Shown: one piece after another, positions 1 to 64,000 of the stretch
Numbering within the stretch: position 1 is the stretch's first letter
How the letters are laid out: every line of letters starts with the position of its first letter
Origin: Leucoraja ocellata
Lineage: Eukaryota
NCBI GenBank assembly: GCA_036785375.1
Contig: JAWMAR010000007.1
Coordinates: forward strand, 11,284,001 to 11,348,000
Direction of reading: 5' to 3'
DNA length: 64,000 nucleotides
Position numbers and translations under genes: made by a program
The notes under the pieces: generated by a model
Seen by the model: only the letters and a program-made list of their open reading frames with translations
The model's database searches: none
Told to the model about the DNA's origin: nothing

Positions 1-398
1 CAGAGATGGATAGATTCATGGTTAGTACGGGTGTCAGAGGTTATGGGGAGAAGGCAGGAGAATGGGGTTAGGAGGGAGAGATAGATCAGCCATGATTGAA
101 TGGCGGAGTAGACTTGATGAGCTGAATAGCCTAATTCTACTCCTATCACTTCTGATCTTCTGATCTATCTTTCCCTCTCAACCCCATTCTCCTGCCTTCT
201 CCCCATAACCCCATGTCATTGAAGTAGTCATCAGAAAAAGGCAGATAATTCCTCGTGGTGAGATGGTTGGTGCATTAGGAAGCAGACCTGAAAGCATGCA
301 TGAAATGTGCAGCACAGAGGAAAGACCCTGTGCTTTCTGCAGGAAATGGACTTCCATCTTTCTGTGATGGAAGAGGTCATAGAATGATAGAGTGATAA

Positions 399-678
399 GG
401 CCCTGTCCCACGTGGCGACTTTTTCAGCGACTGCCGGCGCCATATCAGCCAAAAGGTTTCTGTAATTTCAAAATCCAGCGGCGACAAAAAAGTGTCGCGA
501 CACTTGAAAAAACACCGTGGGTCATACGTCATCATGCCGCGTCACCGCCGCATTAAACCGCATCACCACCGCATCACGTCGCAAATTTTTCGGTAACCTG
601 ATACGTCAGTCAATCAGTTCGGTGACCTGATACGTCAGTTTCCAGCAGTCAGCGAAAAAATTGCCAAGTGGGACAGGG
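399..678. mobile_element. Non-autonomous DNA transposon (MITE), PIF/Harbinger-like
   Basis: TIR ggccctgtcccac...gtgggacaggg, preceded by TAA. Confidence 0.65.
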
Positions 679-3099
679 TAGAAACAGACCCTTCAGCTCA
701 ACTTGCCCACACCGGCCAATGTGTCCCAGCTATATTAGTCCCACATGCCCGCGTTTGGTCCATATCCCTCCAAACCTGTCCGATTCATGTACCTGTCTAA
801 CTGTTTCTTAAACATTGGAATAGTCCCTGCCTCAACTACCTCCTCTGGCATCTTGTTCCATACACCCACTGCCCTTTGTGTGAAAATCATGGCTCACTTC
901 CCTTCAAATCCTGCAGCCTCCACAGGTGCCCTGATACGGATCTTGTCTCAAAACATGTGCCATCCCTCTGTCTCCACTGTTGCTGACTGACCCATTGAGT
1001 TGTTCCAACAAAAGAAAACTGCTGGAGGAACGCAGTGTTCAGATACTATCTGTGGAGGGAAATGGACAGAAATCTTGTTTTGTTTGGTGCAATGTCTGGC
1101 CTTTTAAAAAAATTCAAAAATAAACTATATTCATAAAAATACCTGTTCAAGAAATGCAAAGCAGTGCATGGCTTTCTTTACATTAATACTGTCATTCAAT
1201 CTATACATTCCTGGTGTCATAAGAACAAAATGCTGGAGTAACTCAGTGAGTCAGGCAGCACCTCTGGAGAAAAGGAGTTAGATGAAGGGTCTTGACCCAA
1301 AACGTCACCCATTCCTTTTCTCCAGAGAGGCCACCAGTTCTGATGAGTTACTCCAGCATTTTGTGTCTATCTTTGGTGTAAACCTGCATCTCCGGTTCCT
1401 TCCTACATGTTCCTGGTGTAATTTCTTGTACATTTCTTGCACAGATGCCATTCAGGTGACCTCAATGAACAGTACACCATTTTAGTGCTTATCACACAAC
1501 ACCCAACCCCTCAGTGTCCAGTAGTGGCAGAATGCTAGGCTGCAGTCCATCCCCACAGGGCCTTTGAATTGGCTGCACCAAGTTTCAGTGAATCTCTCGG
1601 CATGTACACCTGCAGCCCAGAAGGTGCCAGTTGGCAGCATTCCCATAGGGATATCTCTTTCTACTGGAAGGTCAAAACTGTTTCTGGCAGACTGAAGTGC
1701 ATCTTTCACTGAGCTGATGATCTTGCAGCTGCATTTACTGCCTAGTCTTGGCACAGCCCGTTGATCAGGGAGCCCAGCGTTATGCACCTTCTCGGGATGA
1801 ACCTCAACAAACACCCTTGGAGGGTGTTTCCAGGTGTTCTTTGCAAACAAACCATCCACAAAGAGGTGGGCATTCAGCTTGTCCTCATTGTGACCATACT
1901 GAAGGCAATGGCAATGGCGATCAGACAATCCGCTAGATTGTTTTGACAGCCTGCTCAGGAACCATCCCTGAAGATCCATGTGGGAAGGAACTACAGATGT
2001 TGGATTACACCCGAGATACAAAATGCTGGAAAAACTTTGCGGGACAGGCAGCATCTCTAGAGTGAAGGAATGGGTGACGTTTCGAGTCGAGATCCGTCTG
2101 AAGAAAGGTCTCAACACGAAATGTCACCCATTCTTTCTCTCCAGAGATGCTGCCTGTCCCGTTGAGTTACCCCAGCATTATGTCTCTATCCCTTAGGATC
2201 CCTGGTGTCCTTCTCGCGGAGTGCCTGGGAGACATTACGCACTGACGTCAGCCTGATGAACTCTTTTGAATCAACATTTGGAAGTTGTCAAATGAAAAGA
2301 TGGGTAATAGCTCAGGAGGTGCTGAAGATTAGCAATATTAACAAGGGCACTTACCGTGATACTATGAGAGGCACAGGTAGGGTAGATTGTTGGCACTTTT
2401 ATTCACACCGTAGAATGTCAAAGATTAGAAGGCACAGCTATAAGTTAACGGGGGCAAATTGTTAAGGAGATGTGGGGGTTAAGGTTTTTATACAAAGAGA
2501 GATGAGTGCCTGGAACACACTGCGGTGGCAGAGGCTTGTTTAAGAGGTGTTGTTCAAGAGGCTTTTGGATAGGCAATGGATACTGAAGGAATGGGGGGGA
2601 TATGGATCATGTGCAGTCAGATGCGATTAATTTATCATGACATCAACATGCAGCAAGGACATTGTGAGTTATACTGTTCTATATGTTATGTCCTATTGTA
2701 ATTTCCATATAGTTAGCAAGAAAAAAAAGTAGATCAAAAATGAGATCTACTATATTTCATCCTTATCAAGTTCATATCTACTTTCTTTTAGAAAACAAAT
2801 ACAATAAAATTATTTACTGGATGAAGTCTAAAAACATTATCTTCTGTTTTAGAATAATGCCATGCATTGATCCATTGACTGATGCAGCAATCATTTTGTA
2901 GCCACTGGTCTGTTTGAAGTTGAATGTTCAAAGATTTTACTGTATTAATTGCTGCGTGTTTATCATTGGTGTTCCTTTCATTGCACATTGAAACACGTCA
3001 AACCTAAGTGCAATGAGGAGACCTGTTCATATCATTCATTCTGAAATAGATTAGCAATGTGTAGTTGGGGCAGTGGTACCTAACTTGTTTGGGGCAGTA

Positions 3100-3850
3100 C
3101 AGTGGCACAATGATATAGGGCTGCAGCCTCACAGCACCAGAGACCTGGGTTCGATCCTGATTACAGGCATCGCCTGTGCGGAGCTTGTACGTTCTCCCTG
3201 TGACCACGTGGGATTTTTCCTGATGCTCTGGTTTCCTCCCACATTCCAAATATATGCTGTTTTTTAGGTTAATTTTGTACATTGTCCCTATTGTGTAGGA
3301 TGTGAAAGTGGGATAAAGAATGGATCGACTGGGATTCACTGGAATTTAGAAGGATGAGAGGTATCTTATAGAATTCTTAAAGGATTGGACAGGCTAGATG
3401 CAGGAAAAATGTTCCCGATGTTGGTGGAGTCCAGAACCAGGGGTCACAGTTTAGGAATAAGGGGTAGGCCATTTAGGACTGAGATGAGGAAAAACTTTTT
3501 CACCTAGAGAATTGTGAATCTGTGGAATTCGCTGCCACAGAAAGCAGTGGAGGCCAATTCACTGGATATTTAGATATCCACAAGAAAGAGTTAGATATAG
3601 CTCTTAGGGCTGATGGAATCAAGGGATATGGGGAGAAAGCAGGAATGGGATACTGATTTTGGATGATCAGCCATGATCATATTGAATGGTGGTGCTGGCT
3701 CGAAGGGCCGAATAGGCTACTCCTGCACCTATTTTCTATGGTCCTATGTAACATAGAACTAGTGCTCGTGTGATCGATGGTTGGCATGGACTCGGTGGAC
3801 CAAAGTGCTGTCTTTCATACTCTACCTCTAAACTAAACTAAACTAAACCA
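3100..3850 (+). mobile_element. V-SINE interrupted by a CR1 3' fragment (about 3325-3750)
   Basis: SINE head at 3100-3320, CR1 tail, then SINE 3' end with (aaact)n at 3830-3850. Confidence 0.75.
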
Positions 3851-3909
3851 TAAAAACTAAAGGTAACTAAAATAAAATCCATCTCAGTAATGTTTTTTTT
3901 TATTCACAG

Positions 3910-4232
3910 TTGAACATTTACCACGGGGCTCGGGCAGTGCAGAGGACATCAAGAATAAGTACATGAAGAAGATTAAAAGCATCTTTGACCGGGACAGGTT
4001 TAAGCAAGTTGAGATGCATAACATACAGGACCAAATTTACAATCAATACAGCCACAACAAGCCAAGAGCTGGTCATGAATTTGCCAGGCGTGGCTCCTCA
4101 ATGCGACCTGCTCATCCAAAACTTCCCCGACCAAAACCAAGCCGGAAACATTTCTTATATAGTGAACTGTGCTGTGTAAATGGGTGTACCAAAGCCGTGT
4201 TCCGCAATGAACTTTGCTTCTGGGCAAAGTGA
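3910..4232 (+). CDS. Relaxin/insulin-superfamily preprohormone gene 1, exon 2 (C-peptide + A chain); exon 1 not found in the window
   Basis: Polypyrimidine tract with cacAG acceptor at 3908-3909 and phase-1 entry. Open frame EHLPRGSGSAEDIKNKYMKK...KPSRKHFLYSELCCVNGCTKAVFRNELCFWAK*. A-chain motif CC-X3-C-X9-C follows a basic site; AATAAA at 4803 and 4844. Confidence 0.85.
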
Positions 4233-4277
4233 TGCTCAATCTATCTCTATGTTTCTGGTGTATGCTGTACATGTGAA

Positions 4278-4465
4278 GCACAACGCACTGCTGGAGTGAC
4301 TCAGCGGGTCAGGCAGCATCTCTAGAGGACATGAATTGCCGATGTTTCTGTTCTGAAGATGGGTACCAACCTGAAACGTCGCCTATCCATGCCCACCAGA
4401 GACCCGCCGAGTCACTCCAACACCTTGTGTTTTTGCTCAAGATTTCAGCATCTGCAGTTCCTTGT
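4278..4465. repeat. Palindromic Penelope-derived repeat with hammerhead-like core (representative copy)
   Basis: tgctggagtgactcagcgggtc...gacccgccgagtcactccaaca. Other copies at about 1220, 1980, 10155, 14605, 33003, 53910 and 58545. Confidence 0.7.
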
Positions 4466-7262
4466 TTTTTTTCGTGTGGAAGCAGAAACAGTCAAGTTGG
4501 ACATGCTTTTGACAAGGACTTCAATTTTGGGAATCCAACGGCAGCAGATTCTTCAGGATTTTCTATCCATAAATTCACATTGTTCATGCCTTGTGCACCA
4601 ACATTCCCACAACGTGTGCTCGTGGGGAAAACTACCATGTGCCAATTGATTGTGTTGCTTCCAATATGCACTACAGAACAAGTGTAACGATTCAACAATG
4701 TCAATGATTCAAAATCACTGTAGTAAAGTTCCAAATGTGATATCACAATGGCAACTCCAGTACTTCTGCATCTTTTTATTTTCAAAAGCAAATCATTCAA
4801 AAAATAAACAGCAATTGTCAAAAACAAAATGGAAAATAACTGCAATAAACAATGAGCTGGAAGAATTCAACGGGTCGAGCAGCATACGTTGGGGTGAAGG
4901 AATTTTTGACGTATTGGGTTAAAACCCTGCATCTGGACATAGTATAATCATTTCAACAGGTTTTGACCTGAAACTTCAACAGTTCCTTCTCTTCACCCTC
5001 CACCCCTTCCCCAACTCCACCCCAATGATACTACTCAATCTGTTGAGTTCCTCTGATAGACTGCTTTGGTGCTCCACCTTCCAGCACCTGCATACCTCTT
5101 ATGTCTCCAGAAGATAAATTGCACTTGTAAGCTCTGGCCAGATTAGCTCGATGGTAATTAGGGCATCTAGTGTTGATCAATTCAGAGGGGGGAGGATTAC
5201 AGCTATTTATCTAAGTAGGGTTCACCCCATTACCGCGTTGCAGCCAGTCATTCGGGGGTAGTGTCAAAGTTACAGGGCATGACGCTGCCTGAGGTTTTCT
5301 GAAGGAAACTAAACTATCAATGTAATTTTAGGTACTCAAAAAAGCTGGAGAAACTCAGCGGGTGCAGCAGCATCTATGGAGTGAAGGAAAAAGGCAACGT
5401 TTCGGGCAGAAACCCTTCTTCAAACTTTTACCTTTTTTTACCTTTAGCTCTGGGCTATCATCACCCCAGGCGTTTTCCTTGTTCAACTAATATTTGGCAG
5501 ATATACTGGAAATTAGATTAAGATCTCGAATATGATACGATCATACAGAACAGAAACTGAACTCTCAGCCCACACTCTCCATGCCACACACTGAATTCTC
5601 TGCCACAGAAGACAGTGGTGGCCAATTCACTGAATGTATTCAAGAAAGAGTGAGATATAGCTCTTAGTGCTAACGGAATCAAGGGAAAAAGAATGAACAA
5701 GGCACTGAATCTGGATGATCAGCCATGATCATATTGTCTATTGTCTATTGAACTTGATGCTTATGTACACAAATACCATTTGCCCATATTAGCCCTGTAT
5801 CCTTTCAGCTTCTCCTAATCAATCACTTGTCCAAATGCATTATTGTAGCTGCCTGTATGACCTCTTCTGATAGTTCATTCCATTTACCTCCTACCTCCAT
5901 GGGAAAAACCTATTCATCTGATCTCCTTTGAACTTCTCACCTCTCACCTTAAACTGTACTCTCAAATTCTAAGCTTCATTGTCCTGGGAAAAAGATTCTG
6001 ACTATCTATTCTAGCCATGTCTTTCATAATATAAATAATATGTTGTGATCTGTTTTGAAAGAGAGGATTAAGAGGCCGTTTCAAATCAGTCGGATAAAAT
6101 AACTAAAGTGGATGTCTGTAACAGTTTTCACTTTTCCAATTAAACAGGAAGAGAAACATTCTGACCAAGCTGCTGGATGGTGGCAGAATCACCAAAAGAC
6201 TCTTGTGTCATCTCTTGGGCTTGTGAGCTTTTGTTACAGGTTTATTGTAGAGATGGTATCGCCATCTGCTGAGCAATCTTGGTACGGAGATTGAAGACAC
6301 AAGGAACTTCAGAAGTTGGTTCACAAAAGAAGACACAGAGTGCTGGAGTAACTGAGCAGGTCAGGAAGCATCTCTGGAGAACATGGATACATGGATATAA
6401 CATTTCAGGTCGGGACTCTTCTTCCGTCTGAGATGAGGAATTCTGTTAGGACTGAGAAGAGGAAAAAAGTTTCAGCCAGAGAGTTGTGAGCCTGTGGAAT
6501 TCTCTGCTGCAGGAGACAGTGGAGGTCAATTCACTGGATGTATTCAAGAGAGAGTTAGATATAGCTCTTAGTGCTAATGGAAACGAGGGATATGGGGAAA
6601 AAGCATGAATAAGGTATTGATTCTGGATGATCAGCCATGATCACATTGAATGGCGATGCTGGCTTGAAGGGCCGAATGGCCTCTTCCTGCACCTACTTTC
6701 TATGTATCTATGTTTCTATGACTTGAAACATCACCTATCGATGTTCTACATAGATGGTCAGTGACCCGCTGAGTTACTCCAGCACAATCCAGTAAAATGA
6801 ACATTGATGCTCATTAGGGTGCGAAAGCATCAAAACAGCACTCTTCCCATCTCTAGCCCAAGGAATCCTAAACTGACAATTACCTCTCCTTAAATTGTAT
6901 CTTTGTCATAATGAAGGAGTTTCACAGGAGGATTGTTCAGCGATAGTAGGGTCTTTAATGAGGTATTACGGCTAATGATCAAAGGCTGAATAGGTGTTTA
7001 AGAAGGAACTGCAGATGCTGAAAAATCGAAGGTACACAAAAATGCTGGAGAAACTCAGCGGGTGCAGCGAAGGAAATAGGCAACGTTTTGGGCCGAAACC
7101 CTTCTTCAGAATAGGTATTTTTTCGGAACATTTTGATGTTAGAAAAAGATGAGTGTTCAATTATGAGACGAAAGGTAAAATGTTGTCTGAACATTCTTAG
7201 TTTATGACAGTGTCTAACCAGGCACCTTTATTATTTAATGGCATAACCATCACCAAGATTAT

Positions 7263-7585
7263 GGCGGCACAGCGGCGCAACGGTAGAGTTGCTGCCTTAC
7301 AGCGCCAAAGACCCGGGTTCGATCCTGACTACGGATGCTGTCTGTATGGAGTTTGTACTTTTTCCCCATGACCCGCGTGGGTTTTCCCCCGGTGCTCCAG
7401 TTTCTTCCCACACTCCAAAGATGTCCAAGTTTATAGGTTAATTGGTTTGGTCAAATTGTAAATTGTCCCTTGTGTGTGTAGAATAGTGTTAGTGTGCGGG
7501 GATCATTGGTTGGCTTGAAATTCAGTGGGCCGAAAGACCTGTTTATACAATGTATCTCTGAACTAAAAACTGAACTAAACTAAAA
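7263..7585 (+). mobile_element. tRNA-derived V-SINE (HE1-like), representative copy
   Basis: tRNA-like head ggcgcaacggtagagttgctgcc...gggttcgatcc, V-domain ggagtttgtac..cgtgggttt, (aaact)n tail. Other copies at about 9696, 11148, 12566, 16330(-), 19885(-), 21862, 22385, 23447, 23755, 24120(-), 24487, 32585(-), 34345 and 63170(-). Confidence 0.85.
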
Positions 7586-7897
7586 TTCAGTCCAATGCTC
7601 AAATTTAGGCCCATCCATTGTCACAAAAAGTTATATGGCAGTGGAACAGACAGCAATGAAGAGATTCCTAGTTTTAGGTACGTAATGTGACAATATTATG
7701 ATCAATTGGAGAGGGTTTTTGATTGACTGGAAGGAAGTGGAGGTAAATTGATTGTATTGACAGTTTCAGTGGGCGGCCTTGTTCTACATAATTGTGAACC
7801 ATTGCAGAAAACGTCCTGGACTCTCTGCAACCCACACTCATATCTAGAAAAGTTCTCCTCTTGAAACCTACCCAGTGATATATGCCCAAGATCCTCA

Positions 7898-8528
7898 GGG
7901 GCCTATCCCTCTTGGGTGATTTTGTAGGCGACTACAGACGACTAGGCTGTTGCCACATGCTCGCCGGGGTGTCGCCTCTATGGTCGTGAGTCATCTACTC
8001 AGTTGCCCAAAGAAGTGTAGCGTTTTTCTGGTCGCCGCTGGATTTTGACATGTTCAAAACTTATCGGCAACAGTCGGCGACAGTTGGCTAGACGTCAATG
8101 AGAGTAACTTGACATCTCTTGATGTAGGTTGTCGACAGGATGACACAGATTGTCGCCGGGTGACGTAGGTTGTCGCCGGGTGCTGATTTCGGTGAATTCC
8201 ATTGGCGACTACCTACGTCAACCTACGTCAACCAGCAACAGGTACCGGCGACTGAATTGTCTTCAGTTGTCGCCGACAGTGTCGTACCTGGTCGTAGCTC
8301 GTCACAGGTGGATGTAGGTTGTTGTAGGTGTGGGTGTAGGTGGACGTCCTAATGGGTTGCCGGCTGTCGGTGGCTTGCCATAGCTTGACGTCGTCTAGGA
8401 GGTAGGTTGTTGTAGACATTGTCATAGACATTGTCATTTGGGTCCAGTCGGTGGTTTTTGGCGACCTGCTACGACTGTGACAGTCACTGGCAGTCGCTGA
8501 AACATATCGCCTAAGTGGGACGGGCCCA
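7898..8528. mobile_element. Harbinger-like MITE (same family as 59304-59966, opposite orientation)
   Basis: TIRs gggcctatccc..ctt / aagtgggacgggccc; body rich in GTCG/GTAG. Confidence 0.7.
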
Positions 8529-11500
8529 TGTCAATTCACTGTCTCACAGCTCAGGTTTCCTTGGGATGAGGGTTTCCTCCCTCATCCCATGGACATGTGG
8601 GTTGGTAAGTGAATTGGCCACTGCAATGCAGATGTAAGACATAGAATCTGAAGGGAGTTGAAACGAATGTGGGGACAAAATAAAGTGATTAGTGTAGGAT
8701 TAGTGCAAATGGGTGGTTGATGGTTGACGTTGACTTGGTGGGCTGAAGGGCCTGTTTCCGCGCTTTGTGGCTGATGCTATGTCTCTGTCATTCCATGTTC
8801 TCTGTGTGTTACAGCTGGATACTCTCAGAAAGGGAACTTTAGGAATGTCCTGTCACAAAATCTAAGTGGTGTCACCAACCTGGAACAAGCTGCCAGAGGA
8901 GGTAGTCGAGGCAGGGTCCATCCCAACATTTAAGGAACAGTTAGACAGGTTTGGTGGGACTAGTGTAGCCGGGACATGTGGGCAAGTTGGGCCGAAGGGC
9001 CTGATCCACACTGTATCACTCTATGACTCAATTACTCCGTGACACCATGTGCGGAGATCACAGGAAGAGTAAGTGAACCAATCATAAGAATAGGAGTGCA
9101 GCACAATGCCTTCCTCTCCCCTAGTCAGGGTGACGTTAAATGGGTGATCTTTGAAGCAACTGGATCAATGGAAAGATAATCTAATCACATTCAGGTATGA
9201 GATGGTCAATAACGTGGTTCAAAGTCTTCAGAAAATGGTCAGGGGTGGGATGGGGTTATTTTCCTCCGTTTTCCTGCCTTGTGTTGCAATAACTGACTGA
9301 GTTTAACTAACTCAACACTGACCTAAGATTGAACCCTGAATATGGTGTCTTAATCTAGCATTTACATATTTTGCCATTGGGAAACTGTTAACAAGCTCTG
9401 ACATTTTCTATTCATTGGACACCGAGAGGCTTTTCTTGTGCAGCACCCAAAGCACTAATGTTAATGAAGACAAAATGGTAACTGTTTTCAGTCTGTCGAT
9501 CATACAGATCTTATCACATATTTAACCCAAAGCAACGGAGGATATTTTGGTATGGATGGTCAATGATGGAGAGATCTCCAAAATGAGGAGGACTTTTTGA
9601 ATGGAGGGACAATATTTTTATAACTTTGGCATTGCACTGTCTTGTCATCTTTTCATAGAGGTTAGCGACTGCAGGGGACAGCAACAGCTGACGGGTGCCA
9701 CAGTAGCGCAACGGTAGAGTTGCTGCCTTACAACGCCAGAGACCCAGGTTCGATCCTGACAATGGGTGCTACCTGTCAGGAGTTTGCACGTTCTCCCTGT
9801 AACTGCGTGGGTTTTCTTCCGGTGCTCCAGTTCCTTCCCACATTCCAAAGACGTGCAGGTTTGTAGTTCAATTGGCTTCTGTAAAATTGCATTGGTTGAT
9901 GTATTTTTGAGAAAGATTCTATCAGCAGTCACTGTGCTCTGAATGAATGTAGGCGTGGTATGGTGGAGGAGCAGAAGGATTTACTGCACGGGTTCACACT
10001 TTAAAAGCTGCAATACAGGCTAACTAACAGTAAATAAAATTGATACATTTCAAGATACAGTCAATATAAAATAAAGAGATAATAAAAAATCTACGGGAAA
10101 TCTTACTGTGACTGCAGCCAGAGTGTTGGTGATCATAATTGAGTATTTTGTAGAAAGGAACGGCTGATGCTGGTTACTGAAGATATACACAAAGTGCTGG
10201 AGTAACTCAGTGGGTCAGGCAGCATCTCTGGAGAAAAAGCATGGGTGATGTTTCGAGATGCTGCCTGACCCACTGAGTTACTCCAGCACTTTGTGTCTAT
10301 ATTTGTGTGTCGTGTTCAGTTTCGGTCACCCTGCTTTAGTTGTTGTTAAGTTGGAAAGAGTGCAGAGAAGATTTACAATGATTCTGTCAGGACGTGAGAC
10401 GTTGGGCAAGGGAGGACATTATTCCTTGAGGATGAGGGGTGTTCGGGTAGAGGTGTATATGATCATGAGAGGAATAGATAGGGTAACAGCGTATTTTACC
10501 CAGAGTAGGGGAATGAAGAACCAGGAGTCATATGTTGAAGTAGATAGTGGAACTTGAGGGGCAACTTTTTCACACAGAGGGTGGTGAGTATATGGAACAA
10601 ACCGTCAGAGGAGGTAACCGAGGCAGGTATTATATAATTTCAAAGACATTTGATCAGGTACGTGGATAGGAAAGGTTTAGAGGGATCAGTGCCTAATGTG
10701 GCCAAATGGGAATAGTATAGATTAGGCATCTTGGTTGGCATTGGTAAGTTGGGCTGAAGGGCCTGTTTCCATGGCTTATGACTCTATGAGTCTATGACCA
10801 GTGGACAGTCTTTGAAAGGCATGAAAAGTTATGGATTCAGGATGTCTGAAATAAAAGCACAGAATACTGGCAATACCCATCTGTGGAGAGAGGGACAGGG
10901 TTAACAGTTCAATTTGTCTCAAAGTGCAAAAGTGGGAAGAAACACATGCTTTAACTCTCATGGTGTGAGAGAGGGCAGGGAGAGAACAGAGAAGTTATCT
11001 GTGAATGGTTTAAGTCCAAAGCTCCCCAGGCAAATCAGGTGCCTTCTGTGCCATCAAGTTATTAATAACTGATCTGCCTGAGGAACCTTAAATGGGAAGA
11101 AATGAATGAGAGGAATATAGACAACAACAGCGCACGGTGGCGCAACGGTAGAGTTGCTGCCTTACAGTGCCTGCAGCGCTAGACACCCGGGTTAGATCTT
11201 GACCACTGGTGCTGTCTGTACGGAGTTTGTACGTTCTCCCTGTGACCCCGTGGGTTTTCTCAGAGATCTTTGGTTTTCTCCCACACGCCAAAGACATACA
11301 GGCTAATTGGCTTGGTATAAAAATTTAAATTGTCCCTAGTGTGTGTAGGATAGTGTTAATATGCGTGGATCGCTGGACGGTACGGACTCGGTGGGCCGAA
11401 CGGCCAGTTTCCGTGCTGTACCTCTAAACTAAACAGCAAGCTGGAACTATGGGAGTGTGGGACACAGAATACAACAGTTACTAGCTATGTGAAAAAATAA

Positions 11501-12052
11501 CAAAATGGCCATAATGTATAACCTATCAGGCAACATCTGTGGAAGGGAGGAAAACTGAATGACTATACAGATGAAAGTGCAGATACTGGAATCTTGAACA
11601 GAAACAAAATGCTGGAAAAACTAAGTGTGTCGGGCCTAAGTGAATCACACAAACCAACCTCCCATCCACTAACTCCATTTACACTTCACGCTGCCTCGGC
11701 AAGGCCACCAGCATAACCAAGGACGAGTATCACCCCGATCACTCCCTCATCTCCCTTCTCCCATCAGGCAAGTGTGAAAACGTACACCTCCAGATTCAGG
11801 GACAGTGTTATCAGGTAACTGTATCATCCTATCAACTAGAGAGCGGTCCTGAACTCCAATTGACCACATTGGAGACCCTTGGACTATCTTTATTCAGACA
11901 TTACTGGACTTTATCTTGCACAAAATGTTACTTCCTTTCTCATGTATCTGTAAATTGTGGACGGTTTGTAATTATGCAAGTCTTTCCGCTGACTGGTTAG
12001 CACATAACAAAAAGCTTTTCACTGTACCTCAGTACATGTGACAATAAACTAA

Positions 12053-12125
12053 CCCAAACCAAACCAAACCAAACCAAACCAAACCAAACCAAATTAACTA
12101 AATTAAACTAAATTAAACTAAACTA
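12053..12125 (+). repeat. (AAACC)n / (AAATT/AAACT)n microsatellite at a LINE tail
   Basis: Direct repeats. Confidence 0.9.
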
Positions 12126-13199
12126 ATTGTCTTACTCTCCTCAACTCTCTTATTTAAAAGGATCCATACAAGTATCTGCTTAACAAAACTATTGGGCTTC
12201 TGTCCAAGTACCAGTTATATAGTTTAATATAACATTTGTTTGATAATCTTCCTGTGGAACATCTTGGAATGATTTATCATCTTAAAATCTCTAGAGTACT
12301 ATAAGTTTCTGCTTTCTTACAGTACGTACAGATGATAAATCACTTTCTTGGTTTACCGATGTCTTAGTATAATTAAATGTATTTTGCCCCAGTCAGCTGT
12401 TCAATGGATAGAATAACCCACACTGTCTAATATCATTAAGGATTGTTCAAATGCATGTTCAACAACTTTTCTGATTTAAATAAATATTCTATATTGTAGG
12501 GTTTTAACTATTTTGAGAAAATATTTCACTCTGCTGCTTTGAATTGAATATAATGAGGATCAAAGGGCGGAATGTGGCGCAGCGGTAGAGTTGCTACCTT
12601 ATAGCGTTTGCAGCAGCGGAGACCCAGGTTCGATTCCGACTACGGGTGCTGTCTGTACGGAGTTTGTACATTCTCCCCATGACTGCGTGGGTTTTCTCCA
12701 AGATCTGTTTCCTCCGACGTACAGGTTTGTAGGTTAATTGGCTTGATATAAGTGTAATTTGTTCCTAGCATATGTAGTATAGCGTTTTATGTGTGGGGAT
12801 CGCTGTTCAGTGTGGACTCAGTGGGCCGAAGGGCCTGTTTCCGTGCTGCATCTCTGAACTAAACTCAACTAAATTCTAGTACTCAGTTCTTAAAGTTACA
12901 GTTACCATTATCTACACGATTATATACACTACAGAGTGTATATGGTGGCGCAGATCTCATGTCTGACCATCTCATGATGAGGAAAAGTTGAACGTTTTCA
13001 CTATTATTTAATTAATTGGGATGAGAGTTAAGTTTATGTACAACTGAACAATCAGGTTTAAGATCAGTGAGGAAATCTTTAATTGGGGTGTGAGGGGCAG
13101 GTGTTTCACATAGGGTGGTGGGTATACAGAATGAGAAGCCAGAAGAGATGGGATTGGTGGGTATAATTCAAACATTCAAAGCTTGTTGGGACGATGAAA

Positions 13200-13735
13200 A
13201 AAATTATGGAAGTCGATGTAAGTGTGAGAGACATGTCCCCAACTTTAGAATTCCAAAAGTGAGAGCAAAAGGGACAACAGCAGCTAAAGTGCTTGGTAAA
13301 CATTGGCTGTGCAGATATCGGAATTGAAAATATTGGGAATTATCGCGTTTGCTCACTGCATTTCATCAATAGTAAGGCATTATTTGTGTTTTTTCTTGAT
13401 TCCTTTGGTATCTAAAAAGTCTCAGAAGTGATAAATCTGGCTGTAAATTTTTCTTCAGATGCGTTATCATTTTGCATGTAAAAACCCACTTGAGAACCAT
13501 GGGCGATTTAAAAACTTTTCAGCCAGATTTATCACTTCTGAAACTTTTTAGATGCCAAAGGAATCAAGAACAAACACAAATAATGCCTTAGTTGATGAAA
13601 TGCAGTGAGCAAACTAAGCACTCTGGCTGTTGTTGTCCCTTCAGCTCTTGCTTCTATCTACCGTCATTTCTCCTCACTTTTGGAATTCTGAAGTAGGCTA
13701 AATGTCTCACACGCTCATCCCAATTTCCATCATTA
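13200..13735. repeat. Long foldback inverted repeat
   Basis: Inner arms 13347-13451 and 13510-13614 are near-perfect reverse complements; outer arms at about 13222-13295 and 13615-13712. Confidence 0.85.
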
Positions 13736-16700
13736 TTTACAGCACAAAAATTGACATTTTTGGCGGGTTTTAACGGGCCCGCTACGCTGGAAACAATGGT
13801 AAGTGCCTACCTGCGGTTCATCGCGTGTACTCCATTTGGAGTAGCGTAGCAACAGTACGGGTCATGGGTCGTAGCCCGACTGCCGTGAAACCTCCCTATA
13901 AAGGTGCCAACCAAAAACGTGACCTATCCACCATCTCCAGAGATGCGGCCTGGCCCGCTGAGTTACTCCAGCTCTTTGTGTCTCTTTTCAATAAAAGACC
14001 ACTCACATGCTGACCACACTCTCTACCCACCTCTCCTGTTGTGTGAAAGCTACAAAAGCTAGAAAACATCTACCACTCCTATCGAAGAACGGGTGTTTAG
14101 CTGCTGGTATCAAACCCTTGAAATGCACCATGTGCAAAGGATGTAAAACAGCTAACTTCTAATCCACCTTTTTTTCTGCATTTTCTCTGTAGCAGTAACA
14201 CTATGCTCATCACTATGTTTCCTTTCAGTTTAGAGCTATCTGAAGATGGGTCCCAACCAAAAAGGTCACCCATCCTTTTCTCCAGAGATGCTGCCTGACC
14301 CACTGAGTTTCTCAAGCACTTTGTGTCTATCCTCAGTATAAACCAGCATCTGCAGTTCCTTCCTAGGCACTCAAGTATAGTTTGATTGTACTCACATGTG
14401 ATAAGATGTGTCTGAGTTGCACTGTACCTTGGTACACATGATAATAATTAAAAACAAATACCAATACCAATAAGCTGTGAGCAGGCACTCTGGGGGCTTG
14501 CAGGTATTGCAGGGAACAAGATTCTGTTCACAGCATGGTTTGGAGTGTCAAACATTACATTAGGGTACTTGATGAGGTTTGAATCCTCTCTGGAGGTAGA
14601 AACAAAATGCTAGAGTAACTCAGTGGGACAGGCAGCATCTCTGGAGAGAAGGAATGGGTGATGTTTCAGGTTGTGATCCTTCTTCAGATTGAAGCTTTCT
14701 CAGACGTCTTCAGTCTCAATCCAAAACGTCACCCATTCCTTCTCTCCAGAGATACTGTCCGTCCCACTGAGTTACTCCAGCATTTTGTCTATCTTCAGTG
14801 TAAACTAGCATCTGCAATTTCTTCTGACACATTGAATCCTCTCTTGGCTCCTCTTCTCAGCATTTATTTTCCCATCAGTGCTGTTTTCCTGTTCCCTGCA
14901 GCCATGGATCGCTTTACCTGTGGGAAGACCAGTGTATCCTGGAGCAGGATTGGAAAGAGCAGATTTCCCTCCTGCAGCCAGTAAAGATGGTGAGAGCAAA
15001 TGGCTGCACGTCAACATAATTAGGATAAATTCTTGCCCCAATTGTCCTTGTTTCCGGAACAGAGTCTTCCTTCTCAAGGGGCTTTCTTTTCGAATGACTC
15101 CTTGCAGCAGAAATAAATGGACGGGTTCACCAGACAATGTATTATCACATGCTTTTGGAATGGGTGAAAGAACACAGAGTTAGCATGGTTAAACATGTAT
15201 TTAACAATCAAGAGTCAAGAGTGTTTTATTGTCATATGTCCCAAACAGAACAATGAAATTGACTACTGTAACTTCCTCTCCCCTGACGCTCGGACTGAAG
15301 AAGGGTCTCGAACCGAAACGCACCCATTCCTTCTGAGTTACTCCAGCATTCTGCATCTTTCTTTGGTGTAAACCAGCATCTGCAGTTCCTTCCTACACAA
15401 TTAAATTCTTAAAGGCCTGTCCCACTTGCGTGTCCTTGGTACGCAATATGTAAATGTAGTATCTAATNNNNNNNNNNNNNNNNNNNNNNNNNNNNNNNNN
15501 NNNNNNNNNNNNNNNNNNNNNNNNNNNNNNNNNNNNNNNNNNNNNNNNNNNNNNNNNNNNNNNNNNNNNNNNNNNNNNNNNNNNNNNNNNNNNNNNNNNN
15601 NNNNNNNNNNNNNNNNNNNNNNNNNNTGAACTGCTTTCAGTTTATTAGACTAATATATTAACATATTCTATTGTTCTGTATATATGTATATATATGTGTG
15701 TGTGTGTGTGTGTACATGTGTGTGTGCATACTGAACTTTTTGTTTATTAGATACTACATTTACATATTGCGTGCCAAGGTACACACATACATACATATAT
15801 ACACATATAACAAACAAATAAGCAACAATAGTGCAAAAAGACAAAACCAATAACCCAAGTCCATCTAGTTTAGAACTTATTTGGAGGTTGCAATGTTTAA
15901 TAGCTTGATGCTGTAGGGCTAGTCAAACCATGTTAGAGCTACCATAGTTAAACTTGTGTGTTGATCTGAGGGACTGTTTCAGGTGCACGTCCCAGTTCTT
16001 GGGGATTTCTTTATGGAGATTATGTTGAGAGAGCAGGGTAACAGAAACCATAGCGATGATCCTGGGTTACTCGGTGCCCTCTGTTGCTGGCTGTTCTCAC
16101 TGTGTTCTTGTTCCGCCAGCCTTACCAAGAGCAGAAGGTACTGTAGCGAATGCATTAGAGCACTCTGCTACTTTACAATTGCCTTTGAAACTAATGATGT
16201 AGAACGCCGAGGGAACATCATGTCCAATTCTCAGCAGATCAGAAGGCAGGATGGAACAGGAGCTCATGAGCTGCATGGTGTCCTCAACAGAAATGCCGCA
16301 CAATGTCTGGAGCATGAACCTGGCCGTACTTTAGATTTTACTTTAGGCTTTAGAGATACAGCGCGGAAACTGTCCTTCAGCCCACCGAGTCTGTTCTGAC
16401 CAGTGATCACCCCACACTCTAGGGGCAATTTACAATTTACAGAAGTCAACTTAACCTGTACGTCTACACGGTCACAGGGAGAACGTTCAAACTCTGTACA
16501 ACCGTAGTCCGGATCGAACACCCGTCTCTGGCACTGTAAAGCAGCAACTCTACCACTGCGCCACCGTGCCATTGTTGTGGATCACTATGCTCATTATAAA
16601 TAACCAGAGCATAGAATATTGCTGATGACCATTTTGTAACCGGCATTCGTTTCTTTGTGCTGTCATGGTGACATATTGCAAACCTTTGAAACTAAATTCA

Positions 16701-16865
16701 TTTTAAAATAAAGAGCACCAGCATCAGTGGGAATTATTGGATCCAGCAGAGAATTAATAAGATCATGAAAAACTGATTTTAATTTGCTCCCTCAGGGGGA
16801 TTTTCACTCACTGGACGTTCAAATTGGGCTACTGAGGGTCACATTTAAACAAGGCCAATATACTT

Positions 16866-17200
16866 GTGTAGGAAGGAACTGCAGATGCTGGTTTAAACCA
16901 AAGATCACCACAAAAAGCTGGAGTAACTCAGCGGGTAAGGCAGCATCTCTGGAGAAAATAAATATGTGATGTTTCTGGTCGAGACACTTCTTGAGACTGA
17001 GAGTCAGGGGAAAGGGAATTGAAAGATATAGACGGTGATGTAGAGAGATATGTCAACTGTGTGCTAGGTGAGAACGAGTACGGACAATGAGACTCAACAA
17101 GACTACTTTGAAGCTGATACGACTTGGGTGGGGGAGAGATGGAAAGAGAGGGAACGTGGGGGTTACTTGAAGTTAGAGAAATGAATATTCATACCACTAT
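16866..17200 (-). mobile_element. Penelope-like element 3' end / pLTR fragment
   Basis: Minus strand reads SGMNIHFSNFK*, resembling a Penelope ORF C-terminus, followed by the repeat unit that also forms the palindromic repeats in this window. Confidence 0.55.
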
Positions 17201-17999
17201 ACCAATATACTTTCCTGGAGTGAGGAGTCCAGAGTTACATGTAAAACACATAATGAATAAACAAATATCAAGAAAGATATAAGATCCGAGATGTTTATAA
17301 GATGAATTAAAAGTTGCCTGGACCTACATAATCATGGTTTATATATAATTATGAGAGGCACAAATAGTAGATAGTGCTTTTTCTGATATCTTTAAATGCA
17401 TATGTTTAAGATGAGAGGGTGAAAGTTTATAGGAGGTTCATGTGGCAAATGCTGTTTTACACAGATGCCTAGATGCCTGGAATATGCTGCCAGTGGGGTC
17501 ACAGAGATTCATAGTCATGCAGACAGAAACAGGCTCTTCGGCCCATCTTGCCCATGTTGACCAAGATGTCCCATCTACACAAGTCCTACCTGCCTGTGTT
17601 TGGCCCATATACCTCTAAACATTTCATATCATGTACCTGTCCAAATGTCTTTTAAATCAATGTCTCAACTACCCTTCAATTTCCAACACCGTACAGTTTC
17701 CATCAGACCAAGGAATCAAGCCCAAGTCTGCCCAATGTCCCCCAATATAAACTCAGTCGCTTGAGTTCTAGCAACATCCTTATAAATTGTTTCTCCACTC
17801 TTTCCAGCTTAATGGGATCTATCCTACAGCAGCATGATCAGAACTGAACACAATACTCCAAGAGTGGCCTTGCCAACATCTTGTGCAACTGCAAGTTTAC
17901 ATCCCAACTTCGATAGTGACCAGATTGATGATGACCAGCATGCCAAATGATTTCTTCACCACCCCGTCACCTTGTTATGTCACTTCAAGAAACTATGAT

Positions 18000-18500
18000 A
18001 ACCATATAACCATATAACAATTACAGCACGGAAACAGGCCATCTCGACCCTTCTAGTCCGTGCCGAACACATAATCTCCCCTAGTCCCATATACCTGCGC
18101 TCAGACCATAACCCTCCATTCCCTTCCCATCCATATAACTATCCAATTTATTTTTAAATGATAAAAACGAACCTGCCTCCACCACCTTCACTGGAAGCTC
18201 ATTCCACACCGCTACCACTCTCTCAGTAAAGAAGTTCCCCCTCATGTTACCCCTAAACTTCAGTCCCTTAATTCTCATGTCATGTCCCCTTGTTTGAATC
18301 TTCCCTACTCTCAGTGGGAAAAGCTTTTCCACGTCAACTCTGTCTATCCCTCTCATCATTTTAAAAACCTCTATCAAGTCCCCCCTTAACCTTCTGCGCT
18401 CCAAAGAATAAAGCCCTAACTTGGTCAACCTTTCTCTGTAACTTAGTTGCTGAAACCCAGGCAACATTCTAGTAAATCTCCTCTGTACTCTCTCTATTTG
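18000..18500 (-). mobile_element. CR1 LINE 3' fragment
   Basis: ERVQRRFTRMLPG...LYSLERRRLRGDLIEVFK...FFTERVV; (accatata) tail. Confidence 0.9.
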
Positions 18501-21500
18501 ATCTTCTGCTCTGTTCCAGAACACTCCGCAGGGCCCTACCAATGAAAGTCCTTCCCTGGTGTAACTTCCCAAAATGCACCATCTCGCATTTATCCAAATT
18601 AAAACACAATTTTCAATTCCTCGGCCAATTTACTCAAATGATCAAGATCCTTCAATAATTCTTGAAAACCTTCTCTACTGTATCACACCACCTATTTTAG
18701 TTTAGTTTAGTTTAGATATAAAGTGTGGAAGCAGTCCCTTCTGCCCACAGAGTCCATGCACGAGTTCCATGCTATCCCACTTTTGAATCCTACGTACTCG
18801 GGGCAATTTTACTGAAGCCAATTAACCTACAAACCTCCTGGCCTTTAACACATTTTCCCAGTTGATCTATTGTACATCCTGCAGTAATCTCCAATAACCC
18901 TCTTCACTGTCTACCATGCCACCAATCCACAAACTTACTGACTGTGGTAACTACATTCTTATCCCAATCATTAATATAAATAACAAACAATGGTGGGCCC
19001 AACATCGATCTCTGCATTGTTCACCAATCCATAAGACCATAAGACATAGGAACAGAATTTGGCTATTCGGCCCGTCAAGTGTGCTCTGTAATTTGATCAT
19101 GGCTTATCTACTTTTCCCTCTCAACACCATTCTCTTCTCTCTGTAACCTTTGAAGCCTGTACCAATAAATAAAATCAATCTCTGCTATGAAAACAACTAA
19201 TGACTTGGCCAGCACAGCCGTCTGTGGCAACGAATTCCACAGATTCACCATGCTCTGGCTATACAAATTACTCCTCATCTCCGTTCTAAAGGTACATCCT
19301 TTGAGTCTGTGTCCTCTGGTCCTAGACTATCCGACTGGAAATATCTTATTTACATCCACTCTATCTAGGCCTTTCTGGGAGGTTGGTATTGTTATAGGTT
19401 CATGGAATAGGTAGAGTTAAAAGCTTCATTTACATGCTATCCAGTCAAATGATACCATGCTTTAACACAATCAAATCATGCACAATTACAGCAGGGATTG
19501 CATAGGTAAAAATATCAGAGTGCAGACTATAACGTTACAGTTTATAGTTTAGTTTAGGTTAGTTTAGTTTAGACAATAGACAATAGGTGCAGGAGTAGGC
19601 CATTTGGCCCTTCGAGCCAGCACCACCATTCACTATGATCATGGCTGATTATCCACAATCAGTACCCCGTTCCTGCCTTCTCCCCGTATCCCTTGACTCC
19701 GCTATCTTTAAGAGCTCTTTCTAATTCTCTCTTGAAAGCATCCAGAGAATCGGCCTCCACTGCCTACTGCGGCAGAGTATTCCAGGGCCCTGTACAACTT
19801 GCTCCTATACTCAACTCCTCTTGTTATGAAGGCCAACATGCCATGAGCTTTCTTCACTGCCTGCTTTACCTGCATGCTTACTTTTTAGTTTAGAGATACG
19901 GCGTGGAATCAGGCCCTTTGGGCCACCGAATCTGCACCAACCAGCGATCCCCGCATATTAACACTATCCTACACACACCAGGGACAATTTACACATACAC
20001 CAAGCCAATTAATCTACATGCCTGTTCGTCCTAGGAGGAAACCGAAGATCTCGGAGAAAACCCACGCAGGGTTTGAGCATGAACTCGTTAGAGAACGTAC
20101 AAACTCTGTACTATTCCCTAGCTTAAAGCATCTGAGCAGTGAGAGGAGGTAGAAGGTTCCGGAGTCTTTACCATGGACAGCAGAGGGTGATTTCTAGATC
20201 TTTGGGGAATATAGAAATCCAGCTGAGATTGCCACTTGTGAGAGTGAAGGATCTGGGAGGTCTGTGCATGCACGGAGCAGATACTAACTGTTATCTGGTA
20301 AAATCTAAATCTAAATCTATACCTACTATCTACTGCCACCAACCATTTGAAGAATTTAGTAAAAAAGGAATTTCACAGCATGATTCCTGATCCAGGAACA
20401 TTGACTGAATGTAGGAGCAAAATGGAAAGGCCAAGTGGAGTTGGTGCTTGAATCGGGCCATTTCTTAAACTGGTACACAAACCAAAGCTGACCTGTCAAG
20501 TGTGGCTGTGCTACATTGTTTTATATTCTCAGATAACAAAATTACTCAGAAATTTGATAAACGATAACTCGAAGTCTCAATTACAGAATGGGACTCAGAA
20601 AGACTTAATTAGGTGATGAACAGAATGAGATGATTATCCACAAGTCTACATTCATTCACAGTGTTCATACATCCAAATTTCAGTTATAATGATGGGTGCA
20701 TGCATAATCAATAAAACTCCCGTTAGGCTTTGTCTGCGGTTTCCTGTCACCACATTAGTACAACACCGCATCTCTATTTACTAATTATTAGCTCTTGCTA
20801 TTGTTTACCCTACCACACTGAACATTGCCATAGCCAGGCAGCGGGCCTGGCCCGCCCACTGCGGAACCTGGAACTCGCCACCGAGCCGGGCTTGTACCCG
20901 AGGACCAGGAACAGCCCAGGAGGGTGGAGGGTGGAGGGAGTCGACAATGGCGGCAGATGCTGGGGTAAAGGGCCAGTAAGTCTGTTGGATGCGATCCCTA
21001 GGGCACAAAGGCTGAAGGTGGCCCAGGCAGGGAGAGGAACGATGGGTCGCCGGCAATCCGGAAGGAGGAGATGGTTGCAACAGGTATTTTTGGCCAGCAG
21101 CAGCTGGGACTTCGAAAATGACACCAAAACCTGGCGACATTTGTATATGGACTCAGTGGCTTGGTTCTATATATATGCTGTACTTAGTCGAGAATTGTAC
21201 TTACGTTTGGCAATAATTGTACTGAGCTGAATGCAAAAAGAGAACTTCACTGTACCTTGGTACAGGTGATAATAAAGAACCATTGAAACATTGACTATTG
21301 ACCATTGACCATTGAAGTTTGGGAATTGCCCGTTCAAGTGCAGGGATTGGATTCTGGACCTTGATAGTCTTACATTTTTTGCCCATTATTTCTTAATGAG
21401 ACCTTCATAAGGTCATAAGTGATAAGAGCAGAATTAGGACATTCTGCTCTGTCATTCAATCATGGCTGATCTATCTCTCCCTCCCAACCCCATCCTCCTG

Positions 21501-21718
21501 TCTTCTTCCCATAACCCCTGACACCCTTACCATCAATTTACTTTTGAAGTTCATCTGCAGTGACAGAATACAATATCTAACGAATGGCTGGGAGAAAAGT
21601 TAGCTCCGCATCTGTCCTAGCTTGGCTTCAAAGGTGGGCAGAGGAAGTCCACAAAGTCTTCTCCATGTCGGGGAATTGAAAGGGAAAGTGAAGAATGATG
21701 GGTCAGTTCTCCCTCCCT

Positions 21719-21756
<38 letters not shown>

Positions 21757-22238
21757 CCCACCAACAGTGCTTCCCAGGGCTCGCTGGACACTAAAAGCTG
21801 ACAAACATGGTGGTGAAAATCAACTTAAATCCTGAGATACATGGAAGGAGCAACTAGAAAGGGCAGCACAGTGGCACAGTGGTAGAGTTACAAGACAAGA
21901 GACCCGGGTTCGATCCTGTCTATGGGTGCTGTCTTTACGGAGTTTATACATTCTTGCTGTGACTGTGTGGGCTTTCGCCGGGTGCTCCGGTTTCTTCCCA
22001 CATTCCAATGAGTCTTGGAAGGTTAATTTTGTTAGTAGAGGATTTGTAGGCTAATTGGCTACTGTAAATCGGCCGTAAAGTGTAGGATAGAACTAGTTCA
22101 TGAACGATCGTATGTGAGCATGAACTCATTAGCTGAAAGGCCTGTTTCCACGCTGTATCTCTAAACTAAACTAAACTAAAAGACGGTGGCCAACTCCTGC
22201 TCTGACTGAATCTGTACATTGCCAGGTGATATCATATC

Positions 22239-22315
22239 ACTAAACTAAACTAAACTAAACTAAACTAAACTAAACTAAACTAAACTAAACTAAACTAAAC
22301 TAAACTAAACTAAAC
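22239..22315 (+). repeat. (CTAAA)n microsatellite
   Basis: About 15 perfect units. Confidence 0.95.
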
Positions 22316-22912
22316 CGAAAAGTCACCCATTCCTTGTATCCAATTGTGACAAATCTATATGTCATTTTGAAACCATTTTTGGTGTCAGGGTGATGCAGCA
22401 GTAGAGTTGCTGCCTTCCAGCCAGTGACCTGGGTTCAATCCTGACTACAGGTGCTGTCTGTACGGAGTTTGTACGCTCTCCCTGTGACCCTGTGGGTTTA
22501 CTCCGGGTGCTCCAGTTTTCACCTGCATTCCTCCTGCATTCCAAAGGTTTATAGGTTAATTGGCTTTGGTAAGAATAGTAAACTGTCCCTATTGTGTAGG
22601 ATAGTGTTAGTGTATGGGAAACAGCGGTCGGCACGGTCTCAGTGGGCTGAAGAGCCTGTTTCTGTGCTGTATCTCTAAACTCTAAGCTAAAACTAAACCC
22701 CATACTGACCACAGAGTGGGTATCAAGGAGATCAATGCTGTAGCCAGCACTGCAGTCACCAATTAATTAGACTAAACATTAATCAATATTGTATTTAGAT
22801 AAGGCTAGGACTTTGTGTAGTTGAGTACGGAAACATCTTCAAAAGATGTTAGAAAATGATACAAATGTTAATGGAAAACTGCAATAAGTCACTGTAAATG
22901 AGTAAAAGCGGC

Positions 22913-22918
22913 TATAAA
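22913..22918 (+). promoter_or_regulatory. Candidate TATA box of relaxin-like gene 2
   Basis: GCTATAAA about 60 nt upstream of the ATG at 22975. Confidence 0.5.
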
Positions 22919-22974
22919 CAGAGGAAAGAGCTGATGAATGTAAGAGGCAGGGGTGGTCAGGACTGTGAACTGAA

Positions 22975-23158
22975 ATGAGAAATCTGGTGCCAATCCTGGC
23001 CGTGGAGCTGCTGCTGTCGATGTCCTTTATCACGGGCTTTGCCAAGACACTTGATCTGGATGAGGTATACAGAAAGCTCTGTGGCAGATTCTACCTGAGG
23101 AAGGCAGTGTTCATCTGTGAACACGTCAGGGGAATATCTCTGCACACCCGTGGATATG
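22975..23158 (+). CDS. Relaxin-like preprohormone gene 2, exon 1 (signal peptide + B chain)
   Basis: MRNLVPILAVELLLSMSFITGFA-KTLDLDEVYRKLCGRFYLRKAVFICEHVRGISLHTRGY. Hydrophobic leader, B-chain LCG-X10-C, relaxin cassette R-FYL-R-KA-V (RxxxRxxV). Phase-1 donor G|GTGAGT at 23158/23159. Confidence 0.93.
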
Positions 23159-23446
23159 GTGAGTGCTGACATCCCTGTAATTCATTTGGGCCACAAAGTG
23201 CTCACCGTGATGGCCTAACGGGGCAAGTGTTATTGCCATTACAATGGGAGGTGCTATTTATCATTGAAGTGTGTATGATATTACGGCTTTAGCATGTAAA
23301 TAGAAACAGAGTACAGGTTTTCAGTACTCGCTGTTGCCAGTGGGGGTCTTCTTTATTTTTCAAAAATGTACACTTCGCATACTCACACATATTCATGAGA
23401 CTAATAAGATATTGAATATATCACATGACATAAATCATACCCTTAT

Positions 23447-24775
23447 GGGCGGCATGGTGGCACAGCGGTAGAGTTGCTGCCTTACAGTGCTTGTAGTGCC
23501 GGAGGCCTGGGTTCGACCCCGACTATGGGTGCTGTGCAAAGACGTACTGGTTTGTAGGTTAATTGGCTTGGGTTTGTATACTTGGTATAAATGTAAATTG
23601 TGTGTGTAGGCTTGTGTTAATGTGTGGGGATCACTGGTCAGCGCGGTCTCAGTGGGCCGAAGGACCTGTTTCCGCGCTGTATCTCTAAACTAAACTAAAC
23701 TAAATTCGAGTACTCTGTATTTAAAGTTGCAGTTACCATTATCTACACTATTATATACGGTAGAGTTGCTGCCTTACAGCGAATGCTGGGCCGCAGACCC
23801 AGGTTTGATCCCGACTACGGGTGCTGTCTGTATGGAGTTTGTACGTTCTCCCTGTGATCTGCGTGGGTTTTCTTCCAGATCTTTGGTTTCCTCCCACACT
23901 CCAAAGACGAACAGGTTTTTTGGGTTAATTGACTTGATAAATGTAAAAATTGTCCTAGTGGGTGTAGGATGGTATTAATGTGCGGGGATCGCTGCTCAGC
24001 GCAGGCCCGGTGGGCCCAATGGGCCTGTTTCCATGCTGTATTTCTAAACTAAGACCCTGGTAAACATAGGCTTGCTCAAAAATGACATGATGTCCAAGGT
24101 TAGACAGAATAAAGTAAAGTTTATTTTAGTTCAGAGATACAGCGAGGAAACAGGCCCTTCGGCTCATCGAGTCTGCACCTCACAAGCAAGCTCTGTACAC
24201 TCGCACTATCCTACACTGTCATAGGAACAATTTACAATTTTTACCAAAGCAAATTAATTTACAAACCTGTAGGTCTGCGTAAAAACCCACACAGGTCAAA
24301 GGAGAAGGTACAAACTCCGTACAGACAGCACCCATGGCCAAGATCGAGCCCGGGTCTCTTGTGCTGTAAGGCAGAACTCTCCTGCTGTACCACTGTGCTG
24401 CTCTTTTGTAAAATACATTCCTACAGATGAGCTGAACCACTCAATGGGGTTTATTATTTATGCTTTATAATTATGTAGTTTATGAAGTGGCACGGTGGCG
24501 CAGCGGTAGAGTTGCTGCCTTAAAGTGCCAGAGACCCAGGTTTGATCCTGACTACGGGTGCTGTCTCTATGTATTTTTTATGTTCTCCCCGTGAGTGCAT
24601 GGGTTTTCCCATGAGAGGTCCAGTTTCCTCCCTTTGGTAAAGAGCGGTAGGGATTTGTAGCTTAATTAGCTTTGGTAAAATTGCAAATTGGCCCTAGTGT
24701 GTAGAATAGTGTTAATGTATGGGGATCGCTGGTCAGCGCGGTGGGCAGAAGGGCCTGTTTCTGCGCTGTATCTTA
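23447..24775. mobile_element. Cluster of four V-SINEs in the intron of relaxin-like gene 2
   Basis: Copies at about 23447(+), 23755(+), 24120(-) and 24487(+) share the same head, V-domain and tail. Confidence 0.8.
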
Positions 24776-26160
24776 TACTTTAAAAAATATATTTTATTTT
24801 ATTAGAAGTACGTACAATCATATGGCACCAAAGTGCCTAATATATATTTTCATAATACATTTTATGTTCAGCTTTTTGTTTTGTTATATTAAAGAAAGAT
24901 TAGAATAAGAAAAATAAATTAGATAGTAAAGGATAGAAAGACGTGAGATATATAGTGTGTGAAGAAAAAGAAAAAAGACGAATGAGTGAAGAAAGTCGAG
25001 AAAAAGAAAATTAAAAAAAGAGAATAAAACATAAAAAAATAAAATTAAAAAAAAGTAAGGAGATCATTGTTTATAATCTTGACCAACCCTCGTCCAGTCC
25101 TGAAACAGTTATTTTTTACAATTGTGTTGCACCATATGATTCCAAAAAGACAATAATAATAATAATCTTATTTATATAGCACATTTCCAGTCAACTTGCA
25201 TTGACCCCAAAGTGCTTCACATAATTACATTACATTACACACAGGCAAAGGTGGGTGAAGTGTCTTGCCCCAAGGACACAACGACAGTATGCACTCCAAG
25301 CGGGATTCAAACAGGCTACCTTCCGGTTGCCAGCCGAACACTTAGCCCATTGTGCCATCTGTCGACAAAGCTGTATCTTATACAAAACTAAACTAAACTA
25401 TTGTCACATGCAGCGAGGCACGGTAAAAATTTTCATTTGCATGCTATCCAGTCAAAGAAAAGACTAAACATGACCACAATCAAGCTGTCCAAAGTTTAAT
25501 TGTCATATGCACCTTCGCTCCATAGATGCTGCTGCACACGCTGAGTTTATCCAGCTTTTTTGTGTACTGACAACAAAACAATGATGTTTTCACTTGCAGC
25601 AGCATAATGAGCCTGTAACACAATACACAAAGATAATGAATAACCCCAATGCTATTGTAAAACAAATCTCTGGTTGACCAGCCACCATGTCAAAAGTTGT
25701 GTGTTTAATTGTCATTTTTATCATGATCGGAGCAATGAAATTCTTGCTCACAGCAGCATGGCAGGCCTGTAAACACAATACATACAATAAACAGTAAAAA
25801 TCAATAATTTAATAACCCCATATTAGTGCAAGGAAGCTTGAAATCCTTAGTGCAACCCAAGACAGTTGACAGCTCATAGGTCAGAGCCTGATGGTTGTTG
25901 AGTAGAAGCTGCTCAACCTGGTGGTCAAGGCACGAGTGAAATGAGAGCATGGCCAGGGTGGTGTAAGTCTTTGAAGATGCTGGGAATCCCTATAGTGGAG
26001 TGGACAGTACTTGTAATAGACTGAGGGGTGACCACCATATTTTATAATCTCCTTTGTACCTAGGCATTCGAGATACCAAACCAGGCAGTGATGCAACCAT
26101 GACTTCAAGAAGGGGGTGAAATGATAATAATTAGGGTACATGTTTTTACTTCTATTCCAG

Positions 26161-26462
26161 ATAGCTTCCTGAGCTCAAGTGCTGAAGATTATGCCAGGGA
26201 GATTTTCAGAAGGCACCCAGGTCAACTGCTGATAAATGGGCGGCTTCAGCAACTGGAGCCCTATCGCGGACAGCAACTGTTTCTGAACCGCGGCCTGCTT
26301 GGGCCGAAGCCAGAGGATGCCCCTTGGAGAAACAGTGCCAGCACCAAGCAACCCTCTCCGATGAGCGGTTTCCGGCGTGTTGTCAAGCAAGGAGTTAAAA
26401 GGCAATGTTGCCTAACCAAATGCACTGCCAGGGAGATATCCTACAGCTGTCGCAGTCCGTGA
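26161..26462 (+). CDS. Relaxin-like preprohormone gene 2, exon 2 (C-peptide + A chain)
   Basis: ttccAG acceptor at 26159-26160, phase 1, in frame with exon 1 (184+302 nt = 161 aa + stop). Ends ...SGFRR-VVKQGVKRQCCLTKCTAREISYSCRSP* with canonical CC-X3-C-X8-C; AATAAA at 26864. Confidence 0.93.
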
Positions 26463-27645
26463 CGTCTGGCACTTCACCGTGCCGATGGAATATTCTGCGC
26501 ACATAGTTTCAAAAATCAGAGCAATTACTATTTAGGAAGGAAATTGTTACCAATTCAGCCGTTGTCCACAACTCTAAACAGTCACACATGGTGACGGGAT
26601 CTGACGTCCGCAATCCCTCAGGACTTTCTGTCAAGTTTGATTGGGAAACCCTATGCAGTTTTATGATTTCCACAGCCAAATTCACATGGAGGGTGCTTGC
26701 AGAGGAATTTCTATGCAGGCAGTGAAAAATTCATTGTGTGTAGCCCATTGTCTTCAATAACATAGTAGCCTCCATGACAAGGATTTGTAGTCCTGCAGTA
26801 TTGAATTTTTAAAACAATTAAAAAGGTTGCAGCGCAAATGGTTTCCATGTCTTTTCATTTCTCAATAAAACAATCTAATTAATGGTGAAAGAGAGCCGTC
26901 TTCTCCGTGCTTCTGCACATGCATTTACAACAGCATTTGAAAGGAGACTTGGATAAAACTGATTGATTATTGAGCACAGCATCAAATGCATCAACGATTC
27001 CTGCTTTTGCAATCCCACAGAGTTTAGTTTAGGGCTAGTTTAATTTATTATTGTTACCTGAAATTCTGTGCTTGCATACAAGTACAGTGAAATTCTTTGC
27101 TTGCATACCCAAGGTATGCAAATTGTCACCCTTAAAGGGCGCTTACAAAGTTACAAAGTACCCCCACGCCAGGTTCTTCTTTGTTCTATCTTCCTTCCTC
27201 CCCCTCCTTCACGGCGGTCCCCCTACGTTGGGTCCTCCGTTGTTCCTTTCCTCGGCAGCGGCGTCCTCACTTCCACGTGGTCCATCCACGTCTGTCGGTC
27301 AGCGCCATCATCGACCGCCGCACCGACCTCTCCACTGACACCGTTGGGTCTCCTCTGGACCCTTCTGTGGCACCGACCCAGGCCCAAGCCGCATGGCTCT
27401 GGTGACCCAGAGTCCGTTGGCCGCGGGCTTTGTCGATTTGCGAGGCTCCGCCTCTGCCTCTGACCCGCGAGGTTCCGACCTGCGAGGCACCAGCCCGCGA
27501 GGTTCTGGCCTATGCTCCTCAGCGGCATCTCCGTAAGGCGTTCACTGATAGAATGAGTATGAGTATGAATTGATAGTATGAATCTGTTGACCCTGACAAA
27601 TGACACGTCGAACAAAAGGTTCTAAACCAAGGTTTAGTACAACTT

Positions 27646-30546
27646 AATAGTAAGATTAAACAAGAACTTACCAGTTCGAAGTTTGATCGTTATTTTATGA
27701 AAGAGTACGTTGAGGGAATATGTGAAGAACCCCGCCAGGACGCATGCGTGTCATTCTTCAAAGCAGCGGTGTGAAATCACAGATAACTGTAATGACTGAA
27801 CATAGTAAGATTAGAGAAGAAAATACCAGTTGAGTATATGATCAAGGGTGGGAGCGGAGGGCACATATTCCCTCAACGTACTCCTCATAAAATAACGATC
27901 AAACTTCGAACTGGTAAATTCTCATTTAATCTTACTATTTTACTTCAGAGTCACACGATGCCTCCTGTGCCTTTCATCTACCTCCACAGATGGAGATGGA
28001 AATTGGTAGTACCCCAACCAAGCGCACTGGCATCAGTTTGTAGCATCACTAAGGGTTTGCTGATAACGATAGGGTTGGAACAATGCCGAATGTTATCCCT
28101 CCACCATTTTAATTCCATAAGCTTTGATTGGTGGCTTATTGGTCTGTCGAAATGACCAGTATTAACATTGAGTGTTTGTATTTTGCCCTTTGTAGATTTT
28201 TGGTAATACAAAGGTCCAAATTGTGTGGCTGGAAAGGCAGACACTATATGCCAATTATACTTGCTACCAATCTGATAGACGGTTCACTGATGTCAGTGGG
28301 GTTGTTGCAGGCCTCAGTTAAGATTGTAGCCTTGTCCTTTGGTAAAGTCACCGACATGTGAGCAATCAATAGTGAACCCCAAATAATCCATTATGTTGGT
28401 AGGCGTTAGTTTAGATTTAACTGGATGGATGATAACCCCAGTTTTCACCCAATTGTATGGTGGCTGTTACAGCTGGTTAGGCCAACTCCAATGTTATGCC
28501 CACAATTAGTATGATCATATGATTATGTATTTGGTAGAGCTCTATACTGCCAGAGCTGTCCCATCCAGTTGAATTTTTTTAAATAACGTTTGTGATCAGT
28601 CCGTGTAGGCACTGAATAGTAAGCATCTTTTAGGTCGATGCTAGCCATGGAGTAGCCTTTGGAAATCAGTCCTTTAGCAGTTACCAGTTCCCATTTTGTA
28701 CTGAATATATAGTACAATGTATTCCAGCCAATCGTGTTGGGTTTACCCATTGCCCCTTTTGCACAATTCAATGGTGTATCCCTGGATACTGCTTAGGATA
28801 TAAGTGTCTGTAGTTAATATACACCATGTATCCAAAAGAGTGTAATCTCCCACCAATGTGTGTATTATCCACTCTTCCTATAATTTGTAAGGGACCAGAC
28901 CCACCTACATCCATTGTTACCAGTGGAAGTTTGCTTCTTCTGTGTGGTCTTCGTGGAGGTTGAGGCGCCGGTGTCTGGGTTTGCTTTTGGGCTGGGGGTT
29001 TGCGCATCTTCCAGGAAGGCCGGTCTGGGCTATGGTCTAAAAGACCGCTGTCCTGTATGCCCGGCCTTTGAGCTTTCACCAGCTTCTCTTGTTCTGCTGG
29101 TGGGTGCATAAGGGTGCTGTCTTTGGCTGTAAGAGATCCTTAATGTTGTCGCCTTTATGAGCCCCATGGCTTTCCTAAGTCCTGCTCCGACATGTTTCCC
29201 GATGCTATTTCCACGACTGGAACATTCAGGGATGCGCAGTTTCCTGGTCCCAAGTATGTTTGCAGTGGTGTCCATCGTGGTCTGGATATATGTATTTGGA
29301 CACCATGACCAGTAGATTTTGCCTTCCTGCACCCCCTGCACACTTGTAGTTTTGATCATCAAAACCCCTCTTCAGGGTCAGCCCAGAATTGGCCCCCCAG
29401 TACTCCCCTCTGACGAGGGAGATGCATTGTGCAGCCCTACAGGAGGTGCTGCTGTGGGTTTTACATAGTGCCCACAGTGACTAGACTCCATCTCCCGGAG
29501 CCTGTCATGTTGGAGCTCGGCTCCATAAGCCGCTCCAACCGGCTCCAGCGCTCACGGTCGCTGGCCGCCCAAAGTCGGACTCATCAGTTCTCGACTCTTT
29601 TGGTTTTCTTCTTGCCTTCCCGCCCAGACGCTGTGTTTAATCTGGCCGGTGCGAGGGCGAAGTCGGGCACAGCTGTTCCCTTACGGGTGATTCCTGTGCC
29701 GCCGGCCGCTGCTGGCGTCCGCAACTCCGCGGTCTTCCCCCACCAGCTCTGGTCGACTTGTTTGCCTTGTGCATGTTTCCCCCACCTGTAGAACAGTATG
29801 GGAACAATAAAGACCGCAGTATCACATACCTGCAGGTCCAGGCTTAAAACTTGCCGTTATGGGGGACCGTCCTTCCACCCCTCCTCCTGCCATTTTGACT
29901 TGTCAAAGCCAACGGCTCCGTTCTGTATAGTCTCCCGCCCAGCCATGGTGTTTAATCTGGCCGGTGCGGGAGCGAAGTCGGGCACAGCTGTTCCCTTACG
30001 GGTGCCGCCTGCCGTTGTTTGCACAGCTCTCCATGTTTCCCCACCTGTAGAACAATATGGGGAGAATAAAGACCGCAGTTTCACTTACCTGCAGGTCCTG
30101 GTTTAAACTGTCGCTACGGGAGAAACGTCGTTCCACCCCGCCTCCTGCCATTTCGACTTGTCAAAGTCGACGGCCCCATTCTGAATAGTCTCCCGCCTGG
30201 CCGTGGTGTTCTGGCCGGCGCGGGACCAACAGTCGGCACAGCTGATCCCACTTACGGGGCTTGTGCCTTCAGCTGCTGCTGGCTCCCACAACTTCGCGGT
30301 CCTCCCCAGCCAGCTTTACTCGCAGCACTTGTGGACACTATTTTGTCCAGCCTCCCCCCCTGTGTAAAACAGCGCGGGGACAAACACTACCGCAGAGTAA
30401 ATCACTTACCTGCAGGTCCCGGTTTCAAACTTACCGCTGCGGGGGAACGCTCCACTCCGCCTGTCGTTTCGCAAGCGTGAAAGCGATATGACACGCATGC
30501 GTCATGGCGGGGTTCTTCACGTAGTCACTCATGTGACTCTGAAGTT
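27646..30546 (-). mobile_element. DIRS1-type retrotransposon, degenerate, tyrosine recombinase region apparently deleted
   Basis: Minus-strand RT motif ASIDLKDAYYSVP...WQYRALP (28523-28771) and RNase H motif QTDASALGWG (27978-28244). ITRs at 27722-27753 and 30489-30520; ICR at 27862-27955 is complementary to 27646-27724 and 30532-30545. Confidence 0.88.
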
Positions 30547-30699
30547 AAATCTTTATTAACACTCGAGTAAGATAAACATGCATGCAAACTAATATCTTCT
30601 CATTTACTTTACTATTTCAACTTATCACTTCTCAAACTAAATCACAAAACTCATGACTTGGACTCAGATATTATCCGTATAAATGAATTGGCCAGATTG

Positions 30700-31215
30700 A
30701 CCCAATTTGAGGAAGGACATTCTTGCTATTGAGGGAGTGCAGCGTAGGTTTACAAGGTTAATTCCCGGGATGGCGGGACTGTCATATGCTGAGAGAATGG
30801 AGCAGCTGGGCTTGTACACTCTGGAGTTTAGAAGGATGAGAGGATACCTCATTGAAACATATAAGATTGTTAAGGGCTTGGACACGCTAGAGGCAGGAAA
30901 CATGTTCCAGATGTTGGGGCAATCCAGAACCAGGGGTCACAGATTAAGAATAAGGAGTAAGCCATTTAGAACGGAGACAAAGAAGCACTTTTTTCTCACA
31001 GAGAGTGGTGAGTCTGAGGAATTCTCTACCTCAAAGGGCGGTGGAGGCAGGTTCTCTGGATGCTTTCAGAGAGAGCTAGATAGGGCTCTTAAAAATAGTG
31101 GAGACTGGAGATATGGGGAGAAGGCAGGAACGGGGTACTGATTGGGGATGATCAGCCATGATCATATTGAATGGCGCTGCTGGCTCGAAGGGCCGAATGG
31201 CCTACTCCTGCACCT
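30700..31215 (+). mobile_element. CR1 LINE 3' fragment
   Basis: AIEGVQRRFTRLIPG...EFRRMRGYLIETYK and the conserved 3' UTR. Confidence 0.9.
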
Positions 31216-32047
31216 NNNNNNNNNNNNNNNNNNNNNNNNNNNNNNNNNNNNNNNNNNNNNNNNNNNNNNNNNNNNNNNNNNNNNNNNNNNNNNNNNNNNN
31301 NNNNNNNNNNNNNNNNNNNNNNNNNNNNNNNNNNNNNNNNNNNNNNNNNNNNNNNNNNNNNNNNNNNNNNNNNNNNNNNNNNNNNNNNNNNNNNNNNNNN
31401 NNNNNNNNNNNNNNNNNNNAATAAGCTACAAAATAAAACAAATCCTTATTGAAACCTTTGTGAATCAAGTTAGCCAAAATGTGCTTTCATGGGAACTAAT
31501 ATCATGGGAAACTAATCTTTCTAACCTGACCACGTACCTTCATCAATAATGCAATGTTTCAAACGTAGATTAACATATATAAAGTGATTATGTAAAGTAT
31601 TAGAAACTGCTGACAACAAAATATTTCAGTGAGCCCAACAATGCAAGTTGTCAGCTGCTACATGATATGTCAGACATCAGTTATCCACACTGAATGGTTG
31701 GACTAAGCATTAATCAAACAGAGGGCTGTAGCTGCACTTAATTAGGACATTACAAATTTGAGACATTGGAAAAACGTCAAAAGAGTCCAGGTAATGGGAT
31801 AAAAGTTAATGAAAAACCAATGAGGCACATTAAGAGTGGGTGCAAAACTGTCCTGAAGGAAGAAGGAGCGGATGAGTGGAGAGGGTGGCGACTGGAATGA
31901 AATAGTGAGGTAACTCAGAACCAGTCCAGAAATCCAGACAAGTGGCAGCTTGAGACGGAAGAGTGAACTTACCCGTGGAGGAAGTCAGCAGCGGCTTATG
32001 CTGTAGAACGATCAGGGAGAGACTCCATCCGACCAGAGTGAGCGGCA

Positions 32048-32230
32048 ATGAAGAATCTGCTGTCAGTCCTTCCAATGGGGATGCTGCTCGCTGCCCTTAC
32101 AGACTCCGCAGGGACCACAGCAATCAACCTTGATGAGCAATTCACCAAGCTGTGTGGCCGAGACTTTGTAACAAAAGTCGTCAACGTCTGCAGAGGAATC
32201 AACTGGAAGGATCTCCTTCCCGTCTAGATG
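32048..32230 (+). pseudogene. Relaxin/INSL-like gene 3, exon 1 (signal + B chain) with an apparent 1-nt deletion (pseudogene or assembly error)
   Basis: MKNLLSVLPMGMLLAALTDSAGTTAINLDEQFTKLCGRDFVTKVVNVCRGINWKDLLPV*. Colinear with gene 2 (Cys36 and Cys48 in both). TAG at 32225-32227 lies just before the donor G|GTGAGT at 32230/32231. The exon is 183 nt versus 184 nt in gene 2; adding one C to the CCC run at 32219-32221 restores ...LLPRLD and phase 1. Confidence 0.88.
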
Positions 32231-32364
32231 GTGAGTCACAAATCCACAAACCAGGCGTGGGAATAGATCATTTGTACTTTACTGTTCATTCAAAGGATGT
32301 GTGCTTTGCCAGCTGAGCCACAATTTAATTGCCCATGTCTGGTTGCCCTTGAGGAGGTGGTTAA

Positions 32365-32583
32365 AGGGGCATCATTTGCGCATCATTTACACAACATCAT
32401 TTACGCGTCACGATGCACAACTCACGCGTCGTGACACGCACGTGATGCATTACGCGCGCATGGTATGTGGTGATGTAGGCAGTGACGCGCGGTCGCGTGC
32501 GGTGCCCCAGGGTTTCGGGATTCGCAAAATCTTCGCGCGCCACCTGTGTAACGCGTAAATGACGCCCAAGTGAGACCGGCCCT
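32365..32583. mobile_element. Harbinger-like MITE, reverse-orientation relative of 34639-34875
   Basis: The body is the reverse complement of 34639-34875; right TIR cccaagtgagaccggccct. Confidence 0.7.
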
Positions 32584-34638
32584 TTAGTTTCAGTTTAGAG
32601 ATACAGTGTGGAAACAAACTCACCGCTTCCGCACGGACCTCGCACAATAACACTACCCTACACACACTGAGGACAATTTACACTCATACCAAGCCAATTA
32701 ACCTACAACCTGTACGTTTTTGGAGTGTGGGAGAAAACGGAAGATCTCGGAGAAAGCCCATGCAGGTCACGGGAGAACGTACAAACTCTGTACCGACACC
32801 ACCCGTAATCAGGATCGAACCTGGGTTTCCAGCGCTGCATTCGCTGTAAGGCAGCAACTCTACTTCCCCACTGCCACGATGTCTAAAGAACAAAATGAAC
32901 AGATAAAAATGACCAGACATAACTTTTTTTGAAGGATTAGTGGAGAATAGGATGAACTACAGACAATCTCATGCTAATGGAACATATCTACATAGATCAT
33001 AGGTGTAGGAAAGACACAAAAAGCTGGAGTAACTCAGCCGGTCAGACAGCATCTCTGGAGGAAAGGAGTATGTGAGGTTTTGGGTCAAGAACCTTCTTCA
33101 GAACAGTGCTAGAGTAACTCAACGGATCAGGATCTCTGGAGAACATGGATAGCGGATACTGAAGAAGGATCCAGACCCATAACGTCACCTATCCATATTA
33201 TCCAGAGTTGCTGCCTGACCTGCTGAGTTACTCCAGCACTTTGTGTCCTTTTTTATAAACCAGCATCTACAGACCCTTGTTTCTACTATGAGACAATGTG
33301 TCTGGTCAACAATACTTACCGTGAAATAGGGATGCGATGCTTCTCAGGTAATTGTGATCAACCAGTGTTGGAGGAGAACCGTGTGGAGATGAGGAGGAAT
33401 TTCTTTAGCCAGAGGGTGGAGAATCTGTGGAATTATTTGCCACAGAAGGCTGTGGTGGCCAAGTCAATTAATATTTTTAATGCAGTGTTAGATAGATTCT
33501 TTATTAGTACGGGTGTCGGGGTTATGGGGAGAAGGCAGTAGGATGGGGTTAGGAGGGAGAGATGGATCAACGATGATTGAATGGCAGAATAAACTTGATG
33601 GGCTGAATGGCCCAATTCTGCTCCTATCACTTATCACCTCATTACCTTATGTGAACTCTGTTAGTGCATTGGAGCAGACTGCAGTCTGGTTCGACACTGA
33701 GGACAGGAATGATGGGGGGGTCAAGCAGCATCTGTGAAGGCAAAGGGCATAGGATGAGACCTTGCACCAAATCCTGATGCTGGTCTCAAACTCAAACATC
33801 GACTTGCACTTTCTGCCTCCACGGGTGCCGCATGAATTCTTCTGGCAGTCTGTCATCTGTTTTGTTGACCGGAATTTTGTTGATTGGAGTTACGCTCTCT
33901 GAATAGACAGTGAAAGCATCAAGAGCCCGACTCAAGGCTGTTTGTCATGTGCACTTACAGGGGAACAATGAAAATTCTCACTTGCAGCACCAGAACTGAA
34001 CTGTAAACACAATACACGTAGATAATGTAATAAACAACATCTAATTAATCAATAATTCTAACAGTGGTGCAAAATTACCCAAAGTCCTGAGTGCAAGCAA
34101 AGGCACAGCCGAGGTTAATATTGAGTAGTGGTCAATAGACTGACGGTTGTTGGGATGAAACTTTTATTGAACATGGTGGCCACAGTTTACAGATTCCTAT
34201 CCATTCTTCCCTATTGTTAGTGCAAAATGAGAGCATGGTAAGGGCAATGTGGGTCTTTGATGATACTGGCTGCCTTTTTAAGTTAGCACCTCCTATAGAT
34301 CTCTTCAATGGTGGTGCCAATGCCCCTTCATTCCTGGGCGTCCGAGTGGCATGGTGGCGCAGCGATACCTTTCAGCGCCAGAGACTTGAATTCGATCCTG
34401 ACTGTGGGTGCTGTCTGTATGGAGTTTGTACGTTCTCTCTGAGACCATGTGGGTTTTCCCCGGGTGCACTGGTTTCCTCCCACATTCCAAAGACATACTG
34501 GTTTGTAGATTAATGGGCTTTGGTAAATTGGAAATGGCCTTAGTATGTGGGATAGTGCACAGGGTGATCGAGGAACTGCATGGACTCGGTGGGCAGAAGG
34601 GCACGTTTCCACGCCATGTCTCCAAAAATTTAGTCTAA

Positions 34639-34875
34639 AGGTCCTGTCCCACTTGGGCGTCATTTGCGCAGGTGGCGTGCAAAGATTTTGTGAATCCCCA
34701 AATCCTGGGGCGCCTCGCGCAACCGCGCGTCGCTGCCTACGTAACCATGCACTATGCGCGTGTAATGCACACCATGCGCGCGTAATCACATGCGTAATGC
34801 GTAATCACATGCGCGTCATGCGTAAATGATGTTACGTAAATGACACGCAAATGACACCCAAGTGGGACAGGCCCT
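34639..34875. mobile_element. Harbinger-like MITE with TAA TSD
   Basis: TAA|aggtcctgtcccacttggg ... cccaagtgggacaggccct|TAA. Confidence 0.8.
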
Positions 34876-35001
34876 TAAAGAGTTCCTGAACCAGGTTGCG
34901 ATGCAGCCTATCAGTACGTAGCTGAGACAAAGCGACAGAAAATAAAATTGGATGGCAATAATTTCCCAATGTTGACAGATCGGATTTTACTTTTGTTCCA
35001 G

Positions 35002-35327
35002 ATCCCTCTCAGTCCTCTGGAGATGATGCCCTTGTGAAAGACATGATGAAGATGCAGATGCTGCTTCCCGGTAATGGGACTCACGATCCTGACACGGACA
35101 ATGGAGAACAAGGATTACACCCAGACCTCAGCCAGAGTGAGGAGATGCCTGATGATGTCCATGGGCTTGTCACACAGACCCCTGGAGATCACGAGGCACT
35201 GCTGGGTCTGGAAGAACCATTTATCCATCGGAAACTGACCAAAAGGCAAATTTCAACCACCGATCGCTGCTGCAAAAGCAGTTGCACATTGAGGCAGATC
35301 CGCCGACTGTGTTTCCAGACAAAATGA
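35002..35327 (+). CDS. Relaxin/INSL-like gene 3, exon 2 (C-peptide + A chain)
   Basis: ttttgttccAG acceptor at 35000-35001, phase 1. DPSQSSGDDALVKDMM...IHRKLTKR-QISTTDRCCKSSCTLRQIRRLCFQTK*, with canonical CC-X3-C-X8-C after KR; AATAAA at 35778 and 35789. Confidence 0.9.
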
Positions 35328-38225
35328 TGCCAACTGGTCAGTGGAACTTTCTGTCAGCGCAGATGCAGAATCGTCCAGATTTGAAGACAGGTGGTTTTAG
35401 GAGTTCAGGTCCTACGTGGACCTGGAGTTGCCAACAGGGCACAGAGATCAGTGGACTCTGTGGGATTTTCCAATCATAACCCTTGGAAAATCCTAAATCG
35501 TCTGGTGACCTCCACTCTCTGATTCAAGCTCCTGCAATGACAGGGCCGATTTAGTCCAGCAACTACTAATTCAGCAAATATTACCAATGATTTATGCAGG
35601 AAAGTTCCAGTAAGCTCCCTGTCCCTGTCAGTAATCAGGAATCATCATCCACTGTGGTTATATAAATTATATTTTACAAATTGCCACTCTCTTAGTTGCA
35701 TTTTATTAAAGTCAAAATACTTTTGTTAAAAATCCACCTTTAAATGATATGATTTTTAACGTGAAACTGAGAGACTCAATAAAGTGTCAATAAAATAGAT
35801 TGTTAGCTATAATAATTTGCATTAATCAAGTACATTCAAAGTGCAGTAAACATCTCCCGCTGGTTTCAGACGTCAGACAGGACATGAAAACAAGCATTAC
35901 ATTGATTAAAAATGTATTTAAAAAGATGGGGCATACCTTAGACTGGATTCAATTTGAGGAGTGAGAGATTTACAAGAGGCCTTTTGGATTAGTTTAGCGA
36001 AATAGCGTGGAAACAAGCCCTTCAGCCCACTGAGTCCGTGCCGACCAGCGATCATCCATACACACTAGTTCCATCGAGGGTTGCCAACATTCTCACTCTC
36101 AAATAAGGGACAAAAGGTCAAAATAAGGGAAAATTCCCGACAGCAATTCGCTGACCAACTGGGTGAATGATGAGTTGATCCGGGTGCTGGACTGCACACA
36201 TAGCCCAGCCGGCGGCCCAGCTGAGGAGCTTTGGCCCACGCGATGTTGCACCCAATGTCCGGCACCCCATCCAACTCATGAACCAATGATAGGCCATGCG
36301 TAGGAGGGATGGTGGTGTCGGCGGTAAGCGAAGGTCCGCAGGTTGGACAGCTGGCCGGGCTGCCAACTGACGGGGTACTGGCGAGGCGCTGCTGCTGCAC
36401 TCCATGGGCTGCACTACGTCGGGACGGGTGAGGCTGGGCCGGACGCAGCGCTCCGACCCGACCGTCCCTCGACCCGAGTAGTAGCAGTCAAATACGGGAC
36501 GAGGGCGGTCCCATACGGGACAAACGGAGGTTCCAGATGTTTTTGTCAGTCTCCCTACCTGCTTCCACTACCTGCAACCTCCGGCAACCACCTGCAACCT
36601 CCGGGAACCGCACGGAAACCTTGGGTGGGGCGCAAAGTCTCCAGAGGTTTCCATTCAGGTTTCCTAAGTGGGACAGGGGCATTAGGCAGTAGCTCCACCG
36701 CTGCACCACCGTGTCGCCCGCATAGAAGGTTAGGTAAGTAGAATCAGTGTAGATTGGTACAATAGTCAGCATAGGTGCTGTGGGCTGAAGGGCCTGCAAC
36801 TGTGCTGTACGGCCTCGACGACACTCAGAAGGTTGTCAGAGGTATATTAGGAAATGGCGAGAAAATAGGGTTCAGAGACAGTAATCCAGAATGATGTATG
36901 TGGGCGACAGGAGAGGGGAAACATAAGGAAACTAAGACAGATGGAAATTGTCCTGATTGAGAGAAAGTGGGGGCTATAAGAAAATAGGAAGCCGTACAGA
37001 TAAGCAAAAGAAAGACGGATATGCAATATCTCTCTGAAGAAGGGTCTCGACCCAAAACATCACCTGTTCCTTCTCTCCAGAGATGTTGCCTGGGTTACTC
37101 CAGCATTTTGTGTCTATATGCATTATCCACATGGATTTGTGTTATATATATTTTTTTTAAACAGCCCATGTGCATTGCTGAGAAGTGATGAGTGTGTGAG
37201 AATTGGTCAGATAAAACATNNNNNNNNNNNNNNNNNNNNNNNNNNNNNNNNNNNNNNNNNNNNNNNNNNNNNNNNNNNNNNNNNNNNNNNNNNNNNNNNN
37301 NNNNNNNNNNNNNNNNNNNNNNNNNNNNNNNNNNNNNNNNNNNNNNNNNNNNNNNNNNNNNNNNNNNNNNNNNNNNNNNNNNNNNNNNNNNNNNNNNNNT
37401 GGAGGTATTCCGTGGGCGCTGGTCACCGCATGGGGTTGAGAGCATTGTGAATAATGATTGTAATGTTGTACTATAATGACACTTGATATAATGTAAATTC
37501 GTTTGTGTATGACTTGATCTGTTGTATTATTTGATGTGTTGAATAAAGTCTTTGAAAAAAAAAAAAAGTGGTGGGATCTGTATTTATTCAAATTAACGAT
37601 GTCTTTTCTCCTCTAACCTCCATAGGTTTTCACTATTCACACATTGTAAAATTTGCATCATGTTAATAATCAAGGTAAATGTTATCCTAACTTATCAAAC
37701 ATTGTGTTAAAAATTATTGAAAGAGTATTTTAGACCCATACACCAGCACTATCCTCCACACTAGGGACAATTTTTACAATTTTAACAAATCTAATTAACC
37801 ACAAGTATGTGCAGGAAGGAACTGCAGATGCTGGTTTAAATCGAAGATACACAAAATGCTGGAATAACTCAGCGAGACAGGCAGCATCTCTGGAGAGGAG
37901 GAATGGATGATGTTTAGGGTCGAGACCCTTCGTCAGACTGATGTTATTAGGAGAGAGGGAGATCCATAGATAAGAAATGTAGGGTGTAAAACAGGACAAA
38001 GGGAATGGAGATCAAGGAAAATTTANNNNNNNNNNNNNNNNNNNNNNNNNNNNNNNNNNNNNNNNNNNNNNNNNNNNNNNNNNNNNNNNNNNNNNNNNNN
38101 NNNNNNNNNNNNNNNNNNNNNNNNNNNNNNNNNNNNNNNNNNNNNNNNNNNNNNNNNNNNNNNNNNNNNNNNNNNNNNNNNNNNNNNNNNNNNNNNNNNN
38201 NNNNNNNNNNNNNNNNNNNNNNNNN

Positions 38226-39005
38226 TCTGGGGTCATACTTAAGAACGGATGTACTAGCCCTGGAGGCAGTGCAGCGAAGGTTTACAAGATTAATTCCTGC
38301 AATGAGGGGATTGACATATGAGGAAAGGTTAAGTAGGCTGGAACTCTACTCTTTGGAGTTAGAAGAATGAGAGGCGATCTCATTGAAACATATAAGATCG
38401 TGAGGGGCCTTGATCGGGTGGATGCACCGAGGATGTTCCCAATGATCGGGGAAACTAGAACTAGGGGACATAGTTGCAGAATAAGGGGGGCTCTTTTAAA
38501 ACTGAGATGAGGAAGAACTTCTTCACCCAGAGGGTGGTTAATTTATGGAATTCACTGCCCAGGGAGCAGTGGAAGCAGAAACTTTAAATATAATTTAAGA
38601 CTAAACTAGATGGTTTTTTAGCTGCCAAGGGGATAAGGGGCTACGGGGAGAGGGCAGGGATATGGACCTAGGTATGGTTAGTATAGTAAGACCTGAGTGA
38701 TCTCCTGGACAAGTGTCGATCGCCTGGATTGGGGTCGGAGAGGAATTTCCCGGATTTTTTTCCCGAATTGACCTGGGTTTTATCCGGTTTTTTGCCTCCC
38801 CCAGGAGATCACGAGGTTCTTGGGGTGGAGAGGGGTGATAGCGGTATAAAGGGGAGGGTAGTGTCTTGTGTTCTGTGTCTTGTGTCTACTGTTTGTGGGT
38901 AAGTGTGTCTGTTTAGTGTTCAGCCATGAGCGAATGGCGGTGCGGGCTCGACGGACCTGGTGGTCTACTCTCGCACCTACTTTCTATGTTCTATGTCTAT
39001 GTTCT
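38226..39005 (+). mobile_element. CR1 LINE 3' fragment
   Basis: ALEAVQRRFTRLIP...; tail ttctatgttctatg. Confidence 0.85.
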
Positions 39006-39039
39006 AAGGGGTAATTAGCGTGAGTGTGGGAGGGGGGGA

Positions 39040-39230
39040 TAGTTAGTGTGTGTGACACTGCGTGCCGCATCCCCCCTCCCCCCACAACCGCACGTTGGGG
39101 AACAGACCCAACGGGTCTGCACTTGGTCTAGTCTATATTACTAAATCTCTGTTCTTGACCGCATTTGGCCTCTGTGCTGCAATTTCCGAGAGAACACAAC
39201 CACCTACGGCCGTCATTTTTGGCCCCTCTC
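39040..39230 (+). mobile_element. Helitron 3' end joined to a Helitron-like 5' start
   Basis: Hairpin cagaccc-aac-gggtctg (39103-39119), CTAG at 39128-39131, immediately followed by TCTATATTACTAAA. Confidence 0.6.
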
Positions 39231-40262
39231 ATGCTGCTGCAAGCAAGGTTTTCATTGTACCCGTACCTCACTATAACTGACGCATATGTGACAATAAACC
39301 TCGACAATAAAATGTGAAATTCAGACATTTCTAGTGGTGGGTGACTGTGAAATCCCTGCAAAGGGAATATTGATCTGATGTGAATGTGTCCTTTAGGACC
39401 GGACAATGTTTCCCCCTCTACTCTCAAGCTCTGTGCCGAACAACTGGCACAGACATTTTTAACCAGTCCCTGCAAACCTGTATTGACCCTGCTGTTTCAA
39501 AGTCTCCGCTATTGTCCATGTACCCAAAAAGGCAAGGATTACTGGTCTTAATGACTACAGGCTTGTCGCACTGACCTCTGTAGTCATGAAGACCCTTGAA
39601 AGGGTTGTGCTGGCCAAGCTGAAAAATATCACAAACCCCCTGCTGGACTCTCTGCAGTTTTGCATATCGGGCCAATAGAACAGTGGGTAACACAGTCAAC
39701 CTAGGCCTGCACTTCATCCTCCAGCACCTAGACAGCCTAGATTAATTGTGCCAGAGCTACTACACTCCAAACTTTCCGAGTTGTCTGTGACCTGAACGCC
39801 TCTGTCGGTGGATCACCAGCTTCTAACAGACAGGAAGCAGCATGTGAAAGCACATCCGGACCCTCAGCAGAGGAGCACGGCAAGGCTGCACATTCTCCCC
39901 TCTCCTCTACTCTCTCTACACCAATAACTGCACCTCCACAGACACCTCTGTCAAGCTTCTCAAGTTTGTGGACAATGCAACCCTGATTGGACTGATCCAG
40001 GATGGGGAGAATCTGCCTACAGACAGGAAGTGTCACAGCTGGCCTGCTGGTGCCAACGCAACAACCTGGAGCTCAATGCTCTTAAGGCAGTGGAATTGAT
40101 TGTAGACTTTAGGAGAGTTTCTCCCTCCCCTCACCCCACTCACCATCAACAACACCACAGTCACATCTGTGGAGTCTTTTAAGTTCCTGGGAACCATCAT
40201 CTCCAAGACCTTAAGTGGGGGCTACCATCGACTCCACAGTCAAAAAAGCACAACAGAGGATA

Positions 40263-43110
40263 CATAGAAACATAGAAACATAGAAATTAGGTGCAGGAGT
40301 AGGCCATTTGGCCCTTCGAACCTACACCGCCATTCAATATGATCATGGCTGATCATCCAACTCAGTATCCCGTACTGTTGCAGGCCGGTTCTCTATCCAC
40401 ATCAATACTGAACCCCCAATGCCGTGTACTTTAAGTTTGTATACTAATCTCTTATGTGGGACCTTGTCGAAAGCCTTCTGGAAGTCCAGAATACACCACA
40501 TCCACTGGTTCTCCCCTATCCACGCTACTAGTTACATCCTCGAAAAATTCTATGATTCGTCAGACATGATTTACCTTTCGTAAATCCATGCTGACTTTGT
40601 CCAATGATTTCACCACTTTCCAAATGTGCTGCTATCCCATCTTTAATAACTGTCTCTAGCAGTTTCCCCACTACCGATGTTAGACTAACTGGTCTGTAAT
40701 TCCCCATTTTCTCCTCTCCTCCCTTCTTAAAAAGTGGGGTTACGTTTGCTACCCGCCAATCCTTCAGGAACTACTCCAGAATCTAAAGAGCTTTGAAAGA
40801 TTATTACTAATGCATCCACTATTTCTGGAGCTACTTCCTTAAGTACTCTGGGATGCAGCCTATCTGACCCTGGGGATTTATCGGCCTTTAATCCATTCAA
40901 TTTACCCAACACCACTTCCCGGCTAACTTGGATTTCACTCAATTCCTCCAACTCCTTTGACCCGGTCCCCTGCTATTTCCGGCAAATTATTTATGTCTTC
41001 CTTAGTGAAGACGGAACCAAAGTAGTTATTCAATTGGTCCGCCATATCCTTGTTCCCCATGATCAACTCACCTGTTCTGACTGCAAGGGACCTACATTTG
41101 TTTTAACTAATCTCTTTCTTTTCACATATCTATAAAAACTTTTGCAGTTAGTTTTATGTTCCCTGCCAGTTTTCTTTCATAATCTATTTTTCGTTTTCTA
41201 ATTAAGCCCTTTGTCCTCCTCTGCTGGTCCCTGAATTTCTCCCATTCCTCGGTATGCTGCTTTTTCTGGCTAATTTGTACGCATCATCCTTCGCTTTGAT
41301 ACTATCCCTGATTTCCTTGTTATCCACGGGTGTACTACCTTCCCTGATTTATTCTTTTGCCAAACTGGGATGAACAATTTCTGTAGTTCATCCATGCAGT
41401 CTTTAAATGTCTTCCATTGCATATCCACCGTCAACCCTTTTAGAATTAATTGCCAGTCAATCTTGGCCAATTCACGTCTCATACCCTCAAAGTTACCTTT
41501 CTTTAAGTTCAGAACCATTGATCTGAATTAACAATGTCACTCTCCATCCTAATGAAGAACTCAACCATATTATGGTCACTCTTGCCCAAGGAGGCACGTA
41601 CAACAAGATTGCTAACTAACCCTTCCTCATTACTCAATACCCAGTCTAAAATAGCCAACTCTCTCGTTGGTTCCCTACATGTTGATTTAGATAACTATCC
41701 GCATACATTCCAAGAAATCCTCTTCCTCAGCACCCTGCCAATTTGATTCACCCAATCTATATGTAGATTGAAGTCACCCATTATAACTGTTTTCCCTTTG
41801 TCGCACGCATTTCCTGTTTGATACCATCTCCAACTTCACTACTAGTTAGGTGGCCTGTACACAACACCCACCCGCGTTTTCTGCCCCTTAGTGTTTTCGC
41901 AGCTCTACCCATACCGATTCCACATGCTCCAAACTAATGTCCTTCCTTTCCATTGCATTAATCCCTCTCTAATCAGTAACGCTACCCCACCTCCTTTTCC
42001 TTTCTCTCTATCCCTCCTGAATATTGAATATCCCTGGATGTTCAGCTCCCAGCCTTGGTCACCCTGGAGCCATGTCTCCGTGATCCCAACTATATCATAG
42101 TCATTAATAGCTATCTGCACATTCAACTCATCCACCTATTACGAATGCTCCTTGCATTGAGACACAAAGCCTTCAGGCTTGTTTTTACAACACTCTTACC
42201 CCTTATACAATTATGTTGAAACGTGGCCCTTTTTGATTTTGCCCGGGTTTTGTCTGCCTGCCACTTTTACTTTTCACCTTGCTACCTATTGCTTCTACCC
42301 TCATTTTATACCCCTCGGTCTCTAACCTCACACATTTAAGAACCCCTTTCCTTTAACTCCATCCTCCACTATCCCATTCGACACCCACCCCCCTTATTCA
42401 GTTTAAAGCCACCCGTGTAGCAGTGGCAAACCTGCCTGCCAGAATGCTGGTCCCCACACCTGTTAAGATGCAATCCGTCCCTTTTGTACAGTTCCCCCTT
42501 ACCCAAAACAGATCCCAGTGATCTAAGATCTAAATCCCTGCCCCGTGCACCAGTTCCTCAGCCACACGTTCAGGTCCCGTTTCTCCCTGTTCCTGCTCAC
42601 GCCAGCACGGGGAACTGGAAGCAAACCGGAGATAACAACCCTGGAGGTCCTGCTTTTCAACATTTTTCTGAGCTCTCTAAAGTCACGCTGCAGAATATTC
42701 ATCCCCTTCTTTCCGACATCGTTTGTGCTGACATGCACTACCACTTCCGGATTTTCACCTTCGCCCTTGAGGATTTTCTGCACTATGTCCGTGTCGTCCT
42801 GGATCCTGGCACCGGGAAGGCAGCACACCATCCTCGCATCCCGTCTGTTGCCGCAGAAAACCCTGTCCCGTACCTCTCACGATGCAGTCTCCCACTACAA
42901 TGGCGTTGCCTGCCTTAGGCCTTTTTGGTTTCGGCTCAACAGCCCTATTCGCATCGCAAGCCAGTCCGCTGCTCACGTCTTCTCTCCCAACAGCTTCTAA
43001 GCGGGTGAACCTGTTTACAAGAGGTACACTACCCGGGGACATTGGCATTCCATGCTTCCCTCCTTTCTCACTGTCTCCCACCTTCTGTCCCACACCTGTT
43101 AAGGTGTAAC
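40263..43110 (-). mobile_element. CR1 LINE with ORF1 SGNH-esterase, APE endonuclease and partial RT; internally deleted
   Basis: AIVVGDCIVRG / CLPGARIQD / VVVHVSTNDV (esterase), IVGITETWL (APE), ADKSPGSDRLHPRVLKE. The (catagaaa)n tail is at 40263; the sequence jumps from the 3' tail to mid-RT at about 40375. Confidence 0.9.
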
Positions 43111-43233
43111 AGGTATTTCAATGACAGCTGAGAAGCACAATGTGCCACAAAAATGATGGTCCAATTCTATTGGCGATCGTAGAGTCTGTCCTCACCATCT
43201 CCTCATGGTCTGTTTGGCTCAGCTACCAAGCAC

Positions 43234-43310
43234 GACAATACAATACAATACAATACAATACATACAATACATATACAATACAATACAATACAATACAATA
43301 CAATACAATA
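43234..43310 (+). repeat. (CAATA)n microsatellite, probably the tail of an inserted element at 43234-44150
   Basis: Direct pentamer repeats. Confidence 0.9.
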
Positions 43311-45343
43311 CGGTTTATTCGTCACATTGCTCATAAAGTGCAAGTGAAATGAATTTGCAGCAGTGGTACAATGATAAGGAACACACAAATACACAATAAA
43401 AATGTAACACAAACATCCACCACAGCATTCATCACTGTGGTGGAAGGCACAAAGATTGTCCAGTCCTCCTCCATTTTCCCTGTGGTCGGGTCCTCAACCC
43501 TCCGCAGGCCGTCGCTGTGGGCGTCCAGATGTACAGACAAGATAAAAAGTCCAGGTAAGTCGTGAATCGGTGCAAACCTACTGGAGACCGCGGCTTCAAG
43601 ATGGTGTAGACCGCAGGTCGGCGGTCGAAGATTTAACGTTCCCGCCACGCCGCAGCCAGAAGCACCACAGACCGCAGGGCCGGCGATCTGGAGCTCCCCT
43701 ACAGGGTTCCCCGGCTTGGGACCCCGCTCCTGATGGTGAGTAAGTCCAACTTGGGTCCGCGGGCCCATAGTTGGAGCTCTTCTACCCCGGGTCCCCCACG
43801 AGGGATCCCGGGCTGCAGACGCCGCGCCAGCTGGAACTCTGCAGAGTGGGGCTTCAGGCTGCCGGCTGCCGCGGACCAGCGAAACGGAGCGCACCCCCTC
43901 AGGCGAGCACCTGCTCACTCCCAGAGCCCACGCTGCGCCCACCGATGAGCCCCGGGCGCGTCTCTGGGAAAAGCCGCCCGACTTTCGCTGTTTGACCACG
44001 GGGGAGGTGACCTGCAAAAAGTCACCTCTCTGTGGAGGAGGTGACTGAAGCGTCTTCCCCCTTACCCCCCCCCCCCCCACACACACAAAACGCACAGAGG
44101 AACATTAAAAACATACATTAAAAGATACTAAAAAAACAAATAAAGTTGAAAAAAATCCGGAGGTTGCAGAGAATCGTCCGATCAGTTAAGAAGGTTATTG
44201 GCTGCAACCTTCCCTCCATTGGCAAACTGTACACTGCAGAGGCTAAGAAGCGAGCGGATAAGATCATCTCTGACCCCTCTCACCTGGACACAAACTCTTT
44301 GAATCATGTCCCTCTGGAAGGCGACTCCAGACTGACAAAGCTGCCACAGCCAGACATAAAAACAGTTTTTTTCCATGACTATTAGCTCTACTCAACAGCC
44401 AACAATCTGTAGCCTCCATCTGCTCTGGTATTTTATTTAATTCACATGTTTGATCAATGTGTTTTATTATTAATGTTTAGTGTTTTATGTATCATTCGTA
44501 ACTGTCACTGTATGTCATGTTGTCACTTGTGGGCGGATCACAATTCCTTGTTTGGTGAATACTTGGCCAATAAACTATTCATGCATGTATGCATTCATTC
44601 ATTCATTCATTCGTTAAGAATTATGCACAGTATCACATATCAAATATTTGGTGATGCATTGAGGGATGATGCAGGGTCTTGACCTGAAACGTCAACCATT
44701 ACTCTGCCTCCACAGATGCAACCTAATGCATTGAGGACCTCCTGCAATTTGTTTTTCTGCATGTCAAATATTTGGTTAAATGAGGTACAACTGTAATTAA
44801 CAAGAACCTGATTACTATCAGGTATGGTTTCTTACATTTGTGACAAATTTATCCATGGCATAATCAAAGCTATAAAATTATTAACAAACTTGATAACATA
44901 TAATTTCATCATCACCCAGCACAAATGCATTTTGCAATCCTTTTCATATTTTGCTTCAGGTTATAAACAAGAACAATCTTGCTTCTTACTTCCTGGTCAA
45001 CTTTCTGAGAATTCTGCAAGCTCTTTCTAATCAAGATAAAAGTGCGGTGTGGACTTGAAATATTGCTGGCGTACCACCGACAGCAGGCAGAGGGTGAAGC
45101 CCTTGTTGCTGCTGTCAGTTCCACTCAGATTCTGCTGGACAAGGACTGGTTGATTGAAATGCAAAGTGTCAAAATTGACTTCTCCATTTGAAGCTGTATG
45201 ACAATTCTTGCAAAGTCTCTTGCGCCCTTTTACACTCTATGTTAAATGTAAAATTCAGAAAACTACAGAAAACTGCAGGAGTCTCGGTTCTACTCCTCCA
45301 GTGGATAGACTTACGGCATTTGAAAGCTCAACGAGAGAAGAGA

Positions 45344-45392
45344 ATGCTGTTCATTTTGCTTTGTGCCTTTGCACTGCCTGTCACCGCTGATC
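45344..45392 (+). CDS. Siglec-15-like receptor, exon 1 (signal peptide)
   Basis: MLFILLCAFALPVTAD followed by phase-1 donor C|GTAAGT; typical 49-nt Ig-superfamily leader exon. The link to the V1 exon is inferred from phase and position. Confidence 0.75.
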
Positions 45393-46962
45393 GTAAGTAT
45401 CCTTTAATAAGGAACAGAAGTTGCTTTTCTGGCTGTTTCACTGTGAGTGAAATGATTAACTGTATGAGATAGACATGTGTGTCCGTGGAAACAGAGCAGG
45501 ATCAGTCTTTTGATGCTGTACTTAAGGTGACAGGCAGTCTTCCAGAAAGGGAATATGTATGTGTGTGAAGACCTTTAATACAAACATTTTACAATACAGT
45601 AAATGATCGGTTTGAGATTATAAGGCTGGAGTCAGAGCAGCTGGGGAGATTGTGTTTAGTTGTCGACCCCACACTTCTGGATGAAGATATTAGCCCTTGA
45701 GAGGGGGTGAAGGGAGTTGTGTCCTTGGCATAGTTGAAAAGTGAAGATGATGAGAAATATCTTCACTGAGAGTAATGCACCTATAGAATTATCGAATTGA
45801 AAGTAGTTCAAGCCAAGCCACCTCTTGTCTTCAGCAAGGAGCTGAATATATTCCCAGGCTAAAGAAATAAAGGGGAATGGGGACAAAGTTCAATTCTGTA
45901 TTGATTAGCAATTAAGAGCCATAATCATATTGACTGTTGACCAGGCTTGAACAGCCGAATGGTTTCCTGTGTTGCTCTGAATGTCTTTGCGCTCATTGTT
46001 GATTCTGATCCCAATCAAATTGGTTTTGGTTTATTATTGTCACATGTACTGAGGTACAGTGAACACCTGCACCTGGGATAATACCTTTCTCAAAATAACA
46101 TCTCATATGCGAAGAATGAATCCCCAATCTTCCAATATACCTTGTTGTGGCCACAAACATTTTTATTAAACAACACTTTCTCTGTAGGTGCAATGCTATA
46201 TTCTTTACTCTATTTGTTTTCTCTAATGCACTAAGTGATGTAATCAAGAATGGTACGATTTAGCCGGATAACACACAAAATAATTTTTTGCCTATCTCAG
46301 TATACATGAAAATAATAAACCAATACTAATTTTCCTCAATCAGTATTACCGGCCCATCTAAAATGTCCCTTCCCTCTCCATTATCAACACCTTGTAGCCA
46401 GAACCATTAAATGTCTGGTCCTGCCCCAACTCTGCATCATTTTTCCATATAGATATTTCTACCTATGAATAACCAGGCTCACTCACATATTTACTATTTT
46501 CGTACTATCTGCCACTCCCAATCTTGGTGCACCTTATTTCTCTTTTCTCTTGCCACACGCTAGTAATAGATACTGATCCATTACTTTGTCTGTTCGGCTC
46601 AAACTCTTCTCCGTGCACCAATAAATCTCCCTACTACGACACTGTCCCAGTGTGGCTGAGGTGCAACCCATTGATCTTGGAGAGGTCTTTCCTGCTGCAG
46701 AACTGGTGCAATGCCCCTAGAATTTAGAGCAGAAACGAGAAAGTCACGAAAATTAGTGCAGTAATTAAAATGTCCTGAGCATTCGAGCAGTAACCAGAAT
46801 TCTCGTGGATTAGCACAGCACCTAGAATATCACAAGAATTGAGCAGTAATTCAGCTCAAAAATCAATCCATGGCTCCCCAGCCCCAGTTTCTACCACTGA
46901 CCGAAAAACACTGAGGGCAACTTAGAGTAGTCTGTTAATTAACGATGCGCATCAATTTTTGA

Positions 46963-49190
46963 AGGAGAAGGTTAAAGTGTCAGTGATGCAGTTGAACAAA
47001 GGGGACTATGAAGGCATGAGAGAGGAGCAGGCCAAGGTAGACTGGAAAGGGATCCTAGCAGAAATGACGATGAAACAGGAATGGCAGAAATTTCTGGGCA
47101 TAATCCGGAAGATGCAGGATCATTTCATTCCAAAAAGGAAGAAAGATTCTAAGTAGGAGGCAACCGTGGGTGACAAGAGAAGTTAGGGATAGAATAAAAC
47201 TAAACAAAAAGATGTATAACACAGCAAAGCGTAGTCGGAAGCCAGAGGATTGGGAAACTTTCATAGGACAACAGATGGAAATAAAACGGGCAATACGGGC
47301 TGAAAAGATGAAGTATGAGGGGCAGCTGGCCAGGAATATAAGGAAGGACAGTAAAAGCTTCTTTAGATATGTTATGGGAAAAAGAGTAGCAAAGTCAAAT
47401 GTGGGTCCCTTGAATGCAGACATGGGTGAAATTATAATGGGGACAAGGAAATGGCAGCAAAGTTGGTACTTCGGATCTGTCTTCACTAAGGAAGACACAA
47501 ACAATCTCCCAGATGTACTGGAGGACAGAGGATCTAAGGGGGTAAAGGAACTGAAAGAACATTTTATTAGGTTAGAAATAGTTGGGTAGGCTAATGGGAC
47601 TGAAGGATGATAAATCCCCTGGGCCTGATGGTCTGCATCCCAGGGTCCTCAGGGAGGTGGCTCTAAAAATAGTGGACGCATTGGTGATCATTTTCCAATG
47701 TTCATTAGATTCAGGATCAGTTCCTGTGGATTGGAGGATTGCTAATGTTATCCCATTTTTCAAGAAAGGAGCGAGAGAGAAAACGGGGAATTGCAGACCA
47801 GTTAGCCTGACTTCGGTGGTGAGAAAGATGCTGGAGTCAATTATTAAAGAGGTAATAATGGGGCATTTGGATAGCAGTAAAAGGATTAGTCCAAGTCAAC
47901 ATGGATTTATGAAAGGGGAATCATGCTTGACTAATCTTCTGGAATTTTTTGAGGATGTGACAAGTAAAATGGATGAAGGGGAGCCAGTGGATGCAGTGTG
48001 TCTAGACTTTTAGATAGCCTTTGATAAGGTCCCGCATGGGAGACTGGTGACTAAAATTAGAGCACATGGTATTGGGGGTAGGGTGTTGACATGAATAGAC
48101 AATTGATTGGCAAACAGGAAGCAAAGAGTAGGAGTGAACGGGTCCTTTTCAGAATGGCAGGCAGTGGCGAGTGGAGTGCCGCAAGGCTTGGTGTTGGGGC
48201 CGCTACTATTTACCATATGTATTAATGATTTGGAAGAGGGAATTAGGAGCTACACTAGCAAGTTTGCGGATGTCACAAAGCTGGGGGGCAGTGTGAACTG
48301 TGAAGAGGATGTTAGGAGGTTGCAAGGTGACCTGGACAGGTTGAGTAAGTGGGCAGATGAGTGGCAGATGCAGTGTAATATAGATAAATGTGAGGTTATC
48401 CACTTTGGCGGCAAAAACAAGGGGGCAGATTATTATCTCAATTGGGTTAGGTTATGTAAGGGGGAGGTGCAGCAAGACCTGGGTGGCTTTGTACACCAGT
48501 CACTGAAAGTTGGCTTACAGGTACAGCAGGCAGTGAAGAAAGCTAATGGAATGTTAGGCTTCATAACAAGAGGATTTCAGTATCGGAGTAAAGATGTTCT
48601 TCTGCAGTTATCTAGGGCCCTGGTAAGACCACATCTGCAGTATTGTGCACAGTTTTGGTCTCCTAATTTGAGGAAGGGCGTTCTTGTGATTGAGGCAGTG
48701 CAGGTAGGTTCACGAGATTGATCCCTGGGATGGTGGGACTGTCATATGAGGATAGATTGAAAAGACTAGGCTGGAGTTTAGAAGGATGAGGGGGATCTTA
48801 TAGAAACATATAAAATTATAAAAGGACTGAACAAGCTAGATGCAGGAAAATTGTTCCCAATGTTGGGCGAGCAGAACCAGGGTCCACAGTCTTAGAATAA
48901 AGGGGAGGCCATTTAAGGTCTGAGGTGAGAAAAAATCTTTTCACCCAAAGAGTTGTGAATTTGTGGAATTCCCTGCCACAAAGGGCAGTGGAGGCCAAAT
49001 TACTGGATGGATTTAAGAGAGAGTTAGATAGAGCTCCAAGGGCTAGTGGAGTCAAGGGATATGGGGAGAAGGCTGGCATGGGTTATTGATTGGGGACGAT
49101 TAGCCATGATCACAATGAATGGCGGTGCTGGCTCGAAGGGCCAAATGGCCTCCTCCTGCACCTATTATCTATGTCTCTATGTTCCTATCT
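46963..49190 (+). mobile_element. CR1-clade LINE (5'-truncated ORF2/RT + 3' tail), in intron 1 of the Siglec-like gene
   Basis: KSPGPDGLHPRVLRE, RPVSLTSVV, QHGFMKGESCLTNL, SGVPQG, SKFADVTKL, RPHLQYC, with stops and frameshifts; typical 3' tail. Confidence 0.95.
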
Positions 49191-49727
49191 TTGAGATGTG
49201 GGAAACAAACTAAGAAAGAGAAACCCATGCAGTTATAGATGGAAAGTGCAAACTGTACACAGCATCTGAGGTCAGGATTAAACTCTGAGTCCCTAGAGTT
49301 GTGAGTTAGCAGCTCCACTAGCTGCTCCACTGTGCCAGCTGTGTACATCCTCGATTAGTGGTCAGGTACTTCCTTGGTGGGATCTTGCTGTGCCAACACT
49401 TCAAACCTGTGAAGCTCTGTGGACCACCCCCTGTCTGTGAGGGAAGTGATGTAAATGCAAGGTTTCTCCCGGACAGCAGCTTATAGCTGTGAGAGATGTG
49501 GTTCCCGTGAAGAGCCGACACAGCCCGGAGGAGAGGAACCACTGTTAGTGTCACAGTCCCACCTCCCCATTTCTCACAGCTCACCACATAGTGACGGTTA
49601 CAAACAGCATAGCAGCATCACAGTTCAACTGTCTTCCACAAGGGCAGGGACCCAGGGTGGGCGCAGCCTCCTACAGTGACTGTGGCCCTCAGCTCAGTCT
49701 TAACGTTACATCTCTGTGTCTTCACAG

Positions 49728-50099
49728 GCTTCAGTATCAGTGGTTGGACTATGGAGATACCGGACGAGGTGATGGGGAGGAAGGGGAAGCTCGTGGTTCT
49801 GTACTGCAAGTTCGCTCACCCTCACCGTGAATACAAAGGCAACATCAGCATCATCTGGAGTGATCACCAGACCTTTTTCAAATACACAAATTATCCATCA
49901 AGCGGCACGTATAAAAATGATATTGTGTATAATGTAGGAGCTCGCTACAGACCAATGGGGGACCCTCGGAAGAACAATGCTTCCATAATCATTAATCAGC
50001 TGGGAACGACTGATACAAACAAGATCCTCCACTGTCGTGTTGAGCTCACGGGAAAAGCAGGAAAGTTTGGAAGGTCACATGGGCCTATCACAATATCAG
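49728..50099 (+). CDS. Siglec-15-like receptor, V-set domain 1 (putative sialic-acid binding)
   Basis: cacAG and G|GTGAGG, 372 nt, phase 1-1. WTMEIPDEVMGRKGKLVVLYCKFAHPHREYKGNISIIW...RYRPMGDPRKNNASIII...HCRVEL closely parallels SIGLEC15 V-set motifs as recalled (WSMQVP..V...G..AVLPCTFTHPHRHYDG...W, LGNPRRNDLS, FCRVEF). The essential Arg is kept. Confidence 0.92.
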
Positions 50100-53000
50100 G
50101 TGAGGAATGGTTGTGCTGCAAACAAACAATTTGTCTTCCTTCCTGCTTCCTGTGATTCCAATGTTACTGGCATGGCTGGCAATTGTTCAAGCTGCTGACT
50201 TGTTGGCTACATCACTGGGAGATCATGCCCTGGTTTGACTGTCTAAAATACATCACGTTGCACTAAACTGAATTTTAACTCTATTAACCAACCCTCAACC
50301 CACTTGCCCCGCTGATCACGATCCTGCTGTAGTTTTGATAACCATCTTCACTCATAATCCTAATTTCTGCCTTGACCATGATGTCCCGTCACTGTGGAAT
50401 GGGGTGATGTCATTGCCACATCTGGCCTGCTGTTATAGTCACATATTATATCTCCTCCAGTTAAGTTTCAGATATTGGTATTGGTTTATTATTGTCTATT
50501 GCACTGAGATACAGTGATATTTTTCCGAGTGCCATCCAGACAAATCATCCCATTGAGGCACTAGAAACTGGAGATGTTGGAACCATGAGCAATACACAAA
50601 GTGCTGAAGACACAGTGGGTCAAGCAGCATTGGTGGAGGAAATGGACAGGCAATTATCCGGGTCGGTTCCCTTCAAACTGATGGAGTAGTAGGGAGAAAG
50701 ATGGGAACGGGGCAAAGCTTGCCCAATGAAAGGTGGATGGAGGTGGGGGAGGGGGGGGGGCACGGGGGAGATGCTTATCAGATGGGTGGAGACAGTGATA
50801 ATGGCGAGTGGTGAAAAGTGGTAAAAGGTGTCAGACAAGGAAACAAAATGTAAAGGCGGAGGCAAATGGATGGAATGGGCCAGGGGAGATGGGCAGGTGA
50901 AAGACATGATAGAAGGAACTATGGGATTCGAGGATGGGAGATGAATACGGGAGATGAAAGGAGCAGTGTGACAAGGATAATGGGAGCAATGTGTGCACAG
51001 TGGGCTGGTGGAGGGGGCGGGGAGGGAGGTATTACTTGAACTTTGAGAGTTCAGTGTTCATACGGTTGGGTTATAAGTTACACAAGCTGACAGGTGCTGT
51101 TCTTCCTGTTTGAGTGTGTTCTCACACTGATAATACACAAGGCCAGTGACAGTCAGGTCAGTGTGGGAACAGAAAGACGAGTTAAAATGCGTCGGAACCA
51201 GGAGCTCCAGCAGGCCTTGCCAGACTGAACACAAGTATTCATCATATTGGGGACACAGAATGCAATAGATGAGGTTGGAAGAATCATACCTTAGATGTGT
51301 GCATCAGGCACTGCAAAAGAGAAAATAAGCAAAGTGAAGAATGTAGTATGACAGCTACAGTGAAAGTGCTACTAAAGAGTAGTGCAAGCGTTTAACGTGG
51401 TAGATTGGAAGATCGCGTAATTCAACCCTAGCATTTGTGAGGTCCATTCAAGACTCTAACAATAGGTAAGAAGTTGTTCTTCCATCTGGTGGTACCTACT
51501 TTCAAGTTTTTGTATCTTCTGGGTGTGAGAATGTCAGGGTATTAGTTGTCCTTGATAATGTGGTTGCTTTTTCGAGGCAGCATTAAGTGTAGAATGGTGA
51601 AACAGAGAATCAAAATTGACCCTGGCAGATTGGAGAGACAGCATTTGTTCAGGCAGTGTTAGTGAACAGGAAGGGATAGTCCCTGGTTTTTAAAACAATG
51701 CTAAGACTATTACGTGAAATGGGAGAAGGAGTCAGAACACAGATGCTCGAACCAACTCTCATCCATAAAATCATGGCTAATTCTGGACCTTGTTCATTCG
51801 CTGAGAGATCCCCCAGACAGTGATCTCCATGAGACCCAGATAAACTGTGGACCTTTGGTTTGAATTTACTCAACTACGTTTTACCCACAGCTTCTGCATA
51901 ATGTGGATTGTTGATTGTAATCATGTATAGTCTTTTCGTTGACTGGTTAACATGCAATAAAAGCTTTTCACTGTACCTTGGTGCAGGTGACAATAAACTA
52001 AACTCTGGGATGGAAAATTCAGTAGGTTCACAAACATTATTGCAGGGAATTTCTTCACCTCAGTCCTGAATGTCTGACTTCTTTTTCCTTGACATGTGGT
52101 TTTTGAATCATAAGCAGGAGGAAATAAACTTTCCACAAGTATTTGTGAAATCCATCTATTTCCCAGAGCCCTCTGTCCATTGACATCCATCAGTCCCAGT
52201 CCCCCTATTCTTTCCACACAATCCCCCAAATTATTCCAATCAGGTGTGTTTAATAGTCATATGCACTGGGATTAGAACAACACCATTTTTCATTGCTGCA
52301 ACTTTGCAGGCACATTGATGCAACATAATAATACATTTACAACAAACAATAATACAATATCAGTTATACATGGTAATAGCATTTGATTAACATTTGAAGT
52401 ATTTAAAGCAACCTTATACAAAGTGCATAATAGTTTGGTGCAAGAGCCTGATTATGCCACAATGAACCTAAACACAACCAAACTTCAGCACTGATCTGTT
52501 ATGGACAAATAACGGGATTGCTGAATCACAGTTCGGGAGGGAGATCTTTAGTGAAATCAAAACAACCTGTTAAATGGCAAGATTGTCTTCTTGAACCTGG
52601 AGGTAAAGGTTCACATTTCCTGAACTTTCTACCTGGCAGTAGCAACAAGAGGAGATCAAGCCATGTGATACTGTTATATTGGCTGCCCTCTATATTTACT
52701 CTCATTCACTTACCAATCAAGTGACCACAACAGCCAATCACCAGGGCAATCCTGTCCCCAACCGATCATAGATTCCTCCACATTCCCACTTCTCTGCAAC
52801 ATAAAAGACATTTGTTTTATTGTAACTTTTCCCAGTTCTGATCATCAACCTGACAATCATTTGTTTCTCTCCTGATTTTTTCTATGTCAATGTAGCTATC
52901 GTAATCTTGTACTTCATACTTTCATCATTGAGCCCAGCGTCTCGCACTTCACTAACCATTGCCTCAATGTGTCACATTTGTTTTAGTTAACTGTGTCTCA

Positions 53001-54219
53001 GAAGGAGTTTTCCACATGTTCCTTGGCATCCTGGAGCATTATTCTAACTATCTTATCTCTCATTTCTGTGTAGGTATTATCACTCGGTGCGTGTCTCTGT
53101 TAATTTTTATCTCACACACCTTCTCCACCTCTTCATATTCCATCTGCAATCTTCTTATAATTCGATGGAAAATGACCATGTAGTAGAACATGCAGTAGAA
53201 AATGTAGTAGAGGTATACTACATCGACTGGATCCTTCCTTATCAATTCTGTTAGATATATTGTCCACCCTAACCCTAAACTCCACTTAAATTGTCAACAG
53301 AACTTCCCCTTCATCAAGAATTAAAACATAAATTGCTGTAAAATTAATCAGGTCTGAATGCAAGTCAACTGGAGGGGCGATAATATCCATGTAGGACGTT
53401 GTGTTGCTGCTACTCAGGAGGGTTTAATCTAGTTTGTCAGAAGGTTGGGAACTGGAGCAGGTGGAGGAATTGAATGGGATGTAGACATCAGCTTAAGACT
53501 GATCAGAAGGGCTGGCGGGGCCGGGTTAATGAACGCAGTGGAACTGATGGGCTGAAGTGTGTTTATTTCAATGCTATGTATATTATGTGTAAGGCAGATG
53601 AATGTAGAGTTTGCATTAATGCATGGAACTATGATGTTGTGGCCATTAGAGTTTTGGTTGAGCGAGGGGCGAGACTGACACCACAATGTTCCAGGGTTTT
53701 AGACATGATTTAGCAGCATTGTAGGTTATATAAAAATGCAACCAGGCCACCTGCAATTACTCTATTCAATTTGATTTGAGAATTCTGCATATTATTTATA
53801 AAGAAGATGAAGTTACATTTACAGTTACATTTCACCGCTCTAGAGCAGCGCAGGAGGGTCAGGGACAGATGGGTCAGAGTGGGAGTGGGATGGAGAAACA
53901 TGGTCACAGATGTGTAGGAAGGAACTGCGGATGCTGATTTATACCGAAGATAGACACAAAATGCTGGAGTAACACAACGTGCCAGGCAGCATCTATGGAG
54001 AAATGGAATAGATTCTACTTCAGGTCTGAAGAAGGCTTCCATTCACAAATATTACCTACTACTTTTCTCCAGAGATGCCGCATGATCTGCTGAGTTACTC
54101 CAGCATTTTGTGTCTATCAACATGGTCACAGACACAGGTAAAGTATTGATAAAAATAAATGTGGGTAATGCATCCGACCAATGAATAATGTCCATATTTT
54201 AAATCTTTCTCTATCCAAG

Positions 54220-54588
54220 GTGATGTCAGCGCATCTATGGTGATCGGGAAGAGAGGAGGTGGTGCCACACTGAACTGCAACTTCAAACACTCAAGTGCAA
54301 ATAGCAGGGTGATCACTATCCTCTGGATGATGGGGACTCCATGGGAAGAGTCCGTTGTCTTTAAACATACCCGCTCCTACGCCACAAGTGGTCCAGGCAC
54401 TGACAATGTAAATACAGGAGGTCGATATGAGCTGGTGGGAAACGTAGACAATGGAGACGCCTCCATCAGAGTGAGGGGACTCATGTTGAATGACACCAAC
54501 AACTATTTCTGTCATGTTTGGATCTTTAAATCCTCTAAGAAGGAAAATATTCAGGTGACTCAGGATGAAACGGGACTACAGGTTTTGG
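54220..54588 (+). CDS. Siglec-15-like receptor, V-set domain 2
   Basis: caAG and G|GTAAGG, 369 nt, phase 1-1. ATLNCNF...ITILW...RYELVGNVDNGDASIRVRGLMLNDTNNYFCHVW...GLQVL. Confidence 0.92.
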
Positions 54589-56309
54589 GTAAGGAAACGG
54601 TCAGTGTTGAGAAGTAAATGATAAAATCACATTGAACAACTGTGAGAAGAATGAGCTTCGTTCTGTTTCCTCTCTGAATATTTCACTCCATTCTCCCACT
54701 GGGTCTCTTTCAAATCTTCACCCCTTCCTGGTTCTCCCCCTGCACCAATGAATAACAGTGACTTTTATCCCTCTCTAGGCTACAGCCACCATCTTGGAGC
54801 GACGGTGATAATGTATCTGGAGATACGTGTGTGTGCGGGAGAGAATGGACAGGTTGATCATTTCAGCTGCCATTTGTTGAGTCTACTTTCTTGTGATTGG
54901 CTTCACTTTCTAGTGGTTAAACATAGATAAACATCATGTCTAATCTCCATTGCTGGTGTTGATGGGAGAATCATGGGACCTCCAGTGACATTGTTGTCAG
55001 CCTCTGGTTCCGGTAATGGGGGAGGGGAGAAGAGAGAGTAACTCGGGTGTGAGTGATCCTTCATTATGTTGGCTGCTTTCCCAAGGAATAAATGCAGTTG
55101 ATGGGCGGGGGAACGAGGGAAAACCTTTTATTCATTCTACATGGTTAATCCTGAGCTTTCTGGTGCTTGTAATCTTAATCATCCATGCAATTCCCCCTCT
55201 GACTATTTTTTGTGACTTCCTTATAACCCGTCTAATGCAATTTGAAGAACAGGGCTCTCTGCATCATTGCAGACTCTATTGAATTCAAGAATTTTGGATG
55301 ATACTTTTTCTCTCTTTTATCAGAACTAACCAGTTGTACTGAAGATAAGCAAAATGGAATATTAATCATTTATTCTCTGAACAATTATTGTAACTTAAAA
55401 TTAGTTAGCTGAAGTTGCAGAGGTTGTATAGAGGGGTGGATTGGAAATAGGAAATATCTCTGACAGGGTGAGTCTAGGTTTGCTGTTGATGAAATTATCT
55501 GGTAGATAAATTAAGGAAGGAAACTGGAGACAGAGAACACAAACAAAGATAGAAACAGAGCTGCAAAACGCACGTCAGCTGCAAGAAACACGCTGCAGAT
55601 CAGGCAGTGTCAGTGGAGAGAGGAGAACTGAGTCAGTATTGCAGATGGATAACCTGCTGCAGAACTTCTGATACAAACAGTGAGAAAGTTACCCGAAATT
55701 GTTGCATTCAATGTTGACTCAATGGTTCAATGGGTCAACCTAGAATAGAGCAATTTCTGGTGACTTGCTCGCTGTTTGTATCAGAACTGGCGAGTTCTAC
55801 AGCATCTGCGATACTGACTCAGTTCTCCTGAAGAAGAGTCACGACCCGAAACGTCACCGATTCATTCTATCCAGAGATGCTGCCAGCCCGCTGAATTACT
55901 CCAGCATTTTGTGTCTATTTTCGGTTCAATGGTTTCTTTATTATCACATGTAGCAAGTACAGTGAAATACTTTTTTGCATACAGATCAGTAAGAATATCA
56001 CCGTACATAAATAAGCACAATCCCCCCGGTTAGTACATCATGTACAGAAGAACCCACCGAGTCTGGGCAACAGTTGCCATTTTGCACCATTTTACAGTCC
56101 TCGATGCAGTGGCCACAGAGGCCCCATTGCAGCCGCCGCCTCCATTCCAGTTGTCCTGGAATGTTGACCCTCACCCTGCACAGCCCTATTCAGCCCTTCT
56201 TCCCCAGGGGTGGTGTGTGGTGGGGGGGGGCTCCTCCCGCAGATGAGATTAGGAAACGGAAGTTAAAAACGCCTCCACCCCTCCTGATTCGGTTAACCAG
56301 GCATTTTCA

Positions 56310-57230
56310 GGTTGGCTGCCAGTTACTAGCAGAGTTCCGCAGGGCTTGGTCCTGGGGCCGCTGCTCTTCACGTTGTATATTAATGATTTAGATGAGGGGA
56401 TTGACGGCTTTGTGGCCAAGTTTGCGGATTATACAAAAATAGGTGGATGGGCAGGTAGTGCAGAGAAAGCAGGGTCTCTGCAGAAGAACTTGGATAGGTT
56501 GGGAGAGTGGGCAGAGAAGTGGCAGATGGAAAGGTGTGGAAAAGTGTGGAGTCATGTATTTTGGTAATAGGATTAAAGGCGTTGGTTACTTTCTAAATGG
56601 GGAGAGAATCCAGAAGTCGGAGGTGCAAGGTGACTTGAAAATGCTGGTGCAGGATTCACAAAACGTTAATCTGCAAGTTGAAGCAGTTGTAAAGAAAGCA
56701 AACGCAATGCTAGTATTTATTTCGAGAGGGTTTATATGCAAAAGTAGGGATGTAATGCTGAGAATCTTTCAGGCGCTGGTCAGGCCACATTTGGAATATT
56801 GTGAGCAATTTTAGGCACCATATCTGAGGAAGGATGTGCTGGCTCTGGAGAGGGTCCAGAGGAGGTTCACAAGAATGATCCCAGGAATGAGTAGGATAAC
56901 ACCAGATGAATATTTGACGGTACTGGGCCTATGTTTGCTGGAGTTTAGAAGAATGAGGGAGGACCTCATTGAAACAGACAGAATAGTGAAAGGCTTGGAT
57001 GTGGAGAGGATGCTTCCACTAGTGGGAGAGTTGAAGAGGCGAGGTTTTAGCTTCAGAATTAAAGGACGTTCTTTTCGGAAGGTGATGAGGATGATTTTTT
57101 TGGTAGGAGGGTGGTGAATCTATGGAATTCATTGCCACAGATGGCTGTGGAGGCAAAGTCAGTGGATATATTTAAGGCAGAGATAAGTAGATTCCTGATT
57201 AGTGCAGATGTCAGAGGTAATGAGAAGTGC
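56310..57230 (+). mobile_element. CR1 LINE 3' fragment in the V2-V3 intron
   Basis: VLGPLLFTLYINDLDE..KFADYTK, RPHLEYC, LERVQRRFTRMIP. Confidence 0.9.
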
Positions 57231-57545
57231 TTCGGGTGCAGAACCTAAGACCCCCCCTTCCCACCCTACCTAATTCAGTTAACCGCGCCTTTAGTCACCC
57301 TCCATCCTCCTCTCCGGTTCCCAGTCTTCAAGGTCAAGGCTCCATCCTGGCCAGACTGAAACTGAGATGTCTTTACTTGAGATTGGCCCTTATTAGAATA
57401 GTGCAGGTCAGGAACAGGTGGATCAGAGTGGAATGGGATGGAGAATCTAAGTCACAAGTATGGATGAACTATTGATAAAGACTGTGTGGTTATTGTATTC
57501 AATTACTAAATCATATTCACACTTTAAAACTCTTCTCTCTGCAAG

Positions 57546-57908
57546 GTGATAATGACAGAGCATCCATGGTGATTGGGAGGAAGGGTGCGACTGCCACACT
57601 GCCCTGCTCCTTCAGTCCCTCGAACAGGAATCCCAGCTCCATCACCATCAGCTGGATGAAGGGGAATCCACCAAAATGGTCTGTTGTCTTTCGCGACACT
57701 TCTCCCCGCCCAGCAGCAAATCGCATTCCTGTAAATGTCAATATAGAAAATCGATATGAGCTGGTGGGAAATCTTACACAGGGAGATGCATCCATCAGAG
57801 TGAAGGGACTCAAACTGGATGACTCCAGTGATTACTCCTGTCACGTTTATGTCAAGAATTCAGCGTTGACGACTGTGACTCAGGATGAGATGAAACTGCA
57901 GGTTGTGG
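57546..57908 (+). CDS. Siglec-15-like receptor, V-set domain 3
   Basis: caAG and G|GTAAGG, 363 nt, phase 1-1. ATLPCSF...ITISW...RYELVGNLTQGDASIRVKGLKLDDSSDYSCHVY...KLQVV. Confidence 0.92.
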
Positions 57909-59303
57909 GTAAGGAAACGTATGTTATGCTGTAAACGATAATATCATATTGAACAACCTTAGGAGGAAAGAGCTCCCACTGGCAGTGTAGACCAGCACAG
58001 GAACAGGCCCTTTGGCCCGCAATGTCTGTACCGGACATGATGCTACGTTAATCTCGTCTACCTGCAGGTGATACATTTCTTCCATTACCTGCATTTCAAA
58101 AAGTCTCTAAAACTCCACTATCGTAGCTGCCTCCACCACCCCTAACAATATTTTCCAGGCACCCACCACCCTCTGTGTAAACAATAACTTTCCCCACATA
58201 TCTCCTTTCATCTTTTCCCATCTGTCCTTGTCACAATACCGTCTATTCGTTGACATTTCCGCCGTAGGCAAAAGGTTCTGACTCTCTCTCCTATCCATGT
58301 CTTTCATATTTTTATAAACTTTCAACAGTCCAGAGAAACAGTTCAAGTATGTCCGACCTTTTCTTATAACTATTACCCTCTAATCCAGGCAGCAATCTGC
58401 TAAACCTCTTCTGAACCCTTTCCAAAGTCTCCACATCCTTCCTGCAATGGGTGAAAACTGCACATAAAACTGAATGCAATAATCCCAGTGTCATAACTAA
58501 AGTTGTATAGAGCTACAACATGACTTCCTGACTTGTAATCAGTAGATAGACACTAAAAGCTGGAGTAACTCACCGGGACAGACAGCGTCTCTGGAGAGAA
58601 GGAATGGATGATGTTTTGGGTCGAGTATCATCTTCTCGACCTGAAACATGACCCATCCTTTCTCTGCAGAGATGCTGCCTGTCCCGCTGAGTTACTCCAG
58701 CTTTTTGTGTCCATCTTCGGTTTTAACCAGCATCTGCAGTTCCTTCCTACACATCTTGTATTCAGTACCTTGACCAATGAAAGCAAGAAAACTGTAGACG
58801 TTTTTAACGTGTTGCCATTTTCAGGGAGTTATGGAATTGGATCCCAATATTTTCCTGTACATCAGTGGTATTAAGGGTCTTGCCCTTGTATATTTTCCAC
58901 TTGCATTCAACCTCCCAAAGACAACACCACATATGTTCGGATCAAACTCCATCTGCCATTTCTCTGCCTATATCTGTATTAGATTAAAATTTGTAGTATC
59001 TTTCTACAGTTCTACGTTCATCTGTCTTCCTCATGATACTCTTGCATTTTCAATAAGCAACACTACAGCCCATGTGTGGGTTTGATATTTGAGCTGCCAC
59101 ATGTGGACTGCACTCTTGTGATTGGCTTCACTTTCTCATGTTTGAACAGAGGTGAACACCACTGTCTCATCTCCAATGTTAGTGTTGACGGGAGACTTGT
59201 GGCATCTCCAGTGATATTGTCATCAGCCTCTAGCTATGGTGGTTTGTGTCAGGTAATATTGACTATTGAGGCAGTTCTGGCCAGTTCTTATACTTAACAG
59301 TAA

Positions 59304-59966
59304 AGGGCTTGTCCCACTTAGGTGATTTTTTATGCGACTGCCGGTGACTGTCATGGTCGTAGCAGGTTGCCGAAAAACCGGTGACTGGACCCCCCCTACG
59401 ACAATGTCTACAACAACCTACCACCTAGTCGACGTTAAGACATGACAACCGGCGACTCAAACGTCACGACTTAGGACGTCCACTTACGACCACACCTAGA
59501 CAATCTACGACCACACAGGTGACAACCTACGATAACTCGTCAACCGACCTCCACCCGCGACAAGCTACGACAAGCTACCACCCTGTCGGTGACAATTGAA
59601 GACTTCTCTTGACGCCAGTAGCTGTCGCTGGTTGATGCAGGTTGACGTAGGTAGTCCCCAAATGAATTCATCGAAGTCAGCACCAGCGACAACCTTCATC
59701 ATCCTGGCAACAACCTATGTTATCCTGGCGACAACTTACGACAGCACCTACGTCAGGAGAAGACAAGCTACGAAAATCCCAAGATCGCTGAGTGTCGCCG
59801 AAAAGATTTGAACATTTCAAAATCCTGCGTCGACCAGATAAATGCTACGGATCTTTGGGCGACTTGAGGAGACGACTCACGACCCTACATGTGACACCTG
59901 GCAACCGTGTGGTGACCGCCTAGTCGCCTGTTGTCGCCTAATAATCGCGTAAGTTGGACAGGCCCT
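59304..59966. mobile_element. Harbinger-like MITE with TAA target-site duplication
   Basis: TAA|agggcttgtcccactta ... taagttggacaggccct|TAA. Confidence 0.8.
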
Positions 59967-60199
59967 TAAGCAAGTTATTGAAATTGTTGTATTAAATGTT
60001 AACACAAAAGCTTCATGCTGCCCAGACAGAAGATAAGGTGATGTTGCTTGAGATTGGGCCTCGTTAAAACAATGCAGGAGGTCTGAGACAGACAGATCAG
60101 AGCGGGAGTGGGATGGGGAATCAATGTCAAAGGCATGGATGATGTATTTTTATAAACCATGTGGAATAGATTGTTAAATACAACCTTTCTCTATACAAG

Positions 60200-60562
60200 A
60201 TGGAAAGAAGAACACATCCATGGTGATTGGGAAGAGAAAAGATTCAGCCACACTGCCCTGCTCCTTCAGCCCCTTGAACAAGAATCCCAGCCCCATCACT
60301 GTCCGCTGGATGAAGGGGAATCCACGGGAAGAGTCCACAGTCTTTAATCACACCCACCCCCACTCTGTGAACCCTCCCTCCACTGCCACTGTAAAGGGAG
60401 GAGGTCGATATGAGCTGGTTGGAAAACTAGACCAGGGAGACGCCTCTATCAGAGTGAGGGAGCTCAGACTGGACGACAGCAGTGACTATTTCTGTTATGT
60501 TTGGGTCAGGAATTCCACACAGGAGACGGTGACTCAGGATGAGACTAAACTGGAGGTTGTGG
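60200..60562 (+). CDS. Siglec-15-like receptor, V-set domain 4
   Basis: caAG and G|GTAAGG, 363 nt, phase 1-1. ATLPCSF...ITVRW...RYELVGKLDQGDASIRVRELRLDDSSDYFCYVW...KLEVV. Confidence 0.92.
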
Positions 60563-61195
60563 GTAAGGAAATATCTGTCTGTGTTGTGCTGTGAACGATA
60601 AAATCACATTAACAACTGTAAGAAGACATGAGATCCACTGACAGCTGGAGCCGAGATCGGCCCAATCCATTGTAGGTTCCATTCCTTGACCTGGGCTTCC
60701 CTTGCTCAGCACTGCCCCTAGTGGTTGGAAAACAGTGCTGATTCCAGCCAGGTTGCACGGAGCTCCCTGCAGCAGGATCAGAGATTCAGAACCACATTCA
60801 CCAGCTGAACCTCCAGTCCCTGTGTCTGTGACATGGTCTGTGTTACAAAGATCCACAGACGACTCTGGGATATCATCCGTCTCTTTCATTCACATCGACT
60901 CCGGGATCCTGTATGTTCTCTCACTGAATATTACATAGAACAGTACAGCACAGGACCAGGCCCTTTGGCCCGCAATATCTGTGCAGAATATAATGGTTCT
61001 GTAAGTTAAACTAATATCATCTGCCGACACATGATCCATACCCCTCTATTCCCTGTAGATCCACTATCATATCTACAAATATTTCACTGCAGTCTCCTAG
61101 ATGTGTCCTTCCAATCCCCATTCAGATGGACTCTATCTGCACACACCAACAGTGATTAATTCAATTAATTTAATTTCATTTCTTCATTCTCCAAG

Positions 61196-61564
61196 TCCCA
61201 GCCACCATCCTGGAGCTGTCCGTTGTGAGTGACAATGTAACTGGAGAACGCACCCTTGTGTGCAGGGCTGAAGGGAAGCCCCCTGCAAACATCGTGTGGA
61301 TCGGCCCAGGCAACGGCTCACTGCCCGTGAACATTAGTGAGATGACAGTCACACATGATCCAGAGAAACTACTGACTGTGGGAAAGCTGCTTCACCCCAG
61401 GCTGCCAGGGAATTACACGTGTGTGGCTGAGAATGAACACCAGATGGACACGCGTGAGATCCGCCTATTCGAGGATTGGGGATCGTTGAACCCAGGCGTC
61501 TACATTGGATTCTCCATATTGGCTATTGGCCTGATGGTATTTGCTCTCATATCTTTGAAAAAAT
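61196..61564 (+). CDS. Siglec-15-like receptor, C2-set Ig domain + transmembrane exon (cytoplasmic exons not identified)
   Basis: caAG and T|GTGAGT, 369 nt. VPATILELSVV...LVCRAEGKPPANIVWIGP...GNYTCVAENEH...IRLF resembles the SIGLEC15 C2 domain. TM VYIGFSILAIGLMVFALISL is followed by KK. Confidence 0.9.
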
Positions 61565-64000
61565 GTGAGTTTGCCAATAACAACTACATTGTGGGCTGTT
61601 GTGGGTGTTCTTGGGACTGGTGGCTTTTTCAAATTTTATAGGCCGGAAATGTGAACAGGAGGCCAGTCATCCCTGGTTAGGCCACATTTGGAGTATTTTG
61701 TCCAGTTCTGGTCACCACATTTCAGGAAGGTTTTGGAAACTTTGGACAGGTTGCAGAGGGTTACAGAATAATGCCTGGATTAGAAGATTTTAGCTATAAG
61801 GAGAGGTTGGATTGTTTTTCTCTGGAACATCTGATGCTGAGGGGCGAACTGATCAAAGAATGTCATATTCTGAGACACATAGAAAGAGTAGTTAGTCTTT
61901 TTTCCTCAGGGTTGAGATGTCAAAAACTAAAGAGCATGGGTTAAGATGAGAGTAGGAATGTTTTTAACGGAGATTTAAGAAGTGCCATTTGTTCAGAATG
62001 GTTGGTGCCTGGAACGTGCAACCAGGGGAGGTGTGGAAGCTGACACGCTAGCAATGTTTAAAGAGCATTTATACATGTAAATATACATGGAATGGAAAGA
62101 GATCAACCATGTGCAGAGAGATACGATTAGTTTAATTTGGCAATATGGTCGGCACAGACATCGTGTGCCAAGGTTAAATCTTCAGTTCTAGTGGACTGGA
62201 GCTGTACCCCTTGTAGGGTCAAGTCTGCCCTCACCATTGCTACCCTGACAGACCTTATCCATAGACTTGGGTATAACAGGGTCAGAATTTCCTGTTCTTA
62301 ATAATACAGTCCTGAGATAAGGTATTCATTGCCCTTGCCCTCCGATGAATTTGTGGGAAGGTCCGGCTGTGATTCTGTACTTAGATCCTCGCTGTTCTTC
62401 AAATGCTTGGGTATCATTTGAAAAAGGTTCTGAGTGTTCCGATTCAATCATGGACCAGTTTGCAGATGATGTGAAACTGAGTGGGAATGTGATGGCTCAA
62501 GGTTTGAAGAGAATATATCGACCAGCCAAGTTGGGAAACAACATGGGAATGTGAGAAAAAGCTGTCAAACGTCAATGCTCTTCCAGCGGTTACAGATTGG
62601 GGAATACCAATGTTCACAGATAACTCACTTTATGTATCAAACGTGTGGATTTCGGAAAACAAATGTAATGTTGGCCTTCAATGCAAGAAGATATGAACTC
62701 AGGTATAAATGTATAGGTCCTTGGTCTCTATGCTATCTATCAAAAGGACATGTGGGCATGGAGAGAATGTTAGCAGCAGTGAGAGGGTCCAGAACCAGAG
62801 AACACAGCCTCAGAATAAAAGGATGAACCTTTAGAATGGAGATGAGGAAGATTTTTTTTTTTTAGCCAGAGACTGATGAATCAGTGGAATTCAATGCCAC
62901 AGGCAAAAGTGGAGGTCTAGTCAGTGGAAAATTTATAGCGTAGATTGATAGGTTCTTGATTAGGTCCTTAGATTTGTACAACAGCATCAAATGCTTGCAT
63001 TCATGTATTCATTTATTATTATAGTCACTTCTACTGTGATACAGTGAAAATCTTGGTTTGTATGTTATTTGGTCAAATCTAATCATATCATACATGAGTA
63101 CAATCAATCCATATACAAGTACAACAGGCAGTGTAAAGAGAAAAATACCAGAGTACATAATATTGTGTTTTAGACTTTAGTAGAGATACAGCATGGAAAC
63201 AGGTCCTTTGGCCCACCATGTCTGTGCAACCAGCGAGCACCCTGTATCATTAATTCTTATGTCTATCGTGTGTGGGAGGAAACCAGAGCACTCGGAGAAA
63301 ACCTAAGTGGTTACAGGGAGAACTTACAAACTCCATACAGACGGCTCCCATAGTCAGGATCAAACCCGGGTCTCTGGCGCAGTAAGGCAGCAACTCTACC
63401 GCTGTGCCACTGAGCCATCCATAGTTCCTTCATTACAGTGTTACAGCTCCAGAAAAAGTTCCGATAAAAAGAGAAAAAATGCATGGGTCGCACTGAAGTA
63501 AGTTGGAAGATCGGGACAACACCTTAGTTTGTGGGAGGGCCGTTCAGTAGTCTGGCAAAAGTGGGGGAAGAAGCTGTTCCTGAATCTGGTGGATTGCATC
63601 TTTAAGCTAATGTATCTTCTGCCCAACGGGAGAGGGGAGAAGAGGGGATGACCGAGGTGAAAAATATCCTTGATTATGTTCACTGCTTTCCTAAGGCAGC
63701 GTGAAGTGCAGATGAAGTCAATAGTGGGAAGTGTGGTCTGTGTGATATACTCGACTACATTCACAACTCTCTGAAATGTCTTAGTCTTGGGGAGCTGTTT
63801 CCAAGCTGTGAAGCATCCTGACAGTATCCCGATCAGTCTGAAGAAGGGTCCCGACCATATATACGTCACCTATCCACGTTCTCCAGGGATGCTGCCTAAC
63901 TTGCTAAATTACTCCAGCACTTTGTCTTGCTTTCAATTGTGCATTTGTAGAAATTGGCCAGTGTGTTGGAGAAATGCCAAACTTTTTGTTAGTCTACTGA

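What the first reader, a model, noticed from the sequence alone, without database searches (positions are those of the whole stretch)
3910..35327. Tandem cluster of at least 3 divergent relaxin/insulin-superfamily hormone genes in a cartilaginous fish
Seen: three same-strand genes within 32 kb. Genes 2 and 3 show the two-exon, phase-1 preprorelaxin layout (signal-B-C-A, six Cys); gene 1 is represented only by its phase-1 exon 2. Genes 2 and 3 are colinear over the first 48 aa but only 17/48 identical, and all three C-peptides and A chains differ strongly. Known: vertebrates have dispersed RLN/RLN3/INSL3/INSL5 ohnologs, and local tandem expansion is best known from the placental RLN1/RLN2/INSL4/INSL6 cluster. 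None of these peptides matches the skate relaxin sequence as I recall it. Inference: an independent, fast-evolving, lineage-specific family of secreted relaxin-like peptides, possibly reproductive or glandular.
Basis: partly seen in the sequence, partly recalled or inferred. Interest (0 to 1): 0.92.

Follow-up and report, generated by a model that had tools for sequence, protein, structure and literature searches.

The report
Shark-type relaxin-like hormone gene cluster
Three neighbouring genes for very divergent relaxin-like hormones, related to barely studied shark genes, lie together in this cartilaginous-fish scaffold; they look like real genes, but I found no evidence that they are expressed.

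Summary
The exons are real. Three A-chain motifs and two B-chain motifs lie on the + strand (0 of 200 shuffles give three A motifs). They have canonical splice sites and a phase-1 intron.

- Gene 2 (22975-26462) is intact and would encode 161 aa.
- Gene 3 (32048-35327) is broken in this assembly. A C-run is one base shorter than three public contigs imply, which puts a TAG before the donor. This is probably an assembly error or an allele.
- Gene 1 has only its exon 2 in the window, and its A chain has odd CCx3Cx9C spacing.

Each gene sits on a different contig of the scaffold, separated by N gaps. No gap lies inside a gene, but the adjacency of the genes is unverified.

An exhaustive HMMER search of 1.84 billion proteins found four relatives. 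One is a public-contig ORF of gene 3 itself. The other three are shark proteins (Scyliorhinus torazame, Cetorhinus, Rhincodon), annotated hypothetical, uncharacterized or "prorelaxin-like". A further search added a Chiloscyllium protein and two S. torazame fragments. The B chains match relaxin-family B chains, not insulin.

The cluster belongs to an elasmobranch relaxin-like family with several paralog types. One type is well conserved, so not all of the family evolves fast.

Three RNA runs showed no reads on the two exons tested. Orthology to RLN, RLN3, INSL3 or INSL5 could not be tested.

Verdict: new members of a known kind, of moderate interest.

The parts
3910..4232 (+). Gene 1, exon 2 only: end of the C-peptide plus the A chain, stop at 4230-4232. 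The acceptor is AG 3908-09, phase 1. A basic RK site lies 7 residues before the CC.
   Evidence: hhalign against the shark family profile A4 gave probability 54%, P 1.3e-4, colinear to the ...CFW end. No Pfam hit.
4170..4217 (+). Gene 1 A-chain cysteine motif, CCx3Cx9C. This is one residue longer than the canonical x8 spacing.
22975..23158 (+). Gene 2 exon 1 coding part: signal peptide plus B chain. 184 nt, phase-1 donor GT at 23159. TATAAA at 22913.
   Evidence: hhalign against A4 gave probability 96%, E 3.1e-9.
23080..23118 (+). Gene 2 B-chain core, Cx11C, holding an RxxxRxxV cassette.
26161..26462 (+). Gene 2 exon 2: C-peptide, RR and KR sites, A chain with CCx3Cx8C at 26406-26450, stop at 26460-62. 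ATTAAA at 26817 and AATAAA at 26864 lie downstream.
   Evidence: Pfam Insulin PF00049 E 0.0025, 19.2 bits, below the 23-bit cut-off. Held at 0.85-0.89 of its words by runs X1-X3.
32048..32230 (+). Gene 3 exon 1: signal peptide plus B chain (Cx11C at 32153-32191, with Trp five residues after the second Cys). In this assembly it is 183 nt with an in-frame TAG at 32225-27. Strong donor GT at 32231.
   Evidence: P0001 and P0005, from 3 public contigs, read the same exon with an intact frame.
32219..32221 (+). C-run where the window is one base shorter than P0001 and P0005 imply. The translated match changes frame here.
   Evidence: tblastn: P0001 residues 1-49 end at 32221 in one frame, and residues 50-80 start at 32221 in the next.
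35002..35327 (+). Gene 3 exon 2: C-peptide with a PDD motif, KR site, A chain with CCx3Cx8C at 35268-35312, stop at 35325-27. The acceptor is AG 35000-01, phase 1. ATTAAA at 35705 and AATAAA at 35778.
   Evidence: Pfam Insulin E 0.0055, 18.1 bits. 45% identical to S. torazame P0002 over 64 residues.
15468..15626 (.). Assembly gap between gene 1 and gene 2. It is flanked by a 34-nt inverted repeat (15434-67 / 15746-79) and a TG/TA microsatellite.
31216..31419 (.). Assembly gap 629 nt upstream of the gene 3 ATG. Its left edge is a very high-copy repeat. Nothing laid bridged it.

Best explanation
The stretch holds members of an elasmobranch family of relaxin-like prohormone genes. Each gene has two coding exons. 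Exon 1 encodes the signal peptide and the B chain. A phase-1 intron follows just after the B chain. Exon 2 encodes a long connecting peptide of about 75-85 residues and the A chain.

Gene 2 is intact. Gene 3 is intact except for a one-base-shorter C-run in this assembly. Gene 1 is seen only as its exon 2.

Inferred mechanism, not shown here: the precursor enters the secretory pathway. Three disulfides form, two between the chains and one within the A chain. Prohormone convertases cut at the basic sites before the A chain (RR/KR in gene 2, KR in gene 3, RK in gene 1) and near the conserved LLPR-type motif after the B chain. The two-chain peptide then acts on relaxin-family GPCRs. Gene 2 carries RxxxRxxV, the cassette I recall as the RXFP1/2-type binding motif. 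Gene 3 lacks the second Arg but keeps the Trp five residues after the second B-chain Cys, so the paralogs probably differ in receptor preference.

The copies arose by old local duplications.
For: - Motifs and splice sites. Excess over chance.
- The exon-1 profile A1 matched 9 PDB sequences at E<=10. Eight are relaxin-family B chains (relaxin-3 0.0072, INSL3 0.0096, INSL5 0.037, relaxin-2 0.041) and none is insulin or IGF.
- Among the hits of the exon-2 (A-chain exon) profile A2, the best is the relaxin A chain, E 0.15.
- Pfam Insulin matched the two exon-2 peptides at E 0.0025 and 0.0055.
- Exhaustive HMMER gave 4 hits at E<=0.001 among 1,835,955,588 proteins: P0001 (gene 3 itself, from public contigs) and three shark proteins. 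A profile of those three found 6 proteins in all, including a Chiloscyllium protein and two S. torazame fragments.
- Shark homologs P0004 and P0006 pass the Pfam cut-off at 25.9 and 23.8 bits against 23.
- Gene 3 against P0002: 46.6% identity in exon 1 and 45% in exon 2.
- Gene 2 exon 1 against the shark profile: probability 96%.
- All three exon-2 peptides align colinearly with the shark proteins. Ser, Pro and the four Cys are invariant.
- The nearest Atlas clusters to P0002 are prorelaxin H1, INSL5, prorelaxin 1 and relaxin-3-like, scoring 0.91-0.92.
- Only repeats are shared between the gene regions at the DNA level, so the duplications are old.
Against: - There is no transcript evidence. 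None of the 5 runs that hold gene 2 exon 2 is recorded as RNA. Raw RNA runs X8, X12 and X15 (5, 6 and 25 in 100 of each run read) have zero depth on gene 2 exon 2 and gene 3 exon 1. Their tissues are unknown.
- Each window exon scored alone is below the Pfam cut-off or unmatched.
- The statistics for gene 1 exon 2 and gene 2 exon 2 against the shark profile are weak, at 54% and 30% probability.
- Gene 1 has non-canonical A-chain spacing and no exon 1 in view.
- Gene 3 as assembled stops before its donor.
- Genes 2 and 3 lack the Gly before the third A-chain Cys. I recall that Gly as typical of relaxins.
- The AlphaFold model of P0002 was unusable, pLDDT 38.6.
- Adjacency depends on two unbridged gaps.
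Confidence: 0.7

Rival explanations
1. Part of the cluster is dead. Gene 3 is a real null allele or pseudogene, with the stop before the donor. Gene 1 is a relic exon with a damaged A chain and no exon 1. Only gene 2, at most, encodes a hormone.
For: - The in-frame TAG at 32225-27 and the phase mismatch in the window.
- The CCx3Cx9C spacing in gene 1.
- No exon 1 for gene 1 in 1-3909.
- No hit for gene 1 exon 2 in Pfam, the protein collection or the Atlas.
- No RNA reads on the exons tested.
Against: - Three public contigs encode gene 3 exon 1 with the frame intact (P0001 on 2 contigs, P0005 on 1). The truncated form is not in the collection as an exact sequence.
- Exon 2 of gene 3 and of gene 1 are each open from the acceptor to the stop, about 107 codons, with an intact acceptor and a basic site.
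- An earlier scan note places an insulin/relaxin-like exon 6354 nt before the window start. It could be exon 1 of gene 1; I did not check this.
Confidence: 0.2
2. The three genes are the ordinary vertebrate ohnologs (for example RLN, INSL3, INSL5) or their direct duplicates at the RLN locus. The cluster would then be a known, conserved arrangement that is merely poorly annotated in cartilaginous fishes.
For: - NCBI names the whale shark relative 'prorelaxin-like'.
- The Atlas neighbours of P0002 are prorelaxin, INSL5 and relaxin-3-like clusters with near-equal scores.
- The best PDB hit of P0006 is the INSL3 B chain, E 0.053.
Against: - Passages of PMC3310001 place RLN, RLN3, INSL3 and INSL5 on four different post-2R chromosomes, not in tandem.
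- The three genes resemble the shark family more than any solved relaxin-family chain (38.8-43.1 bits for the three shark proteins, against at most 19.5 bits).
[quoted passage not shown] - The only neighbouring gene is Siglec-15-like. By my recollection it is not a marker of any of the four loci.
Confidence: 0.12
3. The cluster is a scaffolding artefact. The three contigs come from separate loci and were joined across repeat-bounded gaps.
For: - Each gene is on its own contig: 1-15467, 15627-31215 and 31420-37219.
- The left edge of gap 31216-31419 is a repeat with depths in the millions.
- No contig of X1 bridges that gap, and X1 shows no cover at 31645-32244.
Against: - The gaps are short (159 and 204 N), as expected where read pairs span a repeat.
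- Gap 1 lies inside a local inverted repeat whose two arms sit on either side of it.
- Three paralogs of one rare family falling in the same orientation in one scaffold by mis-joining is unlikely.
- The tool states that a hole in cover proves nothing.
Confidence: 0.08

Closest known systems
Shark relaxin-like gene models: S. torazame GCB70559.1 (hypothetical), Cetorhinus maximus XP_078414650.1 (uncharacterized), Rhincodon typus XP_048451220.1 (prorelaxin-like), and the Chiloscyllium punctatum model chiPu_0003996
   Same: They share the signal-B-long C-A layout and the exon boundary at the same aligned position. They also share the LLPR-type motif after the B chain, the S-x-x-D and PDD motifs in the C-peptide, and the CCK..C start of the A chain. 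Gene 3 looks orthologous to the S. torazame protein P0002, with 18/29 identities in the A region.
   Different: Genes 1 and 2 have no close counterpart among them, with at most 12/33 identities in the B region and 10/31 in the A region. The well-conserved 'CGGWPW' type found in Cetorhinus, Chiloscyllium and S. torazame is not in this window. It is unknown whether the shark genes are also clustered.
Vertebrate relaxin family (RLN/relaxin-2, RLN3, INSL3, INSL5)
   Same: They share the six-Cys framework, a B-chain core similar to relaxin-family B chains, a long C-peptide, and one phase-1 intron after the B chain. Gene 2 has the RxxxRxxV cassette.
   Different: Similarity is low, at most 19.5 bits. 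Gene 3 lacks the second Arg. Genes 2 and 3 lack the Gly before the third A-chain Cys (a feature I recall). Gene 1 has x9 spacing. The four canonical genes lie on separate chromosomes (PMC3310001, passages seen), whereas these genes are neighbours.
Placental RLN1/RLN2/INSL4/INSL6 tandem cluster
   Same: Both show local duplication of a relaxin-type gene into several divergent neighbours on one strand. The figure legend seen describes local duplications at the RLN locus.
   Different: The lineage and the sequences differ. A shared origin was neither shown nor excluded. The resemblance I noticed between the gene 1 A chain and INSL6/RLN2-type A chains rests on memory only and was not tested.
Peptide-sequenced elasmobranch relaxins (little skate, spiny dogfish, sand tiger shark) and the glycosylated relaxin-like molecule of the male Atlantic stingray
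   Same: They are relaxin-like two-chain peptides from elasmobranch gonads. The stingray peptide lacks the relaxin motif (passage of PMC551602), as gene 3 does.
   Different: I could not obtain their sequences through any tool, so identity with genes 1-3 is untested. The paper says they have high similarity with relaxin-3, which these genes do not show.

Membership tests
Insulin/IGF/relaxin superfamily (Pfam PF00049) | Six cysteines spaced Cx11C in the B chain and CCx3Cx8C in the A chain | tested here: met
   Genes 2 and 3 have exactly these motifs and no other Cys in either exon peptide.
Insulin/IGF/relaxin superfamily (Pfam PF00049) | The same cysteine spacing in gene 1 | tested here: not met
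   The gene 1 A chain is CCx3Cx9C. Its B chain is not in the window.
Insulin/IGF/relaxin superfamily (Pfam PF00049) | Profile score at or above Pfam's gathering cut-off (23 bits) | tested here: inconclusive
   Exons were scored apart. Gene 2 exon 2 gave 19.2 bits and gene 3 exon 2 gave 18.1 bits. The other three exon peptides had no PF00049 hit. Joined proteins were not scored, because the joined step was left out. Among shark relatives, P0004 (25.9) and P0006 (23.8) pass, while P0003 (22.3) and P0002 (20.9) do not.
Insulin/IGF/relaxin superfamily (Pfam PF00049) | Prepro layout signal-B-C-A with basic processing sites, and a phase-1 intron in the C-peptide region | tested here: met
   Gene 2 meets it fully. 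Gene 1 shows the phase-1 acceptor and the site before the A chain. Gene 3 meets it only with the extra base implied by P0001 and P0005.
Relaxin subfamily (RLN, RLN3, INSL3, INSL5) | B chain more similar to relaxin-family B chains than to insulin or IGF | tested here: met
   Of the 9 PDB sequences hit by profile A1, 8 are relaxin-family B chains (E 0.0072-0.046) and none is insulin or IGF. The E-values are marginal.
Relaxin subfamily (RLN, RLN3, INSL3, INSL5) | RxxxRxxI/V receptor cassette in the B chain (motif recalled from the literature) | tested here: inconclusive
   Gene 2 has RxxxRxxV. Gene 3 has RxxxTxxV, so it is not met. Gene 1 cannot be tested.
Relaxin subfamily (RLN, RLN3, INSL3, INSL5) | Activation of an RXFP receptor | not testable with these tools
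   This needs synthetic peptides and receptor assays.
One-to-one orthology with RLN, RLN3, INSL3 or INSL5 | Conserved synteny with the markers of one of the four loci | not testable with these tools
   The only other gene in the 64 kb is Siglec-15-like. No eukaryotic genome collection was available.
One-to-one orthology with RLN, RLN3, INSL3 or INSL5 | Phylogenetic grouping with one canonical ohnolog | not tested
   No canonical relaxin-family precursor could be obtained through a tool. PDB chain scores and Atlas scores do not discriminate between the ohnologs.
Elasmobranch relaxin-like family (P0002-P0008) | Significant, colinear sequence similarity to the shark proteins | tested here: met
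   Profile A1 scored the three shark proteins at E 3.3e-6 to 7e-5 in 1.84 billion proteins. Gene 3 against P0002, in a comparison with the session's eight stored proteins only, gave 4e-16 and 1e-16. Gene 2 exon 1 gave probability 96%. Gene 1 exon 2 (54%) and gene 2 exon 2 (30%) are weaker.

The most novel reading that the evidence does not exclude
This is a chondrichthyan-specific multigene locus of relaxin-like hormones with at least four or five paralog types across elasmobranchs. It lies beside a Siglec-15-like gene and is additional to the four canonical ohnologs. Its members have split receptor specificities: an RxxxRxxV type, a Trp-bearing type without the second Arg, and a type with an enlarged A-chain loop. 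It includes the genes for divergent gonadal or glandular peptides such as the stingray relaxin-like molecule.
Probability: 0.3. Interest if true: 0.65.

Novelty: new member of a known kind. Interest (0 to 1): 0.45.

Why it matters
Relaxin-family evolution has been worked out almost entirely from bony vertebrates. In that picture there are four ohnologs on four chromosomes, and tandem growth of the family is known from the mammalian RLN locus.

A separate, old tandem expansion in cartilaginous fishes would show that local duplication shaped this hormone family more than once. It would give natural B-chain variants for studying receptor selectivity. It might also supply the genes behind relaxin-like peptides that were purified from elasmobranch gonads decades ago.

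It has a practical side too. These genes are missed or left unnamed by current annotation.

Tried and rejected
- Single-exon phmmer searches of the PDB found nothing. Only the profiles gave hits.
- Word-indexed protein searches with gene 2 exon 2 and gene 1 exon 2 found nothing.
- The Atlas gave no usable hit for gene 1 exon 2.
- An AlphaFold2 model of P0002 with alignment A4 had mean pLDDT 38.6 and pTM 0.20. I made no fold search with it.
- The bacterial promoter and terminator scan does not apply to this genome and told me nothing.
- A weak tblastn match at 1987-2064 was considered as exon 1 of gene 1 and rejected. It lies in an interspersed repeat that recurs elsewhere in the window, and it has no start, signal peptide or second Cys. 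A relaxed Cx10-12C scan of 1-3909 gave 4 matches, none plausible.
- For gene 3 I considered an alternative in-frame splice: the weak donor at 32222 with the acceptor at 35013, both phase 0. I think it less likely than a one-base length difference, because P0001 and P0005 and all shark homologs keep the LLPR...D end of exon 1.
- Exact look-up of six window ORFs found none of them in the collection.
- The read laying stretch (26245-32244) was chosen to cover part of gene 2 exon 2 and all of gene 3 exon 1 within the 6000-letter limit. It held no donor-acceptor pair, so no splice joint could have been seen. X1 gave no cover over gene 3 exon 1, so the C-run could not be checked with reads.
- I judged X1 to be DNA rather than RNA. 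Its contigs sum to about 2 Gb, and depth is even (27-31) from exon 2 to 27650, well past the poly(A) signals. This is an inference.
- Five literature searches found no paper on a relaxin gene cluster in cartilaginous fishes. Subscription papers are not in that library.
Dataset S1 of PMC3310001 may list further genes, but I did not see it.
All searches were made exon by exon, so no full-length score, fold or tree exists for the window's own proteins.

Full report
WHAT IS THERE

A six-frame scan finds three insulin-type A-chain motifs on the + strand, at 4170-4217, 26406-26450 and 35268-35312. It finds two relaxin-type B-chain motifs at 23080-23118 and 32153-32191. In 200 block shuffles the A motif appears 0.065 times on average and never three times. 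The B motif appears 0.17 times on average and reaches two in 3 of 200 shuffles.

Read directly from the sequence:
- Gene 2 starts at ATG 22975. Its donor is ATG|GTGAGT at 23159, after 184 coding bases. Its acceptor is AG 26159-60, and the frame stays open to the stop at 26460-62. This gives 161 codons with a phase-1 intron.
- Gene 1 shows only an exon 2 (3910-4232), behind a T-rich tract and AG, also in phase 1.
- Gene 3 starts at ATG 32048. It has the same strong donor at 32231 and a phase-1 acceptor at 35000-01.

TATAAA lies 62 nt before the gene 2 ATG, and poly(A) signals follow all three stops within about 360-570 nt.

THE GAPS

The gaps at 15468-15626 and 31216-31419 are intergenic. No exon or intron of genes 2 or 3 contains N, so no frame depends on a gap.

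The three genes nevertheless sit on three different contigs of the scaffold. Gap 1 lies inside a local 34-nt inverted repeat with a TG/TA microsatellite, which fits a local assembly difficulty. Gap 2 abuts a very high-copy repeat, and no contig laid bridged it. Adjacency, order and strand of the three genes are therefore plausible but unverified.

THE BREAK IN GENE 3

In the window, exon 1 of gene 3 is 183 nt and has TAG at 32225-27 just before the donor. Exon 2 needs phase 1.

The exhaustive protein search returned an 80-residue ORF, P0001, from public-run contigs. A near-identical ORF, P0005, is in the same cluster. Both read this very exon and run on into the intron with the frame intact. 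P0001 was seen on 2 contigs and P0005 on 1.

Laid back on the window, P0001 changes frame at 32221, inside a C-run. The window is therefore one C shorter there. The intact reading restores a motif (LLPR..D) that every shark homolog has at the end of exon 1. The truncated ORF is not in the collection as an exact sequence.

I take this for an assembly error or a null allele, not an old pseudogene. Reads could not settle it, because the one DNA run laid had no cover there.

FAMILY

Scored alone, the exon-2 peptides of genes 2 and 3 hit Pfam Insulin below the cut-off: E 0.0025 and 0.0055, at 19.2 and 18.1 bits against 23. Gene 1 gave nothing.

A profile of the two exon-1 peptides hit 9 PDB sequences. 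Eight are relaxin-family B chains: relaxin-3 at 0.0072, INSL3 at 0.0096, INSL5 at 0.037 and relaxin-2 at 0.041. None is insulin or IGF. The exon-2 profile hit the relaxin A chain best, at E 0.15.

The same exon-1 profile, run against all 1.84 billion representatives, gave four hits at E<=0.001:
- P0001, which is gene 3 itself.
- A Scyliorhinus torazame hypothetical protein (P0002).
- A Cetorhinus maximus uncharacterized protein (P0003).
- A Rhincodon typus 'prorelaxin-like' protein (P0004).

A profile of the three shark proteins found 6 proteins in all. The additions are a Chiloscyllium punctatum protein (P0006) and two S. torazame fragments. P0004 and P0006 pass the Pfam cut-off, while P0003 and P0002 fall just under it.

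Against the shark profile, gene 2 exon 1 scores 96% probability, gene 1 exon 2 scores 54% and gene 2 exon 2 scores 30%. All three exon-2 peptides align colinearly with the shark proteins, sharing an S-x-x-D start, a Pro (PDD in most) and the Cys framework. The nearest Atlas clusters to P0002 are prorelaxin, INSL5 and relaxin-3-like, at almost equal scores.

PARALOG TYPES

- Gene 3 pairs with S. torazame P0002: 18/29 identities in the A region, 46.6% in exon 1 and 45% in exon 2.
- A second type, with CGGWPW after the B chain, is 26/33 and 22/27 identical between Cetorhinus and Chiloscyllium. It is also present in S. torazame. That species therefore has at least two types, and this type is not fast-evolving.
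- The whale shark protein, gene 2 and gene 1 are each distinct.
- Between the window's gene regions only interspersed repeats are alike at the DNA level, so the duplications are old.
- An earlier scan note puts another insulin/relaxin-like exon 6354 nt before the window. I could not see it.

EXPRESSION

Five runs hold gene 2 exon 2 plus its 3' flank. Three runs of organism A hold 0.85-0.89 of its words and two runs of organism B hold 0.30. None is recorded as RNA.

Run X1 behaves as genomic DNA. It differs from the window at two places in 867 nt, and one of them, 26335 G>C, is a Ser/Thr change in the C-peptide.

Three raw RNA runs carrying the same species label, of unknown tissue, had zero depth on gene 2 exon 2 and on gene 3 exon 1. 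They matched only repeats. Transcription is therefore unshown. The sample is too small to call the genes silent.

MECHANISM (INFERRED)

These are secreted prohormones. The expected steps are signal-peptide removal, formation of three disulfides, and convertase cuts at the basic sites before the A chain and near the conserved motif after the B chain. The product would be a two-chain peptide acting on relaxin-family GPCRs.

Gene 2 has RxxxRxxV. Gene 3 has RxxxTxxV plus a Trp five residues after the second Cys. Gene 1 has a one-residue-longer A-chain loop. The receptor meanings of these motifs are recalled from the literature and were not tested here.

AGAINST WHAT IS KNOWN

Passages of PMC3310001 put RLN, RLN3, INSL3 and INSL5 on four different post-2R chromosomes and describe local duplications at the RLN locus in mammals.

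A passage of PMC551602 lists relaxins peptide-sequenced from skate, dogfish, stingray and sand tiger shark. It says they have high similarity with relaxin-3, and that the stingray peptide lacks the relaxin motif. A passage of PMC2805637 notes relaxin-like peptides in shark testis, ovary and alkaline gland.

I could not obtain those peptide sequences, nor any canonical precursor, through a tool. The only neighbouring gene is Siglec-15-like.

Five searches found no paper on such a cluster. Supplements were closed.

VERDICT

These are real relaxin-like genes, new members of a known hormone family. They belong to an elasmobranch group that already exists as unnamed or loosely named models in four shark species. 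The tandem arrangement and the divergent motifs are of moderate interest. Expression, linkage across the gaps and the relation to the four ohnologs remain open.

Noticed in passing
window 45344-61641, + strand (V-set exons 49676-50155, 54237-54617, 57566-57934, 60220-60594; Ig plus transmembrane exon 61225-61641): An Ig-superfamily receptor gene with four V-set exons and one further Ig-domain exon (Ig_2/Ig_3/I-set; weak C2-set match). Its best solved relative is Siglec-15 (7zoz, E 3.6e-14 for the first V exon and 1.2e-7 for the fourth). It is the only non-hormone gene in the window.
   Followed up: partly
window 30645-31215: A very high-copy repeat ends at the gap. It includes the ORF at 30707-31141. 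Depth is over 1000 in each of three RNA runs and in the millions in the DNA contigs, so the element is abundant and transcribed.
   Followed up: no
window 15434-15817: A 34-nt inverted repeat (97% complementary) sits on either side of the N gap, next to TG/TA microsatellites. This is a likely cause of the assembly break.
   Followed up: partly
window 22239-22315, 12046-12126, 43235-43311: Three pentanucleotide microsatellites. (ACTAA)x15.4 is perfect and lies about 660 nt upstream of the gene 2 ATG. The others are (AAACC)-type and (ACAAT)x15.4.
   Followed up: no
window 26335: Run X1 reads C where the window has G. This is a Ser/Thr difference in the gene 2 C-peptide. A second difference, 26836 A>T, is in the 3' flank.
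   Followed up: no
window 47170-48721, + strand: A run of long ORFs (139, 143 and 204 aa) inside the receptor gene's intron looks like a retroelement reverse transcriptase. I did not scan them.
   Followed up: no
protein P0007 (S. torazame, 239 aa): In this annotated model, the exon-2 part of the CGGWPW-type relaxin-like gene is fused to an unrelated N-terminal part. It is probably a chimeric gene prediction. P0008 holds the matching B-chain part with an unrelated tail.
   Followed up: no

Follow-up and report, generated by a model that had tools for sequence, protein, structure and literature searches.

The sequence of gene 2, the second gene of the window (the whole 64,000-nt stretch of DNA analysed here, from contig C7), supports its identification as a relaxin-family precursor that likely signals through a relaxin receptor, probably in reproduction. 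It lies in a cluster of 12 paralogs beside CD274, likely arisen by tandem duplication of RLN, and is the only one of the 12 to carry all three positions of the RxxxRxxI/V cassette.

Organisation of gene 2

The features of gene 2, numbered from the first base of the window, are as follows.

22913..22918, + strand: TATAAA, a putative promoter element, with the ATG 62 nt downstream
22975..23158, + strand: exon 1, 184 nt; signal peptide, B-chain core and phase-1 donor G/GTGAGT
22975..23043, + strand: predicted signal peptide, residues 1-23; hydrophobic core, with the cut after A23 placed by the -3,-1 rule only
23080..23118, + strand: B-chain helix Cys36-Cys48, in which R38, R42 and V45 form the RxxxRxxV cassette
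23086, 23098 and 23107, + strand: cassette codons for R38, R42 and V45 respectively
23159..26160, + strand: intron, 3002 nt, GT-AG, mostly high-copy repeats
26161..26462, + strand: exon 2, acceptor TTCCAG; B extension/C peptide, A chain and TGA
26208..26213, + strand: RR78-79, the only dibasic B/C site; a cut here would give a 54-residue B chain (24-77)
26373..26378, + strand: RR133-134, first C/A site; a cut here would give a 27-aa A chain
26397..26402, + strand: KR141-142, second C/A site; a cut here would give a 19-aa A chain starting one residue ahead of CC
26406..26450, + strand: A-chain CC-x3-C-x8-C, with loop CCLTKC lacking the Gly of CCxxGC
26864..26869, + strand: AATAAA, likely the polyadenylation signal

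Exons 1 and 2 join in a sole open phase to give 161 residues followed by TGA. The intact 161-aa precursor of the first-pass annotation is thus confirmed, with two exons, GT-AG boundaries and an open frame, "intact" being meant at the DNA level; TATAAA, AATAAA, splice sites and frame are intact in both copies of the gene (see below). The six cysteines (residues 36, 48, 144, 145, 149 and 158) give the superfamily frame, C-x11-C in the B chain and CC-x3-C-x8-C in the A chain. The precursor order is likewise signal-B-C-A, with the intron in the 5' part of the C region and the signal assigned from hydropathy and the -3,-1 rule. Cleavage after residue 17 or 21 would satisfy this rule as well. Gene 2 contains no N-glycosylation sequon.

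Profile comparisons place gene 2 nearer to relaxin/INSL than to insulin/IGF chains, and it has no D/E domain. Searched by itself, exon 2 matches Pfam Insulin (PF00049) with E=0.0025, short of the curated cut-off; exon 1 by itself has no Pfam match. When a profile of 11 cluster exon-1 sequences is compared with the PDB, the B chains of INSL3, INSL5, relaxin and relaxin-3 rank above insulin (best E 2e-4); for a profile of 12 cluster exon-2 sequences it is the A chains of INSL3, relaxin and relaxin-3 that do so (best E 4e-3). RLN3, INSL5 and INSL3, which share the cysteine frame of gene 2, are the top PDB profile matches. The atlas look-alikes of one paralog are relaxin-3/prorelaxin clusters (0.94). 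An AlphaFold model of a stingray paralog (P0004), a sequence other than gene 2, is of low confidence (pLDDT 52, pTM 0.25). A homolog search restricted to exon 2 gave a single candidate, which did not pass. A representative search with gene 2 returned two matches, an unspliced Logan ORF of a close relative and a spurious 4178-aa match.

Cassette and processing sites

Relaxin is defined, in a passage of PMC551602, by the B-chain motif RxxxRxxI/V. Gene 2 has this motif as R38-R42-V45, the full cassette that had been reported from its sequence. The window has a single match to the pattern CxRxxxRxx[IV]xxC, and 30 mononucleotide shuffles of it yield one match altogether. The full cassette is carried by four other gene types of the skate genome and, among the 12 paralogs, by gene 2 alone, which is also the only one to have RR/KR on either side of the C peptide. 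Chance could have kept or restored the cassette once among 12 paralogs with a probability that is not negligible (~0.06, a rough leave-one-out estimate). Beyond Cys48 there is neither Gly nor Trp; the sole Trp of the precursor is residue 117, inside the C peptide, in agreement with the earlier statement that the B chain has no C-terminal Trp.

The A chain had been likened to 24-aa relaxin A chains with nine residues before CC. The nine residues are present, and the predicted length is 27 rather than 24 residues, with a three-residue tail. The spacing is itself variable, being eight residues in one relative (P0001/P0007), and in another IG replaces VV in the A extension. The second KR just ahead of QCC, proposed as an alternative A-chain start, is found as KR141-142, and KR-Q-CC is kept in both relatives. 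A third dibasic site, RR78-79, was absent from the earlier annotation.

The A-loop Gly that is missing in gene 2 is carried by all four other skate gene types examined (RLN, its duplicate, RLN3 and INSL3) and by six of the 12 paralogs, and gene 2 has Lys at the position held by Ala in RLN and RLN3. Gly A14 matters to relaxin activity.

A cluster of paralogs beside CD274

Motif scans of the DNA of C7:10.23-11.448 Mb identify 12 distinct two-exon, phase-1 paralogs, a lower bound, within C7:10.408-10.764 Mb (about 355 kb), with B+A core identities of 14-60%. A genome-wide PF00049 search recovered the insulin and IGF genes, just three weak cluster exons and none of RLN, RLN3 and INSL3, so that this profile is unfit for counting relaxin genes. 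Eleven of the 12 paralogs are without the full cassette and keep the six cysteines and open frames; the majority of the 12 are unannotated. Those neighbouring gene 2 in the window, and the block that holds them, are listed here.

C7:11277485-11277647: gene 1 exon 1, ~6.5 kb ahead of the window
3910..4232, + strand: gene 1 exon 2, a paralog with no cassette Arg
32048..32230, + strand: gene 3 exon 1, a paralog with two of the three cassette positions
35002..35327, + strand: gene 3 exon 2
1..38025, no strand: repeat block, part of the 52.8-kb C7:11269195-11322025

Gene 3 exon 1 lacks one base near 32219, which gives this copy an early stop; in its other copy the frame is open. The V exon of PD-L1 (CD274) lies 34 kb past the last cluster gene (E=2e-23), its C-domain exon was also found, and the same contig carries RCL1. 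On the upstream side no neighbouring gene was identified, a Pfam search of 148 of 159 flank exon candidates giving only UBA6-like, two V-set and transposon matches.

For one paralog, orthologs are present in stingray, mantas and electric ray. This paralog has no cassette, and its core identity is 72-79% in the three compared (stingray, manta and electric ray). Cluster members c02 and c13 are matched by the 'prorelaxin-like' records of Hypanus sabinus (XP_059829819.1), Mobula hypostoma (XP_062903739.1), M. birostris (XP_072113271.1) and Narcine bancroftii and by Leucoraja erinacea LOC129695362 (XP_055488220.1); these NCBI records bear automatic names, lack the cassette and are not gene 2.

Outside mammals the relaxin family is described, in part of PMC2805637, as four loci of one gene each, part-doubled in teleosts. 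A 12-gene, mostly unannotated batoid cluster derived from RLN would be a second large expansion of the RLN locus. Our search of the open literature found no description of such a cluster; subscription papers on cartilaginous-fish relaxin evolution may bear on its novelty. With peptides carrying 0 to 3 cassette positions, the cluster would offer a natural series for probing the needs of RXFP1. It would also supply candidates for the male relaxin-like activity of rays, as yet uncharacterised, and a family to compare with the orphan peptides INSL4/INSL6. Gene 2 by itself is modest, being one more relaxin paralog, and is outweighed by its cluster context.

Receptor and proposed function

We propose, with a confidence somewhat short of even, that gene 2, as one of the CD274-side paralogs likely derived from RLN, encodes a secreted two-chain peptide acting on an RXFP1-type receptor via the Arg-Arg-Val cassette, probably in reproductive tissue. 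The signal peptide would be removed past residue 23, and PC1/3- or PC2-type cuts at RR78-79 and RR133-134 would leave a 54-aa B chain disulfide-linked to a 27-aa A chain. The acidic LRR patch of RXFP1 would then receive the cassette. Given the divergence of the A loop and the B-chain end, this docking would probably be weaker than that of skate RLN or differ from it in selectivity; skate RLN would be the better RXFP1 ligand of the two. The other 11 paralogs, without the full cassette, would be orphan peptides, as INSL4/INSL6 are.

The A chain is a second RXFP1 binding site, and truncation to A(9-24) reduces affinity and potency, according to a section of PMC4837482. In gene 2, where the CCxxGC Gly is missing, the A-chain N-terminus would be set by the choice of dibasic site; a cut at KR141-142 would leave one residue before CC, equal to A(9-24), and such extra trimming would weaken the peptide.

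The earlier designation of gene 2 as an RXFP1/2-type ligand stands only in part. Action at RXFP1, or at RXFP2 in the H2-relaxin mode, is possible, but the cassette is not sufficient for RXFP1, since the R3/I5 chimera has the relaxin-3 B chain yet does not activate that receptor (a passage of PMC5468247). INSL3 acts at RXFP2 through HxxxRxxVR together with a C-terminal Trp, the latter called essential in part of PMC4561518. Gene 2 has neither HxxxRxxVR nor a B-chain C-terminal Trp, so that INSL3-mode binding to RXFP2 is not supported. B26Arg/B27Trp are described as essential to RXFP3/4 activation, again in a passage of PMC5468247. The B chain of gene 2 has no C-terminal Arg-Trp, and we agree with the first-pass annotation that it is not of the RXFP3/4 type. 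The peptide would be expected neither to activate RXFP3/4 nor to bind RXFP2 in the INSL3 mode.

Elasmobranch relaxin-like peptides come from testis, ovary and alkaline gland (portions of PMC2805637 and PMC551602), and by analogy with these sources the tissue for gene 2 would be gonad or a male accessory gland. No reads fell on its exons in five of five RNA runs (X6, X8, X11, X12 and X15), of each of which 1-25% was read, with tissue and species coded and an organism label that differs from that of the DNA holders. A sequencing-run search with gene 2 listed no RNA run as a holder.

It is also conceivable, if doubtful, that gene 2 is expressed and secreted but acts off RXFP1-4, like its 11 siblings and INSL4/INSL6; these would be fast-evolving seminal or reproductive-tract peptides serving sperm or egg case, and the cassette would be a remnant. 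The 11 paralogs that retain cysteines and frames without a full cassette fit such a role, as does the conservation of a cassette-less paralog across stingray, manta and electric ray. No receptor is known for INSL4/INSL6 (PMC12702675), only batoids have an alkaline gland (a passage of PMC8300314), and 5/5 named homologs of the cluster are batoid, although the searches behind this match list were word-based and of low reach. A stingray male relaxin-like molecule, cited in part of PMC551602 as non-functional as relaxin, is likewise batoid and without the full motif, like 11/12 paralogs. On the other hand, gene 2 is the sole holder of the three cassette residues together with the full dibasic set, and the changes listed in a relative spare them, which argues for the RXFP1-type ligand proposed above.

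The stingray molecule, of Bullesbach, Schwabe and Lacy in 1997, reportedly came from alkaline gland fluid and had a 27-aa A chain and a 54-aa B chain. These lengths are those that gene 2 would give if cut after residue 23, at RR78-79 and at RR133-134. The stingray molecule is glycosylated and lacks the motif, whereas gene 2 has no sequon and has both arginines. We regard as speculative, and on balance rather unlikely, a wider scheme in which a batoid family of at least 12 RLN-derived peptides, predating the skate/stingray/electric ray split, arose with the alkaline gland as fast-evolving seminal signals, with the 1997 molecule belonging to this family, perhaps as the ortholog of gene 2, and gene 2 alone still addressing the female RXFP1. 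If true, the RLN locus expanded independently in placental mammals and batoids.

Copy number of the window block

The copy of genes 1-3 in the window is probably an allelic haplotig. The 52.8-kb block repeats C7:10669880-10720331, inverted, at ~97.5% identity. It would be a real young inverted duplication if the window held not a second allele of three of the 12 genes but three more, making 15, a reading we consider unlikely. In its favour, block and twin diverge by 1.6% over their aligned sites, compared with 1.0% for the clear haplotig C1653. The flanking Ig-gene array also contains many real duplications of 95-98%, and an N run is indistinguishable from a mask. However, the block spans from the first base after one 200-N run to the next run, its twin is matched end to end, and it tiles beside, without overlap, the stretch covered by C1653 (C7:10730671-10797344). 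The RFX and MIER genes are likewise doubled, inverted, on single scaffolds, and JAK1 lies on two contigs at 98.2%. The contigs of DNA run X1 give one mosaic version; such contigs drop variants.

Selection on gene 2

Exon 2 differs from that of a related species by 17 substitutions and a 12-nt in-frame insertion, with no stop, and its four cysteines are all kept. Changed residues number 0 of 18 in the A core, 6 of 73 in residues 62-134 and 2 of 9 in the A extension; the exon-1 changes listed, in what may be an incomplete list, spare R38, R42 and V45. dN/dS is about 0.7-0.8 by hand count (14-16 nonsynonymous changes over 369 sites, 6 synonymous over 114). The values do not show positive selection on exon 2, with dN/dS <1 and 17/302 differing sites in exon 2 vs 12/438 in the 3' flank (Fisher p=0.054).

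These same values would suit a silent or decaying duplicate whose frame is not yet broken, as would the frameshift in neighbouring gene 3 in this copy and the lack of a gene 2 protein record among NCBI/UniRef matches. We consider decay improbable, however; both copies have an open frame, with splice sites, TATAAA and AATAAA in place, the indels of relatives are multiples of three (12 nt; one codon), the A core is unchanged in the relative, and paralogs that have diverged to about 30% with their frames kept need long-term selection.

Origin of the cluster

Synteny and leader/signal sequence point to RLN as the probable source of the cluster. Human RLN1/2, INSL4/6, JAK2, PLGRKT and CD274 lie together at 9p24.1 (part of PMC4314585). 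In the skate, RLN is at C443:232775-235579, beside PLGRKT and JAK2, RLN3 is on C4018 and INSL3 on C6 beside a JAK, both separate from the cluster. JAK2, PLGRKT, RLN (C443) and RIC1 (C298) are all off C7, so that the locus must have been rearranged. In the 60 nt around the ATG, 11 of the 12 paralogs are nearer to RLN than to RLN3 or INSL3, with mean identities of 55%, 43% and 32% respectively and 58% within the cluster; for the gene 2 leader/signal the nucleotide identity to RLN is 60%. The cluster had been considered a fifth locus unrelated to RLN, there being no JAK on C7, and this was dropped once CD274 was found alongside.

The cluster looks like the batoid counterpart of the INSL4/INSL6/RLN1/2 expansion in mammals. 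As with INSL4/INSL6/RLN1 at 9p24, its members are probably RLN-locus tandem duplicates that diverged fast and lost the cassette in most copies, and the A chain is more constrained than the rest in both (for the mammalian genes, a passage of PMC551602). It differs in its independent lineage, in having 12 genes vs 4, and in that gene 2 keeps the cassette.

In the protein tree the cluster is set apart weakly (73/86) and is not joined to RLN, gene 2 lying on a long branch (2.15 changes per column). Its core identity is highest to RLN3 (40%; INSL3 37%, RLN 30%) and INSL5 was not located in this assembly (degenerate pattern; MIER region outside the search), but it is very improbable that gene 2 is the skate ortholog of RLN, RLN3, INSL3 or INSL5 with that gene's receptor, given that RLN, RLN3 and INSL3 exist elsewhere with conserved motifs and neighbours, that JAK FERM, RFX and MIER have no match on C7, and that gene 2 has an RLN-like leader and lacks the B-chain Arg-Trp end of RLN3/INSL5 and the HxxxRxxVR/Trp27 of INSL3. 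Nor is it a one-to-one ortholog of RLN, which sits at JAK2-PLGRKT on C443.

Gene 2 differs from RLN in its ~30% core identity, in the lack of CG or Trp past the second B-chain Cys and of the A-loop Gly, in its second KR beside CC and three-residue A tail, and in its place in an old 12-gene cluster apart from JAK2-PLGRKT-RLN in this assembly. It resembles vertebrate RLN (human RLN2; skate RLN on C443; the RFLB locus) in its two exons, phase-1 intron, six cysteines and RxxxRxxI/V motif, in the nine residues from dibasic site to CC, in its leader/signal and in its linkage to CD274.

A cluster of twelve relaxin-like genes

The window corresponds to C7:11284001-11348000 in an assembly of 3.44 Gb. 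Motif scans of C7:10.23-11.448 Mb identify 12 distinct relaxin-like genes at 10.408-10.764 Mb of this contig. All share one layout, with the signal peptide and B chain encoded by exon 1, a phase-1 GTGAGT donor, and the C peptide and A chain encoded by exon 2. The models are 154–169 residues long in 11 of the 12; the twelfth, c13 (C7:10754227-10755100), has a repeated C peptide and reaches 328 residues in L. erinacea. Its repeat unit, of ∼57 residues, is also present in L. erinacea XP_055488220.1. Pairwise identity across the aligned B and A chain cores (43 columns) is 14–60%, mostly ∼30%. In c04, c10, c11 and c06, the final pair of A-chain cysteines encloses 9 residues rather than 8, which departs from the insulin signature. 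Not counted among the 12 are window genes 1–3 and, behind a gap, an incomplete duplicate of one exon 2.

Peptides of the relaxin type are already known as a class, and two studies describe the family as four loci with a mammal-specific expansion (PMC2805637, PMC551602). No description of a batoid cluster expansion appears in the titles and abstract listings of the open literature searched. The weight of our finding rests mostly on the cluster, and less on gene 2.

Orthologs of one paralog, named 'prorelaxin-like' by NCBI, occur in Hypanus, two Mobula species and Narcine, with core identities of 72–79% in the three compared. A second paralog has an L. erinacea ortholog named 'uncharacterized', and one cluster gene is 93–96% identical to a Leucoraja erinacea protein, which marks the source animal as a skate. 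Searches dependent on shared exact words gave no shark match to the paralogs, and protein searches with gene 2 returned nothing beyond unspliced Logan ORFs. With so few records found, protein databases seem to lack most of the cluster.

Origin and neighbourhood

RLN is on C443 next to PLGRKT and JAK2, RLN3 on C4018, and INSL3 on C6 with a JAK gene as neighbour; the cluster is therefore additional to these genes, and it is most improbable that gene 2 is the ortholog of a canonical family member. A search of the assembly for INSL5 found no locus. Just beyond RLN, an RLN duplicate is present in at least seven copies, 98.8–100% identical and in alternating orientations (C443:26001-216000). Four have both exons, and for three the search gave exon 2 but no exon 1 in full; RxxxRxxI and CCxxGC are kept, the B-chain Trp is absent and the A-chain tail varies in length. 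This array may be a real amplicon or an assembly artefact.

The immediate neighbour of the cluster, 34 kb away, is CD274 (V and C exons at C7:10797741-10799600; E=2e-23 to PD-L1, the next family being CD276 at 1e-18). UBA6 follows, and then a multi-copy Siglec-15-like array at ∼C7:10.94-11.44 Mb, in segmental repeats of 95–98%. One member lies at window 49613-61641; its exons encode Ig domains of V-set and C2 type, the first of which matches human SIGLEC15 at E=5e-14. RCL1, a 9p24 neighbour in human, is on the same contig as the cluster, 5.5 Mb distant. Since CD274 is apart from PLGRKT/JAK2 (C443) and RIC1 (C298), this assembly has the 9p24-like block in fragments. Human 9p24.1 holds RLN1/2, INSL4/6, JAK2, PLGRKT and CD274 together (PMC4314585); passages reporting PD-L1 in cartilaginous fish name no neighbouring genes (PMC12151841).

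Over 60 nt at the start codon, RLN is closer than RLN3 or INSL3 to 11 of the 12 paralogs (55%, against 43% for RLN3 and 32% for INSL3). The protein tree is weak, placing the cluster on one side of a 73/86 branch with gene 2 on a long branch, and identities in the core give RLN no preference over the other genes. We read the cluster, from its neighbours and these comparisons, as old tandem RLN duplicates, which a later rearrangement would have parted, with CD274, from JAK2-PLGRKT-RLN.

Gene 2 and its predicted processing sites

22975-23158: exon 1, donor G/GTGAGT
26161-26462: exon 2, preceded by TTCCAG

The first-pass annotation had described gene 2 as an intact 161-residue preprohormone. Its gene model is confirmed, and this predicted product is the sole open frame among three phases tried. 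The full receptor cassette (R38/R42/V45), which occurs once in total across 30 shuffled windows, and the six cysteines are placed as it had proposed, and the absence of a C-terminal B-chain Trp is borne out, the sole Trp being in the C peptide. Both dibasic sites claimed before the A-chain CC, RR133-134 and KR141-142, are present; an A chain beginning after the former would, however, have 27 residues, not 24. A further site, RR78-79, is the only one usable for B/C cleavage and, given a predicted signal cut after residue 23, would yield a 54-residue B chain. Gene 2 alone among the 12 paralogs has its C peptide flanked on each side by RR/KR, which makes it the most hormone-like member.

Run X4, from a related species, shows 17 substitutions and an insertion of 12 nt in exon 2, which is still open; residue changes number 6 of 73 in 62–134, 2 of 9 in the A extension and none of 18 in the A core. 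Exon 1 has at least five changes, giving A9T, F39Y and H50K, and the cassette is spared among the changes listed. In another relative the stretch from RR to CC is one residue shorter. These comparisons point to conservation of the cysteine core and KR, and to variation in the supposed A-chain N-terminus. A hand count among the changes listed gives an overall dN/dS of ∼0.7–0.8.

Receptor and function

Among the 12, all three cassette positions occur together in gene 2 alone, and two of them in each of two other paralogs. The complete set is also present, each time with CCxxGC, in RLN, its young duplicate, RLN3 and INSL3. The A loop of gene 2 is CCLTKC, and neither Gly nor Trp follows the second B-chain Cys. 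RXFP3/4 require a B-terminal Arg-Trp, and pairing a relaxin-3 B chain with the A chain of INSL5 gives a peptide inactive at RXFP1 (PMC5468247); INSL3 requires HxxxRxxVR and Trp27 at RXFP2, which H2 relaxin binds in the same way as RXFP1 (PMC4561518). The A chain is described as a second RXFP1 site, A(9-24) being weaker (PMC4837482), a truncation that cleavage of gene 2 at KR141-142 would mimic. Set against these needs, its motifs make RXFP3/4 unlikely; the RXFP1/2-type ligand first proposed is partly supported, RXFP1 being plausible and RXFP2 in the INSL3 mode unlikely.

We tentatively favour a secreted, convertase-processed RLN paralog that would act on an RXFP1-type receptor, probably less strongly than RLN, perhaps in the gonad or male accessory gland. 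The tissue is suggested by analogy with elasmobranch relaxin-like peptides, which have been isolated from testis, ovary and the alkaline gland (PMC2805637, PMC551602), the last described as exclusive to batoids (PMC8300314). A secreted orphan peptide in the manner of INSL4/INSL6 is a possible, if more doubtful, alternative, and a decaying duplicate is unlikely. None of five RNA runs, of unstated tissue, gave a read on the gene 2 exons. A stingray male relaxin-like molecule reportedly has chains of 27 and 54 residues and is said to be glycosylated. Gene 2 would reproduce these lengths, a lead only, but has no sequon. The passage on the stingray molecule describes it as lacking the cassette motif (PMC551602).

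Copies in the window

The 52.8-kb block carrying genes 1–3 is repeated, inverted, at C7:10669880-10720331 with 97.5% identity. It runs from the first base after one 200-N run to the next and tiles beside the region that C1653, an unplaced haplotig, spans (98.7%); RFX, MIER and JAK1 are duplicated in like manner. The window copy is probably a second allele, although its mismatches (1.6%, against 1.0% for C1653) and N runs indistinguishable from masks argue against this reading. The two copies of gene 2 differ by one silent change and one Ser/Thr change. Gene 3 exon 1 is one base short at window 32219, giving an early stop, and its twin at C7:10675314 is open; either this copy is a null allele or the base was lost through a sequencing error.

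Uncollapsed haplotigs are numerous (C268, C75, C403/C267, C6/C1166, C1653), some scaffolded inverted on one contig, and copy counts therefore need care. A single insulin gene is found, together with four IGF-like genes, of which one adjoins insulin on C11 and the others are on C15, C201 and C251; those on C15 and C251 are not near-identical and so are not haplotig-like to each other.
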